In this document: positions 1 to 35,176 of the stretch, piece by piece
Numbering within the stretch: position 1 is the first letter of the stretch
How the letters are laid out: every line of letters begins with the position of its first letter
Source: Candidatus Methylomirabilis sp.
Lineage (GTDB): Bacteria > Methylomirabilota > Methylomirabilia > Methylomirabilales > Methylomirabilaceae
Assembly (NCBI GenBank): GCA_041498975.1
Contig: JBGQJI010000006.1
Location: forward strand, 1 to 35,176
Direction of reading: 5' to 3'
DNA length: 35,176 nt
The notes under the pieces: generated by a model
What the model was told of the DNA's origin: nothing
The model's input: only the letters and a program-made list of their open reading frames with translations
Database searches by the model: none
Made by a program: the position numbers and the translations under genes

Positions 1-1
1 C

Positions 2-433
2 ATCCATCTGTATATCAACTCACCGGGCGGGTCGGTGACCGCTTCCCTGGCCATCTACGACACCATGCAGTATGTCAAGCCGGCCATCGAGACCATCTGC
101 ATGGGGCAGGCGGCCAGCGGTGCCGCGCTGCTCCTGGCTGCTGGCGCGAAGGGGAAGCGGTTCGCGCTGCCTCACGCCCGCATCATGATCCACCAGCCGT
201 ATGGAGGGACCCAGGGGCAGGCGACCGACATCCAGATCCAGGCAAAAGAGATCCTTCGGATGCGAGAGGAACTGGACCGGATCATCGCCTCCCATACCGG
301 CCAGCCGCTCGAACGCGTCGAAAAGGACAGCGAGCGGGACTTCTTCATGTCGCCCCAGGAGGCCAAGGAATACGGCCTCATCGACGAGGTGATCCACTCC
401 CGGGTCGGCGTGCTGGCACACCAGCCAGCTTGA
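2..433 (+). CDS. clpP: ATP-dependent Clp protease proteolytic subunit (5' truncated by window edge)
   Basis: Frame from position 2 reads [13 protein letters not shown]...[13 protein letters not shown]...RIMIHQP...ERDFFMS, with the catalytic Ser/His/Asp motifs; lies upstream of clpX. Confidence 0.97.
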
Positions 434-612
434 GCGCCTGGCCAACCGGAACCGGGTGACCTTTTGGGGGCTAGTGGAAGGCCGGTCGGGAGGTCGATCC
501 CCAAGGCCCACCACCGGAGCCACCTTACCCGGGAGTAGTCGAGAGGACACTCATGGCTTTGCTCCGAACGTCAAATCGTCGCAACGGCGCTAAGGACTGA
601 GAGGAGGGGTCG

Positions 613-1860
613 ATGGCCAAGGCGGTGAAAGGCGGTGGGAAGCTCACCTGCTCCTTCTGCGGGAAGAATCAGGATGACGTCCGGAAGCTCATCGCCGGCC
701 CCACTGTGTACATCTGCGACGAGTGCATCGAGCTCTGCAACGACATCATCGCCGAGGAGTGGGAAGAGGAGAAGAGCAAGAGCTTCGGGGAGCTTCCCAA
801 ACCGGCCGAGATCAAGTCGGTCCTCGACCAGTATGTCATCGGCCAGGAGCGGGCCAAAAAGAGTCTGGCGGTCGCCGTCCACAACCACTACAAGCGCGTC
901 AACGCCAGGATGACCTTCGATGAGGTCGAACTGACCAAGTCGAATATCCTCCTGATGGGTCCAACAGGATGCGGCAAGACCCTGCTGGCCCAAACCCTGG
1001 CCAAGATCCTGGACGTGCCCTTCACCATTGCCGACGCCACGACCCTCACAGAGGCGGGGTATGTCGGGGAGGACGTGGAGAACATCATCCTCCGGCTGCT
1101 GCAGGTCGCGGACTACGACGTGGAGCGGGCCGAGCGGGGGATCATCTATATCGACGAGATCGACAAGATCGCCCGCAAGTCGGAAAACCCTTCGATCACG
1201 CGAGATGTCTCCGGGGAGGGGGTCCAGCAGGCGCTCCTGAAGATCCTGGAAGGCACCGTGGCCAATGTCCCGCCACAGGGGGGCCGCAAGCACCCTCAGC
1301 AGGAGTACCTCCAGGTTGACACGACCAATATCCTGTTCGTCTGCGGCGGCGCATTTGTCGGGCTGGAGAAGATCATCGAGCACCGAACCGGCCAGAAGTC
1401 GATGGGATTCGGCGCCCAGATCCAGGGGAGGCGCGGGAAACGGATCAGTGAGCTGCTGGCCGAAGTCCAGCCGGAGGACCTGCTTCGCTATGGCCTGATC
1501 CCCGAGTTGGTGGGGCGGCTGCCGGTGGTGGCGGCCCTGCACGAGCTGGACGAGAAGGCCCTCGTCCGAATCCTCGTGGAGCCGAAGAACGCCATCTTGC
1601 GACAGTACCAGAAGTTCTTCGATTTCGAGCATGTGAAACTGACCTTCACCGACGATGCGATCAGCGCGGTGGCCCAGGAGGCGGCAAAGCGAGAGACCGG
1701 CGCCCGTGGCCTCCGGGCGATCCTCGAAGAGATCATGCTTGACATCATGTATGAGGTTCCCTCACAGTCGGGGATCGCCGAATGCATTGTCAACCGCGAG
1801 ACAGTGATCGAGCGGAAGGCCCCGATCATGCTCTACAAGAAGAAGGCTGAATCCGCCTAG
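613..1860 (+). CDS. clpX: Clp protease ATP-binding subunit ClpX
   Basis: C4 zinc finger CSFCGK...ICDEC, Walker A GPTGCGKT, Walker [13 protein letters not shown] loop; RBS GAGGAGG. Confidence 0.98.
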
Positions 1861-1957
1861 CGCGCCGCAATCTCCCCGGCTTGCTGGAAAGTCAAGGCGG
1901 GAGAATGTAAGTCCGGTTGCAGGTCACCGAACAGATCCGCGTCCCAGCTTCGAGAAG

Positions 1958-2043
1958 CCTGTCCTGAGCGATGTCGAAGGGCTTGCCCTGAGCCATGTCG
2001 AAACGGGCCTGCCCTGAGCCTGGTGGAAGGGCTCAGGACGAAC
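1958..2043. repeat. Tandem REP-like units (3 x ~24 bp, CCTGyCCTGAGCnnnGTCGAAGGG)
   Basis: Three adjacent imperfect copies; the same unit recurs at ~22074-22146 and inside the 18.6/19.8 kb elements. Confidence 0.75.
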
Positions 2044-2133
2044 GGTTCTCCGATGCGTTCTGAGATACCTGCCACAATCATCGCGAATGGGTCGAAGGGC
2101 CGCCAACGGGTTCCTCGGAAAACAGTGATGCCC

Positions 2134-3078
2134 ATGAGAACTATCTTGCCGAACTGGCCGGAGGCGATCGGCGTCAGGACGCAGCATCTGCGACAGGTCC
2201 TGGTGGGGTGTGGCCTGCTCTTCGCCGTGGCGCTCTCAGGATGCGCGATCCTCGACCTCTTTCCGTCGAAGCGGTCCGACGCGCCGGCCGGGTCGGACCA
2301 GGAGTTGATAAGCCGTGCCGAGGCGGCCATGGCCCGAAAGAAATACGATGAGGGGCGCAAGGACCTGCAGCGCCTGATCAACCAATTTCCCGAAAGCGAA
2401 TTGGTCCCGACGGCCCGTCTGAACATCGGCCGCTCCTACTTCAACGAGAAGAGGTACGACGAGGCGCGCGCCGAGTACCAGCGATTTATCGAGCTGTTCC
2501 CTCAACACGAGCGGGTTGACGAAGCGCGGTACTACATGGGACTATCCTTCTTCCGCCAGATGGAAAAGGCGGACCGCGATCAGACGCTGTCAAAGAAGGC
2601 GACCGCGGAGTTCCAGACCCTGGTCAGCGAATTTCGCGATTCCCAGTACGCGGCCGACGCGCGGGCCAAAGTGGCAGAGTGCCGCCGACTGCTCGCCCAG
2701 AACGAGCTCTATGTCGGCAGATTCTACTTTGACCGTGGGGCCTATGGCGCCGCCATCAAGCGGTTCGAGACGATTCTGAAGGAGTACGCCGGCTCCGAAT
2801 ACGACGACCAGGCCCTCTACTATCTCGGAGAGTCGCTTTGGGAGCTCGAGCAGAAGGGGCCCGCCAGGGCCGCTTTCGAGCGCCTCATCTCCCAGTTCCC
2901 GAACTCCGACCTGGGTCCGCTGGCAGCGAAGCGGATCGGGGTGGCCCTTGCTCCGAACCCGCGGCGCAAACAGAGGCCCGGTTTCTTCAGCACTGCGCTC
3001 ACCACGACGACCGACACCGTATCAGAGCTGAAGGACGCGATCCTGGACAGTGACCTCTGGCGGACCTGGGTCCCGTAG
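2134..3078 (+). CDS. bamD: Outer membrane protein assembly lipoprotein BamD
   Basis: Lipobox LSGC, TPR repeats, DRDQ motif, LAQNELYVGRFY...GAYGAAIKRF. Start uncertain (ATG at 2128 or 2134). Confidence 0.88.
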   Translation: MRTILPNWPEAIGVRTQHLRQVLVGCGLLFAVALSGCAILDLFPSKRSDAPAGSDQELISRAEAAMARKKYDEGRKDLQRLINQFPESELVPTARLNIGRSYFNEKRYDEARAEYQRFIELFPQHERVDEARYYMGLSFFRQMEKADRDQTLSKKATAEFQTLVSEFRDSQYAADARAKVAECRRLLAQNELYVGRFYFDRGAYGAAIKRFETILKEYAGSEYDDQALYYLGESLWELEQKGPARAAFERLISQFPNSDLGPLAAKRIGVALAPNPRRKQRPGFFSTALTTTTDTVSELKDAILDSDLWRTWVP

Positions 3079-3108
3079 CCGGCCAAAGAGCTCGGCCGGG
3101 GTCGCGGC

Positions 3109-4113
3109 GTGACCATGGTCAAGCGGTTTCCTGCTCAGCCCGGGAGCGCACCTGCAGCCTTGTCTCGAATCCCGGAGCGCAGGCCCGTGGAGCGGGCGCC
3201 GTCCCTCGGTCACGAGACCCGCGCCCTGCTTCGCCAGTACCACCTGCTGCCGAAAAGAGGCCTCGGACAAAGCTTCCTCATCGCGCCGACCATTCGTAAC
3301 CTGATCCTTCATGCGGCAGAGGTGGGCCCGGAGGACCTGGTGGTGGAGATCGGCCCCGGCACTGGCGTCCTGACCGAAGGCCTGGCCGAGAAAGCGGGCT
3401 GGTTGGTGGCGATCGAACGGGACGCCGGGCTGCATCGATTGCTTGTCGATCGGTTCGGACATCACCCCAGGCTGTCGCTGATCTGCGCCGACGCCCTCTC
3501 CTTCGACTACTCGACCGTTCTCGCTGAGATGTTCCCGGGACACAGACGCGCCAAGCTGGTCTCAAACCTCCCCTATTCAGTGGCCACTCCCCTGATCCTT
3601 CGACTGATCCGGCTGCAACGCTGCTTTACTTTCCTCCTGGTGATGGTGCAGCGCGAGGTTGCGAACCGGCTTCTGGCCGCCCCGGGAGGGAAGGACTACA
3701 GCGCCTTGACGCTCCGCTGCCGCTATGAGGCGGACGCGCGCGCGGTAGCCCAGGTGTCAAGGACGGTGTTCTATCCCAGGCCCGCGGTCGATTCTACCCT
3801 GGTTCGCCTGGACCTGCTCCCCACACCCAGGGTGTCGGTCCGATCCCCTGATCTGCTGTTTCGCGTCGTGCGGGCTGCCTTCGGGCAGCGAAGAAAGACC
3901 CTTCGCAACGCCTTGCTGGGCGGCGGCATCCCGGCGAACTCGGCACCCCTCGACCGGGCATTAGCGGCCGCGGGCATCGACCCGAAGCGCCGTGGAGAAA
4001 CTTTGACCCTCGAAGAATTCGCCAGCTTGGCCGACCATCTGCATGCGACGCACATCGTCCCCCCCCTCCAGGATGCTCCGGAGGGAGAAGATGCATCATA
4101 CGGTCAAGTGTGA
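3109..4113 (+). CDS. rsmA: 16S rRNA m6,2A1518/1519 dimethyltransferase (KsgA)
   Basis: KRGLGQSFL, VVEIGPGTG SAM motif, NLPY, MVQREVA, FYPRPAVDS, FGQRRKTLRN, RGETLTLEEF. Start uncertain. Confidence 0.95.
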   Translation: MTMVKRFPAQPGSAPAALSRIPERRPVERAPSLGHETRALLRQYHLLPKRGLGQSFLIAPTIRNLILHAAEVGPEDLVVEIGPGTGVLTEGLAEKAGWLVAIERDAGLHRLLVDRFGHHPRLSLICADALSFDYSTVLAEMFPGHRRAKLVSNLPYSVATPLILRLIRLQRCFTFLLVMVQREVANRLLAAPGGKDYSALTLRCRYEADARAVAQVSRTVFYPRPAVDSTLVRLDLLPTPRVSVRSPDLLFRVVRAAFGQRRKTLRNALLGGGIPANSAPLDRALAAAGIDPKRRGETLTLEEFASLADHLHATHIVPPLQDAPEGEDASYGQV

Positions 4114-4134
4114 GGCGATTGAGGCAGACGCTCG

Positions 4135-5166
4135 ATGAAGATCTCGGCTATCGGCGAAGTTGGTCTCATCGACCGGATCAGGAGAATTCTGCCACGGGCG
4201 AGCAATGCCCTTCTCGGGATCGGCGACGACTGCGCCGCCCTGCGACCGTCGTCAGGCAGAGATCTTCTGTTGACCAGCGACCTGCTCGTTGATCAGGTGG
4301 ATTTCACCCAGCAGACCATCACCCCCTTTCGCCTTGGCCGGAAGGCCATGGGCGTGAATCTCAGCGACATTGCCGCCATGGGCGGGTTGCCGCGTGCGGC
4401 GCTCATCACGCTGGCGCTTCCACCCGACACGGAGATCGACTTCGTAGACGAACTCTATCGGGGGCTCCAGGAGGAAGGGGCGCGACACGCCGTCGAGATC
4501 CTTGGCGGCGACCTATCCGCCTCGTCCACCCTCATGATCGGCGTGACGCTGGCTGGCGAGGTGGAGCCGGGGAGGGCTGTCACCCGGTCCGGGGCAAAAC
4601 CGGGGGAGCGGATCTGGGTCACGGGCCGCCTGGGTGCATCCGCGGCAGGCTTGGCGGCGTTGAGGGCTGGCTTTCGGCTCCGCGACAATCAGGTCGAGGC
4701 GCCTTCTGAAGTCCCTGCCCACCTGATGGAGGCGATCCGCCAGGCCATCGAACGACATTGCTGCCCCATCCCCAGGGTCCGTGAGGGACGAGCTATCGCG
4801 GAGGCTGGGGTCGCATCGGCGATGATCGACCTGAGCGACGGGCTCGCGTCGGACCTGCGACACCTCTGCCGCGAGAGCGGGGTCTCGGCAACGATCAGGG
4901 AGCATCTGATCCCCGTCGATCCGCTGGCGTCGGCCATCGGACGGCATCTCGGCAAAGACCCGCTGGCAATGGCGCTCGAGGGTGGAGAGGACTTCGAGCT
5001 TCTCTTCACCTCTTCTTCCACGCCTGGCACGATCCTCGCGCTTTTCTCCGATGGGGTCGGGGTAACCGAGGTCGGCGAAGTCACGGAACAGGGACAGGGA
5101 TGCTTGCTCGAGCGCTCAGACGGGGCAGGAGTTCCCCTCATCGGTGGGTACGATCACTTCCGGTGA
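4135..5166 (+). CDS. thiL: Thiamine-monophosphate kinase
   Basis: GEVGLID, GIGDDCA, NLSDIAAMGG, GGD, MIDLSDGLASDL, GGEDFELLF, GYDHF. Confidence 0.96.
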   Translation: MKISAIGEVGLIDRIRRILPRASNALLGIGDDCAALRPSSGRDLLLTSDLLVDQVDFTQQTITPFRLGRKAMGVNLSDIAAMGGLPRAALITLALPPDTEIDFVDELYRGLQEEGARHAVEILGGDLSASSTLMIGVTLAGEVEPGRAVTRSGAKPGERIWVTGRLGASAAGLAALRAGFRLRDNQVEAPSEVPAHLMEAIRQAIERHCCPIPRVREGRAIAEAGVASAMIDLSDGLASDLRHLCRESGVSATIREHLIPVDPLASAIGRHLGKDPLAMALEGGEDFELLFTSSSTPGTILALFSDGVGVTEVGEVTEQGQGCLLERSDGAGVPLIGGYDHFR

Positions 5167-5247
5167 TGATGACCCCGCACGAATATTGGTGTTGCAGCTT
5201 CAACAAGGAAGGACATATCCTTATCGCGGTCAAGACGGCGTCAAGGG

Positions 5248-5709
5248 ATGAAAGGGGGGATGGAGATGCAGGTAAGGCGTCAGACGTTAGACCGACTTCG
5301 GTTCCTAAGGTCTTCGATGGCTGGCGGCTTCCGTGGGGTCGTCACGATCATGGCCTTCACCGATGCCGGCTGGATGCGGCAGTTCCGGTTGTCGAAGCGG
5401 ACCATCCTTCTCTCCTGCATCGTGATGGTGGCTCTGGCCTTCGGGTCAACGTTGACGATGCTCAACCTGGTTCGGGGGCAGTATTACCTGACCCGCATGC
5501 AGTATCTGGAGCGGGAGAATCGCGCGATGACCTCGCTTCTCGAAGTGCAGGCTCAGCAACTGAGCAAGCTCAAGCTCGATATGGCCAGGCTGAAAGAGTT
5601 CGAAGAGAGCCTCCGGCAGGTCTCCGGCCTCAGCGTGCGATCCGAGATCCAGGAGAAGGAGTCCGAGCTCCCCGGGCAGCGGCGTCCCTCGACGCGCCGC
5701 CAGCCTTGA
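5248..5709 (+). CDS. Membrane-anchored coiled-coil protein resembling the N-terminal region of M23 peptidases (no catalytic domain)
   Basis: Beta-rich start, one TM helix (ILLSCIVMVALAFG), heptad stretch ending LKEFEESLRQVSGL. Start uncertain. Confidence 0.6.
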   Translation: MKGGMEMQVRRQTLDRLRFLRSSMAGGFRGVVTIMAFTDAGWMRQFRLSKRTILLSCIVMVALAFGSTLTMLNLVRGQYYLTRMQYLERENRAMTSLLEVQAQQLSKLKLDMARLKEFEESLRQVSGLSVRSEIQEKESELPGQRRPSTRRQP

Positions 5710-5867
5710 TCGGTCCAGGGTCCTCTTCTCCTCCAGCCGGCGCTGGGCCCTGCGATCTCGGGGGGCGTTTATTGTGAGGGTTCTTGCCACCCCTGCCCTC
5801 CGCCGTGTCGTCGATCTTCCCTCCGAAGCCGCCATAAGCGGCCGTTGCTTCAGGCCTGCCGAAGCGG

Positions 5868-6152
5868 TCATTTCATCTTCTCGGGGAGCTCCTTCGGATG
5901 GCTTGAGGAGTCAGCATACGACTTCACCACGCCCCGCTCATCGAACTTTACGTGGAGCCGCTTCGAGAGGGTCTCGCCCGCCGCGCCGCCACTGACATGG
6001 AGCCAGGTCCAGGTCAGGTTACCATCCTCGAGCCCCGCCTGCACAGGAGGGCCGACCATTGTGAGCATCTCTGCCCGTGTGGTCACCCTGTTCTTGATCA
6101 TCCCCGGGGTCGGCGTCGGGAATTCCCTCTCGATCGAGAAACACCCCACCAA
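5868..6152 (-). CDS. Small SmpA/OmlA (BamE-like) lipoprotein; true start lies upstream of the called TTG
   Basis: Lipobox LVGC preceded in frame by hydrophobic GLLGVGCLALL; TTRAEMLTMVGPP...WTW...LHVKFDERGVVKSY pattern. Confidence 0.55.
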   Translation of the reverse strand: MVGCFSIEREFPTPTPGMIKNRVTTRAEMLTMVGPPVQAGLEDGNLTWTWLHVSGGAAGETLSKRLHVKFDERGVVKSYADSSSHPKELPEKMK

Positions 6153-6302
6153 GAGAAGAGCGAGACACCCAACACCTAAAAGACCAGAATGGACACGGAC
6201 TATCCTCCGCCCCCTACTCTCTCACGCCACCTCGACCATGATCGCCGAATACCCTACAGGGGGGCGGCTCCAAGAATGACCCCCTCCCAAAGCTCGCCCC
6301 AC

Positions 6303-6494
6303 CTATGAATCCTCCCGCGCGCCGTGCTTTGCTTTAAATTCTTCCACGCAGCGGTCGCAGGCGCCATCGCCGGAGGCCCACTCCGGATGCTGCCGCTTGA
6401 TCCGATTGATGAGCCATTGTTCCGCGTCCTCGTGCAACGTCCGGAACTCTTCGTTGACCAAGCCTCCGCAGAGCGGACAGGTGTACTTCGCCAT
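6303..6494 (-). CDS. Small 63-aa putative zinc-binding protein
   Basis: RBS GAGGAG before ATG 6494; CPLC...H...H...CDRC. Confidence 0.7.
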   Translation of the reverse strand: MAKYTCPLCGGLVNEEFRTLHEDAEQWLINRIKRQHPEWASGDGACDRCVEEFKAKHGAREDS

Positions 6495-6615
6495 CGCGTC
6501 TCTCCTCAACTCAATTACTCTCCCATGAAACCCCAGGCCACAGATCGGCGACGGGACATCCGATTGCGGGTGCCCCTCCAACTATCAACTTCGGCGTGAA
6601 TTGGTGGGCACCCTG

Positions 6616-6742
6616 CCTGTCCAAGAAACAATCACAGGAAGGCGCGGCCCCCTCTGGGCCGACCGAGGCCTACGTTTCCGGGTACGTCGCAGCGAGTGCC
6701 CCGGGGGCCAGTAACGCCGCTAGGCAACGTTAATTGGACAGG
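6616..6742. repeat. MITE-like element with 9-bp terminal inverted repeats
   Basis: CCTGTCCAA (6616-6624) and TTGGACAGG (6734-6742) bracket a non-coding 127-bp intergenic segment. Confidence 0.45.
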
Positions 6743-6747
6743 TATGG

Positions 6748-8169
6748 TTACGGCTCGCCCACCCGGTGTAGTGTCAGGAGATTGGTCCGCCCCTGTGTGC
6801 CGATCGGGACGCCTGACACGATGACCAATGCATCGCCCTTTGCGGCACTGCCGTCAGCAAGGAGGGCTTCGTCGATCTTTTGGATCATCTCATCGACATG
6901 CTCGATGGGCGCCATGATCTTCGGGATCACCCCCCAGTAGAGGCAGAGGCGGTGCCGGACCCGCTCGTTGGGAGTGAACGCGATCACGGGCGTGGCGGGT
7001 CTGAAGCGGGAGATGAGTCGCGCGGTCGAACCGGTCTGCGTGAAGGCAACGATGGCGCGGGCCTTTGTCTCCACCGCTGCGCGGCAGGCCGCCTCGCTGA
7101 TGGCGTCGGGAAACGTCTGCGCGCTCCCCGGTTCGTGCGGGGAGGGCACTCCTTGCGGAAGGCCACGCTCCGTCTCCACAGCCACCTGCGCCATGACCCG
7201 GACGGCCTCGATCGGATAGGCGCCCGAGGCGGTTTCCCCTGACAGCATCACCGCATCGGTCCCGTCAAAGATCGCATTGGCGACGTCAGACACCTCCGCT
7301 CGCGTCGGACGCGGGTGTTCGATCATCGAGTCGAGCATCTGCGTCGCGGTGATGACGATCACCCCGTGAAGATTGGCCTTCCGGATGATCTGCTTCTGAA
7401 GGAGAGGAACCTCCTCGAGCGGCATCTCTACCCCCAGGTCGCCCCTGGCGATCATGACGCCATCAGCCACTTCGAGAATCCCGTCCAGGTTCCGGACCGC
7501 CTTTGGCCGCTCCAGCTTTGCGATGATCGGGATCTCTACCTTCCGCCTTCTCAGCAGCTCTTTGACACGCGAGATATCCTTACCGGTCCGAACGAAGGAA
7601 AGGGCGACGTAATCGACCCCCTGCTCGATCCCGAACTCCAGATCCGTCAGGTCCTTCTCGGTCACGGCGGGAACGCTGATCGCCACTCCGGGGATGTTCA
7701 GCCCCTTATGGTCCGCCAGGATGCCGCCCTGCAATATCCTGCACACCACGTGCACCCCATCGGTCCTGAGCACCTCGAGATGGATCAGGCCGTCGTCGAT
7801 GAGGATCTGGTCCCCTGCCTTGACCTCGGTGGCAAGACGGTCATAGCCGACAGAGGCGATCTTTTCCGTGCCCTCGACTTCTCGTGTTGTCAGCGTGAAC
7901 TGATCGCCGGGGTAGATGGTCGCCGAGCCGCCCCTGAACGCGCCCAGGCGGACCTTCGGGCCCTGGAGATCCTGCAAGATCGCCACCGGACGGCCCTTCT
8001 GGCCGGAAAGCTGTTTCACCGTCCGGATCGCTTCGGCGTGCTCTTCCCAGGTTCCGTGCGAGAAGTTCAGGCGAGCGACATCCATTCCGGCGTCGATCAG
8101 TCGCGCGATGACTTCAGGCTTGCTGCTGGCCGGTCCGATGGTGCAGACGATCTTGGTCTTTCGCTCCAT
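6748..8169 (-). CDS. pyk: Pyruvate kinase
   Basis: KTKIVCTIGPAS, ARLNFSHG, DLQGPKVR, IAKLE, MIARGDLGVE, ATQMLDSM, DAVMLSGET. Confidence 0.98.
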   Translation of the reverse strand: MERKTKIVCTIGPASSKPEVIARLIDAGMDVARLNFSHGTWEEHAEAIRTVKQLSGQKGRPVAILQDLQGPKVRLGAFRGGSATIYPGDQFTLTTREVEGTEKIASVGYDRLATEVKAGDQILIDDGLIHLEVLRTDGVHVVCRILQGGILADHKGLNIPGVAISVPAVTEKDLTDLEFGIEQGVDYVALSFVRTGKDISRVKELLRRRKVEIPIIAKLERPKAVRNLDGILEVADGVMIARGDLGVEMPLEEVPLLQKQIIRKANLHGVIVITATQMLDSMIEHPRPTRAEVSDVANAIFDGTDAVMLSGETASGAYPIEAVRVMAQVAVETERGLPQGVPSPHEPGSAQTFPDAISEAACRAAVETKARAIVAFTQTGSTARLISRFRPATPVIAFTPNERVRHRLCLYWGVIPKIMAPIEHVDEMIQKIDEALLADGSAAKGDALVIVSGVPIGTQGRTNLLTLHRVGEP

Positions 8170-8196
8170 GACGCGGGCTCCGCGTGTACCTCCCAT

Positions 8197-10730
<2,534 letters not shown>

Positions 10731-11053
10731 CTCCGTTTCCTTTCCCCGAAACACGTTCGCCGCACCGCTTTGACAATCCGCCACGCACCAAGCTGATCCA
10801 GTCGACCCACACTTGCGCGATTGCCCACTGGCGAGATGGATGGGGAAGCGATGCGAGCGCGCCATATAAGACCGACAAACCGCGCGTATTCTATCACGTT
10901 CAAGACTTCACAACCATCAGAAAGGATGGGATGTGACTGGGCTTGATCTCGACAATCTCCCCAGATCGCCAGGCGATATTAGGGGCACGATCTCTCACCC
11001 TCGGATCACAGCTTTCTACACAAGCAGCCATGTCTAGATATATCTTCGGGCCC

Positions 11054-11082
11054 TTGACATTGCGCTGTGCCTGAACGATACT
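11054..11082 (+). promoter_or_regulatory. Sigma70-type promoter
   Basis: TTGACA-17 bp-GATACT upstream of the 11256 ORF. Confidence 0.55.
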
Positions 11083-11255
11083 TGCGTTCAGCAAGGTGAC
11101 CGAAATGACCCCGGGGTGTGCGCAGGATCTCAAGGACCACTTCGACCTAGGTTGGCGCATCATTCAGTCCAGCGCCCTCTCGGGCGCGCTCCGACCCGAG
11201 AGGGCGCTCGTGTTGTATTAAGCCGAGAATAAGGAAGCGGAGGTAGAGGTGTGCG

Positions 11256-12857
11256 ATGAAAACCAACAAAGTGTTGCTCCTTCTCCCTGTCACCCTCCTC
11301 ATCGTGGCGCTTTCTGCATCTGTGGCAAGGGCACAAGAGAAGAGCGGACACGCCGAAAAGCTGGGACAAGTCCATTTTCCCATCACTTGCACCGCCGAGG
11401 TGCACAAGCCATTCGAGCGCGCCGTCGCCCTGCTGCATTCCTTCTGGTACCAGGAGGCGCTCAAGGCGTTCACCTCAGTTGCCGAGAAGGATCCACGCTG
11501 CGCGATGGGCTACTGGGGACTCGCGATGAGCGTCTGGTATCCTCTCTGGGAACCGCCAAGCGAGGCGATGCTCAAGAAGGGGTGGGCAGCCGTTGAAAAA
11601 GCGAAGGAATTGGGCGGAAAGACCGGAAGGGAGAGAGCGTACATCGCTGCCATCGAGGCATTCTACAAAAACTCGGACACGCTCGATCACCGGACTCGGG
11701 CCCTCGCCTACGAGAAGGCAATGGAACAGGTGTATCTGCGGTATCCGGAGGATCGAGAAGCGGCAGTCTTCTACGCGCTCGCTCTAAACGCGACGGCTGT
11801 GGCGACCGACAAGACGTACGCGAACCAGAAGAAAGCCGGCGAAATCCTCGAGAAGGTGTTTGCGGAGGAGCCGGATCATCCGGGCGCCGCTCACTTTATC
11901 ATCCACAGCTACGACTATCCGCCGCTGGCGGACCGCGCCCGTCCCGCCGCGCGGGGCTATCTCACGATCGCTCCCTCAGCCCCCCACGCCCTCCACATGC
12001 CCTCTCATATCTTCATCCGGCTCGGGCTGTGGGGGGAATCGATTCAGTCGAACCGCGCCTCTGCGGTCGCCGCGAAAGACCATGGCGATCCGCGCGCTCA
12101 GCTTCACGCCATGGATTACCTGGCCTATGCCTATCTGCAGGGTGCGCAGGATCGTAAAGCACAGCGCGTCCTCGATGAATTCAACACGATGGGCAAGGTC
12201 GAGCCAGAGAACCAGACGTCGGCCTACGCTGTCGCCGCGATCCCGGCCCGCCTCTCGATCGAGAGGAGCCGCTGGTCAGAGGCCGCACTGCTCCAGCCAC
12301 GCCCGAGCCGGTACACGGCTACCGAGGCGATTACCTATTTTGCCCGCGGCATCGGTTCCGCCCGCAGCAGCGACGCCGGCTCTGCTCGAAAGGATGTCGA
12401 AAGGCTCCAGTCGTTCCACAACGCCTTGATCGAGGCCAAACAGAGCTACTGGGCCGATCAGGTCGAGATCCAGCGCCGAGCGGTGGCCGCCTGGGTCGCG
12501 CGCGCGGAAAGAAGGAACGAGGAGGCCCTCCAGCTCATGCGATCGGCGGCCGATCTCGAGGATTCGACCGAAAAGCACCCGGTCACGCCAGGCCCGGTGG
12601 TGCCCGCACGCGAGCTCCTTGGGGATCTACTCCTCGAGCTGAATGAGCCGACACAGGCCCTGAGCGAGTTCGAGATCTCGCTCCGGGCATCGCCAAACCG
12701 TCTGCACGGACTCTACGGGGCGGCGAGATCCGCCCAGCTTTCGGGAGATCAAGCGAAGGCGATGACGTATTACGCGAAGCTCGCAGCGGTCTGCGACCGC
12801 TCCGACAACGAGAGACCAGAGCTGTTGGAGGCGAAGGCATTCGTCGCGAAGAGGTAA
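11256..12857 (+). CDS. Secreted TPR-like repeat protein
   Basis: Signal peptide; LGQVHFPITC...LLHSFWY...HPGAAHFIIHSYD...HALHMPSHIF; helical repeats. Confidence 0.85.
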   Translation: MKTNKVLLLLPVTLLIVALSASVARAQEKSGHAEKLGQVHFPITCTAEVHKPFERAVALLHSFWYQEALKAFTSVAEKDPRCAMGYWGLAMSVWYPLWEPPSEAMLKKGWAAVEKAKELGGKTGRERAYIAAIEAFYKNSDTLDHRTRALAYEKAMEQVYLRYPEDREAAVFYALALNATAVATDKTYANQKKAGEILEKVFAEEPDHPGAAHFIIHSYDYPPLADRARPAARGYLTIAPSAPHALHMPSHIFIRLGLWGESIQSNRASAVAAKDHGDPRAQLHAMDYLAYAYLQGAQDRKAQRVLDEFNTMGKVEPENQTSAYAVAAIPARLSIERSRWSEAALLQPRPSRYTATEAITYFARGIGSARSSDAGSARKDVERLQSFHNALIEAKQSYWADQVEIQRRAVAAWVARAERRNEEALQLMRSAADLEDSTEKHPVTPGPVVPARELLGDLLLELNEPTQALSEFEISLRASPNRLHGLYGAARSAQLSGDQAKAMTYYAKLAAVCDRSDNERPELLEAKAFVAKR

Positions 12858-12921
12858 CTCACGCACGCGCTCCTTGATACACAGGAGCTATTCCGCGTCC
12901 AGTTGAAGAGATAGGGAGGGA

Positions 12922-14067
12922 ATGAAGATGAACAAGAAGACAACCATTACTCGACGAGACTTCTTACGCGCAGGGGCTGTTTTGGGTGGAACAGCCTTAG
13001 TCGGCCTCCCGGAGCCTCTATCGGGAAGATGGATGGCTGAAGGCCAGACTACCGCGCCCCCGACCGTCGATCGGCTGGCAGTCCGGGTGGTCGTGGATAG
13101 CTACGAAGATGCTGTTGTCCGCAGCACGAAGGTGGGGAATGTGGAAGTACAGCGTGCCGGGTGGGTCCCCGTTCCCGGCGCGGGCCTCCAGAAGCGCCTT
13201 CACAACGAGTTCGGGCTCTCCCTTCACCTGGAGTCCAGGCGAGGGGGCGAGACGCGGAACTACCTCCTCGATTTCGGCTTCACGCCCGGGGCCCTGTTGA
13301 ACAATCTGGAAGTCCTCAGGATCGACAGCGCCCCGCTCGACGCGCTGATCCTCAGCCACGGTCACATCGATCACCTCGGCGGCATGATCGCCTTGCTCAA
13401 GCGGGACCGGCCGAAGATGCGGGGAGAGCTGCCCCTCTACGTTGGCGGAGAGGATGCCTTTTGCTACCGCTGGGTTCAACTCGCGAGCGGCCAGCGCGAG
13501 CCCTTCGGGGTCCTCGACCGCCGTGAGCTGGCTGCAGCGAACGTACGGGTCATCATGGCTGACAAGCCGGCCGTCATCGCGGGGCAGGCGTTCACGACAG
13601 GGCCCATCCCGCGGAGGGGCTTCGAGAAGACGCTCCCGGCGTTCCTGGTTGAAGTCGGGGTTCGCGATGGTGCGGGTTGCGATCCCACGTCCTTCTCCAA
13701 GGAAGAGCAGGAAGGGAAGATTGTGGCCGACCAGTTCCGGGGCGAGCACGCGACATGCTTCAACGTCAAGGACCGTGGGTTGGTGGTCATCTGCTCCTGC
13801 GGGCACGCCGGGCTGATCAACTCGATCCGGCAGGCGCAGGCCGTCTCTGGGGAACAGAAGGTCCACGCGGTGATGGGCGGGTTTCACCTCGCCCCCGCGC
13901 CCGAGCCCTATATCGTCCAGAGTGTCCAAGCCCTCAAAGAGATCAACCCCGACTACCTGATCCCGATGCACTGCAGCGGGGCGGCGTTCATCCGGATGGC
14001 CCAACTGGAGATGCCCGACAAGCTCATCCTGTCGTACACGGGAAGCCGGTATATCTTCGGGGCCTGA
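12922..14067 (+). CDS. Tat-exported MBL-fold metallo-hydrolase
   Basis: TRRDFL twin-arginine signal; SHGHIDH, CGHAG, GGFHL and PMHC motifs. Confidence 0.88.
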   Translation: MKMNKKTTITRRDFLRAGAVLGGTALVGLPEPLSGRWMAEGQTTAPPTVDRLAVRVVVDSYEDAVVRSTKVGNVEVQRAGWVPVPGAGLQKRLHNEFGLSLHLESRRGGETRNYLLDFGFTPGALLNNLEVLRIDSAPLDALILSHGHIDHLGGMIALLKRDRPKMRGELPLYVGGEDAFCYRWVQLASGQREPFGVLDRRELAAANVRVIMADKPAVIAGQAFTTGPIPRRGFEKTLPAFLVEVGVRDGAGCDPTSFSKEEQEGKIVADQFRGEHATCFNVKDRGLVVICSCGHAGLINSIRQAQAVSGEQKVHAVMGGFHLAPAPEPYIVQSVQALKEINPDYLIPMHCSGAAFIRMAQLEMPDKLILSYTGSRYIFGA

Positions 14068-14341
14068 GAACGAATGGGGTTATCACCCGCGGATGTGCCG
14101 GCCTTGACCCGTCGCGGTCGCATCCGATCCGCTGGGCACCTCCTGTTCGGCTCGCGAGCCGTCTGTGAGAAGGACAACTAATAAGAGGAGGCGAATGGAT
14201 TCGTGAGCATAGTTACGGTAATGCTGCACTTAGTGCCTCTGCTGTAGACTGGACTCACAGGCCCGCGTGTTTGCCGAATCACGACACTAAGTTGACAGAT
14301 AGGCCCGCTGTGCATGCTGCTCACACCGCCCGGGGTGTTCG

Positions 14342-15151
14342 ATGATTCATGAGGGCTCCTGGAAGGCGCTCGCCAACGCGGACCCCAGAGATATTCGAGA
14401 GCTGATCCGCCAGGGGGAGTGGCGGCAGCCCACGGCCGGCCTGTGCCAGGGACGAGTCCAGGCCAACCTGGTGATCCTCCCGCGAGACCTCGCGTACGAC
14501 TTCCTGCTGTTTGCTCAGCGCAACCCGAAACCCTGTCCGCTCCTCGAGGTCGCCGAGCCCGGCTCTACCGAACCCGTTCAGACCGCTCCAGGCGCTGATC
14601 TGCGCCGAGATCTCCCGAAGTATCGCATCTACCGCCAAGGACAATTGGAGGCCGAGGTTAGCGATCTGATGGCGATCTGGCAGAAGGACTTGGTCAGTTT
14701 TCTGCTGGGGTGCAGCTTCACCTTCGAGGCGGCGATGCTCCGGGCAGGTGTTCCGGTGCGGCACCTTGAGGAGGAAAGAAACGTCCCGATGTACATCACG
14801 TCGCGGCTTTGCCAGCCCGCTGGTATCTTTCAGGGGCCCCTCGTGGTCAGCATGCGCCCGATCCCAGACTCGCTCATCTCCATAGCGGTTCAGGTCACGG
14901 CCCGCTTTCAGGCCGCCCACGGCGGTCCGGTCCACGTGGGTGATCCGCTCTTGCTCGGGATCAAAGATCTGGGCCGGCCCGACTTCGGCGATCCGGTGAC
15001 GATCCGGCCCGGCGAGGTACCGGTCTTCTGGGCCTGCGGCGTTACGCCCCAGGCGGTGGCGATGCAGGCCAAGCCCCCACTCATGATCACACATGCGCCA
15101 GGCCATATGTTCATCACCGACCTTGAAGACGAGGCGTTGGCAGCCTACTAA
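14342..15151 (+). CDS. Putative hydro-lyase, DUF1445/YcsI (D-glutamate cyclase-like)
   Basis: PTAG, QANLVILP, QRNPKPCPLL, GCSFTFE, NVPMY, HGGPVHVGDP, FWACGVTPQ, THAPGHMFITD. Confidence 0.92.
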   Translation: MIHEGSWKALANADPRDIRELIRQGEWRQPTAGLCQGRVQANLVILPRDLAYDFLLFAQRNPKPCPLLEVAEPGSTEPVQTAPGADLRRDLPKYRIYRQGQLEAEVSDLMAIWQKDLVSFLLGCSFTFEAAMLRAGVPVRHLEEERNVPMYITSRLCQPAGIFQGPLVVSMRPIPDSLISIAVQVTARFQAAHGGPVHVGDPLLLGIKDLGRPDFGDPVTIRPGEVPVFWACGVTPQAVAMQAKPPLMITHAPGHMFITDLEDEALAAY

Positions 15152-15349
15152 TGTAAACGCATCATGAGAAGGGTTATTCCTTCGAAAGTCCCTCTCACCC
15201 CTGCTCTCTCCCCCACGCTGGGGAAAGGAGACCTGAGTGGGGGGTGACTGACTTTCATGCCAATAGGTGCACCGCTGTCTCATGACGTATTCTGGGGAGC
15301 GAGACTCCTCGCCGCTGCTCGGGGCGGGCTGCGCAATTTCAAGGAGGCT

Positions 15350-15523
15350 CCAAGTTCCAAGTGCCAAGTAAAGTTTCAGATTCCAAGTGCCATGATCCAG
15401 GTTGAAAAGGAGCTCCAAGTTCCGCGTGCCTGGTTCCGAGTTGAGGATCAACCAAGAGCAGTTCTTAACCCGGAACTGGGGATCAGAACCTGGAACGGCG
15501 AAGCTCAGCCGCTCGCAATGACA
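15350..15523. repeat. Degenerate REP/MITE-like element with TTCCAAG-type heptamer repeats
   Basis: Its end GAACCTGGAACGGCGAAGCTCAGcCGCTCGCAATGACA matches the end of the 18619-18766 element; repeated (T/G)TCCAAG units. Confidence 0.65.
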
Positions 15524-15629
15524 ATCTATGGGTGTTTCGTGCGCTACTATTCGGCTAGTGAGCGTCTGGGTGCTCCTGAACGTCGGAGGGTAAAGCCCGG
15601 AGTGAGGAGGCGGAAATTCGATTCAATGT

Positions 15630-15706
15630 TGGTGGCGGTGACTGGACTCGAACCAGTGACTCCGCGGATATGAGCCGCGTGCTCTGACCAACTGAGCTAC
15701 ACCGCC
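15630..15706 (-). tRNA. tRNA with anticodon CAT, probably elongator tRNA-Met
   Basis: GGCGGTGTAGCTCAGTTGGTCAGAGCACGCGG-CTCATAT-CCGCGGAGTCACTGGTTCGAGTCCAGTCACCGCCACCA: full cloverleaf, G1-C72 pair, encoded CCA. Confidence 0.96.
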
Positions 15707-15839
15707 GTAATCGCGCGTGGGACCAAGGCCAACCGGAACGGCTTCGTTGGTTGGCCCGCAGCCAAAAAAGAAAAACAGGGGGATCTCCCTGTTTTGCGGG
15801 CAAACCTCCATCACTATCTACGGTATCTCGCACCTAATG

Positions 15840-16127
15840 TCAAGGAGTCTTTTCCGTCGTAGCCCCCTCATTGAGAGTCCACCTGGAGTGAAGGAGCGCG
15901 ATGTCCCCTACCTGGACGATCTTCCGGGTCGCCACGGTGATCGTTGGCTTCATGGCCAGGAATGCGCTTAGAGCTTGGCGGATAGCCTGGGTCCCCGTGG
16001 CGAGTTGTCTTGGTTGAGGAACCAAACTCACCCCGGGCTCGTACAGGGCCATAAGGGCATCGATTTCACCAGAGTTCAGAGCGTCGGCGAACAGTCCGTG
16101 AATCTCTTCAGGCTTACGCGCTGGCAT
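15840..16127 (-). pseudogene. SnoaL-like/DUF4440 (YybH-type) protein, apparently C-terminally truncated
   Basis: RBS GGAGG; FADALNSGEIDALMALYE...GDIALLHSRW, then ends at 95 aa without the last beta strands usual in this fold. Confidence 0.55.
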
Positions 16128-16158
16128 CTCGTACCTCCTGTCAGAGTCACAAAATGTG

Positions 16159-16187
16159 TTGACACCGTGCGTCGATTTGAATACACT
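16159..16187 (+). promoter_or_regulatory. Sigma70-type promoter
   Basis: TTGACA-17 bp-TACACT upstream of the 16285 ORF. Confidence 0.65.
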
Positions 16188-16284
16188 ACCCTAGACTGAA
16201 GTCCTGCCTGGGGAGTTCCTCGGTCGTCTGAGTCGTTCAGGTCACCTGGAATCCCATTAACAATCATACAATCTGGAGGGGATC

Positions 16285-16602
16285 ATGTTCGCAAGAAAAG
16301 TGTGTCTGAAGCTACGTCCAGGAATGGCCGTGGCGTATTCCAGGATGCTGGAGAACGAAATCATCCCGATCCTACGGGAGCAGAAGGGGTTTAACGACGA
16401 GATTTCGTTCGTCTCAGGTGAGCGCGGCGAGGCCGTGGCCATCAGCCTGTGGGACGCGGCCGAAAGCGCAGAGGCGTATCATCGCGAGACGTACCCTGGC
16501 GTGCTGCGAGCGCTCGAAGGCCTGATCGACGGAGAGCCGCAGGTGAATACCTTCGCGGTCTCGAACTCGACCATCCACAAGATCCCGAACCTGCCCCGGT
16601 AG
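16285..16602 (+). CDS. ABM-like dimeric alpha/beta barrel protein
   Basis: RBS GGAGGGG; EIIPILREQKGF...AISLWDAAESAEAY pattern. Confidence 0.8.
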   Translation: MFARKVCLKLRPGMAVAYSRMLENEIIPILREQKGFNDEISFVSGERGEAVAISLWDAAESAEAYHRETYPGVLRALEGLIDGEPQVNTFAVSNSTIHKIPNLPR

Positions 16603-16627
16603 ACTTCCACCCTGGTTGTGAGCATGT

Positions 16628-16660
16628 GAGGGGGGGCACTTTCGCCCCCTCTTTCTTTTT
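16628..16660 (+). terminator. Intrinsic terminator
   Basis: GGGGGC-ACTTTC-GCCCCC stem-loop followed by TCTTTCTTTTT. Confidence 0.6.
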
Positions 16661-16740
16661 CCGCTAAGGTACTTGCTCCTCCTTTGTAAGGAGGGGCCAG
16701 GAAAGGTACTGCCGTGGCCTCTACCCCACCCAACCTCCCC

Positions 16741-17709
16741 TTACAAAGAGGAGGGATCTTCCGAGAGCAGGATGCCCTGTTTGCGCTTCTCCTCTTCGAA
16801 GACCTGGACCTTCTTGACGGCGTCTTTGATCGCTGGAAACGCTTTGACGAACTCCTCGCTGACCGTGGCGGCGGCCGCCAAGCCGATCTGGCGCGCCATC
16901 ATCAGCGCATTCGCTGGAGCCTGCCCCCGCACATGGTTGTTGAAGTAGATTAGGATCTTGGCCTCGCCTGTCGCCGCGATCTTTCTCACCTTCTCCGCAA
17001 ATGGCTTCAGCTCTTCTTCCGAGTAGAGATAGTCGTACCGCTCCTCGGCCGTCTCGTGCTTCCTCCACTTCTCCCGGTTTCTCCCGTGGAAGCGCAGGTA
17101 CATCAGCCGTTGCGGTTCCAGTTCCTGCTTGATCGTGCTCTTGAATTCCGGCATGTCGATGAAGGCCCATCCTGCGCCGGAGGAGGCGAGGAACTCCCTC
17201 GTGTCCTTGACATAGTCGCTCCAGGAGACATGGCGTAGCTCGACCGCCACGGGGTACTCCTTGAACTGCTTCAAGAGGGTCGAAAGGATCTCTTGATTGC
17301 CAGGCGTCCTCGAAAACCACTCGGAGAACTGGATCAACAGGCAGGCGAGCTTGCCTTCCTCGGCAATCGGGTTGATGCCTTGCTTGAAAGCGTCGTAATC
17401 CTGCTGCGTCACCTCCGGCTCAGCGCCGGTCGCCTTCTCGAACATCCCCGGATGCGTGAACTTCTGCCAGACCTTGATCGAGAACTCGAAATCCTGCGGG
17501 GTGATTCTGACCCAGGCCCTCGCGGTTCGAGGATCGATCAGTCGGTAAAAAGTTGAGTTCACCTCCACGGTGTTGAAGGCCTTGCTGTACAGCTCCAGCT
17601 CGTTCTTCGATTTGGCCGGATAGAAGATCCCGTTCCAGGTCCCCTCCCCTTTCGGATAGGACCAGCCTGAGGTGCCGATGCGCACATTCTTATTGACTGC
17701 TTTGTTCAT
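16741..17709 (-). CDS. DUF72 (YecE-like) protein, copy B
   Basis: IGTSGWSY, FNTVEVNSTFY, FSIKVWQKFTH, VELRHVSW, YLRFHGRN, YDYLYSEEEL, YFNNH; ATGA-coupled to the upstream DUF72. Confidence 0.93.
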   Translation of the reverse strand: MNKAVNKNVRIGTSGWSYPKGEGTWNGIFYPAKSKNELELYSKAFNTVEVNSTFYRLIDPRTARAWVRITPQDFEFSIKVWQKFTHPGMFEKATGAEPEVTQQDYDAFKQGINPIAEEGKLACLLIQFSEWFSRTPGNQEILSTLLKQFKEYPVAVELRHVSWSDYVKDTREFLASSGAGWAFIDMPEFKSTIKQELEPQRLMYLRFHGRNREKWRKHETAEERYDYLYSEEELKPFAEKVRKIAATGEAKILIYFNNHVRGQAPANALMMARQIGLAAAATVSEEFVKAFPAIKDAVKKVQVFEEEKRKQGILLSEDPSSL

Positions 17710-18524
17710 GCCTGTCCGTCGCGCGGGCGTGCGGTCACCCGGCCTGCCGGCTCATGAACTCTGCCTTGATCGGACGCCAGTTCGATCGAGAGCAGCCTTG
17801 CCATCTGTCGCACCGAGTCGGGGGAATGCCCGGCGTAATGATTGTTAAAGTAGCCATACACCTGTTGGACTGATGCCGGAAGCTGCCGGATTAAGGCCCC
17901 CCACTTCTCCATCCGCTCGGTCCTGTCGATCTGAATCCTGTCAAAAACCTTAACGTCCGCGCGGCGGCTCATCCACCTGATATAGGCAAATTCGGCGGTC
18001 ACTTGCGCCATCCTGGGCATGTAGTAGAGGTCCTGCATGCAGAAGGCCACATTATGGTCTCGCAGGAGCATGAAGAGCTCATCCGTAAGGAACTTTCTAT
18101 CCCTGACCTCGACCGCGAACCTGAAACCGGAGGGCAGTGTCTTGAGAAATGCCCTCAGGATCTCGAACTCCGTCACCTTGAACTGCGGCGGCAACTGAAC
18201 CACCAGGACTCCTAACTTCTCGCCCAGCAGGCTCATGTTGCCGACGAAGGCCGATAAAAGCTCGCCGCAATCTGCAAGTATCCGCTCGTGGGTGATCCCT
18301 TTGAAGAGTTTGGCCGAGAAGACAAACGTCGCCGGCGTGTGTGCATCCCATCGGCGTATGAGCTCCTTAGTCGGGATCCGGTAGTAGGTCGTATCAAGCT
18401 CGACGGTCGGAAAGATCCTGGAGTAATAGGCCAGATAGTCGGCCGGCTGCGTCCCCGGCGGATAGAACGGCCCGACCCAATCGTTGTGGGAGAAGCCTTG
18501 TGTTCCGAGTAGAATCTGACTCAT
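17706..18524 (-). CDS. DUF72 (YecE-like) protein, copy A
   Basis: LGTQGFS..W.GPFYP, FPTVELDTTYY, FSAKL...ITH, QLPP, AVEVR, YIRW, YFNNHYAGH. Confidence 0.93.
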   Translation of the reverse strand: MSQILLGTQGFSHNDWVGPFYPPGTQPADYLAYYSRIFPTVELDTTYYRIPTKELIRRWDAHTPATFVFSAKLFKGITHERILADCGELLSAFVGNMSLLGEKLGVLVVQLPPQFKVTEFEILRAFLKTLPSGFRFAVEVRDRKFLTDELFMLLRDHNVAFCMQDLYYMPRMAQVTAEFAYIRWMSRRADVKVFDRIQIDRTERMEKWGALIRQLPASVQQVYGYFNNHYAGHSPDSVRQMARLLSIELASDQGRVHEPAGRVTARPRDGQA

Positions 18525-18618
18525 CTGCCCTGGAAATGCCCCCTCACCCCCACCCTCTCCCCCGCAACCAGGGGCGAGGGATGAATGAGGGGAACAAGGA
18601 AAATCGACGAGGCCGCAG

Positions 18619-18766
18619 CGTCATTGCGAGGGAGCGGCGCGACCCCTTCGACACTACTCAGGGCAGGCTCCGCAATCTCAACAGGGTTCTAGGTTCCAAG
18701 TGCCGAGTTCCAAGTTCTAAGTAACGTGGAACCTGGAACGGCGAAGCTCAGTCGCTCGCAATGACA
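18619..18766 (+). repeat. 148-bp REP/MITE-like element, left arm of an inverted pair
   Basis: Reverse complement of 19683-19830 with 3 mismatches; GTCATTGCGAG...CTCGCAATGAC ends. Confidence 0.92.
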
Positions 18767-18790
18767 CTCTGAAGGGACGAGTGAAGTTGT

Positions 18791-19642
18791 TTAGTGTCCT
18801 ATCATGTCGCGGAGTGTCTTCTTTGCGAAACCGGGCGGGGGCTGGAACTCGGCGTCCGGGATCGCTCGGGTCTCCGCCTTAACGACCTCGATCGTCACTT
18901 GGCCTCCGGCCCGGTGGACCGTCCGAACCGGGTATCCCTCGCCCGCCAGCTTCCAGGCCGGATCGTCTGGGCGGAACCCATGTCGCCCCTGTGCACCTCC
19001 GCACCGCGGGGCCATCTTGGCCATTTCGGCCGAGAACCGCTCGAGCTTTTTGAGGTCCAGCTCTCGCCAGGCGGCCAAGGTCTTGGCAAGCCACATCTCC
19101 GACTCCAGTTTCCCGTCGATCAGCATATCGTACCGGACAGCCTGGTATCCCGCGATTGTGGCCTGTTGGCCCGTCTTCTCCACCTCGACCTTCGGCTCAC
19201 GACAGTCCTCTGGTGTCGGCGCGCTCTTGGGCATGTGGGAGCGCATCATCTCCTCCATCATCTTGCGCTGCTCGGCCGGCATATCTTTCATGTTCTCCTG
19301 CATCTGCTTCATCGCCTTCGCCATCTGTTCCGACGCCGCGTCCATCACGCCCTGCATCATCTGCCCGAACTCTTGCACTGTAGAGGCGACGTATTGCCCC
19401 TTCTTGTAATCAACCTGAGTGATGGTCTCGGCGTTCAGGTTCAGAATGAAGGCGTGGAGCGGTTGCCCATCCGTCCCTAACATGAGCATCTTCATCTGGT
19501 TGGTCTGAAGCATCACCTGCTGTTTGGCGCCCTCGCCTCCACCCTTCACCACCTGATCGATAACCCATCCCGCTCTGGCGGGGACGGGCCAGAGGATTGT
19601 GCTCGCGAGGATCGTGCCTGCAATTGCATGAGAGAGCAACAT
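18791..19642 (-). CDS. Secreted DUF4412-like protein
   Basis: RBS AAAGGAGG, signal peptide ending ARA-G, Met-rich helical insert, KTGQQATIAGY and IPDAEFQPPPGF motifs. Confidence 0.8.
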   Translation of the reverse strand: MLLSHAIAGTILASTILWPVPARAGWVIDQVVKGGGEGAKQQVMLQTNQMKMLMLGTDGQPLHAFILNLNAETITQVDYKKGQYVASTVQEFGQMMQGVMDAASEQMAKAMKQMQENMKDMPAEQRKMMEEMMRSHMPKSAPTPEDCREPKVEVEKTGQQATIAGYQAVRYDMLIDGKLESEMWLAKTLAAWRELDLKKLERFSAEMAKMAPRCGGAQGRHGFRPDDPAWKLAGEGYPVRTVHRAGGQVTIEVVKAETRAIPDAEFQPPPGFAKKTLRDMIGH

Positions 19643-19682
19643 GCCGAAACCTCCTTTCAACGGGTTATTGGATAACTTGGGC

Positions 19683-19830
19683 TGTCATTGCGAGCGACCA
19701 AGCTTCGCTGTTCCAGGTTCCACGTTACTTAGAACTTGGAACTCGGCACTTGGAACCTAGAACCCTGTTGAGATTGCGGAGCCTGCCCTGAGTAGTGTCG
19801 AAGGGGTCGCGCCGCTCCCTCGCAATGACG
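19683..19830 (-). repeat. 148-bp REP/MITE-like element, right arm of an inverted pair (overlaps polB 3' end)
   Basis: Inverted copy of 18619-18766. Confidence 0.92.
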
Positions 19831-22039
19831 GGCACTCCAGGATCAGCACTTTCAATCGCGCATAATCGTAGCCAAAGAACCACAACACCGATTCTGCGGC
19901 CTTCAGCAACAGCTCGGTGTACTTCTCGACATCGTAGCCAAGGCTGCCGTCGTAGAGGGCATACGCTTTCGCCTTCGAGACCTTGTCGTTGGCCCTGGAG
20001 TCCACGATCACGAGTTGGATCTCCTCTCCGGGAGAAAGATGGACGCCTCTGCTTGCAAGGTCCTTCGCGGCTTCCGAGAGGAGCGTATCGGTCTTGTATT
20101 CCATTGGCTCCTTGGAGAGCTGCCTGGTGATCGCCAGCTCTGCCAGCGGCACGCTGCCGCTCCGAAGCTCATCGACTTTTGCCCTCAGGTCATCGAGCAG
20201 GTCGGGGACACGCGCCTGGCACTCTTCATAGGTCCCTGTCTTCGAGAGCGCCGCAAGCATCGCTCGTTGCGCGCTCCTCACAAATCCCGGCGTGTCCGAG
20301 CGTCTGACCTCCAGGCCCCGGACCTTGATCGTGCCGTTCAAGAAGCGGCCGAAGTAACGGTTGGGAACGGGCGCCTTCGGCGACACCCTCGACGGCAGAA
20401 ACGCGATCCAATTGTACATCCCCTCGACGAGGATGGGAAGCTCGGTCTGCCGCGAGATGTCGGCAGCAAGCCGCTCGTAGTCCTGCAGCGTCGCGCCCGG
20501 CTTCTGCAGCCACATCGAATCGACGATCGCGTGGATGAGCGAGTACCCTGCCGCCTCCGCGATCTCCTTGGCGACCAGCAGTTTCTCGCGCGCATAGGCG
20601 GTGACCGCCTCGTGGCCTTCAAGCCGTCCGAAGCGCGCGTTCCGGTACCCCTGGTAGCCGAATGAGACGAGGCCAAGCCACTTCAGCGCGGACTGTCGCT
20701 TGTCATACAGCTCGCGCTGCTCCGCCGTGATGGCCTGTTTCATCAGCGTCTTGTAGATGCTCCGCCGCCGCAGCACCGGCTCCAGCGTCCGGGCCACCAG
20801 ACCCCGTCGCTTCGTGCAGAGGTTGTGACCGATCTCCGGGACCCTGTTCTCGGGACAGCAGGCGCACCCAACGGTCTCCTGTGAGATGTTGTACTTCGCC
20901 ATGATGCTGGGAAACATCGAGCTGAAATCCAGCTCGCAGACCTGCTCGTACAACCCGATGCGCGGCTGGAAGACCAGGCCCCCCTTGTCGATGAGCAGCA
21001 TCTGATTCCCGGTCTTGAACTCCTCCGGCAATCGCTTGCGCCAGGGGATCAGGTAGCCGTCGCGGAAGGCCAAGTCGAGCTGCATCGAGGAGACGCCCGT
21101 GCCGGGAGAGGTTCGCGCGCAGCGCTGTACCGGCAGCTTCGTGACCCGGGCGAGCTCGATCAGGCCGTCCAGACCGGTCTCGTCAACGGCGAACGAGTTC
21201 GCGACATCCAGGTGCCAGCGGCCGTGTAGGATCTGGGCACCCGCCCGATAGACGATCTTGCCATAGGTGAAGAAGCTCTTGGCCTTCCGGCTTTTGATCC
21301 CCGCCACGCTGTCCCTGTTGAGGGCAAGCTCTACGCCGTAAACGTCCGCCAGCCGCCGCAGCCTGGGAATGATGTACGAATCGCCGTACCGCGAGACGAT
21401 GACATCGGGGTCGTGAGTGATCAGCAAGGCGTTCAGGCTTTGCAGGAACTCCTCCCCCTCCTCCTCGAACACGAACTCGCGCTCATCGACAGACGCGACC
21501 AGCCGAGTGGTCCTGCTGTGGTTCGGATTGGCATCCTGCTCCATCCGCAGTTGAAGAAAGCGAAGCGGCGGGACGAGGTAGTGGATCTCCCATGGCGAGT
21601 CCAGGAGCTGGATCTCCCTGAGCCGCAAGCCCTCATCGTAGGCCAGCTCGCACTGCGCCAGGGGGAACAATCCCTTCTCGTAGAAATAGAGTTGCGGCAG
21701 CAGGATGTCGCAGTTGTAGAAGGTGATCTCCGGATTGAAACGGTGGGCGGCTTGAACGAGGGCGGAGAACCTGTCGAGCCTCGGCGTGCTGACTCGCAGG
21801 ACGGGGATAAAGCTGTTCGACAGGAGTTCCCTGCGCTCCGTCCACTCCGTCGTGATCGGCAGGCCCTGGCGCGACAGGTAGGACGCGCACTGCTTCAGCG
21901 CCGCGTGGGGGCCCCCCAGATAGAATGACGCCCAGTACGGATCAACCAGGCGGAGGCACCCCTGCTCGGTCTTGAGCCAGAGCACCATCCCGTCCCTGGA
22001 CGGATAGACGTCAAACAGCCAGCCCTTCTGTGCGCGCAA
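19757..22039 (-). CDS. Family B DNA polymerase of PolB2 type (degenerate motifs B and C)
   Basis: KGGLVFQP; motif A ELDFSSMFPSIM; motif B KWLGLVSFGY; motif C HAIVDS in place of YGDTDS; NRYFG..KVRGLEVRRSD; TTG start. Confidence 0.9.
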   Translation of the reverse strand: MRAQKGWLFDVYPSRDGMVLWLKTEQGCLRLVDPYWASFYLGGPHAALKQCASYLSRQGLPITTEWTERRELLSNSFIPVLRVSTPRLDRFSALVQAAHRFNPEITFYNCDILLPQLYFYEKGLFPLAQCELAYDEGLRLREIQLLDSPWEIHYLVPPLRFLQLRMEQDANPNHSRTTRLVASVDEREFVFEEEGEEFLQSLNALLITHDPDVIVSRYGDSYIIPRLRRLADVYGVELALNRDSVAGIKSRKAKSFFTYGKIVYRAGAQILHGRWHLDVANSFAVDETGLDGLIELARVTKLPVQRCARTSPGTGVSSMQLDLAFRDGYLIPWRKRLPEEFKTGNQMLLIDKGGLVFQPRIGLYEQVCELDFSSMFPSIMAKYNISQETVGCACCPENRVPEIGHNLCTKRRGLVARTLEPVLRRRSIYKTLMKQAITAEQRELYDKRQSALKWLGLVSFGYQGYRNARFGRLEGHEAVTAYAREKLLVAKEIAEAAGYSLIHAIVDSMWLQKPGATLQDYERLAADISRQTELPILVEGMYNWIAFLPSRVSPKAPVPNRYFGRFLNGTIKVRGLEVRRSDTPGFVRSAQRAMLAALSKTGTYEECQARVPDLLDDLRAKVDELRSGSVPLAELAITRQLSKEPMEYKTDTLLSEAAKDLASRGVHLSPGEEIQLVIVDSRANDKVSKAKAYALYDGSLGYDVEKYTELLLKAAESVLWFFGYDYARLKVLILECPSLRGSGATPSTLLRAGSAISTGF

Positions 22040-22054
22040 CTTTCTCCTCTAGGA
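22004..22054 (-). repeat. 51-bp direct repeat copy 1 (small-gene/polB junction)
   Basis: 47/51 identical to 23595-23645. Confidence 0.9.
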
Positions 22055-22187
22055 AGAGGACCGACATCCCTCGCCTGTCCTGAACTCAGTCGAAGCCTGT
22101 CCTGAGCTGAGTCGAAGGGCCTGCGCTGAGCCTTGTCGAAGCGGGCTTGTTATTGCGAGGCCGACGGAGTCGGCCGAAGCAATCTTG

Positions 22188-22378
22188 AGTTATACTTTTG
22201 ACTAATACGATGAGCCAAAAAAACAGCCCGACAGCCAAAGAGCGCCACCACGCTCTGAAGCGGCCCAGACGCGCCGGAATGCTCCAGCCCTTGGCCCAGA
22301 ACCTGCCAGCCACCGCAAGCCGCACGCAGGACCGGCATACCCAGGGCATGATAACCATCATCCTGAAGCCGCATAACG
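22188..22378 (-). promoter_or_regulatory. ~190-bp repeated promoter module copy 1, upstream of polB2
   Basis: About 90% identical by hand alignment to 24123-24316; minus strand reads T-tract, TGGCTC-17-TATAAC with TATTAGTCA 4 bp before the -10. Confidence 0.8.
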
Positions 22379-22449
22379 TTGCCGTTCACTCGGCCGAGGG
22401 GCGGCGCGGAGCGCCGCTCCCGAGGATCGGGTGCAACGGCTTGTTATGT
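22371..22449 (-). other. attC site
   Basis: Minus strand: ACATAAC-AAGCC-GTTGCACC...AGTGAAC-GGCAAC-GTTATGC with GC-rich central hairpin. Confidence 0.88.
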
Positions 22450-22635
22450 GTCTGATTCACGATCCTGGAGGTGCTTCTTAAGTTGGTCAATGTCAAGAGC
22501 CGGCCGTGTGCTGTGGATCATGGCGTGGCAGTTCGGGCAAACCGGAACTAGATCATTCACCGGGTCCACTACGTACACACCTTTGATTTCGGACAATGGC
22601 ACAAGGTGGTGGACGTGGATGTAGTTCTTCCCATA
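22444..22635 (-). pseudogene. C-terminal remnant of an HNH endonuclease (McrA-like)
   Basis: Translated by hand: YGKNYIHVHHLVPLSEIKGVYVVDPVNDLVPVCPNCHAMIHSTRPALDIDQLKKHLQDRESDT*, with the stop inside attC R''; no start codon. Confidence 0.8.
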
Positions 22636-23018
22636 GAGAATGGAAACGGCGAAAAAAACATGAAAACTGCTACAGCAGCGAACGCGATGACGATACTTGT
22701 GACTGGTAATACGAGTGGCGTATCTACAATCGACTTACCGATATAAAGAAGCAGAAACCATAAAATGGGATGCCCATCATATTGGGTCAGTCCGTAAAGG
22801 TCTAGCGGTGAAATGGCAGCGCGTGCTAACGATAATGCCCGAACTTCGTCACGCCCGAATTCATGCCGTGTCGTAGTGAAGATGACTCCAGTGAGCCATA
22901 TGCCAAGAATGGCGACTGTGACGATTGCAGACTTTGCTCCGGCGGACGAGGTATTAGATCGGGCCAGTGCTAGACACCGTCCCACAAAAGCTTTTGGTGA
23001 TATCGTCAAGCGGTTCAT
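22636..23018 (-). pseudogene. N-terminal remnant of a polytopic membrane protein (GT-C-like), first cassette after attI
   Basis: TM helix then HEFGRDE...YDGHPILWFLLL; lower GC; fused out of frame to the HNH remnant. Confidence 0.55.
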
Positions 23019-23056
23019 CGTTATTTCAGAATAATCTGGCCAATAGAGTATCGAGC

Positions 23057-23142
23057 GGCTAACTATTGATGCTGAAGCATTTCCCGGTCCTCACATTTCC
23101 CACGACTGCGGCGATTCTCTCGGGTTTTCGAAACCTTGTCAA
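23057..23142 (-). promoter_or_regulatory. Candidate Pc promoter and attI crossover downstream of intI
   Basis: Minus strand TTGACA (23137-23142)-17 bp-GAGAAT (23114-23119), then GTTAGCC at 23057-23063 ~40 bp ahead of the cassette ORF, with no attC hairpin. Confidence 0.5.
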
Positions 23143-23192
23143 GGTTCTCCGGGCCCCGCCATGGCCGATAAATACTGACCAGCATAATCCCA

Positions 23193-23579
23193 TTATGGCT
23201 GCAGCGAATTGGGCGCCACGGTCGATGCGTCTGCCGGACTACGGACGCCTCTCCCACCCCGATTCACAACATGGGTGTAAATCATGGTCGTGGTGACACC
23301 CCCGTGACCCAAGAGCTCTTGGACGGTCTGGATGTCATAGCCATCCTCGAGCAGGTCAGTGGTAAAGGTATGCCGCAATGTGTGGCGGCTCGCTGGTTTC
23401 ACAATCCCGGCCTTGAGCCTAACCTCTTTCATCGCCCGCTGGAGAACCGATTCGTGTGGGTGGTGACGGCGCCTTTTTCGCGCGAGCCGGTCGGTGTAGT
23501 GGTGTGAGGCTGGAAAGACCCACTGTCATCCCCATTCTTTGCCTGCGTTTGGATATTTGCGTTCACGGGCATTGGGCAG
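23193..23579 (-). pseudogene. intI: Integron integrase remnant (C-terminal part, internal stop)
   Basis: LPNARERKYPNAGKEWG*QWVFPAS...[15 protein letters not shown] (IntI-specific insertion), [29 protein letters not shown]-terminus missing. Confidence 0.92.
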
Positions 23580-23594
23580 GCTTACGCGGCCGAA

Positions 23595-23645
23595 ATAGAC
23601 GTCAAACAGCCAGCCCGTCTGCGCGCGCAACTTTCTGCTCCAGGA
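23595..23645 (-). repeat. 51-bp direct repeat copy 2 (vestigial polB start overlapping the small gene's end)
   Basis: Encodes LRAQTGWLFDVY, against LRAQKGWLFDVY at the polB start. Confidence 0.9.
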
Positions 23646-23871
23646 CTTTGAGTTCCTTCTTCAGCTCGATCAGCATGCAGAGCAGCATCGTCTCGAAGGG
23701 CTTGGGATTGCTGGCATAGGCGCCGGCCTGCATCTGGGTCTTCGGCGCGATGAAGAGCTCGTCGAAGACCTCCTGGTCGTCTTTGCGCAGCGCCCGCCGA
23801 AACCGCTTCCACTCGTCCTTCTCGAGCTCCTGCAGGATCAGCATGTTATAGGTCGGCAGCGTCCTCCCCAT
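23602..23871 (-). CDS. Small helical protein of the PolB2-associated family (arCOG07300-like)
   Basis: MGRTLPTY...EWKRFRRALRKDDQEVFDELF...NPKPFETMLLCMLIE; RBS GAGAGG. Confidence 0.8.
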   Translation of the reverse strand: MGRTLPTYNMLILQELEKDEWKRFRRALRKDDQEVFDELFIAPKTQMQAGAYASNPKPFETMLLCMLIELKKELKVLEQKVARADGLAV

Positions 23872-23909
23872 GGTTTACACCTCTCTCCCGTACGCACTCA
23901 CTAATGTGA

Positions 23910-24093
23910 TGTCATTGCGAGGCCGACAAGGTCGGCTGAAGCAATCTCGCGACTCGGGGCAGGCTGCGCAATCTACCCGCCCAACGGATCACAGGCGAGA
24001 TTGCTTCGCTTCGCTCGCAATGACACCGCGTGTCGGATTGCCGCGCTCCCTTCGACGAGGCTCGGGGCAGGCCTTCCAGTCGCTCGCAATGAC
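23910..24093. repeat. Cluster of GTCATTGCGAG/CTCGCAATGAC REP-like palindromes
   Basis: GTCATTGCGAG..GAAGCAATCT...AGATTGCTTCG..CTCGCAATGAC and a further copy; related units at ~22150 and ~30197. Confidence 0.75.
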
Positions 24094-24122
24094 GATGTCG
24101 CGACATGCAATGTGTTTGCGAT

Positions 24123-24316
24123 AGTTATACTGTTGACTAATACCATGAGCCAAAAAAAGGGCTCGAAGGCCAAAGCGCGCCACCACGCTCTGAAGCGGCT
24201 CAGAGGCGCCGGAATGTTCCAGCCCTTGGCCCAGAGAACCTGCCAGCCACCGCAAGCAGCACGCAGAACCGGCATACTCAGGGCATGATACCCATCATCC
24301 CTGAAGCCGCGTAACG
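24123..24316 (-). promoter_or_regulatory. ~190-bp repeated promoter module copy 2, upstream of the small gene
   Basis: Direct repeat of 22188-22378; TATTAGTCA-4 bp-TATAAC. Confidence 0.8.
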
Positions 24317-24345
24317 CGATGCCGCTCAGCGACGGCCCGTTAGGC
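24309..24345 (-). other. Internally deleted attC-like site
   Basis: Minus strand GCCTAAC-GGGCC-GT..GCTGAGC-GGCATCGC-GTTACGC; R'' matches the DUF418 cassette start (TAGGCAG). Confidence 0.6.
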
Positions 24346-24439
24346 AGCGTCTTCTCGCGAGTCTTCCTGCCGCCTCGGCATCCTGAATAGCTGGCAGGGC
24401 AGCGCGACCTTAAGCGGACCGCGAGATAGCCCCAAGTCT

Positions 24440-25735
24440 TCAGACGACGGCTGCCGGCCCGCTTGAGCCGCTCGATTGTGCGAGCCGCATCGGCTGGAAC
24501 CGGGCGTAGGTCAGTGTCCGCCACAGCCACTCGACCGGTCCGAAGCGGAAGCGACCGAGCCACCAGCGGCTCCAGACGATCTCCGCGCCGAAAAGCGCCA
24601 GCGTGAACAGGATCCCGATGGCAGATCCGAATTTCTGGTAGAGACCCAACCCGTAACCAAAAAAGACCGATGCGCAGAGGAACCACTGCATGAGGTAGTT
24701 GGTGAGCGCCATTCGCCCCGGCCAAGCCAGCAGGCCCAGTCTTGTTCTCCATCGCCGGCTCTGCGCCATGAGGAGAAGCATCGCGGAGGCATAGCCCAAA
24801 CTGACCGCAAAGCCGCCGACAAGCACCAGAGAGCGCTGGAGGATCCAGCCGGCTGGAGGCGCGACTTCCTCGACCGACAGCATCACAAAGAGGGTTCTCC
24901 CGACCAAACCGATTGCGAAACCCGACCAGAGCACTCGCCGGAGGAACGGCAGATGGGCCGATGTGCTGTCGAAGATTCCGCGGTGAACGGCATAGAGCCC
25001 GATCAAGAACATCGTGAACACGTTGGCGAGCTCGGCTGCATAGAAGTTCCAACCCGAGAAGGTCGCCACGAATTTGTCCCACCGAAGGCCGACAAGCTCC
25101 GTGTAGCTGCCCGTTCTTTCTATCCGACGAGCGCGCCGCACACGCTCCCGGCGCGCCTCAGTCTCGTCGCGCTCCAGCGCACGCACCGTCTCTGCGTCGG
25201 CACCCTGGAGCAAAGCGGCTTGGCGCGTCTCGACGAGGTGGCGCGTCACGCCCGGCGCCGTCGACGCAACGACGAGGCTCAGGGCGGCGCAGATAAGTAT
25301 CGTCCTCGTGGACCGGTGCCGAAAGAGCATCAACGGGTAGCCCATGAGTGCGTAACGAATCAGGATCGGCCGATCCATGATGAAGAATTGCTGCATGACG
25401 CCAATACCCAGCAGCACGCCGAGTCGGCGCGCGTAGATCGGAATGAACGGCGCGCCGCGCGCGCGGGCGCGAGACACCTGGATGGCAAAGCCGACCCCGA
25501 ACAAAAGCGAAAACAGCGGATAGAACTTGTTTGTGGCGAAGAGCTCGATCAGCCAGAGCGCCGTCCTGTCGGCACTCGAATGACGGCCAAGAAAGGCATT
25601 CATGTCGACGAGGATGATTCCGAAGAGCGCGAAACCGCGCAGGATATCCACCGTCTCGATCCGCTCGCCTGGCTCAACGGGCGCAAGCTCGCCTCGGCAT
25701 GACAACTCCCCTGCGACTCCGCTGGTAGTGCACAT
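24440..25735 (-). CDS. DUF418 (YeiB-like) membrane protein, gene cassette
   Basis: RIETVDILRGFALFGI, KFYPLFSLLFGVGF, GRMALTNYLMQ, FRFGPVEWLWR. Confidence 0.9.
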   Translation of the reverse strand: MCTTSGVAGELSCRGELAPVEPGERIETVDILRGFALFGIILVDMNAFLGRHSSADRTALWLIELFATNKFYPLFSLLFGVGFAIQVSRARARGAPFIPIYARRLGVLLGIGVMQQFFIMDRPILIRYALMGYPLMLFRHRSTRTILICAALSLVVASTAPGVTRHLVETRQAALLQGADAETVRALERDETEARRERVRRARRIERTGSYTELVGLRWDKFVATFSGWNFYAAELANVFTMFLIGLYAVHRGIFDSTSAHLPFLRRVLWSGFAIGLVGRTLFVMLSVEEVAPPAGWILQRSLVLVGGFAVSLGYASAMLLLMAQSRRWRTRLGLLAWPGRMALTNYLMQWFLCASVFFGYGLGLYQKFGSAIGILFTLALFGAEIVWSRWWLGRFRFGPVEWLWRTLTYARFQPMRLAQSSGSSGPAAVV

Positions 25736-25819
25736 TTATCTATCCTCTCCGTGCACGGTTTCGGGAATGACGGACTCGGATCCCCCGCAGCGGGTGTGAC
25801 TGCGCTCTGATCGACCTCT

Positions 25820-25909
25820 GCCTAGCTTGGCGCTGAGCGGCCGCCGGCCGAGCACGCCCGGAAAAGACGAGCCGCTTCTCCGCCGGTCCGCTCCAGCGCC
25901 TGGTTGGGT
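25820..25909 (-). other. attC site (R' mutated GTT>GCT)
   Basis: ACCCAAC-CAGGC-GCTGGAGC...GCTCAGC-GCCAA-GCTAGGC. Confidence 0.8.
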
Positions 25910-25913
25910 TGCG

Positions 25914-26201
25914 CTATTTCTCCTCGCCCGGCTGCGGCGTGTCTCGGTTGAGCCTCTTCTGATTCTCGGCAGCCCACTCCGCCTGCGCCCGTTCCGTTCG
26001 CTCGATGATCTCCTGGCACTTCTCCGCCGTCAGGGACATTTCGCTGCACCGTTGCTGGTATGCAGGGTCGTTCGGGCGCTTGCAGCAGAAATACTCCGGC
26101 AAGGGCAAGAACGCCGTGCTGCTTGCCGGGACGGCGACCACAGCGAGCGCCGCCATGGCCGCGACGAAACGCACCGTGAGACAGTAAAGTCTCGAACGCA
26201 T
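25914..26201 (-). CDS. Small secreted Cys-containing hypothetical protein, gene cassette
   Basis: RBS GAAGGAGG, signal peptide, CC...C...C; lies between two attC sites. Confidence 0.7.
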   Translation of the reverse strand: MRSRLYCLTVRFVAAMAALAVVAVPASSTAFLPLPEYFCCKRPNDPAYQQRCSEMSLTAEKCQEIIERTERAQAEWAAENQKRLNRDTPQPGEEK

Positions 26202-26317
26202 CAGGGCACCTCCTTCCCCGTTGGGGCCACGCTGAATGCGAGCGTCGTCGGCGAGTAGCTCCGGCGAGGCCCTTGCGCTGCACTCATGTGTGCAGCACGC
26301 TGACCCCGTCAAGCGCA

Positions 26318-26380
26318 ACCTAACGTGTGCCGTTAACGGGCGCCCGCTTCCGGGCGTCCCGGTTGAACAACCGGTTAGAG
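26318..26380 (-). other. attC site
   Basis: CTCTAAC-CGGTT-GTTCAACC...GTTAAC-GGCACAC-GTTAGGT. Confidence 0.88.
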
Positions 26381-26381
26381 C

Positions 26382-26702
26382 TCATGATGCACCTTGATTC
26401 CCACCCATACGTAGCCGGGAATAGACCACATACCGAATTATGCCGCCGACGAGAAGACAAGCCGGGAATATCACCAGTGAGTAGATTGCTGACACCACGA
26501 GCCACCACGCCGAATCGGGACCGGATGCCATCTCTTTGCGCAAATAAATGGTAGTCACAATGGACAATGCTACAGCGCATCCGACAACAAGAGCATCAAA
26601 TATGCGGATGCTCTTAGCTCCATCTCTGCCAGGGCGGAAGCGAAAATACACCCAGAGTGACACGCCCAGAACTGGAAGGAGGATTGCAAACGCAACAATC
26701 AT
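26382..26702 (-). CDS. Small 3-TM hypothetical protein, gene cassette
   Basis: ATG just after GTTAGAGCTCAG; the cassette start GTTAGAG complements its own R'' CTCTAAC. Confidence 0.75.
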   Translation of the reverse strand: MIVAFAILLPVLGVSLWVYFRFRPGRDGAKSIRIFDALVVGCAVALSIVTTIYLRKEMASGPDSAWWLVVSAIYSLVIFPACLLVGGIIRYVVYSRLRMGGNQGAS

Positions 26703-26707
26703 CTGAG

Positions 26708-26772
26708 CTCTAACGTTCCGCAACAGTTGCAGGTCGCGAAAGCGGACGGCCGCCTGCGTACGGCTGTTAGGC
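26708..26772 (-). other. attC site (imperfect)
   Basis: GCCTAAC...GCAGG...CCTGCAAC...GTTAGAG. Confidence 0.7.
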
Positions 26773-26787
26773 GGCCGTCGGAGCGGC

Positions 26788-27240
26788 TCAAAGCCAACGC
26801 CTGACCTTGCTCTTGTAGTCACGGTATGCATCGCCGAAGATTCGCTCCAGTGTTTTCTCTTCATGAGGGATAAAGACGATACTCAGGACGATGAAGAAAG
26901 CGATTGGTGCAAGAAACATAGGTAGCGAACCAACCCAGACGGCAACTCCAGTCAGCATGAGGATGATTCCTAAATACATCGGATTTCGCGAGAAACGGAA
27001 CGGACCGTCGGCGACTAAAGTACTCGGCTCGTCCGTGGGACGAATAGGTGTTTTCTTCTCCTGGAACAGCTTCCACGCCCAGATCATGACCGCAAATCCT
27101 GCAATAATGCCTATTGAACCCAAGAGCGGCATGGAAAAACGACGCCCGATGTTTTCAGGTACAAGCAGATGAAGGCCGAAACTCACAGCAAGAAGGGCAA
27201 AGGCGATGCTAGGCGGTTTCAGTTCTACAAGGTTCATCAT
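26788..27240 (-). CDS. Isoprenylcysteine carboxyl methyltransferase/PEMT family protein, gene cassette
   Basis: LVADGPFRFSRNPMYLG, IPHEEKTLERIFGDAYRDYKSKVRRWL. Confidence 0.9.
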   Translation of the reverse strand: MMNLVELKPPSIAFALLAVSFGLHLLVPENIGRRFSMPLLGSIGIIAGFAVMIWAWKLFQEKKTPIRPTDEPSTLVADGPFRFSRNPMYLGIILMLTGVAVWVGSLPMFLAPIAFFIVLSIVFIPHEEKTLERIFGDAYRDYKSKVRRWL

Positions 27241-27254
27241 TGGCAGGCCAATTC

Positions 27255-27312
27255 GCCTAAGGCTACGCTTCAGCCGCGCGGGTACCGCGTCGGCTGCAAG
27301 CGCTTGTTCGGC
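27255..27312 (-). other. attC site (R' mutated GTT>CTT)
   Basis: GCCGAAC-AAGCG-CTTGCAGC...GCTGAAG-CGTAGC-CTTAGGC. Confidence 0.85.
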
Positions 27313-27483
27313 TTACCTGTTTCTTTGTTCATCGATATGCCTCAACTCGGAAAGCACCCCATGGCCCGCGTAGAACAAATTAGTTGGGCATTTGTCATAT
27401 TCATCCCTGCATCCGACGGCATCACATGCGATAGCCGAAAAAGGGTGATACCGAATCATAAACCCCCTGAAGCTCATCCTTCG

Positions 27484-27876
27484 TCATTCCCGAATAATCG
27501 AGCCGACGATAAGACCGCCCAATATGGCCTCCACCAAAGAACCTAAAAACCAGACCAGCGCCATGTGATATGGAATGGGCATCACGGAGTAACTTCCGTA
27601 GCCCATCGATACTCCCGTACCCAGCCCAAACCAAAGACCATATTTCAGGCCAGTCGCTACCCCTCTTTGTGAGAAAAACTGCGAATAGATACAGACAAAG
27701 GCGAGGGCGGCGATCAACACCGAAAGGTGCAAGACGGACATCTTCATCTCGCCCATTGGCCGCCACAGCGACGCCGTCGCCTCGTAGGTGGAACGAAGGA
27801 CCACTCCGTGAATGACGAAATCCACCGCGGACCACGCGACGAACACAGCAAGGACCGAGAGGATCACCTTCTTCAT
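27484..27876 (-). CDS. 4-TM hypothetical membrane protein (DUF1761-like)
   Basis: RBS GGGAGGAG before MKKVIL; four hydrophobic helices. Confidence 0.75.
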   Translation of the reverse strand: MKKVILSVLAVFVAWSAVDFVIHGVVLRSTYEATASLWRPMGEMKMSVLHLSVLIAALAFVCIYSQFFSQRGVATGLKYGLWFGLGTGVSMGYGSYSVMPIPYHMALVWFLGSLVEAILGGLIVGSIIRE

Positions 27877-28013
27877 CACTGCTCCTCCCTTCTCGAAGAG
27901 CGCTGCCATCGACACGTCATCGTCTGATCATGATCACCTTCCGGAGTCCACTCCTGGCTCGCTCGGGGTAGATTACCAGCACGGCCGCGCCGCGATGGGC
28001 CAACAGTGGTCAC

Positions 28014-28766
28014 CTAGTCGTACAGCAACACGCCGCCCTCCGGTGACGGGAAGCCATCGTCCCCAGCGAAGGCCCACAGGTACGCCTTGCTAAGGGTCCT
28101 GCCGTTCGTTTCCCCGGAGAAGCTGTGGTCGCAGTGAGGCACGCCCCGTGCGTACACGGCTCTGGCGCTCTTGGCCAGCGACGGCATCATCATGGCCAGG
28201 ATGGCCGCTGCCGGGTCCTGCTCTCCGTACGCCACGTACACCTCACCTGTGTAGCGCCGCACGCCGCTCAGAAAGAACCAATCCGTGCTATCGTAGGCAG
28301 AGACCAGAAGGACCTTGTTGATCGCAGCGAACAGCGGCGCCACTGCAACCACTACAGAACCTCCGGCGGAGAAGCCGGCCAGATACACTTCGGGTTCCCT
28401 GCCGCCACACAGCCGCATGGCCTCCTTCAGGCAGTGTTCCACGAGCGCAGCCATACTTTCAACAAAGATGAGGTTCCAGCTCGCATCCCGGTACGAGTAG
28501 GGCTCATTCGGGTACACGAACTGGGCGTCCGGCCAGGGCGGGTTGAAACTCACCAGCGTGGCGATGCCACGGTCTTGCAGGTGCTCCCCAAGGCGCACGT
28601 ACCGATCTCTGGCCCCCTCCTTGACTTCACCCGCTCCGGGCGCCTGAATGATGAGCTTGCCCGATCTGGTCGGGAACGCGATGAAGGGCACCTCGTAGGG
28701 AACAGTTTGCCCGTGGTAGCCCGTCGTCGTAAGCTGGAGGGAACCCGCCTCTATTGCCACGTTCAC
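28014..28766 (-). CDS. Alpha/beta-hydrolase fold protein
   Basis: Nucleophile elbow GFSAG, YGEQD, CDHSF. Confidence 0.75.
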   Translation of the reverse strand: MNVAIEAGSLQLTTTGYHGQTVPYEVPFIAFPTRSGKLIIQAPGAGEVKEGARDRYVRLGEHLQDRGIATLVSFNPPWPDAQFVYPNEPYSYRDASWNLIFVESMAALVEHCLKEAMRLCGGREPEVYLAGFSAGGSVVVAVAPLFAAINKVLLVSAYDSTDWFFLSGVRRYTGEVYVAYGEQDPAAAILAMMMPSLAKSARAVYARGVPHCDHSFSGETNGRTLSKAYLWAFAGDDGFPSPEGGVLLYD

Positions 28767-28892
28767 CGCCTCACCAAGTCCAAAGACACCTTGGCCTGCT
28801 CATCCCGGATTGAACGGCCCCGTGGGAGAAGAAGGCCGCCGGAGCTGTCGAGCTATCCTCCGGCAAGCCGCCCTGAAAGTCAATCCGCGTGT

Positions 28893-29567
28893 CTAATCCT
28901 TGCTTGTAGAGCTTCTCCTGAATGTATTCCTGAGCGGGACTCCTGCACCTGGGAACGTGTCGGCCGCCCTGACCGGCTTTTCCAAGTAGAGCGTGGAGGC
29001 GTCCAGCTTGATCACTTTATCGGCCATGGCCATCAAGACGTCCAGCAGCCTGTCCCGGTCGGGCAGTCGCACGGCCGGAGCGGGGCAAACCACCAGCACG
29101 AGCGAGCCGGCATCGGCGAGCGCGCGCAGATGGGCCGTCGCTTTCCTGAAAACCCTCCAGGCCTCCCGAAGCTCGACGTCTTCATCGTAGAGATTGTCCA
29201 GAAAGCCAGAGGCGACCAGGATCCGGGAGGCGTAGGTCTTCAAGGCTTGGGAGATGCGCTCGGTGATGAGGGCTTCGAGTTGATGAACGGTGAAGGTCCG
29301 CGAGATATGGATGCGGTCGAGCAGCTCTTCGGGTGGCCTGTTAAGTCGTGTCGCAACCTCAGCGATCAGAAAGGGATTGAAGGCGTTGGCAGAGTCGATG
29401 AAGACGACGTGCTGTCCGGAGGCCAGCAGCGAGGCGATCGCCCGCAGCGAATAGGTGAGGACGGCCTGGCTGCCGTAGAGCAGGACGAGGCCGCCCTGAG
29501 CCCTCCAGCGGTTGAGGGAAAGGGTGAATTGGGAAAAGACAAGCCTGGGAGGCAGTACGCGTTCCAC
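28893..29567 (-). CDS. RecA/RadA-like protein with degenerate Walker A (ImuA-like role inferred)
   Basis: LVLLYGSQAV at the P-loop position (no GKT), VVFIDSANAFNP, LLDRIHISRTFTVHQL; starts 2 nt after the lexA stop. Confidence 0.82.
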   Translation of the reverse strand: MERVLPPRLVFSQFTLSLNRWRAQGGLVLLYGSQAVLTYSLRAIASLLASGQHVVFIDSANAFNPFLIAEVATRLNRPPEELLDRIHISRTFTVHQLEALITERISQALKTYASRILVASGFLDNLYDEDVELREAWRVFRKATAHLRALADAGSLVLVVCPAPAVRLPDRDRLLDVLMAMADKVIKLDASTLYLEKPVRAADTFPGAGVPLRNTFRRSSTSKD

Positions 29568-29569
29568 GA

Positions 29570-30163
29570 TTAAATCCTGCGAAAGACACCGATGACCTTC
29601 CCTAAGATCCTGAAGCGCTTGTCTTTCCCGATCCTGATGGGCGTGAAGTCCTCATTTTCAGGCTTGAGGATCACCGTCTTGCCGTCCATCTGGAAGCGCT
29701 TCACCGTGACCTCGTCATCGACCATCGCCACCACGATCTCGCCGGGGAGCGCTTCACGCTGCACCTTCACGAGCACGAGGTCGCCATCGAAGATGCGGGC
29801 GTCCCGCATGCTGTCACCCTGAACCCTCAGCAGGAAGGTCTCCCCGCCTCCGGTCCACTCCCGGGGGAGCGGGTAACTGGTCTCGATGTTCTCCTCGGAC
29901 AAGACCGGTTTGCCGGCGGCCACCTGACCGAGCAGCGGCGCCAGGGCAACCCGCTGTTCCTGACGCAGCTCGATGGCCCGCGACCGCTTGCGCCCGCGCG
30001 TGAGATACCCGGCCCGCTCGAGACGCTCAAGATGGTACTGGACCCCCCGGAGGTAGATCTTCAGATGCTGGGCGATTTCGCGCAGCGTCGGGGACGCGCC
30101 GTGCCTGGCCTTATAGTCAGCAATAAACTTGAGGATCTGCCGCTGCCGCTCCGTCAGTTCCAT
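29570..30163 (-). CDS. lexA: LexA repressor
   Basis: LTERQRQIL, PTLREIA, VAAG cleavage site, GDSM (Ser), VTVKR (Lys), ILGKVIG. Confidence 0.96.
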   Translation of the reverse strand: MELTERQRQILKFIADYKARHGASPTLREIAQHLKIYLRGVQYHLERLERAGYLTRGRKRSRAIELRQEQRVALAPLLGQVAAGKPVLSEENIETSYPLPREWTGGGETFLLRVQGDSMRDARIFDGDLVLVKVQREALPGEIVVAMVDDEVTVKRFQMDGKTVILKPENEDFTPIRIGKDKRFRILGKVIGVFRRI

Positions 30164-30262
30164 CGGATCCTCTTACCTCCATTCCCTCTTCACGCTGTCA
30201 TTGCGAGCCGCGGGCGCGGCAATCTCGCTCTTTGCCCCATTACGGAAGCGCCTACTACCAAT

Positions 30263-30291
30263 ATTATACATATGACTAATAAGTCAAGCAA
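30263..30291 (-). promoter_or_regulatory. lexA promoter with palindromic operator (candidate LexA box)
   Basis: Minus strand TTGCTT-17 bp-TATAAT; the spacer carries TGACT-tatt-AGTCA (30273-30286). Confidence 0.78.
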
Positions 30292-30313
30292 AAAAAACTT
30301 CATCGAGATTCGC

Positions 30314-30391
30314 ATCTAACGGCAAGCTTCACCGGCAGCAAGCAAGCGCTGCGCCGCTTGCCTGCTGTCCGAGTGGAAGCGAACGTTGGGG
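30314..30391 (-). other. attC site
   Basis: CCCCAAC-GTTCG-CTTCCACT...GGTGAAG-CTTGCC-GTTAGAT. Confidence 0.88.
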
Positions 30392-30467
30392 TGTCATCCT
30401 GGGCACTCGCGTCCGAGACCGACGAAGACCGAATAGCACCAAGAGACCGATCGCTATCGCACTGACG

Positions 30468-30773
30468 TTACCGTGCCCTAATAATCACCGCGCTGATTCG
30501 GTCGATACTGACAAAGGCATCAAAAAAATCCCTCTTTGAAAGTTTCGAGATATGAACCAGATTGTCACCGACCATGGTCACCGTCCCTTCCAGTTCCTCA
30601 CTGGACTCCAGCCGCAACACCACCCGTTTGCCGATAGAATCCGTCAGGAGGGCCTTCATCGTTGCCGCAGGCTTCAGCTCGTACTTGACCTCTTCCGCCG
30701 ACGCGATCGGGGCGGAAATCACCATGAGCCCCACCAGAAGCATGACGGCAGGCACAATTCTTTTCACCTTCAT
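30468..30773 (-). CDS. Secreted hypothetical protein with small beta-barrel (Sm-like) pattern
   Basis: RBS GAGGAGG, signal peptide ASA-E, IGKRVVLRLESSEELEGTV. Confidence 0.8.
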   Translation of the reverse strand: MKVKRIVPAVMLLVGLMVISAPIASAEEVKYELKPAATMKALLTDSIGKRVVLRLESSEELEGTVTMVGDNLVHISKLSKRDFFDAFVSIDRISAVIIRAR

Positions 30774-31085
30774 GACCTTAACCTCCTCGTGATAGGTTGT
30801 TGATATAGGGTCAGGGCTGCTAGTGGCTCATGTGTGGAGAAGTGCTTGGATACGCACATCGCCATCGCACGTGCCTCGTTCCGCCGGCCCCGCGGATACC
30901 GCGCGGCGTGTAGAGGCCGCCTCCCTTGCTCGCCATGCACGACGTCATGCAGTCGGCCCACGCCGGCCCGATCGACGCGAGCGCGAGCCATACCGCAATC
31001 GACGCGCCAAGAAGAAGCGGACCGCGTGTCATGAATGCCCCCGTGCTGCCTGTGCGAAAGCGCCTGGTGTCGATCATGCCACGCC

Positions 31086-31173
31086 GGCTAACGTGAGGCT
31101 CCGCGGCGGGCCAGCATGGTGGTTGATGATAGCACGATGCTTGTGGCCCGTCCGTAACAGCTAGAGGTTAGGC
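31086..31173 (-). other. attC site
   Basis: GCCTAAC-CTCTA-GCTGTTAC...GCGGAGC-CTCAC-GTTAGCC. Confidence 0.75.
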
Positions 31174-31182
31174 TACGACGCT

Positions 31183-31569
31183 TCACCGCTCACCACCATA
31201 CACCGGGTTTGGACCCCAGTAGCGCGCCTTCGCCGCTTTGATGAAGAACGCTAGGGCGGCCAGAAGAGCCATACCGGCGCCGATTGGTAAACCAAAGGCC
31301 GCGAATGCGAGAAACATTTGATGCTGCACGATGGCGGGAAAGAAATGCACCGCACTATAAAACAGGAGAAAGAGAAACGCGACCTGGCCAAGCCAGTCGA
31401 GCGAGTAGAACGCCCAGCGAAGTTGATATGTGGCCCATGACTCGCCCTCCCGCGGCACTGGCCCAAGCCACGAAAAGGCGAATCGAGTAACAGCGCTTCG
31501 CGGAAAGAGGCCGAGCAGCCAGATGGCCGTATAGAGCGCAACGTAGAAGACGACGATCCGCTGCTCCAT
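31183..31569 (-). CDS. Hypothetical membrane protein, gene cassette
   Basis: MEQRIVV..., three hydrophobic segments; bounded by attC sites. Confidence 0.7.
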   Translation of the reverse strand: MEQRIVVFYVALYTAIWLLGLFPRSAVTRFAFSWLGPVPREGESWATYQLRWAFYSLDWLGQVAFLFLLFYSAVHFFPAIVQHQMFLAFAAFGLPIGAGMALLAALAFFIKAAKARYWGPNPVYGGER

Positions 31570-31575
31570 CCCGCC

Positions 31576-31653
31576 ATCTAACGTCGCCATTGAGCGGCCG
31601 AGCGGGCGGGCGAAGCCCGCTCCCGAAGGTCCGTCTCGAATGGCTTATTAGCG
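31576..31653 (-). other. attC site (R'' AAC>AAT)
   Basis: CGCTAAT-AAGCC-ATTCGAG...GCTCAAT-GGCGAC-GTTAGAT. Confidence 0.82.
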
Positions 31654-31678
31654 CACATTTGGGTACGGCGGCCAGTCG

Positions 31679-32716
31679 CTAGAGATCGGCGGCCAATTGT
31701 CGCGTCAGCTCGGCGGCCGGCACCTCCTTGCACCCGCTCGCATTCTGGCCAGACCACAGAGGCGAGAAATTACCGGAGCCTTGGCTTTCGGCTTTGGCGC
31801 GTAAGGGGGCGATGGCAGCAGTGGCTAAGGGAAAAGCGGGCGGAGCGGGGCTGATCGGGCCAAGCTCTTTCATGATGCGGTTCACAATTCCGCGGGCGGG
31901 TCGGCCCGTGAAAAGGTTCGTGAGCGCCGTGTGGCGGGCGGCCTCGCTCTTGAGCGCCGCGCGATGCACAGGGCTCGTGGTGGCCTCGGGGCAGAGGAGA
32001 TAAGCCGTCCCGATCTGTACGCCGGCTGCGCCGAGCGCCATAGCAGCCGCAACGCCTTTCGCATCGCCAATGCCGCCGGCGGCAATGACCGGGAGCTTTA
32101 CCTTTTGCACGATTTGCGGCACCAGTGCTAACGTGCCAACTTGAGTACTCAGGTCTTCCGACAAGAACATCCCGCGATGGCCGCCCGCCTCTAATCCCTG
32201 GGCGATGATCGCATCGACCCCATGTGCTTCGAGCCAACGAGCCTCTTCGAGAGTGGTTGCCGAAGACAGTATCTTCGAGCCCCAGGCTCTCACCCGCGCC
32301 AGCAATTCGGCCGATGGCAAGCCGAAATGAAAGCTCACTACGGCGGGCTTGAATTCGCTGAACACCTCCGCGGCTTCGGAATTGAAGGGCGCACGCCCCG
32401 GCCCGACGGGAACGATGTCTGCATCGATTCCGAACTCTTCGTAATACGGCGACAGCGTAGCTCGCCAAACCGCTTCGCGCTCGGCATTGGGGGTGGGCGG
32501 CACGTGGCAAAAGAAGTTCACGTTGAAAGGCCTGTCGGTTTGCGCCTTGATCGTCGCCAGTTCATGGCGCATGGCCTCAAGACCAAGCATGGCGCAGGGC
32601 AATGACCCGAGCCCGCCCGCGTTCGACACCGCGACGGCCAGTGCGCTGCCTTGCACACCCGCCATGGGTGCTTGAACGATCGGTAGCTCTAGGCCCAGAA
32701 GTTGTTGCAGGGTCAT
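31679..32716 (-). CDS. Nitronate monooxygenase family flavoprotein, gene cassette
   Basis: PIVQAPMAG, AGGLGSL, NVNFF, SFHFG, QGLEAGGHRG, IAAGGI, LWSGQ. Confidence 0.93.
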   Translation of the reverse strand: MTLQQLLGLELPIVQAPMAGVQGSALAVAVSNAGGLGSLPCAMLGLEAMRHELATIKAQTDRPFNVNFFCHVPPTPNAEREAVWRATLSPYYEEFGIDADIVPVGPGRAPFNSEAAEVFSEFKPAVVSFHFGLPSAELLARVRAWGSKILSSATTLEEARWLEAHGVDAIIAQGLEAGGHRGMFLSEDLSTQVGTLALVPQIVQKVKLPVIAAGGIGDAKGVAAAMALGAAGVQIGTAYLLCPEATTSPVHRAALKSEAARHTALTNLFTGRPARGIVNRIMKELGPISPAPPAFPLATAAIAPLRAKAESQGSGNFSPLWSGQNASGCKEVPAAELTRQLAADL

Positions 32717-32801
32717 CACTTGAACTCGGCCTTGTTTCACACTTGCCGCACTTTCTTTCCGATACTTTGCTGAACCAAGAGCCCCTTCGTAGGGCCCCGC
32801 G

Positions 32802-32867
32802 CGCGAACGCACTGCCGGTCAGCGGCGGCCGGCGCAGCCGCCCGGCCGTTGCACCAGCGGGTCAGAA
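32802..32867 (-). other. Degenerate attC site
   Basis: TTCTGAC-CCGCT-GGTGCAAC...GCTGACC-GGCAGTGC-GTTCGCG. Confidence 0.6.
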
Positions 32868-32883
32868 AGCAGCATGTCAACAA

Positions 32884-33309
32884 TCATGACACCGTGGTTC
32901 GCCGCAGACCCCTGAGGACCAGGAGAGAAGAGGCAACTCTTATTATCCCGACGCTCATGAAGCCGAACGTCACGACGCCTTCCTACCAGGGCTGAATGCT
33001 GTGGCCTGCTGCTGTGATCGGGGATAGGGCTGCCGTACCGAAGATCGCCGCCAGTGTGGTCACTGCCCAATTTGCGTACGTGCCATAAAGCGCACCCCAG
33101 TACGCCGCAACCTTCAACCGCGGAGACAGCCTCACCTCCGTCCAGACGGCACCCAACGCAACGAGGAAGGTTCCGTTCATCACACCTTCCAGGTGTGCAG
33201 CGAGCCCCATGCGCGGATTATTGAACTTCTGCTCAACGAAGCCCGTGAGGAGACCGAGCAAGAACAAGAACATTCCGTGCCAGAGCAACCGACGCTTGGA
33301 GTCTTCCAC
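32884..33309 (-). pseudogene. StyC-like membrane protein interrupted by an in-frame TAG
   Basis: WHGMFLFLLGLLTG...AAHLEGVMNG; after TAG (32983-32985) the frame continues with a fourth TM helix EGVVTFGFMSVGII...LLVLRGLRRTTVS*. Confidence 0.7.
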
Positions 33310-33352
33310 ACTTGTCTCCTCTCTCTAATTCACGATGGGGCCTTCTTGGACC

Positions 33353-33510
33353 GGCTAACGGCTGGCGTCTCAGCGGCGAGCGGACGCGCGAGCAAACTCG
33401 CGTGGACGACCGGCCGTTGCAGCCGCGTGCTGGCCGGCGCAAAGCGTCCGCGCCATCGGGAGTTTCAGCGGCGCCCGGCATCGGGTGTCCGCTGCACACT
33501 ATTATTCGGC
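33353..33510 (-). other. Two tandem degenerate attC sites (33353-33435, 33451-33510)
   Basis: GGCCAGC...GTTAGCC and GCCGAAT-AATAG-TGTGCAGC...GCTGAAA-CTCCC-GATGGCG, ~15 bp apart. Confidence 0.6.
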
Positions 33511-33514
33511 ATGC

Positions 33515-33733
33515 TCATGAGGCCCACTTCAGTCTCAGTCTCCTGTGGTTCAAAGCACAGTCCCTTAGGTATAGGTTGATGAGGTTCTGATAGGGCATAC
33601 CCAGTTCCTTAGCCAGAGCCTTGAAGTAGGCCACTGTCGCTTTATCCAGACGAATCGTTATGGGCTGCTTCATGTTCCTGATGTAAGGGTTCTTCTCACC
33701 CTTCATCTTCCCAAAATCGTAATGATTTCTCAT
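33515..33733 (-). CDS. brnA: BrnA-family antitoxin
   Basis: MRNHYDF...NPY...ITIRLD..TVAYFK..A...GMPYQNLINLYL; RBS GGAGG. Confidence 0.88.
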   Translation of the reverse strand: MRNHYDFGKMKGEKNPYIRNMKQPITIRLDKATVAYFKALAKELGMPYQNLINLYLRDCALNHRRLRLKWAS

Positions 33734-33735
33734 GG

Positions 33736-34029
33736 CTACCTCCAGCATTTCCAGTAATCCGATGTTTCCTTCTTGTTCGCTTTCCGAGCAGAGATGATCC
33801 TTATCACGGAATCGCTCATCCGATAGCAATGACACACAACCAGAACCCGAAGTTTGAAGCTGATACCCAGCATCAGAAAGCGGTCCTCGTCGGTCGAATG
33901 ATCCGGGTCAAGGTACCGGATGGCGTTCTCGTCAAGGAAGACGGTTTGAGCCTCTTCGAAGGATACCCCGTGCTTCCGCTTGTTCTCACGGTTCTTTGCC
34001 TCATTCCACTGGAAGCGTATGTCACTCAT
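33736..34029 (-). CDS. brnT: BrnT-family ribonuclease toxin
   Basis: FQWNEAKNRENKRKHGVSFEEAQTVF, DHSTDEDRF, IRIISARKA. Confidence 0.92.
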   Translation of the reverse strand: MSDIRFQWNEAKNRENKRKHGVSFEEAQTVFLDENAIRYLDPDHSTDEDRFLMLGISFKLRVLVVCHCYRMSDSVIRIISARKANKKETSDYWKCWR

Positions 34030-34030
34030 A

Positions 34031-34063
34031 TGTACACTGTACGTATTTTTACGAGAGAGTCAA
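34031..34063 (-). promoter_or_regulatory. brnTA promoter with palindromic operator
   Basis: TTGACT-16 bp-TACAGT; GTACA-G-TGTAC palindrome over the -10; ATG 6 nt downstream (leaderless). Confidence 0.65.
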
Positions 34064-34075
34064 GTGATTTCTTGG

Positions 34076-34140
34076 GCCGAGCGGGGCTGCGGATCAGCGG
34101 CGGGCGGACGCCCGAACTCGCGTGCGTGGACGCCTGCTCG
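34076..34140 (-). other. Half attC site (R'/L' side only)
   Basis: Plus strand GCCGAGC-GGGGCTGCGGATCAGCGGCGGGCGGACG resembles the site at 33353; the partner half is absent. Confidence 0.5.
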
Positions 34141-34189
34141 AAAAACATGTGCGAATTGAAGGTGCCGCCGCTAGACTAACGCGATGGCG

Positions 34190-34238
34190 GTAACCCATGT
34201 CCCCGGACTTTTTTGTTACCTATCTCCCCGACTGCTCA
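34190..34238 (+). mobile_element. Remnant end of an IS481-family-like element
   Basis: Tandem GTAACCCATGTCCCC / GTTACCTATCTCCCC sub-repeats ending GACTGCTCA; no transposase in the window. Confidence 0.5.
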
Positions 34239-34261
34239 ATGACGATCGCGACATGGCGCCC

Positions 34262-34702
34262 TCACTTTAGGCTCCCAGCGCGCAGCGCCCGGTGGGCACC
34301 AATGATCATGAGCGCGCCACCGACTAATGCCGCCAACGCACCGACCGTGTTGCTGGCGAATACAACCCAGTTGAGGGCGGGACCAGAGCGTTGGAGTCCG
34401 CGCACGCCTGCAACGGGCGCTATCAAAAGAGCGAGTACGAATGCGTAGGCGGACATCACGACGGACCACGCCAGAACTGAAGCCGTCCGGTCTCCGAGTG
34501 CCAGACGCGGTAGTGCGGCTCCGGTTGCGATCAACCAGATTCCTACTCCGGCGAGACCGACGTGCGCAAGACGCCAGGCGCGCACAGCCTCACCACCCCA
34601 GGCATCGATCACCGCAGCAGCGAAGGGGAATCCGCACAGCAATCCGACGAACAGCACGATCGCACCATGAAAGAGGATCTGTAAGCCGGCTCGCTGGGTC
34701 AT
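34262..34702 (-). CDS. StyC-like 4-TM membrane protein, gene cassette
   Basis: FHGAIVLFVGLLCG...AWRLAHVGLAGVGIWLIA...LPRL...RGL, similar by recall to styrene oxide isomerase motifs. Confidence 0.65.
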   Translation of the reverse strand: MTQRAGLQILFHGAIVLFVGLLCGFPFAAAVIDAWGGEAVRAWRLAHVGLAGVGIWLIATGAALPRLALGDRTASVLAWSVVMSAYAFVLALLIAPVAGVRGLQRSGPALNWVVFASNTVGALAALVGGALMIIGAHRALRAGSLK

Positions 34703-34735
34703 TCCAAGCTCCTGCGAAGCGTGCCTCCATCACCC

Positions 34736-34838
34736 GCTTAACAACCAAGTTCACCCGCGGCGCTGCCGCACAGCGGACCCTTGAAGCCAGAACAAAAGGT
34801 CGGGCGGCAGCGACGTCGGGTGGAACGCCTGGTTGGGC
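34736..34838 (-). other. attC site
   Basis: GCCCAAC-CAGGC-GTTCCACC...GGTGAAC-TTGGTT-GTTAAGC. Confidence 0.9.
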
Positions 34839-34876
34839 GTCTCTCAGCGGTCCCTTTTGAGGCACGCATTTCGGCC

Positions 34877-35176
34877 CTACTCTCGAGTTTTGCGCGACGG
34901 CGTCACTGCCGCTATCGCGCTCCAGGCTGCGTGCCAATGATTGCGGCGAGTGTAGAAATATGTCGCCATGAGAAAGTCATATGTGACGCAAAAGAAGCCG
35001 TAGGCTAATGGCAGGGGTGTGGTCTGCCGAGGGCCCAATAGAGAGCCGCCAGCATGAGCGTTGAACTCGTGGACCGCGTCCCATAGGCCATGTAGCAGGT
35101 ATCCGGCTATGAGAGCAAATGGAACTCGGATTCCCACTAGGCCAAAAACAGCAAACACTGCCACTGCCGTCGCTTC
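34877..35176 (-). CDS. Membrane protein, gene cassette (5' end beyond window)
   Basis: GYLLHGLWDAVHE...P.AYGFFCVTYD; stop just before attC. Confidence 0.7.
   Translation of the reverse strand, partial: EATAVAVFAVFGLVGIRVPFALIAGYLLHGLWDAVHEFNAHAGGSLLGPRQTTPLPLAYGFFCVTYDFLMATYFYTRRNHWHAAWSAIAAVTPSRKTRE

Follow-up and report, generated by a model that had tools for sequence, protein, structure and literature searches.

The window, that is, the whole 35,176-nt stretch of DNA that was analysed, belongs to a 2.68-Mb assembly that is 84.9% complete, and all coordinates are positions in that stretch. Six co-oriented genes on its minus strand, lying where the first-pass annotation had placed them, encode LexA, a RecA/RadA-like protein (iRadA), a small protein (PPB2), a family-B DNA polymerase (PolB2) and two DUF72 proteins. 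From the lexA end, the features are:

30260-30287, minus: lexA promoter with candidate LexA operator (T-run, TTGACT, core TATTAGTCATATGTATAA at 30264-30281)
29570-30163, minus: lexA (TIGR00498 1.9e-61, 207 bits against a cut-off of 111; Peptidase_S24 and LexA_DNA_bind domains)
28893-29567, minus: iRadA, the RecA/RadA-like gene (Pfam Rad51 2.3e-5)
24440-28766, minus: five intervening non-repair genes in the same orientation, interrupting the operon (alpha/beta-hydrolase-like, 143-aa membrane protein, PEMT family, 160-aa membrane protein, DUF418)
24123-24300, minus: promoter element E, copy A, ~250 nt upstream of PPB2 (T-run, TTGGCT, core TATTAGTCAACAGTATAA at 24125-24142)
23602-23871, minus: PPB2 (89 aa), arCOG07300-type small helical partner
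23595-23645, minus: vestigial PPB2/polB2 junction copy (repeat D5, 92% identical)
22364-23594, minus: non-promoter part of a 1540-nt insert (integrase fragment and other scraps)
22188-22363, minus: promoter element E, copy B, 90% identical to copy A, ~150 nt upstream of PolB2 (core TATTAGTCAAAAGTATAA at 22190-22207)
19757-22039, minus: PolB2 (760 aa; PF00136 1e-33)
18619-19830, minus: DUF4412 gene (18791-19660) with flanking 148-nt inverted repeats (18619-18766 and 19683-19830)
17706-18524, minus: DUF72a (PF01904 8e-61), a lineage-specific insertion
16741-17709, minus: DUF72b (PF01904 2.5e-57), a genus-conserved gene

The 2-nt distance between lexA and the RadA-like gene is as first described, and the ATGA overlap of DUF72a and DUF72b was confirmed by direct reading of the sequence. 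The six genes are non-contiguous and do not form one operon: the RadA-like and small genes are parted by about 4.9 kb carrying unrelated genes of the same orientation and repeat elements (24124-28766), the small gene and polB by a 1.54-kb scar (the 1540-nt insert, 22055-23594), and polB and the DUF72 pair by the DUF4412 gene. The assembly holds a single lexA match, and no second lexA was found in it. Nine of 18 related loci yielded all four genes lexA, iRadA, PPB2 and PolB2, six of these nine in a compact layout that is taken as ancestral; a compact lexA-iRadA-PPB2-PolB2 operon was probably cut into three transcription units by insertions. At the position of the five intervening genes, the congener G003 has two others, an O-methyltransferase and an NAD-dependent reductase, and the hydrolase-like gene also lies downstream of lexA in G046.

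The RadA families match iRadA at ~1e-5, far under their cut-offs, its closest solved relative is archaeal RadA (3.8e-4), and its translation has no GK[ST] at any position; the protein is predicted to be an ATPase-dead RadA/Rad51 homologue. PPB2 matches no Pfam family and is 84% identical to the G003 protein. Its MGRT N-terminus and FRRAL motif are invariant in all 11 aligned homologues, each of which is encoded directly upstream of a PolB2 gene. The partners are thus of the kinds first proposed, an inactive RadA homologue and an arCOG07300/PPB2-type small protein. The assignment of the polymerase to PolB2 also agrees with the HMM comparison, in which NF004416 (7.5e-117, 391 bits) outscores models of PolB1/B3 type (at most 159 bits) and of Pol II (32-39 bits). 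The motifs ELDFSSMFPS and IHAIVDS are present as annotated, and align to motif A and YGDTDS of solved archaeal PolB; with LRME where Exo I has FDIE, motif A as LDFSSMFPS and motif C as IHAIVDS, PolB2 is, judged by these motifs, an exonuclease-dead family-B polymerase with no proofreading. All 10 sequences compared have residues D351, K352, D371 and D507, and the final ~25 residues of PolB2 are supplied by a repeat element. The neighbouring DUF4412 protein begins with a hydrophobic stretch that, by eye, reads like a putative signal peptide.

The 'vestigial overlap' that had been reported between the small gene and the polB start was borne out. At its 3' end the small gene overlaps an open reading frame of 34 codons (23526-23630, beginning MRAQTGWLFDVY) that is a copy of the polB start, with repeat 22004-22054 matching 23595-23645 at 92%. 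This copy contains the ribosome-binding site, the TTG start and the first 12 polB2 codons, and the same junction duplication occurs in G080, which shares the PPB2/PolB2 split. The 1540-nt insert carries a tyrosine-recombinase C-terminal fragment (23193-23432; PF00589 5e-16) that is 64% identical (tblastx) to the integrase gene adjoining an iRadA remnant in G007, together with a 149-aa membrane-protein fragment and an HNH-like scrap; the remainder comprises copy B of element E and small repeats.

The core TATTAGTC-N4-GTATAA has exactly three occurrences in the assembly, one each ahead of lexA, PPB2 and PolB2. Searching for TAGTCNNNNGTATA with zero mismatches likewise returns three sites assembly-wide, all in the window and on the gene strand, and the motif of 14 specified bases, with at most one mismatch, has three window matches against 0.00 in 100 shuffles. 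Two of the three copies lie in the duplicated 176-nt element E, which has only two copies in the genome, so the motif copies amount to two independent instances rather than three. The element E block is also found upstream of PPB2 in G003, and the promoter element stands directly before PolB2 in G000, G080, G155 and the metagenome contigs L113 and L115. The lexA promoter block is kept upstream of lexA in 7 of 8 other genus genomes compared; the G202 copy sits further upstream, and a copy was found in G008 as well. Across 20 genus genomes TAGTCNNNNGTATAA has 26 matches (six for the reversed control), of which 24 lie upstream of lexA (13), imuA (3), PPB2 or PolB2 (5), iRadA remnants (2) or a gene of an imuA cassette (1), so that congeners bear the same motif ahead of lexA and of imuA-imuB-dnaE2 cassettes. 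The recA promoter is without the motif and bears a different inverted repeat. This sigma-70-like promoter core is read as the candidate LexA operator of the genus; if the motif is a LexA box, the regulon would be unusually small.

PolB2 was found in 6 of 19 congeners, in two of them as no more than a fragment at a contig edge and a remnant of 68 residues. Most congeners have one or the other of PolB2 and ImuB: among the 20 genus genomes, five have PolB2 only, eight an ImuB-like protein only and one both. This complementary distribution favours functional equivalence with ImuABC, but it may reflect only a few events because members of a single genus do not sample evolution independently. The imuA-imuB-dnaE2 cassette of G046 holds the chromosomal slot of PPB2-PolB2, with the same flanking genes: lexA plus the hydrolase-like gene at one end, DUF4412-DUF72b at the other. 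A Y-family polymerase, an ImuB-like gene and DnaE2 above cut-off were all not found in this assembly, absences that are provisional at 84.9% completeness.

The conserved block might instead be the promoter or operator of another regulator, or a promoter module carried by recombination. The block overlaps the spacer and -10 region, so its conservation may partly be that of promoter sequence, the palindrome is imperfect (12 of 16 positions), recA is without it and integrase genes or fragments adjoin several copies. This reading is nevertheless unlikely. Autoregulation is a hallmark of LexA boxes, and 13 of the 26 exact sites, in 12 genomes, precede lexA itself; the other assigned sites precede mutasome cassettes and their remnants, and no regulator gene other than LexA is a consistent companion of the cassettes. 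Other families of the phylum bear different palindromes at the same -35/-10 place of lexA, as expected if LexA operators diverge. It is more doubtful still that the cassette is a decaying relic, broken by insertions, with genes no longer co-expressed and persisting by chance. Three insertions and mobile-element scraps do lie within it, the PPB2-PolB2 translational coupling is gone, and the cassette is being lost in relatives, as the sparse occurrence of PolB2, an in-frame TGA in the iRadA of G006 and cassette remnants in G004, G007 and G008 (iRadA remnants in the latter two) attest. Against this, all four open reading frames are intact, the duplicated junction has kept the polB2 ribosome-binding site and start codon, and a second promoter-element copy lies directly before PolB2, as in the genomes and contigs listed above. 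The dN/dS ratios are 0.19 for lexA, 0.23 for iRadA, 0.23 for PPB2 and 0.15-0.19 for PolB2, so that the cassette genes are under purifying selection; as the comparisons include the split-sharing G080, PolB2 has remained constrained after the insertion, across a dS of 0.48.

The DUF72 pair had been proposed as additional subunits of the polymerase complex, a view that found no support in the form of consistent PolB2 linkage in the genus, the phylum or metagenomes and that is now highly improbable. Both genes follow PolB2 in the same orientation, the prediction shows no strong terminator in the interval, the PolB2-DUF4412-DUF72a-DUF72b layout recurs on three metagenome contigs, and 119 of 1823 published PolB2 neighbourhoods in many phyla contain DUF72, often directly adjacent and once as an archaeal tandem pair (PMC11791011). 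However, DUF72b orthologues (at least 74% identity) are present in 17 of the 19 congeners, among which 11 have no PolB2 match and one more has only the 68-residue remnant, and the DUF72b of G003 lies ~10 kb from PolB2 on the opposite strand. PolB2-DUF4412-DUF72b is contiguous in G097, G121 and G041; in G046 DUF4412 adjoins DUF72b and PolB2 is absent. DUF72b has a dN/dS of 0.12 against G097. No DUF72a orthologue was found in the 19 congeners, the segment 17709-18790 has no counterpart in G097, and DUF72a at 87% identity is confined to the three metagenome contigs, all with the same layout. No DUF72 gene was found at 18 other PolB2 loci in the available flanks (up to ~9 kb each side; as a tblastn control, the two DUF72 paralogues, which are 25-30% identical, detect each other), and PolB2, iRadA, PPB2 or lexA was found at none of 77 more distant DUF72a-like metagenome loci, 43 of them with flanking sequence of 3 kb or more to one side. 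The DUF4412 gene separates the pair from PolB2, no copy of the operator motif was found ahead of the DUF72 genes, and the published pentamer models do without DUF72 (PMC11791011). A looser functional DUF72-PolB2 link, already in print in the same paper, may still hold. Possible, though doubtful, is that the two proteins are TIM-barrel damage nucleases resembling UVDE or endonuclease IV, co-transcribed in this lineage from the PolB2 SOS promoter and acting in the same pathway. Both match the solved DUF72 structures TM1631 and EF0366, the former predicted to be a DNA-repair endonuclease (PMC3828134, PMC4939058); Timinskas 2025 reports likeness to UV-damage endonuclease and polB2-proximal enrichment (PMC11791011), and the genes run in one direction at short distances, with a DUF72a/DUF72b ATGA overlap suggestive of coupled translation. 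Weighing against this are the missing operator copy, the lack of association at the 18 other PolB2 loci of the phylum and the accessible parts of the literature on DUF72 proteins, which yielded no biochemical function. The nuclease reading is compatible with the explanation preferred here.

That explanation, with a probability of roughly 0.8 for the whole, is that the window holds a bacterial PolB2 mutasome cassette split into three units, each with a candidate LexA-operator promoter, and that the DUF72 genes adjoin the cassette, perhaps receiving read-through transcription from the PolB2 promoter, but supply no component of the complex. We infer that DNA damage would trigger LexA self-cleavage and thereby joint de-repression of the three units bound by LexA, after which PolB2, a PPB2 trimer and iRadA would assemble as in the literature models, and the complex would extend DNA beyond lesions in an error-prone manner. 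Of the first-pass annotation, the LexA-linked PolB2-type mutasome and its analogy to ImuABC thus stand, and the DUF72 subunits find no support.

The core gene set is not new, as it is already published as the bacterial PolB2 mutasome; new here are the triple promoter motif, its presence in congener imuA-imuB-dnaE2 cassettes, the PolB2/ImuB alternation with its one shared chromosomal slot, and the purifying selection. Co-occurrence of PolB2 with arCOG07300 and RadA-like genes, stated in the first-pass annotation, is in print, since Makarova 2014 (PMC4104785) described lexA-iRadA-arCOG07300-PolB2 in bacteria, and Timinskas 2025 (PMC11791011) named the PolB2 mutasome and reported enrichment of lexA and DUF72. 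The window shares with the published system an identical order of the three core genes, preceded by lexA, the MGRT N-terminus of PPB2, IVD replacing DxD, a dead exonuclease and an iRadA without ATPase motifs. In the supplement of that paper, the row for Ca. Methylomirabilis limnetica gives LexA, iRadA, two other genes, PPB2 and PolB2 with HAIVDSMWL, identical to the window in all nine residues, and the 61-residue DxD region differs at three positions by eye. The window differs in having five intervening genes of other kinds rather than two, a second break that parts PPB2 from PolB2, and a duplicated promoter/operator element with one copy per piece. The accessible parts of the PolB2 mutasome publications (Makarova 2014; Timinskas 2025) make no mention of operator sequences or ImuABC alternation.

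The PolB2 of S. islandicus (Dpo2), a family-B enzyme earlier predicted to be inactive, is damage-inducible, as the first-pass annotation had it, required for damage-induced mutagenesis and a translesion extender past mismatches and lesions (Feng et al. 2020, 2022; PMC7390963, PMC8764526). Dpo2 is archaeal and controlled by Orc1/Cdc6 rather than LexA (PMC11791011). E. coli DNA polymerase II (PolB) resembles the proposed PolB2 in being an SOS-inducible bacterial family-B polymerase, but it is a single subunit with active proofreading, its family models score far below NF004416 on the window protein, and no Pol II chain is among the best 60 of 71 PDB matches. ImuABC resembles the proposed PolB2 mutasome in being an error-prone polymerase under LexA control, built of several subunits of which one has an inactive RecA fold, and the genes imuA-imuB-dnaE2 can be dispersed among several loci that each possess an SOS box (PMC3901139). 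Its catalytic subunit is of the C family and its scaffold a dead Y-family protein, whereas PolB2 is of the B family; neither PolB2 and DnaE2 nor PPB2 and ImuB are homologous. In congeners, imuA-imuB-dnaE2 has the same type of promoter/operator as the window and, in G046, the same slot.

The window is one entire contig of a 2.68-Mb assembly (241 contigs, 84.9% complete). The first-pass annotation had described six co-oriented genes in it, with 2 nt between lexA and a RadA-like gene and an ATGA overlap joining two DUF72 genes, and each of these details proved correct when checked. The genes are listed here with the DUF4412 gene that lies among them; iRadA denotes an ATPase-dead RadA homolog, PPB2 the small partner of the arCOG07300 type and PolB2 the family-B polymerase.

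29570-30163, minus strand: lexA; TIGR00498 at 207 bits against a cut-off of 111, with PF01726 (winged-helix DNA-binding domain) and PF00717 (S24 peptidase)
28893-29567, minus strand: iRadA, 224 aa, starting 2 nt past lexA; weak Rad51/RadA matches
23602-23871, minus strand: PPB2, 89 aa; no Pfam family; overlaps a vestigial polB2 start
19757-22039, minus strand: polB2, 760 aa; PF00136 at 1e-33
18791-19660, minus strand: DUF4412 gene, between polB2 and the DUF72 pair
17706-18524, minus strand: DUF72a; PF01904 well over cut-off; ATGA overlap with DUF72b
16741-17709, minus strand: DUF72b; PF01904 well over cut-off; ATGA overlap with DUF72a

The lexA gene is present as a single copy in the assembly, and its translation contains VAAG/K, GDSM and VKRF, presumably the cleavage site and the catalytic residues. 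Across the phylum, lexA is found in 164 of 201 sampled genomes (a tally that includes five unpublished ones), and congeners that have no PolB2 carry it too. The sequence GK[ST] occurs nowhere in the iRadA translation, so Walker A has been lost, and ILVASG replaces the LLIVDS of RadA; iRadA is thus a RadA/Rad51 homolog in which Walker A and B are destroyed. The first four residues of PPB2 (M1, G2, R3 and T4, the MGRT N-terminus) are invariant in 11 of 11 homologs, all encoded upstream of PolB2 genes. With a length of about 90 aa, the MGRT arm and a position upstream of PolB2, the 89-aa product has the sequence features expected of PPB2 (arCOG07300).

The highest-scoring family models for the polymerase are NF004416 (391 bits) and NF004418 (345 bits), compared with at most 159 for PolB1/B3-type models and at most 39 for Pol II, which is indirect evidence for a place in the PolB2 clade. 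Alignment to a solved archaeal PolB (5mdn) reproduces both motif observations of the earlier annotation, DFSSMFPS at motif A and HAIVDS in place of YGDTDS. LDFSSMFPS aligns to LDFSSMYPN, and IHAIVDS aligns to IYGDTDS with the first Asp replaced and the second kept; the corresponding D371 and D507 are each invariant in 10 of 10 sequences. At Exo I the FDIE of 5mdn aligns to LRME with loss of the Asp and, judged on this motif, the 3'-5' exonuclease domain is predicted to be inactivated. D351-K352 (within IDKGG) is also invariant in 10 of 10 PolB2 sequences, its match to 253-DK-254 of the S. islandicus PPB2-arm contact loop being assumed from unaligned sequences. The closest PolB relatives, on Candidatus Methylomirabilota or Methylomirabilis contigs, are 84-91% identical. 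A PolB2 gene 91% identical to that of the window lies on a 2411-nt contig (G155:C156; loci L011 and L001) of a genome placed in another family of the class, and this contig may represent a binning error or a recent transfer.

The six genes are not one operon. The order iRadA-PPB2-PolB2 is kept in the window, though interrupted in two places. Between the RadA-like and small genes lie five co-oriented non-repair genes (an alpha/beta-hydrolase-like gene, two encoding small membrane proteins, a PEMT-family gene and a DUF418 gene), followed by repeat elements. The PEMT-family gene and the two membrane-protein genes (26382-27915) have a third-position GC content of 0.55-0.68, against 0.77-0.86 for the cassette genes, which suggests that part of the intervening block is of foreign origin. 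Between PPB2 and polB2 lies a 1540-nt insert (22055-23594) containing a C-terminal fragment of a tyrosine recombinase (PF00589, 5e-16), part of a membrane-protein gene and an HNH-like scrap. The insert is flanked by a 51-nt junction duplication (22004-22054 and 23595-23645, 92% identical), the upstream copy of which retains the polB ribosome-binding site, TTG start and 12 codons before continuing into junk. The vestigial overlap reported between the small gene and the polB start is therefore real, and it exists because the junction was duplicated around the insert. The recombinase fragment (23193-23591) is homologous to integrase genes in two PolB2-less congeners (locus L088 on G007:C10 and locus L107 at G008:C1:1428861), where they adjoin operator-fronted C-terminal remnants of iRadA. 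These similarities point to a single recombinase-bearing element as the origin of the rearrangements.

A 148-nt inverted repeat with 98% complementary arms (18619-18766 and 19683-19830) brackets the DUF4412 gene, and one arm supplies the final ~25 codons of polB2. The repeat, which resembles a MITE-type element, is present about 20 times in the assembly, whole or in part; further copies in the window lie at 15299-15369 and 15486-15527. REP-like units forming ATTGCGAG...CTCGCAAT hairpins fill the leaders of lexA, PPB2 and PolB2 (22092-22185, 23910-24106 and 30170-30215); such units occur on dozens of contigs, with about 35 matches for one unit.

PolB2 was detected in 37 of the 201 genomes sampled from the phylum (E 1e-20 or better; the tally includes one unpublished genome, G151). 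Using the window's proteins as tblastn queries, 18 PolB2 loci were examined, comprising 16 from the phylum sample, one from Blastocatellia and one from Nitrospirae. All four genes of the lexA-iRadA-PPB2-PolB2 cassette were detected in nine of these loci, six of which are compact operons. Two of the nine have an insertion between PPB2 and PolB2, and in G003, a genome of the same genus, an O-methyltransferase and a reductase gene sit between iRadA and PPB2. Because most four-gene loci are compact and the others are broken at different places, the compact operon is taken to be ancestral and the iRadA/PPB2 and PPB2/PolB2 junctions to be breakpoints. No partners were detected by tblastn at six PolB2 loci (L044, L045, L049 and L051-L053), where they may be too divergent or the contigs too short. 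On the Nitrospirae contig (L005, 6972-8728), the PolB2 gene that follows PPB2 is itself broken, with approximately residues 93-255 missing and shifts in the reading frame.

The genes of the split cassette in the window are under constraint. Against G003, dN/dS is 0.19 for lexA, 0.23 for iRadA, 0.23 for PPB2 and 0.16 for PolB2, and the PolB2 values against the sampled genomes G080, G097 and G155 are 0.19, 0.15 and 0.16. The congener G080 has the same arrangement as the window (PPB2, vestigial start, insert, PolB2), so PolB2 has been constrained since the insertion. Counter to this, the cassette is being lost in relatives, with an in-frame TGA in the iRadA gene of G006 and remnants in G007, G008 and G004.

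The lexA promoters of the genus have in common a T-run and a -35 box, TTGAC, followed by a TAGTC-N4-GTATAAT block. A search of the whole assembly for TAGTCNNNNGTATA with zero mismatches returns three sites, all of them in the window and on the gene strand.

30264-30281, minus strand: candidate operator copy upstream of lexA; exact TAGTCNNNNGTATA
24125-24142, minus strand: candidate operator copy about 250 nt upstream of PPB2; exact TAGTCNNNNGTATA
22190-22207, minus strand: candidate operator copy about 150 nt upstream of PolB2; exact TAGTCNNNNGTATA

The longer form TATTAGTCNNNNGTATAA (at most one mismatch) matches the window three times, compared with 0.00 over 100 shuffles. The sites before PPB2 and PolB2 fall in the two copies, 90% identical, of a 176-nt element with no further copies in the genome, and so amount to a single instance and its duplicate. 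The block is also found upstream of PPB2 in G003 and of PolB2 in G080, G155 and two metagenome contigs. Across the 20 genomes of the genus (the window's own and 19 congeners), TAGTCNNNNGTATAA occurs 26 times, compared with 6 for the reversed control. All but two of these sites lie upstream of relevant genes: 13 at lexA, three at imuA, five at PPB2 or PolB2, two at C-terminal iRadA remnants beside an integrase gene and one at a radical-SAM-pair-A-like gene of an imuA cassette. The remaining two comprise one before no recognized gene and one that is chance-like. A looser scan of the retrieved loci yields 26 distinct sites in two classes, a lexA type, TTTTTTCTTGAC-GTAK-TAGTC-N4-GTATAAT, and a mutasome type common to imuA, PPB2 and PolB2, TTTTTTTGGCTCA-N3-TATTAGTC-N4-GTATAAY. 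On comparative evidence, the shared block is best regarded as a candidate LexA operator of the genus, and the window thus offers a concrete candidate SOS box for Methylomirabilota; one literature search pairing Methylomirabilis with LexA returned incidental mentions only.

An initial candidate operator, the palindrome TGACTTATTAGTCA, occurs once in the genome (at most two mismatches) and was dropped in favor of the genus-conserved TTAGTC-N4-GTATAA core. In a consensus scan of positions 16000-30600, counts of promoters and terminators were not above those in shuffles (7 versus 4.3 and 11 versus 12.0), with the lexA promoter among those picked up. The operator block is absent from the recA promoter, which carries TGACAAC-N17-GTTGTCA instead. 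This wide inverted repeat spans the -35 and -10 boxes of recA promoters in four genus genomes (loci L057-L060), including the window's own (L058, on G000:C17), where it lies about 90-130 nt upstream of recA at 963. As these promoters lack TTAGTC-N4-GTATAA, recA may be under a control other than the candidate LexA box. In another family of the phylum, in which a divergent gene lies between PPB2 and PolB2 (L046, L050 and L054), PolB2 has no second copy of the lexA-type palindrome in front of it. Instead, L046 has an inverted repeat, TGACAGG-N3-CCTGTCA, some 50 nt before PolB2 that is unlike the lexA-promoter palindrome of its lineage, and L050 and L054 have a similar but different sequence at the same place.

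The mutasome-type promoter is shared with the imuA-imuB-dnaE2 (ImuABC) cassette. G008, a complete congener genome that lacks PolB2, has downstream of lexA, in this order, the radical-SAM-pair-A-like gene, a gene resembling imuA (NF033429, 2e-6), one resembling imuB, and dnaE2 (NF004225 at 1144 bits against a cut-off of 939). The radical-SAM-pair-A-like gene encodes 252 aa, separates lexA from imuA in several congeners (L092 4808-5566 in G008) and resembles 'radical SAM mobile pair protein A' (TIGR04471, 5e-28, below cut-off); at L111 (G006:C144) it has its own operator-bearing promoter. Among the 20 genus genomes, five have PolB2 only (one as a contig-edge fragment), eight have an ImuB-like gene only, one (G080) has both, five have neither and one retains just a 68-residue remnant of PolB2. 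As the genomes are closely related, few events may lie behind these counts. The congener G046 reads lexA, hydrolase-like gene, operator, imuA-imuB-dnaE2 and, after about 13 kb, DUF4412-DUF72b; the window reads lexA-iRadA, hydrolase-like gene, four genes, operator, PPB2, operator, PolB2 and DUF4412-DUF72a-DUF72b. Neither ImuB nor DnaE2, the defining components of ImuABC, was detected in the window's assembly, which is 84.9% complete: it gives no ImuB-like match, no PF00817 match and no Y-family polymerase, and its sole strong DnaE-type match (736 bits) falls under the DnaE2 cut-off of 939. At that completeness, PolB2 may be the only specialized lesion-bypass polymerase encoded there.

Within a single genus, PolB2 and ImuABC are distributed in a nearly complementary way and share a promoter type, which favors functional equivalence of the two. 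The splitting of an operon with copying of its operator is evidence of selection for coordinated damage control of the subunit genes. A bolder reading, with a probability of roughly 0.4, is that the LexA circuit of the genus is nearly minimal (lexA plus one mutasome), that PolB2 and ImuA-ImuB-DnaE2 are interchangeable behind the mutasome-type operator, in at least one case in the same slot, and that operator copying at the split kept all pieces under SOS control. If true, the genus would present a natural swap experiment in which two unrelated polymerase machines do the same job.

The DUF72 proteins had been proposed as extra subunits of the mutasome. They score 206 and 195 bits against PF01904 (gathering cut-off 25.3), both match TM1631 and EF0366, and they are 25-29% identical to one another. 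PolB2, DUF4412 and DUF72b are contiguous in G097, G121 and G041. DUF72b orthologs (at least 74% identity) are present in 17 of 19 congeners regardless of PolB2, 11 of them having no PolB2 match and one a remnant only; DUF4412 and DUF72b are adjacent in the PolB2-less G046, and in G003 some 10 kb and a change of strand separate DUF72b from PolB2. No DUF72a ortholog was found in the 19 congeners, and positions 17709-18790 (DUF72a and one repeat arm) have no counterpart in G097. Of 80 metagenome loci with DUF72a relatives, three (87% identity) are arranged like the window. No PolB2, iRadA, PPB2 or lexA is found at the remaining 77 (38-53% identity), of which 43 include 3 kb or more of flanking DNA to one side. 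Conversely, a DUF72 gene was near PolB2 at 0 of the 18 other loci, within up to about 9 kb on each side, using a search that detects the two paralogs with each other. No operator copy lies upstream of the DUF72 genes. Given DUF72b without PolB2, DUF72a relatives unlinked to it and no operator, a role as extra subunits is not supported, and in the window's lineage DUF72 is a neighbor with no sign of partnership found. Enrichment of DUF72 near polB2 spans many phyla and includes one archaeon with a tandem pair (PMC11791011), and TM1631 is predicted to be a repair endonuclease (PMC3828134, PMC4939058). An accessory role in damage processing, perhaps through read-through from the PolB2 promoter, has a low but appreciable probability.

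Overall, the original observation is confirmed and its interpretation partly supported. The reading of a LexA-linked PolB2 mutasome was right in its gene identities and in the residues checked in PPB2 and PolB2, but it is not new, as the system is already published. The value added by the window is modest, consisting of the triple candidate SOS box, the split with operator duplication and the genus-level swap with ImuABC. The bacterial gene set lexA-iRadA-arCOG07300-PolB2 was already known from Makarova et al. (2014; PMC4104785). Timinskas et al. (2025; PMC11791011) named iRadA, PPB2 and PolB2, modeled the pentamer PolB2:iRadA:PPB2(3) and inferred that one transfer took place from archaea to bacteria; in a 2026 survey the bacterial group goes by the name G2/PolB2 (PMC12926913). 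Among 1823 PolB2 neighborhoods, lexA was counted in 108, DUF72 in 119 and SRAP in 134 (PMC11791011). A sequence from the same genus is marked as part of the published PolB2 tree, and the HAIVDSMWL given for Ca. Methylomirabilis limnetica is identical to the same nine residues in the window (PMC11791011). The layout published for that species (group 4) is LexA, iRadA, two other genes, PPB2 and PolB2 (PMC11791011), and it differs from that of the window in what separates the cassette genes. The system itself has thus been described, and the window is one further example of it.

Follow-up and report, generated by a model that had tools for sequence, protein, structure and literature searches.

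The element shared by three promoters in the analyzed stretch of a Candidatus Methylomirabilis sp. genome (GCA_041498975.1 JBGQJI010000006.1, 35,176 nt; hereinafter, the window) appears to be the SOS operator of the LexA repressor of this genus, a reading to which we assign a probability of roughly 0.7. The core of this operator very probably is the 16-bp imperfect dyad TTAGTC-N4-GTATA(A/G), which replaces the palindrome TGACT-N4-AGTCA proposed in the initial annotation. All promoter strings quoted in that annotation were located on the minus strand by a direct sequence check, which also bore out that TATTAGTCA occurs at the promoters of lexA, the small gene PPB2 and polB2, 4 bp from a −10-like hexamer (TATAAT or TATAAC) and together with a T-tract (Table 1). 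The window contains three matches to TATTAGTCA, compared to 0.04 expected (at least three were reached in 0 of 100 shuffles), and the whole 2.68-Mb genome contains four; in a weight-matrix scan of this genome, only the three window sites score above 30 bits, and the next best site scores 22.7. The identical spacing to the hexamer stands as originally described, and it results from the fact that the supposed −10 hexamer is, in our reading, the right half-site of the box. Judged by consensus sequences alone, the box overlaps the core promoter, as it covers TATAAT/TATAAC; a promoter scan at lexA also reports TTGACT-16-AATATT. The right arm is inseparable from the −10 hexamer, and conservation of GTATAA could be due to the promoter only.

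Table 1. Genes, promoters and proposed LexA operators in the window (coordinates from the first nucleotide of the window).
Feature	Position	Strand	Remarks
lexA, 197 aa	29570..30163	-	TIGR00498 207 bits (cut-off 111); Pfam LexA_DNA_bind and Peptidase_S24
iRadA, presumably inactive RadA/Rad51-like, 224 aa, directly downstream of lexA	28893..29567	-	weak Pfam Rad51 match (E 2.3e-5), weak RadA matches
PPB2, small helical PolB2 partner, 89 aa	23602..23871	-	N-terminal MGRT (MGRTLPTYN)
PolB2, archaeal-type family-B DNA polymerase, 760 aa	19757..22039	-	Pfam DNA_pol_B E 1e-33
Duplicated polB2-start fragment, ~12 codons, overlaps PPB2 end	23595..23645	-	family D5; 92% identical to 22004-22054
Tyrosine recombinase C-terminal fragment, between the two promoter copies	23193..23432	-	Pfam Phage_integrase E 5e-16, profile positions 115-168 of 172
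lexA promoter	T8 30297-30290; TTGACT 30287-30282; TGACTTATTAGTCA 30286-30273; tatg; TATAAT 30268-30263	-	read from sequence
Small-gene (PPB2) promoter	catggTATTAGTCAacagTATAAC 24147-24124	-	TTTTTTT before; read from sequence
polB promoter	catcgTATTAGTCAaaagTATAAC 22212-22189	-	TTTTTTT before; read from sequence
Proposed LexA operator, lexA promoter, TTAGTC-ATAT-GTATAA	30264..30279	-	same element upstream of genus lexA genes
Extended imperfect dyad TATTAGTCATATGTATAATA at lexA promoter	30262-30281	-	
Proposed LexA operator, PPB2 promoter, TTAGTC-AACA-GTATAA(C)	24125..24140	-	TTTTTTTGGCTCA before
Proposed LexA operator, PolB2 promoter, TTAGTC-AAAA-GTATAA(C)	22190..22205	-	TTTTTTTGGCTCA before; same promoter before polB2 in G004
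T8 tract, UP element-like, upstream of the −35 region of lexA	30290..30297	-	
Palindrome of the initial annotation, TGACTTATTAGTCA	30273..30286	-	left arm is the −35-like TTGACT, 30287-30282

Conservation within the genus and the associated genes make it very probable that the shared element is the operator of this LexA. Upstream of lexA, TAGTC-N4-[G/A]TATA is found in all 13 genus genomes that have sequence in this region, with G in 12 and A in one (G012). The regions upstream of imuA(-imuB-dnaE2), which were located by protein homology and not via the pattern (two more matches at contig ends were dropped), contain TTAGTC-N4-GTATA[A/G/T] in 9 of 9 cases. PolB2 cassettes, likewise found by protein homology independently of the pattern, carry the box in each of the three genus genomes where the 5′ end is present, at four promoters (twice in G000, and in G004 and G012). 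All 26 sites found by homology have the form C-N4-G or C-N4-A, with G in 25, and TAGTC is invariant at the lexA and imuA sites compared. The exact pattern TAGTCNNNNGTATAA matches 26 times in 20 genomes and its reversed control 6 times, although these counts come from one genus whose genomes are not independent samples; 14 of the matches belong to lexA, 4 to the PolB2 cassette, 3 to imuA and 2 to integron integrase genes (TIGR02249), and the remaining three to a DUF5131 gene, to an unknown and to a probable chance match. Only 4 of the 6 positions of the arms TTAGTC and GTATAA pair with each other (TTAGTC against TTATAC), with the same mismatch at every site, and the symmetric TAGTC-N4-GACTA has no match in the 20 genomes. 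Such fixed asymmetry at every site is unusual for a homodimer. Nearly every box-bearing promoter of the genus has a T-tract at an equal distance, and at many sites the resemblance extends beyond the box to the T-tract and to GGCTCA or CTTGAC; copied promoter modules, rather than independent selection, may account for part of it.

Two of the three window promoters are related by duplication. The minus-strand segments 22188-22388 and 24123-24328 (repeat families D1 and D3) are copies of one promoter segment with 89% identity over 206 nt, and the duplication takes in the start of polB too (22004-22054 corresponding to 23595-23645). The PPB2 and PolB2 promoter sites thus represent a single duplication, so that, although all three promoters do carry the element as initially claimed, they count as only two independent sites. 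An assembly artefact is ruled out as the origin of this layout; contigs of four independent sediment runs span both copies, with no differences in the boxes, and the same duplicated layout is found in a second species (G004).

Judging by its residues, the LexA protein encoded in the window is intact, with the wHTH and S24 domains, the Ala-Gly cleavage site and the Ser and Lys all present (residue roles after the relevant passages of PMC3091678). It matches the LexA structure 3k2z in PDB with an E-value of 8.5e-40 and, when aligned to 7b5g, displays VAAG, GDSM and VKR opposite VAAG, GMSM and VKR. The 224-aa iRadA sequence lacks GxxGxGK[ST] by eye, and its Rad51/RadA matches are weak; its position agrees with the published lexA-iRadA-PPB2-PolB2 operon, and the window and G012 are the only places where iRadA was read downstream of lexA. 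PPB2 has no match in Pfam or NCBIfam, and its homologues are located directly upstream of polB2 in G012, G036, G022, G030 and G020. PolB2 matches the NCBIfam type B polymerase PRK05761 with an E-value of 7.5e-117, below the family cut-off, and is syntenic with lexA in five relatives.

The window genes correspond to the lexA-linked PolB2 mutasome known from the literature (iRadA, PPB2 and PolB2), split over three box-bearing promoters. The linkage of PolB2 operons to lexA has been reported previously (PMC4104785, Makarova et al., 2014; PMC11791011, Timinskas and Venclovas, 2025), with the same three proteins encoded near lexA in the operon described in the relevant passages and with a PPB2 that starts with the MGRT motif (PMC11791011); the passages on the PolB2 operon in the two papers name no operator sequence. 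In the relatives G036, G022, G026 and G020, lexA and polB2 are on the same strand and about 1.1-1.3 kb apart, with a PPB2 homologue just upstream of polB2 in G036, G022 and G020, and the size of the gap suggests that it accommodates iRadA as well. In contrast, the operon in the window is split: the order iRadA-PPB2-PolB2 is kept but interrupted, lexA-iRadA is 6.8 kb away from polB2, and one copy of the duplicated box-bearing promoter precedes PPB2 and the other PolB2.

Under the mechanism that we propose, a LexA dimer would sit on the box, which would fill the spacer of a promoter with an upstream T-tract and cover its −10 hexamer (TATAAT/TATAAC), and LexA bound in this position would keep RNA polymerase off. 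Upon DNA damage, LexA would cleave itself, stimulated by RecA, and the promoters would become accessible, with P(lexA) driving lexA and iRadA, the second box-bearing promoter driving PPB2, and its duplicated copy driving PolB2, such that each part of the PolB2 translesion “mutasome” would be under one of the three promoters. LexA binding, repression and damage induction at the boxes are, we infer, the components of a switch that probably controls an error-prone polymerase set.

The boxes of five sister families of the same order, read from lexA promoters only, have in common with Methylomirabilis the C-N4-G layout and are clean palindromes, namely TTGACA-GG-CTATAC-N4-GTATAG in f5 (6 of 6 promoters), CCATAC-N4-GTAT[A/G]G in f3 and f6, CTCAAC-N4-GTTGAG in f7 and GATAAC-N4-GTTATC in f4 (5 of 5 promoters); the corresponding layout in Methylomirabilis is TTGAC[G/T]-TA-[G/T]TAGTC-N4-GTATAA. 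Between the −35 hexamer and the left arm there are 2 nt in Methylomirabilis, f5 and f6, 1 nt in f3 and f7, and 7 nt in f4, which places the box within two bases of the genus position in four of the five families (f3, f5, f6 and f7) and five bases further in f4. Compared to the ATAC-type sister families, Methylomirabilis has an identical right arm, GTATA, whereas the left arm is AGTC as opposed to ATAC. The recognition helix of LexA differs among the groups in step with the box sequence: the helix in the window (string KIYLRGVQYHL, located in the lexA product) is indeed unusual, as first described, with GVQYHLERLE in Methylomirabilis against SVFDHLKALE, AVHDHLKALE and GAFRHVRALE among the sister families. 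The exact palindromes of f5 and f4 hardly occur outside the lexA promoter, whereas the Methylomirabilis box recurs at several operons. A tentative and rather doubtful extension of these comparisons is that the Methylomirabilis operator is always asymmetric, combining a newly evolved AGTC half with an ancestral GTAT half fused to the −10 hexamer, and that LexA specificity shifted several times within the order (TAAC, CAAC, ATAC, AGTC+ATAC) along with helix substitutions. Were this the case, the asymmetric operator would represent a half-converted stage, and the order would provide a natural series for repressor-site co-evolution, with motif changes that lend themselves to study by simple gel-shift.

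The conservation of the element could alternatively reflect a strong promoter module (T-tract, −35, TAGTC spacer, TATAAT), with TAGTC read by RNA polymerase, a sigma factor or a regulator other than LexA and the SOS connection brought about by one copied cassette. Such a module would fit the T-tract plus CTTGAC or GGCTCA that all sites share beyond the box, the plain duplication that produced two of the window copies and the identity of the right arm with the −10 hexamer. However, the element is confined to lexA, two translesion polymerase cassettes, integron integrases and the DUF5131 gene, a typical LexA regulon set; beyond the ~40-bp module, the imuA and polB2 promoters have unrelated sequences; in the sister families, this position or one close to it is occupied by true palindromes; and the G directly 5′ of TATAAT, which is not known as a standard −10 or extended −10 position, is retained in 25 of the 26 homology-found sites. 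On balance, we regard the promoter module as an unlikely explanation.

Slightly less likely still is that LexA reads the same 20 bp differently, as the direct repeat GTAT-N9-GTAT or as the outer inverted repeat TATTA-N10-TAATA. The former, an analogue of the alphaproteobacterial GTTC-N7-GTTC, would account for the two occurrences of GTAT in GTATTAGTC-N4-GTATAA at polB2 and most imuA sites, direct-repeat LexA motifs being known (in the passages on such motifs in PMC8565304), and the latter is perfect at the lexA site of the window. Nevertheless, the upstream GTAT is variable (TTAT, GTAG, ATAT, GGAT, GTCT, ATGT, TTGT, GCAT) whereas TAGTC never varies, and the outer right arm is lost at the polB2 sites (TAACT) and the imuA sites (TAGTA, TATCA, TAGCA).

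The original proposal that LexA binds the perfect TGACT-N4-AGTCA at lexA and, at the two target promoters, imperfect sites that match it by half is very improbable: the 5+5 palindrome is perfect at lexA and recurs before lexA in the two closest relatives (G002 and G005), but of the 13 orthologous lexA promoters only three (G000, G002 and G005) retain its left arm, TTGACT (most others have TTGACG), none of these 13 has a compensating change in AGTCA/AGTCT, none of the 13 non-lexA sites (9 imuA and 4 PolB2-cassette promoters) contains TGACT, and the half-sites face the opposite way to the C-N4-G boxes of the sister families. Neither is the palindrome enriched, with 17 distinct sites in 20 genus genomes against 28 for the reversed control. 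Within the window, with at most one mismatch allowed, it occurs once against 0.66 expected and at least once in 48 of 100 shuffles, so that a perfect palindrome by itself is unremarkable.

We read TTAGTC-N4-GTATA(A/G) as a probable new variant of the LexA boxes of the Gram-positive and cyanobacterial type, distinct, as the initial annotation held for the shared element, from CTGT-N8-ACAG, GAAC-N4-GTTC and GTTC-N7-GTTC. Like the Methylomirabilis box, the Gram-positive (Cheo) box CGAAC-N4-GTTCG and the cyanobacterial RGTACNNNDGTWCB / AGTACWNWTGTACT have an inner C and G 4 nt apart in the lexA promoter, but their arms are GAAC/GTTC or GTAC/GTWC as opposed to AGTC and GTAT (consensus as given in the relevant passage of PMC3091678). 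The cyanobacterial sites described there are pseudo-palindromic, so imperfectly symmetric too, and some of those at lexA end in GTATT, e.g., GGTACAAATGTATT. Methylomirabilis differs from both types in having the same asymmetry at every site seen and a right arm that doubles as the −10 hexamer.

In the literature searched, no LexA-binding motif was found for Methylomirabilota (NC10). The predicted SOS box makes the DNA-damage regulon of these bacteria, nitrite-dependent methane oxidisers for which we know of no genetic system, readable from genomes, and it provides candidate operators for bacterial PolB2 operons, whose lexA link has so far been known from gene neighbourhood only. The predicted regulon appears to be small and mutagenesis-centred, consisting of lexA, integron integrases and either or both of two alternative translesion sets, the PolB2 mutasome and ImuA-ImuB-DnaE2; no box was detected upstream of recA or, in the scan of the genome that contains the window, of any classic excision-repair gene. 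ImuA-ImuB-DnaE2, described as SOS-controlled in other bacteria (in the passages of PMC8072749 on this set), is likewise LexA-linked in members of the genus, e.g., G008, which carry the same box before lexA and imuA. A tblastn search of the genome that contains the window (85% complete) did not find this set, the place of which is taken there by the PolB2 set.

Comparative evidence supports a new LexA box in Candidatus Methylomirabilis, as had been suggested in the initial annotation; the predicted operator is, however, TTAGTC-N4-GTATA(A/G) (hereinafter, the box), which replaces the palindrome TGACT-N4-AGTCA proposed there. No study of LexA in Methylomirabilis or NC10 emerged from a literature search.

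The window is one entire contig (C6) of a genome assembly of 2.68 Mb in 241 contigs that is 85% complete. The LexA encoded in it can be aligned from end to end with LexA chains of known structure (3k2z, E 8.5e-40), and its motifs VAAG, GDSM and VKR lie opposite VAAG, GMSM and VKR of chain 7b5g, the roles of the aligned residues being those given in passages of PMC3091678. An Rfam search of the entire window yielded one tRNA and nothing else.

Features of the window (coordinates in nt of the window)
Feature	Position	Strand	Remarks
lexA	29570-30163	minus	197 aa; TIGR00498, 207 bits (cut-off 111); Pfam LexA_DNA_bind and Peptidase_S24
RecA/Rad51-like gene (iRadA)	28893-29567	minus	224 aa; directly 3′ of lexA; weak Rad51/RadA matches
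Unrelated genes			~5 kb between the RecA/Rad51-like gene and the 89-aa gene
89-aa gene (PPB2)	23602-23871	minus	no family match
Recombinase C-terminal fragment	23193-23432	minus	between both promoter copies
Family B polymerase gene (polB2)	19757-22039	minus	760 aa
Duplicated unit (polB2 promoter, leader, first ~12 codons)	22004-22388; 23595-24328
Matching promoter segments	22188-22388; 24123-24328		89% match over 206 nt
First ~12 polymerase codons and their recurrence	22004-22054; 23595-23645
Divergent small ORF, two copies	22061-22211; 24145-24288	plus	MSQK start; adjoins the box
REP-like repeats	23988-24074; 22092-22185; 23910-23947
Inverted repeat	18619-18766; 19683-19830		148 nt, 98% complementary
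DUF4412 gene	18791-19660		flanked by the inverted repeat

Conservation, the other promoters and the genus count all speak against TGACT-N4-AGTCA as the operator. In the window it occurs once against an expectation of 0.66, and 48 of 100 shuffled sequences contain at least one match, so that its presence is at chance level; across 20 genomes of the genus, 17 distinct sites compare with 28 for the reversed control. Upstream of orthologous lexA genes the left arm is kept in only 3 of 13 genus genomes (G002, G005 and the genome analyzed here, G000). In the others the -35 hexamer reads TTGACG, TTGACA, TTGATT or CTCGAT while the right arm is often AGTCT, so the palindrome shows no compensating change. 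TGACT is found at the proposed position in none of the nine imuA upstream regions described below and in none of the polymerase-cassette sites.

When lexA was fetched from 40 relatives and the upstream DNA was read, TAGTC-N4-GTATA preceded lexA in all 13 genus genomes with upstream sequence (an ATATA variant in G012), two of these sites being farther upstream of lexA than the rest. In the 20 genus genomes TAGTC-N4-GTATAA has 26 matches versus 6 for the control: 14 in lexA promoters, four at the small gene/polymerase cassette (twice in G000 and once each in G004 and G012), three at a gene pair encoding RecA-like and Y-family-polymerase-like proteins (imuA-imuB), two at integron-integrase genes (TIGR02249), one at a DUF5131 gene, one of unknown context and one probable chance match. 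To avoid circularity, imuA was located within the genus by protein search; after two of the 11 matches were dropped because they lie at contig ends, TTAGTC-N4-GTATA[A/G/T] was present in 9/9 upstream regions. The complete genome G008 has the order box, lexA, DUF5131, box, imuA, imuB, dnaE2. When the genome under study was scored with a seven-site weight matrix, the three sites of the window alone exceeded 30 bits (next best, 22.7); the recA upstream region of this genome has no box, and imuA and imuB were not found in its 85%-complete assembly.

Several further candidates were set aside. AGTC-N4-GTAT at 22704 lies within a 149-aa ORF and lacks TTAG, and was judged a chance match; the weaker matrix matches C58:10510, C86:7338 and C56:4401 have no SOS gene downstream. 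CTATAC-CCTG-GTATAC at C48:10893, surrounded by repeats of the GGGTATAGGG type, is not SOS-related: the 137-aa product encoded downstream is presumably a glyoxalase-family protein (methylmalonyl-CoA epimerase-like).

Integron integrases are known to be under LexA control, which the boxes in the promoters of integron-integrase-like genes of G010 (locus L102) and G008 (L112) fit. The DUF5131 (phage Gp37/Gp68-like) gene, located between lexA and imuA-imuB-dnaE2 in G008 (C1:1094000-1100600; L123) and behind its own box before imuA in G019 (C144; L100), may be a further member of the predicted SOS regulon.

The case for counting the -10 hexamer as the right arm comes from lexA promoters of sister families of the same order (f3-f7), which contain clean palindromes in the same position relative to the -35 hexamer or close to it: TTGACA-GG-CTATAC-N4-GTATAG in f5 (6/6, including one promoter of the unpublished genome G027, without which the statement stands), CCATAC-N4-GTAT[A/G]G in f3 and f6, CTCAAC-N4-GTTGAG in f7 (twice) and GATAAC-N4-GTTATC in f4 (5/5), compared with TTGAC[G/T]-TA-[G/T]TAGTC-N4-GTATAA in Candidatus Methylomirabilis. 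Counted from the hexamer, the left arm begins after 2 nt in f5, f6 and this genus, after 1 nt in f3 and f7, and after 7 nt in f4. The spacer is unchanged throughout, and the right arm GTATA of the genus is identical to that of f5; the left arm alone differs (AGTC versus ATAC). The recognition helix of LexA varies in step with the box, being GVQYHLERLE in the genus, SVFDHLKALE in f5, f3 and f6, AVHDHLKALE in f7 and GAFRHVRALE in f4. Because the sister-family palindromes show the same layout, the identical 4-bp spacing to the -10 hexamer, which had been singled out earlier and is indeed present, is reread as the N4 spacer of a C-N4-G box with the -10 hexamer as its right arm. The same layout characterizes the Bacillus subtilis box CGAACN4GTTCG and the pseudo-palindromic cyanobacterial RGTACNNNDGTWCB, as quoted in PMC3091678, and wide variation of LexA motifs between lineages is noted in PMC8565304. 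The sister-family palindromes are defined by lexA promoters alone: exact TATAC-N4-GTATA in five f5 genomes and ATAAC-N4-GTTAT in five f4 genomes essentially recovered the lexA promoter and no extra regulon members. In f7 (L023, L024) a TATATT hexamer is flanked by two boxes in tandem, CTCAAC-N4-GTTGAG and CTCAAC-N4-GTTGTC; three lexA-like matches were obtained in genome G025 (E 7e-48 to 4e-36).

Of the six positions in each arm of the box only four are complementary, with the identical mismatch at every site, and the symmetric TAGTC-N4-GACTA has no exact site in the 20 genus genomes; the recurring TAGTCATATGACCA lies within a long ORF, presumably mnmA, whose start is of the PP-loop type (SGGVDS). 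From sequence alone, the predicted right arm GTATAA is inseparable from the -10 hexamer; the G directly 5′ of TATAAT is retained in 25 of the 26 sites found by homology. Since the sites also have in common a T-tract, accompanied by CTTGAC at those of the lexA, integrase and DUF5131 type and by GGCTCA at those of the imuA and polymerase type, part of their likeness may come from copied promoter modules.

Such copying is observed in the window itself. All strings quoted in the initial annotation are present, and TATTAGTCA occurs three times where 0.04 would be expected (a count of three is reached in none of 100 shuffled sequences), each copy preceded by a run of seven or eight T and followed, after 4 nt, by TATAAT or TATAAC. 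The whole genome contains four copies; the fourth (C30:10752), which precedes the end of a truncated gene, has GCGATT instead of the right arm and was judged a remnant or chance match. Of the three window sites only two are independent, since one supposed target promoter is a duplicate of the other. This duplication is no artefact: contigs from four sediment runs cover both copies, and species G004 has the same layout (C192:1-3473; L055, L110), with ~1.5 kb of inter-copy DNA unrelated to the 1.2 kb between the window copies.

The genes involved constitute a known set. Makarova, Krupovic and Koonin (2014, PMC4104785) report bacterial operons in which lexA is combined with genes for an 'inactivated' PolB2, an arCOG07300 homologue and an inactivated RadA. 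Timinskas and Venclovas (2025, PMC11791011) call the set of iRadA, PPB2 and PolB2 the PolB2 mutasome, encoded in bacteria in the order iRadA-PPB2-PolB2 with lexA enriched nearby and with an MGRT N-terminus of PPB2. The window set is identified with it because the 89-aa product starts with MGRT, its homologues are encoded directly 5′ of polB2 in G012, G036, G022, G030 and G020, and lexA and polB2 share a strand and are separated by only ~1.1-1.3 kb in G036, G022, G026 and G020. Unlike the published operon, that of the window is split into three units, each with a box-bearing promoter: lexA-iRadA, PPB2 with a dead polB2 start after it, and PolB2 behind a duplicated PPB2 promoter.

Within the duplicated unit, the upstream copy retains PPB2 and has polB2 reduced to a stub, and the downstream copy retains polB2 and, of PPB2, no more than the last ~5 codons. 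One copy of the divergent ORF (24145-24288) would encode 47 aa, rich in arginine and with ILRA at the C-terminus, similar by eye to a 47-aa ORF in the upstream DNA of G004; the copy at 22211 is in another frame following a 2-nt indel. The REP-like repeats, of the type …CATTGCGAG…GAAGCAATC…, are a very abundant repeat family: one bin reached a summed contig depth of ~1800-5000 in four sediment runs, against ~15 in neighbouring bins.

Family B polymerases carry the motif YGDTDS, in place of which PolB2 of the window has HAIVDSMW, with only one Asp kept; this fits the 'inactivated-looking' PolB2 of the literature. Motif A reads DFSSMFPS. One arm of the inverted repeat contains the last ~25 codons of polB2, and a similar piece is found at C30:16590-16658.

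Follow-up and report, generated by a model that had tools for sequence, protein, structure and literature searches.

How a DNA-damage repair operon came to be interleaved with integron cassettes is the question raised by positions 22371-35176 of the window, that is, of the whole stretch of DNA analyzed (35,176 nt). The window is one complete contig of a metagenome-assembled genome (MAG; 84.9% complete, 2.68 Mb) and ends inside the cassette array. An initial annotation had proposed either that cassettes were inserted repeatedly at GTT sites upstream of SOS promoters or that the repair genes were themselves captured and shuffled as promoter-bearing cassettes; its observation was partly confirmed and its interpretation partly supported. 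The region probably represents what is left of a chromosomal integron of the inverted type, nested within a LexA-controlled PolB2 mutasome operon. In such integrons, intI and the cassettes are read in the same direction. The operon, lexA-iRadA-PPB2-polB2, belongs to a Methylomirabilis-like bacterium.

A mutasome operon in three pieces

The "SOS repair operon" of the initial annotation proved to be the PolB2 mutasome operon, which the available part of its published description gives for bacteria as iRadA-PPB2-PolB2 with lexA nearby (PMC11791011). Among 80 related loci, the upstream side was visible in 68; PPB2 lies within 600 nt directly ahead of polB2 in 59 of these, and lexA, iRadA, PPB2 and polB2 form an unbroken row in 29. 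In the window, the operon is split into three transcription units by some 13 attC-bounded units, every one of them on the minus strand. Each transcription unit is headed by a promoter with an identical operator. The first, P(lexA)-lexA-iRadA, has five cassette units behind it. In the second, P2-PPB2 leads to a polB2 fragment of 12 codons that continues in frame into the final third of intI; behind it come an attI-like junction and a single cassette. The third is P2-polB2. The breakpoints coincide with attC cores. Base composition follows this mosaic, with a G+C content of 0.545-0.574 in cassette stretches vs 0.62-0.63 in lexA-iRadA and polB2.

P(lexA) (30263..30291, minus strand) consists of a -35 element TTGCTT (30291-30286), a 17-nt spacer and a -10 element TATAAT, with the operator TTAGTCATATGTATAA at 30279-30264. 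The -35 element starts 22 nt past the end of an attC site (30314), in agreement with the distance of roughly 23 bp first noted. lexA (29570..30163, minus strand; 197 aa; TIGR00498 207 bits, above cut-off; Pfam LexA_DNA_bind and Peptidase_S24) is the sole copy found in the genome. The gene originally read as RecA-like is iRadA (28893..29567, minus strand; Pfam Rad51, E 2.3e-5), the inactive RadA/Rad51-like subunit of the mutasome, whose position is conserved in at least 46 loci and whose family is named in the part of the source available (PMC11791011). hyd250 (28014-28766, minus strand; weak alpha/beta-hydrolase match) and orf143 (27484-27915, minus strand) are part of the operon in no relative.

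The P2 module occurs in two copies that are 90% identical, A (22186..22377; operator 22205-22190) and B (24123..24315; operator 24140-24125), both on the minus strand. Promoter modules had been said to start at the GTT of the attC sites at 22371 and 24309. Both modules do begin at the GTTA cores of these sites, but the latter is a truncated relic, and the promoter and operator proper lie about 150 nt inside the module rather than at the GTT. In each of five copies (window A and B, sister genome G004, and metagenome contigs L123 and L126) the homology of P2 sets in exactly at a GTTA core, and that core belongs to a different attC every time, a signature of IntI recombination between G and TT at a fixed array boundary. 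Copy B precedes PPB2 (23602..23871, minus strand; 89 aa), the "small gene" of the initial annotation, which starts with MGRT, a motif named in the available part of PMC11791011. Downstream of copy A come REP-like hairpins (22055-22185), a PPB2 remnant made up of its final ~15 nt, and full-length polB2 (19757..22039, minus strand; 760 aa; Pfam DNA_pol_B, E 1e-33; NF004416 391 bits, below cut-off; 3011 homologues).

The 16-bp operator TTAGTC-N4-GTATAA has exactly three copies in the 2.68-Mb genome, all at this locus. The operator core is also present ahead of lexA in G012 and of imuA in G004, G007, G008 and G011, and in other phyla 6-N4-6 palindromes occupy the equivalent place in lexA promoters of the PolB2 mutasome operon. 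Because all three promoters share the operator, joint LexA-dependent induction is expected: LexA cleavage after DNA damage would induce the three mutasome subunits together despite their physical split. recA of the window genome lacks the operator, so this LexA may control mutasome genes only. Since no convincing terminator was predicted, read-through from P(lexA) into the downstream cassettes is plausible, and cassettes behind P(lexA) and P2 may be co-induced in this way.

The attC array

Inspection by eye picked out 13 candidate attC sites and one fragment, all of minus-strand polarity and lying within 22371-34838. A home-made covariance model (R1), trained on five of them (A, E, G, K and M) and run on the window with filters off, recovered five held-out sites (H, J, I, C and F), all full length and on the minus strand. 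Thus, 10 of 14 sites pass (five by construction), eight of them with E <= 0.012; site C, at E 0.1, and site F, at E 0.39, are marginal, and the 22 kb of the window beyond the array gave a best match of E 0.17. The count and polarity originally given for 14 sites stand, while B, D, L and the fragment are missed by R1; three or four of the 14, including that at 24309, are degenerate.

Reading from the contig end along the minus strand, on which all sites lie, attC A (34736..34838; training site, 57.6 bits, supported by its fold) is 3' of a DUF6010 ORF (34877-35176) that the end of the contig truncates. The weak site B (34174..34221), 3' of orf146 (34262-34702), is repeated in many contexts in the reads (loose ends at 34190 and 34238). 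A BrnT/BrnA toxin-antitoxin cassette (33515-34029; Pfam), with its own promoter predicted by promoter scan at 34063-34036, precedes attC C (33353..33435). orf108 (32983-33309) precedes the weak site D (32802..32855), which like C is of "type 2"; its 3' half is common to L and C (repeat family D10) and its fold has a z of 0.21. attC E (31576..31654; training, 74.9 bits) lies 3' of a nitronate-monooxygenase-like ORF (31679-32812; Pfam NMO), attC F (31086..31173), with perfect ends GCCTAAC and GTTAGCC, 3' of orf135 (31183-31590), and attC G (30314..30391; training, 75.7 bits), the final site ahead of the lexA promoter, 3' of orf85 and a DUF6897 ORF (30468-31077).

Downstream of lexA-iRadA, attC H (27255..27312; E 1.2e-6) has an R' core decayed to CTTAGGC. 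It is followed by attC I (26708..26772; E 0.012), 3' of a PEMT/ICMT-like ORF (26788-27240; Pfam), attC J (26318..26381; E 1.1e-5), 3' of orf160 (26382-26864), and attC K (25819..25909; training, 67.4 bits), 3' of orf134 (25914-26318) and with R' decayed to GCTAGGC. The 37-nt relic L (24309..24345), 3' of a DUF418 ORF (24440-25735), retains the R'' box and 3' half, the latter aligning with a well-folded attC of G004 (L104:1732-1792; z -3.2). The array's last site, attC M (22371..22449; training, 81.8 bits), is also a strict rule-based match and ends a decayed cassette (22450..23018) containing orf149 and a C-terminal HNH fragment.

Could these hairpins instead be genus-specific REP or terminator elements in an ordinary accessory-gene island? 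The genome is indeed rich in REP-like hairpins of the TGTCATTGCGAG...GAAGCAATCT type (around 22055-22185, 23910-24122, 15300-15530 and 18620-19830; summed contig depth up to 850), and initial rule-based scans did not separate the attC-like sites from background. The sites nevertheless belong to another family, with RYYYAAC/GTTRRRY ends and a conserved bulged L box, the single-base bulge lying on the 5' arm. Scores on the plus strand are far lower generally (for M, 22.3 vs 81.8 bits), and the window sites come after stops of minus-strand ORFs. A search of the whole 2.68-Mb genome gave a single additional match (C7:30334-30391). In relatives' sequences outside the training set, R1 found about 25 independent sites, including 11 matches within 10 kb ahead of P2-polB2 in L123 and others in L126, L118, L122, G004, L031 and L107; most lie -7 to +42 nt from same-strand ORF stops. 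Across 36 aligned matches, 88.2% of cells are paired vs 67.8% after shuffling (none of 500 shuffles reached 88.2%) and compensatory changes occur at every one of the 16 pairs; values for slid controls are 17-44%. This alignment had been fitted to the model and so favors pairing. Together with rearrangement breakpoints exactly at GTT and the association of attC sites with an intact IntI in G041 and with IntI relics in the window, these features make a non-integron origin hardly credible.

Integrase relic and assembly

An integron-integrase relic (23226..23594, minus strand) covers profile positions 192-314 of 315 and has an in-frame TGA at 23528-23526. Its best family is TIGR02249 (161.5 bits; a 100-aa part scores 130.7 bits vs 70 for XerD), and over 122 aa it shares 60% identity with the intact IntI of G041 (465 bits, above cut-off), 950 nt downstream of which lies an attC in the same orientation. 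Upstream, a duplicated polB2 5' end (23595..23630, minus strand; repeat D9) is fused to the relic in frame, so that the translated chimeric ORF joins polB2 codons 1-12 to IntI residues ~226-347; in G004 the corresponding in-frame fusion joins codons 1-25 to ~289-348. Further duplication traces are repeats D1, D2 and D15. Downstream of the relic are a Pc-like promoter predicted by promoter scan (23142-23114, minus strand) and an attI-like core CATCAATAG/TTA (23071-23060, minus strand). The stretch past the IntI stop is conserved in four loci (window, G000:C218, G004 and G041-L107) up to ACTCAATAG/TTR, and the sequences diverge beyond the GTT. With its integrase dead, the array is formally a CALIN (an attC cluster lacking an integrase) accompanied by an intI pseudogene. 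No intact intI was found in the MAG, which is 84.9% complete and in which the contig breaks off before the array does; the array would therefore be frozen unless IntI were supplied in trans.

Misassembly could in principle mimic such a layout, whether at the P2 modules, which are repeated, at REP elements or at attC sites; the window is a whole MAG contig that ends within the array. P2 and REPs are repeats at which public unitigs break, and three stretches (24002-24170, 22186-22390 and 30296-30654), as well as the junction between attC G and P(lexA), are unbridged among the public contigs listed. At the junctions that could be checked, a 4927-nt public contig covers 24281-29207 (iRadA to P2 copy B) with 0 mismatches, a 2908-nt contig covers 24170-27077, and contigs of 556-823 nt cover PPB2, the polB2 fragment and the IntI relic. 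Furthermore, there is 10% divergence between the P2 copies, G004 independently carries the order PPB2-polB2'::'intI-cassettes-attC-P2-polB2 on one contig with different cassettes, and L123, L126, L118 and L122 show an attC array followed by P2-polB2. A chimera is accordingly very improbable.

Origin of the nested arrangement

An intact operon might have repeatedly received single cassettes at chance GTT sites just upstream of promoters through an integrase whose gene lay elsewhere, the arrays being enlarged afterwards by attC x attC recombination. Such insertion is one possible origin of CALINs given in the available part of PMC4889954, and it would suit the interval between iRadA and hyd250, where neither attC nor attI is visible. 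Accessory genes separate PPB2 from polB2 by 8.8 kb in L050 and by 5.5 kb in L060, both delta-proteobacterial loci, and neither attC nor IntI was seen there, so operon gaps tolerate insertions generally. G012 holds a different two-gene insert in the same gap between iRadA and PPB2; that insert, however, begins at an attI-like core directly past iRadA (L101:14809-14820), which argues for a resident attI rather than a chance GTT. Chance insertion also leaves unexplained the IntI relic with its conserved attI-like junction, the polB2 5' duplicate fused to intI, and the very existence of P2, since canonical operons of other Methylomirabilales (L017 and L034) lack such a gap. It is judged unlikely, and the relic, junction and duplicate, which were overlooked when stray GTT insertions were first proposed, point instead to a resident co-oriented integron and segmental duplication. 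Shuffling by IntI of two large promoter-bearing cassettes, P(lexA)-lexA-iRadA to attC H and P2-PPB2 to attC M, into a pre-existing array would fit the attC cores that formally bound both blocks (30314 to 27255, 3.06 kb; 24309 to 22371, 1.94 kb) and the toxin-antitoxin cassettes with their own promoters in the array. In addition, one contig from run X4 diverges at 30315, within the GTTAGAT core of attC G, joining this site to sequence absent from the window genome in place of P(lexA). That variant is a single contig, the lexA block was seen in no second context, and its G+C content (0.62) is at the core genome level, unlike that of the cassettes; lexA of G012 is not flanked by attC, none being found upstream. 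Capture of polB2 as a cassette is unlikely because R1 finds no attC 3' of it and the chromosomal flank on its downstream side (DUF4412, DUF72) recurs in 10 of 15 metagenome relatives. Mobile blocks thus seem highly improbable.

For the resident integron, one tentative scenario, given somewhat less than even probability, begins with an ancestral order intI-attI-cassettes-P2-PPB2-polB2. A tandem duplication reaching from inside intI to inside polB2 would create the single new junction polB2'::'intI, after which redundant copies (the second PPB2, the first polB2 and both integrases) would be lost and cassettes turned over. Cassette content is wholly different among relatives whose PolB2 is 81-90% identical. 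The polB2'::'intI junctions of the window and G004 differ, so two events or later deletions are needed. intI sequences follow a complete polB2 in two Thermodesulfobacteriota/delta loci (as relics) and PPB2 in G041; the ancestral position of intI is thus not fixed, which counts against the scenario. Seven cassette units upstream of lexA lie outside its reach. Also weighing against the nested-integron reading are the unbridged junction of attC G with P(lexA) and the lack of an attC ahead of lexA in G012.

No description of integron cassettes interleaved with a PolB2 mutasome operon was found in the literature. Both components of the locus, the integron and the PolB2 mutasome operon, are already known.

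Identity and dissection of the PolB2 operon

What the initial annotation called an SOS repair operon is the published bacterial PolB2 mutasome operon. The polB2 gene (19757-22039) gives a Pfam DNA_pol_B match, its relatives are the bacterial group with iRadA and PPB2, and its product is 81% identical to a protein assigned by NCBI to Candidatus Methylomirabilis limnetica. LexA scores 207 bits against TIGR00498, above the cut-off, combines LexA DNA-binding and S24 peptidase features, and shows VAAGKP, GDSM and VKRF in translation, in keeping with an Ala-Gly cleavage site and a Ser/Lys dyad. PPB2, previously noted only as a small gene (23602-23871), has 89 codons and begins MGRTLPTY; the Rad51/RadA matches of the RecA-like gene, the putative iRadA, fall below cut-off. 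In the published operon, the order iRadA-PPB2-PolB2 is fixed, iRadA is an inactive RadA homologue, PPB2 is a small helical protein with an MGRT motif, lexA is enriched nearby, and some bacterial examples are "interspersed with other genes" (Timinskas, Timinskas and Venclovas, 2025, PMC11791011). The order is retained in the window though interrupted, with 5.0 kb between iRadA and PPB2 and 1.6 kb between PPB2 and full-length polB2.

Gene order was surveyed in the best 80 polB2 loci from species genomes, the upstream side being visible in 68. PPB2 lies at most 600 nt before polB2 in 59 of these, is farther off in three (L050, L060 and L002, the locus of relative G004) and was not found in six, three of them from Methylomirabilota. 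Relatives with an uninterrupted operon, which the initial annotation had proposed to look for, were recovered: the full lexA-iRadA-PPB2-polB2 row is contiguous in 29 of the 68 loci. In the delta-proteobacterial loci L050 (1187-10001) and L060 (4448-9992), accessory genes in a single orientation fill 8.8 and 5.5 kb between PPB2 and polB2, including DNA methylases, a Ser/Thr kinase, HEAT-repeat proteins, GyrI-like and ASCH proteins and toxin-antitoxin pairs. These inserts were considered as integrons and are not claimed as such, no IntI or attC having been seen there; the PPB2-polB2 gap looks like a general insertion hotspot. Some PolB2 homologues (P0090, P0114) are about 1290 residues long and contain intein/LAGLIDADG-type Pfam domains (PF14528, PF14890, PF14527).

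The window is one entire contig, C6, of a metagenome-assembled genome from a Methylomirabilis-like bacterium (NC10 phylum); this genome totals 2.68 Mb over 241 contigs, with a completeness of 84.9%. The genes at positions 1-19,700 of the window are those of an ordinary chromosome (clpX, bamD-like, ksgA, pyruvate kinase, enolase, glutamate dehydrogenase, a tRNA and DUF72 genes), and the interleaved locus, from 22,039 upward, is confined to the minus strand. Read in minus-strand order from 34838, seven cassette units end at candidate attC sites A, (B), C, (D), E, F and G (30391-30314). P(lexA) starts 22 nt past G, in agreement with the roughly 23 bp annotated initially, and is followed by lexA, iRadA, hyd250, orf143 and attC H; hyd250 and orf143 are absent from this place in relatives and have no attC in front. 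Four cassettes ending at I, J, K and the relic L (24345-24309) come next. From the GTTA of L runs a 190-nt promoter module, P2 (copy B, 24123-24315), leading through REP-like hairpins to PPB2 and codons 1-12 of polB2. These codons continue in frame into an integron-integrase relic (23594-23226) that corresponds to the last 123 positions of the profile. Beyond this fusion lie a promoter-like site, an attI-like core, a decayed cassette (orf149 and an HNH tail) and attC M (22449-22371). A second P2 module (copy A, 22186-22377; 90% identical) starts at the GTTA of M and leads through further REP-like hairpins and about 15 nt of the PPB2 end to complete polB2. The initial description of both promoter modules as beginning at an attC GTT was accurate, L being a truncated attC relic. 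The cassette stretches have a G+C content of 0.545-0.574, against 0.62-0.63 for lexA-iRadA and polB2.

The REP-like hairpins belong to a family of the form TGTCATTGCGAG...GAAGCAATCT and GCCTGYCCTGAG...GTCGAAGGG, present at 22055-22185, 23910-24122 and 15300-15530, and are unlike the attC sites. Further along, a 148-nt inverted repeat (18619-18766 and 19683-19830; 98% complementary), its arms composed of REP-like sequence, flanks a DUF4412 gene (18791-19660). One arm covers the last ~25 codons of polB2, and the same peptide tail is encoded on the opposite strand at 18621-18689; PolB2 is 760 aa long in the window and 733-746 aa in close relatives. The 3' end of polB2 seems to have been overwritten by the repeat, and the DUF4412 segment could be invertible.

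The attC array, integrase relic and attI-like junction

The attC candidates, 13 and one fragment read on the minus strand, were evaluated with a home-made covariance model (R1), trained on an alignment of five clear sites (A, E, G, K, M) with a hand-drawn structure in which a 7-bp R box is combined with an L box made up of 6 bp, a single bulged base and a further 3 bp. With filters off, R1 also recovered five sites on which it had not been trained, H (E 1.2e-6), J (1.1e-5), I (0.012), C (0.1) and F (0.39), all at full length and on the minus strand; the top match in the 22 kb beyond the array had an E value of 0.17. The 14 attC-like sites of minus polarity reported initially are thus matched in number, and ten of them pass this home-made model, five as held-out sites, but B, D and L gave no R1 match in the window search with filters off, and D and L folded no better than shuffled sequences (z 0.21 and 0.51). 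The GTT cores of H and K are mutated, and L is without its left arm. In an alignment of 36 R1 matches, fitted to R1 itself and so biased toward pairing, 88.2% of cells pair versus 67.8% after shuffling (none of 500 shuffles as high), all 16 attC pairs show changes on both sides, and sliding the partner by 1-3 columns reduced pairing to 17-44%. The consensus termini, GCCTAAC...GTTAGGC, match the attC core ends RYYYAAC/GTTRRRY. It was concluded that the candidates represent a genuine attC array, with eight sites well supported, two marginal and three to four decayed.

Other approaches were discarded. A scan for AAC...GTT pairing and folding energy gave no fewer matches outside the array than inside it, the G+C-rich background not being separable, and a strict rule (R box, 5-6 bp, one bulge, 3 bp) picked up M and E alone and was too brittle, so the covariance model was used instead. 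An Rfam search of the window returned a tRNA (15633-15706) alone, Rfam being without an attC family. A stretch at 34089-34160, upstream of the BrnT promoter, shares 77% identity with the interior of attC C (33365-33408) but has no GTT core, and is probably a broken attC.

The ORFs of all 13 units are on the minus strand, and a same-strand ORF stop lies -7 to +42 nt from most sites. The units are mostly single-ORF, promoterless cassettes, the promoter-bearing exceptions being BrnTA and the three operon pieces. The widest spacing between supported sites, 3.0 kb from G to H, is within the limit of <4 kb for a CALIN (a cluster of attC sites lacking an integrase), which comprises at least two attC on one strand. 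Elsewhere in the genome, R1 found a single extra site, on contig C7. Among 1.15 Mb of polB2 loci from many phyla it gave eight matches at E <= 1, five of them in Methylomirabilota (L002, L031). The metagenome contig L123 has 11 sites within 10 kb upstream of polB2, and further matches occur in L126 (two), L118 (two), L122 (one), G004 (two), L031 (three) and L107 (three), the last extracted from G041, a more distant NC10 genome.

The integrase relic (23594-23226, minus strand) is the genome's best match to TIGR02249, at 161.5 bits against a cut-off of 265; it covers profile positions 192-314 and carries one in-frame TGA. A 100-residue part scores 130.7 bits with TIGR02249 and 70 bits with XerD, and over 122 residues the relic is 60% identical to the intact IntI of G041 (465 bits, above cut-off). 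Its ...ERKYPNA..W.WQWVFP stretch we take to be part of the IntI-specific insertion. A second IntI relic is found on contig C218, and no TIGR02249 match over cut-off occurs in the window's own genome (84.9% complete), G004 or G002. Because the window contains an intI relic only, the region is classed as a CALIN or decayed integron rather than a complete integron. In G041 the intact integrase and its attC are co-oriented, with one R1 match 950 nt downstream of the integrase. These integrons are therefore of the 'inverted type', in which intI reads the same way as the cassettes, and the co-orientation of the relic is normal for the clade.

About 170 nt past the integrase stop are conserved in four loci (the window, C218, G004 and L107 of G041) and end with ACTCAATAG followed by TTR, beyond which every sequence diverges. 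This should be how an attI with differing first cassettes looks, although we know of no experimental attI for this clade. The attI core pattern, with two mismatches allowed, is not enriched in the window (two matches versus 1.16 expected). Within the conserved stretch lies a promoter-like site, TTGACA-17-GAGAAT, which is kept in C218.

Shared putative operator, assembly support and related loci

The genome contains three copies of the pattern TATTAGTCANNNRTATA and no more, each lying between or overlapping the -35 and -10 elements of one of the promoters P(lexA), P2-B and P2-A. Its core, TTAGTC-N4-GTATAA, is an imperfect 6-N4-6 palindrome that also precedes lexA in relative G012 and imuA of the classical imuA-imuB-dnaE2 cassette, a LexA target, in G004, G007, G008 and G011. 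In other phyla, lexA promoters of the PolB2 operon have clade-typical palindromes in the same place, such as CTATAC-N4-GTATAG and GAAC-N4-GTTC. We infer that the motif is the LexA operator of this genus and governs the mutasome genes; with the same operator on all three pieces, the split operon is predicted to have stayed co-regulated. The motif is absent before this genome's recA and from the rest of the genome, so that a broad SOS regulon is not supported. No convincing intrinsic terminator was predicted from lexA to L, and read-through from P(lexA) into the five cassette units is possible. In relatives lacking PolB2 (L113, L115, L117 and L114, G008:C1:1097259-1100299), lexA is followed by a DUF5131 (Gp37/Gp68-like) gene, a promoter bearing this same operator and imuA-imuB. 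The LexA box of the genus seems to serve two alternative mutasomes, and G004 has both.

Four public sediment runs, one possibly the source sample, were compared over 19500-35176 as Logan contigs; no RNA run was found to contain this stretch. The concern that the arrangement might be an assembly chimera at the repeats is answered in part. A 4927-nt contig with no mismatches spans 24281-29207, starting in iRadA, crossing all five cassette units and L and ending in P2-B. A second contig, of 2908 nt, spans 24170-27077, and others of 556-823 nt cover 23180-24002, where the IntI relic, the polB2 fragment and PPB2 lie together with the REP region. None of the listed contigs bridges the P2 copies, the REPs or 30296-30654, and these parts are uninformative either way. 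One contig of run X4 departs at 30315, inside the GTTAGAT core of G, and continues with 255 letters absent from this genome, and one of run X3 departs at 22446, the R'' end of M; these single contigs hint at cassette-level variation at exactly these boundaries. A 30-letter X4 loose end that replaces P(lexA) has no match in the window or genome. Summed contig depth in the bin 23684-24206 is 144-850, compared with ~15-30 elsewhere.

In G004, whose PolB2 is 84% identical, PPB2 is followed on a single contig by a chimeric reading frame that joins polB2 codons 1-25 to IntI ~289-348. The attI-like core comes next, and after it two cassettes unlike those of the window, an attC, the P2 module and polB2. 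In G012 (81% identical) the attI-like core lies immediately past the iRadA stop (L101:14809-14820), before a methyltransferase gene, an epimerase-like gene, a P2 promoter with the same operator and intact, overlapping PPB2-polB2. An attC-like stretch before this P2 (L101:17058-17160) folds like shuffled sequence (z 0.36), has no R1 match and was not counted. Another G012 locus, L108 (G012:C37:1-12000), has an IntI pseudogene on the plus strand (648-1516; TIGR02249 275 bits, one TAA inside) and minus-strand R1 matches at 1994-2067 and 2590-2647, an arrangement convergent with IntI and neither canonical nor inverted. Five metagenome contigs (PolB2 81-90% identical) show attC sites and then P2-polB2 with PPB2 absent; L120 has intact PPB2-polB2. 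The full P2 module is present in both window copies, G004 and L123 and is shortened in L126; its homology begins at GTTA in every copy, the preceding attC body differs each time, and the P2-bearing relatives have no cassette content in common. DUF4412 and DUF72 genes follow polB2, as in the window, in all loci reaching that far (10 of 15 metagenome-relative loci), which makes polB2 the fixed distal boundary of an array that otherwise varies. In L131 polB2 is only a 64-residue fragment (5321-5512) adjoining DUF4412, with a nitronate-monooxygenase homologue upstream that is 42% identical to a window cassette gene; this looks like polymerase loss at the array edge.

More distant loci vary the arrangement. 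In G041, a 4.8-kb insert separates iRadA from PPB2, beyond which lie four other genes, an IntI relic, the attI-like core and three attC matches; polB2 is 86 kb away on the opposite strand, directly behind three attC sites. A complete polB2 is accompanied by an IntI pseudogene, 0.05-1.1 kb behind it and on its strand, in L022 (Thermodesulfobacteriota) and in L029 (a delta-proteobacterium); in L022 two R1 matches follow the pseudogene, each right after an ORF stop. In both pseudogenes (L029:13177-13479 and L022:2619-2850) the N-terminal ~45 residues are joined to the C-terminal ~50, and that of L029 is an open 100-codon frame; this could reflect an old shared deletion or a retained mini-protein.

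Origin and relation to known systems

The locus shows GTT junctions with varying partners, a resident IntI relic with its attI-like site, and one new direct-orientation junction of polB2 5' to intI 3'. A tandem duplication leaves exactly one such junction, which favors an ancestor of the order intI-attI-cassettes-P2-PPB2-polB2; G012 resembles this state minus intI. Duplication of the segment from inside intI to inside polB2 would have produced the window layout, followed by loss of redundant copies and turnover of cassettes. This scenario is tentative and falls somewhat short of an even chance, because the junctions of the window and G004 differ, the seven units upstream of lexA are unexplained, and the relic is placed differently in G041 and two other phyla. 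For single steps, the two routes proposed initially, insertion of cassettes at secondary sites or capture of operon pieces as cassettes, are possible.

A further reading is that the association is not an accident of decay but an ancestral functional coupling, in which an inverted-type integron was built into or directly behind the LexA-controlled PolB2 operon in several phyla, its integrase transcribed with the error-prone polymerase and its cassette row expressed from LexA-operator promoters. Hints of this are the same-strand IntI relics just after polB2 (L022, L029) and after PPB2 (G041), the attC matches behind the relic in L022, and the attI-like core right after iRadA in G012. We consider such coupling unlikely; if it is real, a single damage signal would induce point mutagenesis, the shuffling of cassettes and the expression of those in store, all at once.

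Bacteria under stress have two classic ways of gaining new traits, integrons and SOS mutagenesis, and to our knowledge these have so far been linked only via LexA boxes at integrase promoters. Guerin et al. reportedly described such LexA control in 2009, and Boucher et al. are said to have described 'inverted-integrase' integrons in 2007 from environmental phyla such as Treponema. The window shares with these systems the link between integron and SOS response and an intI co-oriented with its cassettes, as shown for the intact IntI of G041. The link here, however, is physical nesting in a LexA-controlled operon rather than a LexA box at PintI, and no LexA box was seen before the window's intI relic. 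About 13 cassettes and an integrase relic with its putative insertion site lie inside a mutagenic polymerase operon predicted to be damage-induced; the operon probably survived cutting because one and the same promoter, likely under repressor control, heads every piece. The locus may serve as an example of integrase-mediated recombination and segmental duplication remodelling a core operon, and hints that PolB2 operons, perhaps SOS polymerase operons generally, are preferred integron homes in uncultured phyla. Literature searches gave nothing relevant linking PolB2 or translesion operons with integrons or attC arrays, and the phrase pair 'PolB2' and 'integron' had no match.

In comparison with the published PolB2 operon, the window has the same three genes in the same order, the MGRT start and an adjacent lexA. 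It differs in that its interspersed genes are integron cassettes with attC, that it has three promoters, and that the polB2 5' end and the P2 module are duplicated; the word 'integron' is absent from that article (PMC11791011). CALINs, some with intI pseudogenes, are known, a pseudogene lying within 10 kb of 15 of 279 CALINs (Cury et al., 2016, PMC4889954). Like CALINs, the window has two or more attC in the same orientation, each behind an ORF that has no known function and in most cases no promoter, a toxin-antitoxin cassette, no functional intI nearby and an intI pseudogene within 10 kb. Unlike them, its array runs through a conserved operon with operon pieces between cassettes, its intI relic has been joined to a second copy of part of the adjacent polymerase gene, and its units are headed by LexA-operator promoters instead of a single Pc (PMC4889954). 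The same study names expression of such cassettes as an open question, for which the window offers a natural case.

The nearest published parallel found is the insertion of integron-like elements (ILEs) site-specifically into rulB, the translesion-polymerase gene of the Pseudomonas rulAB operon (Rhodes et al., 2014, PMC4542609). In both cases, an element of the tyrosine-recombinase type splits the polymerase gene of a damage-tolerance operon, and a conserved integrase side contrasts with a variable cargo side. ILEs, however, have three Xer/phage-type recombinases, a 3-bp direct repeat and neither attC cassettes nor IntI, whereas the window has a true IntI-family relic, attC sites and a ~0.7 kb duplication (PMC4542609). 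The components, integron remains and a PolB2 operon, are already known, and their interleaving appears to be a new variant.
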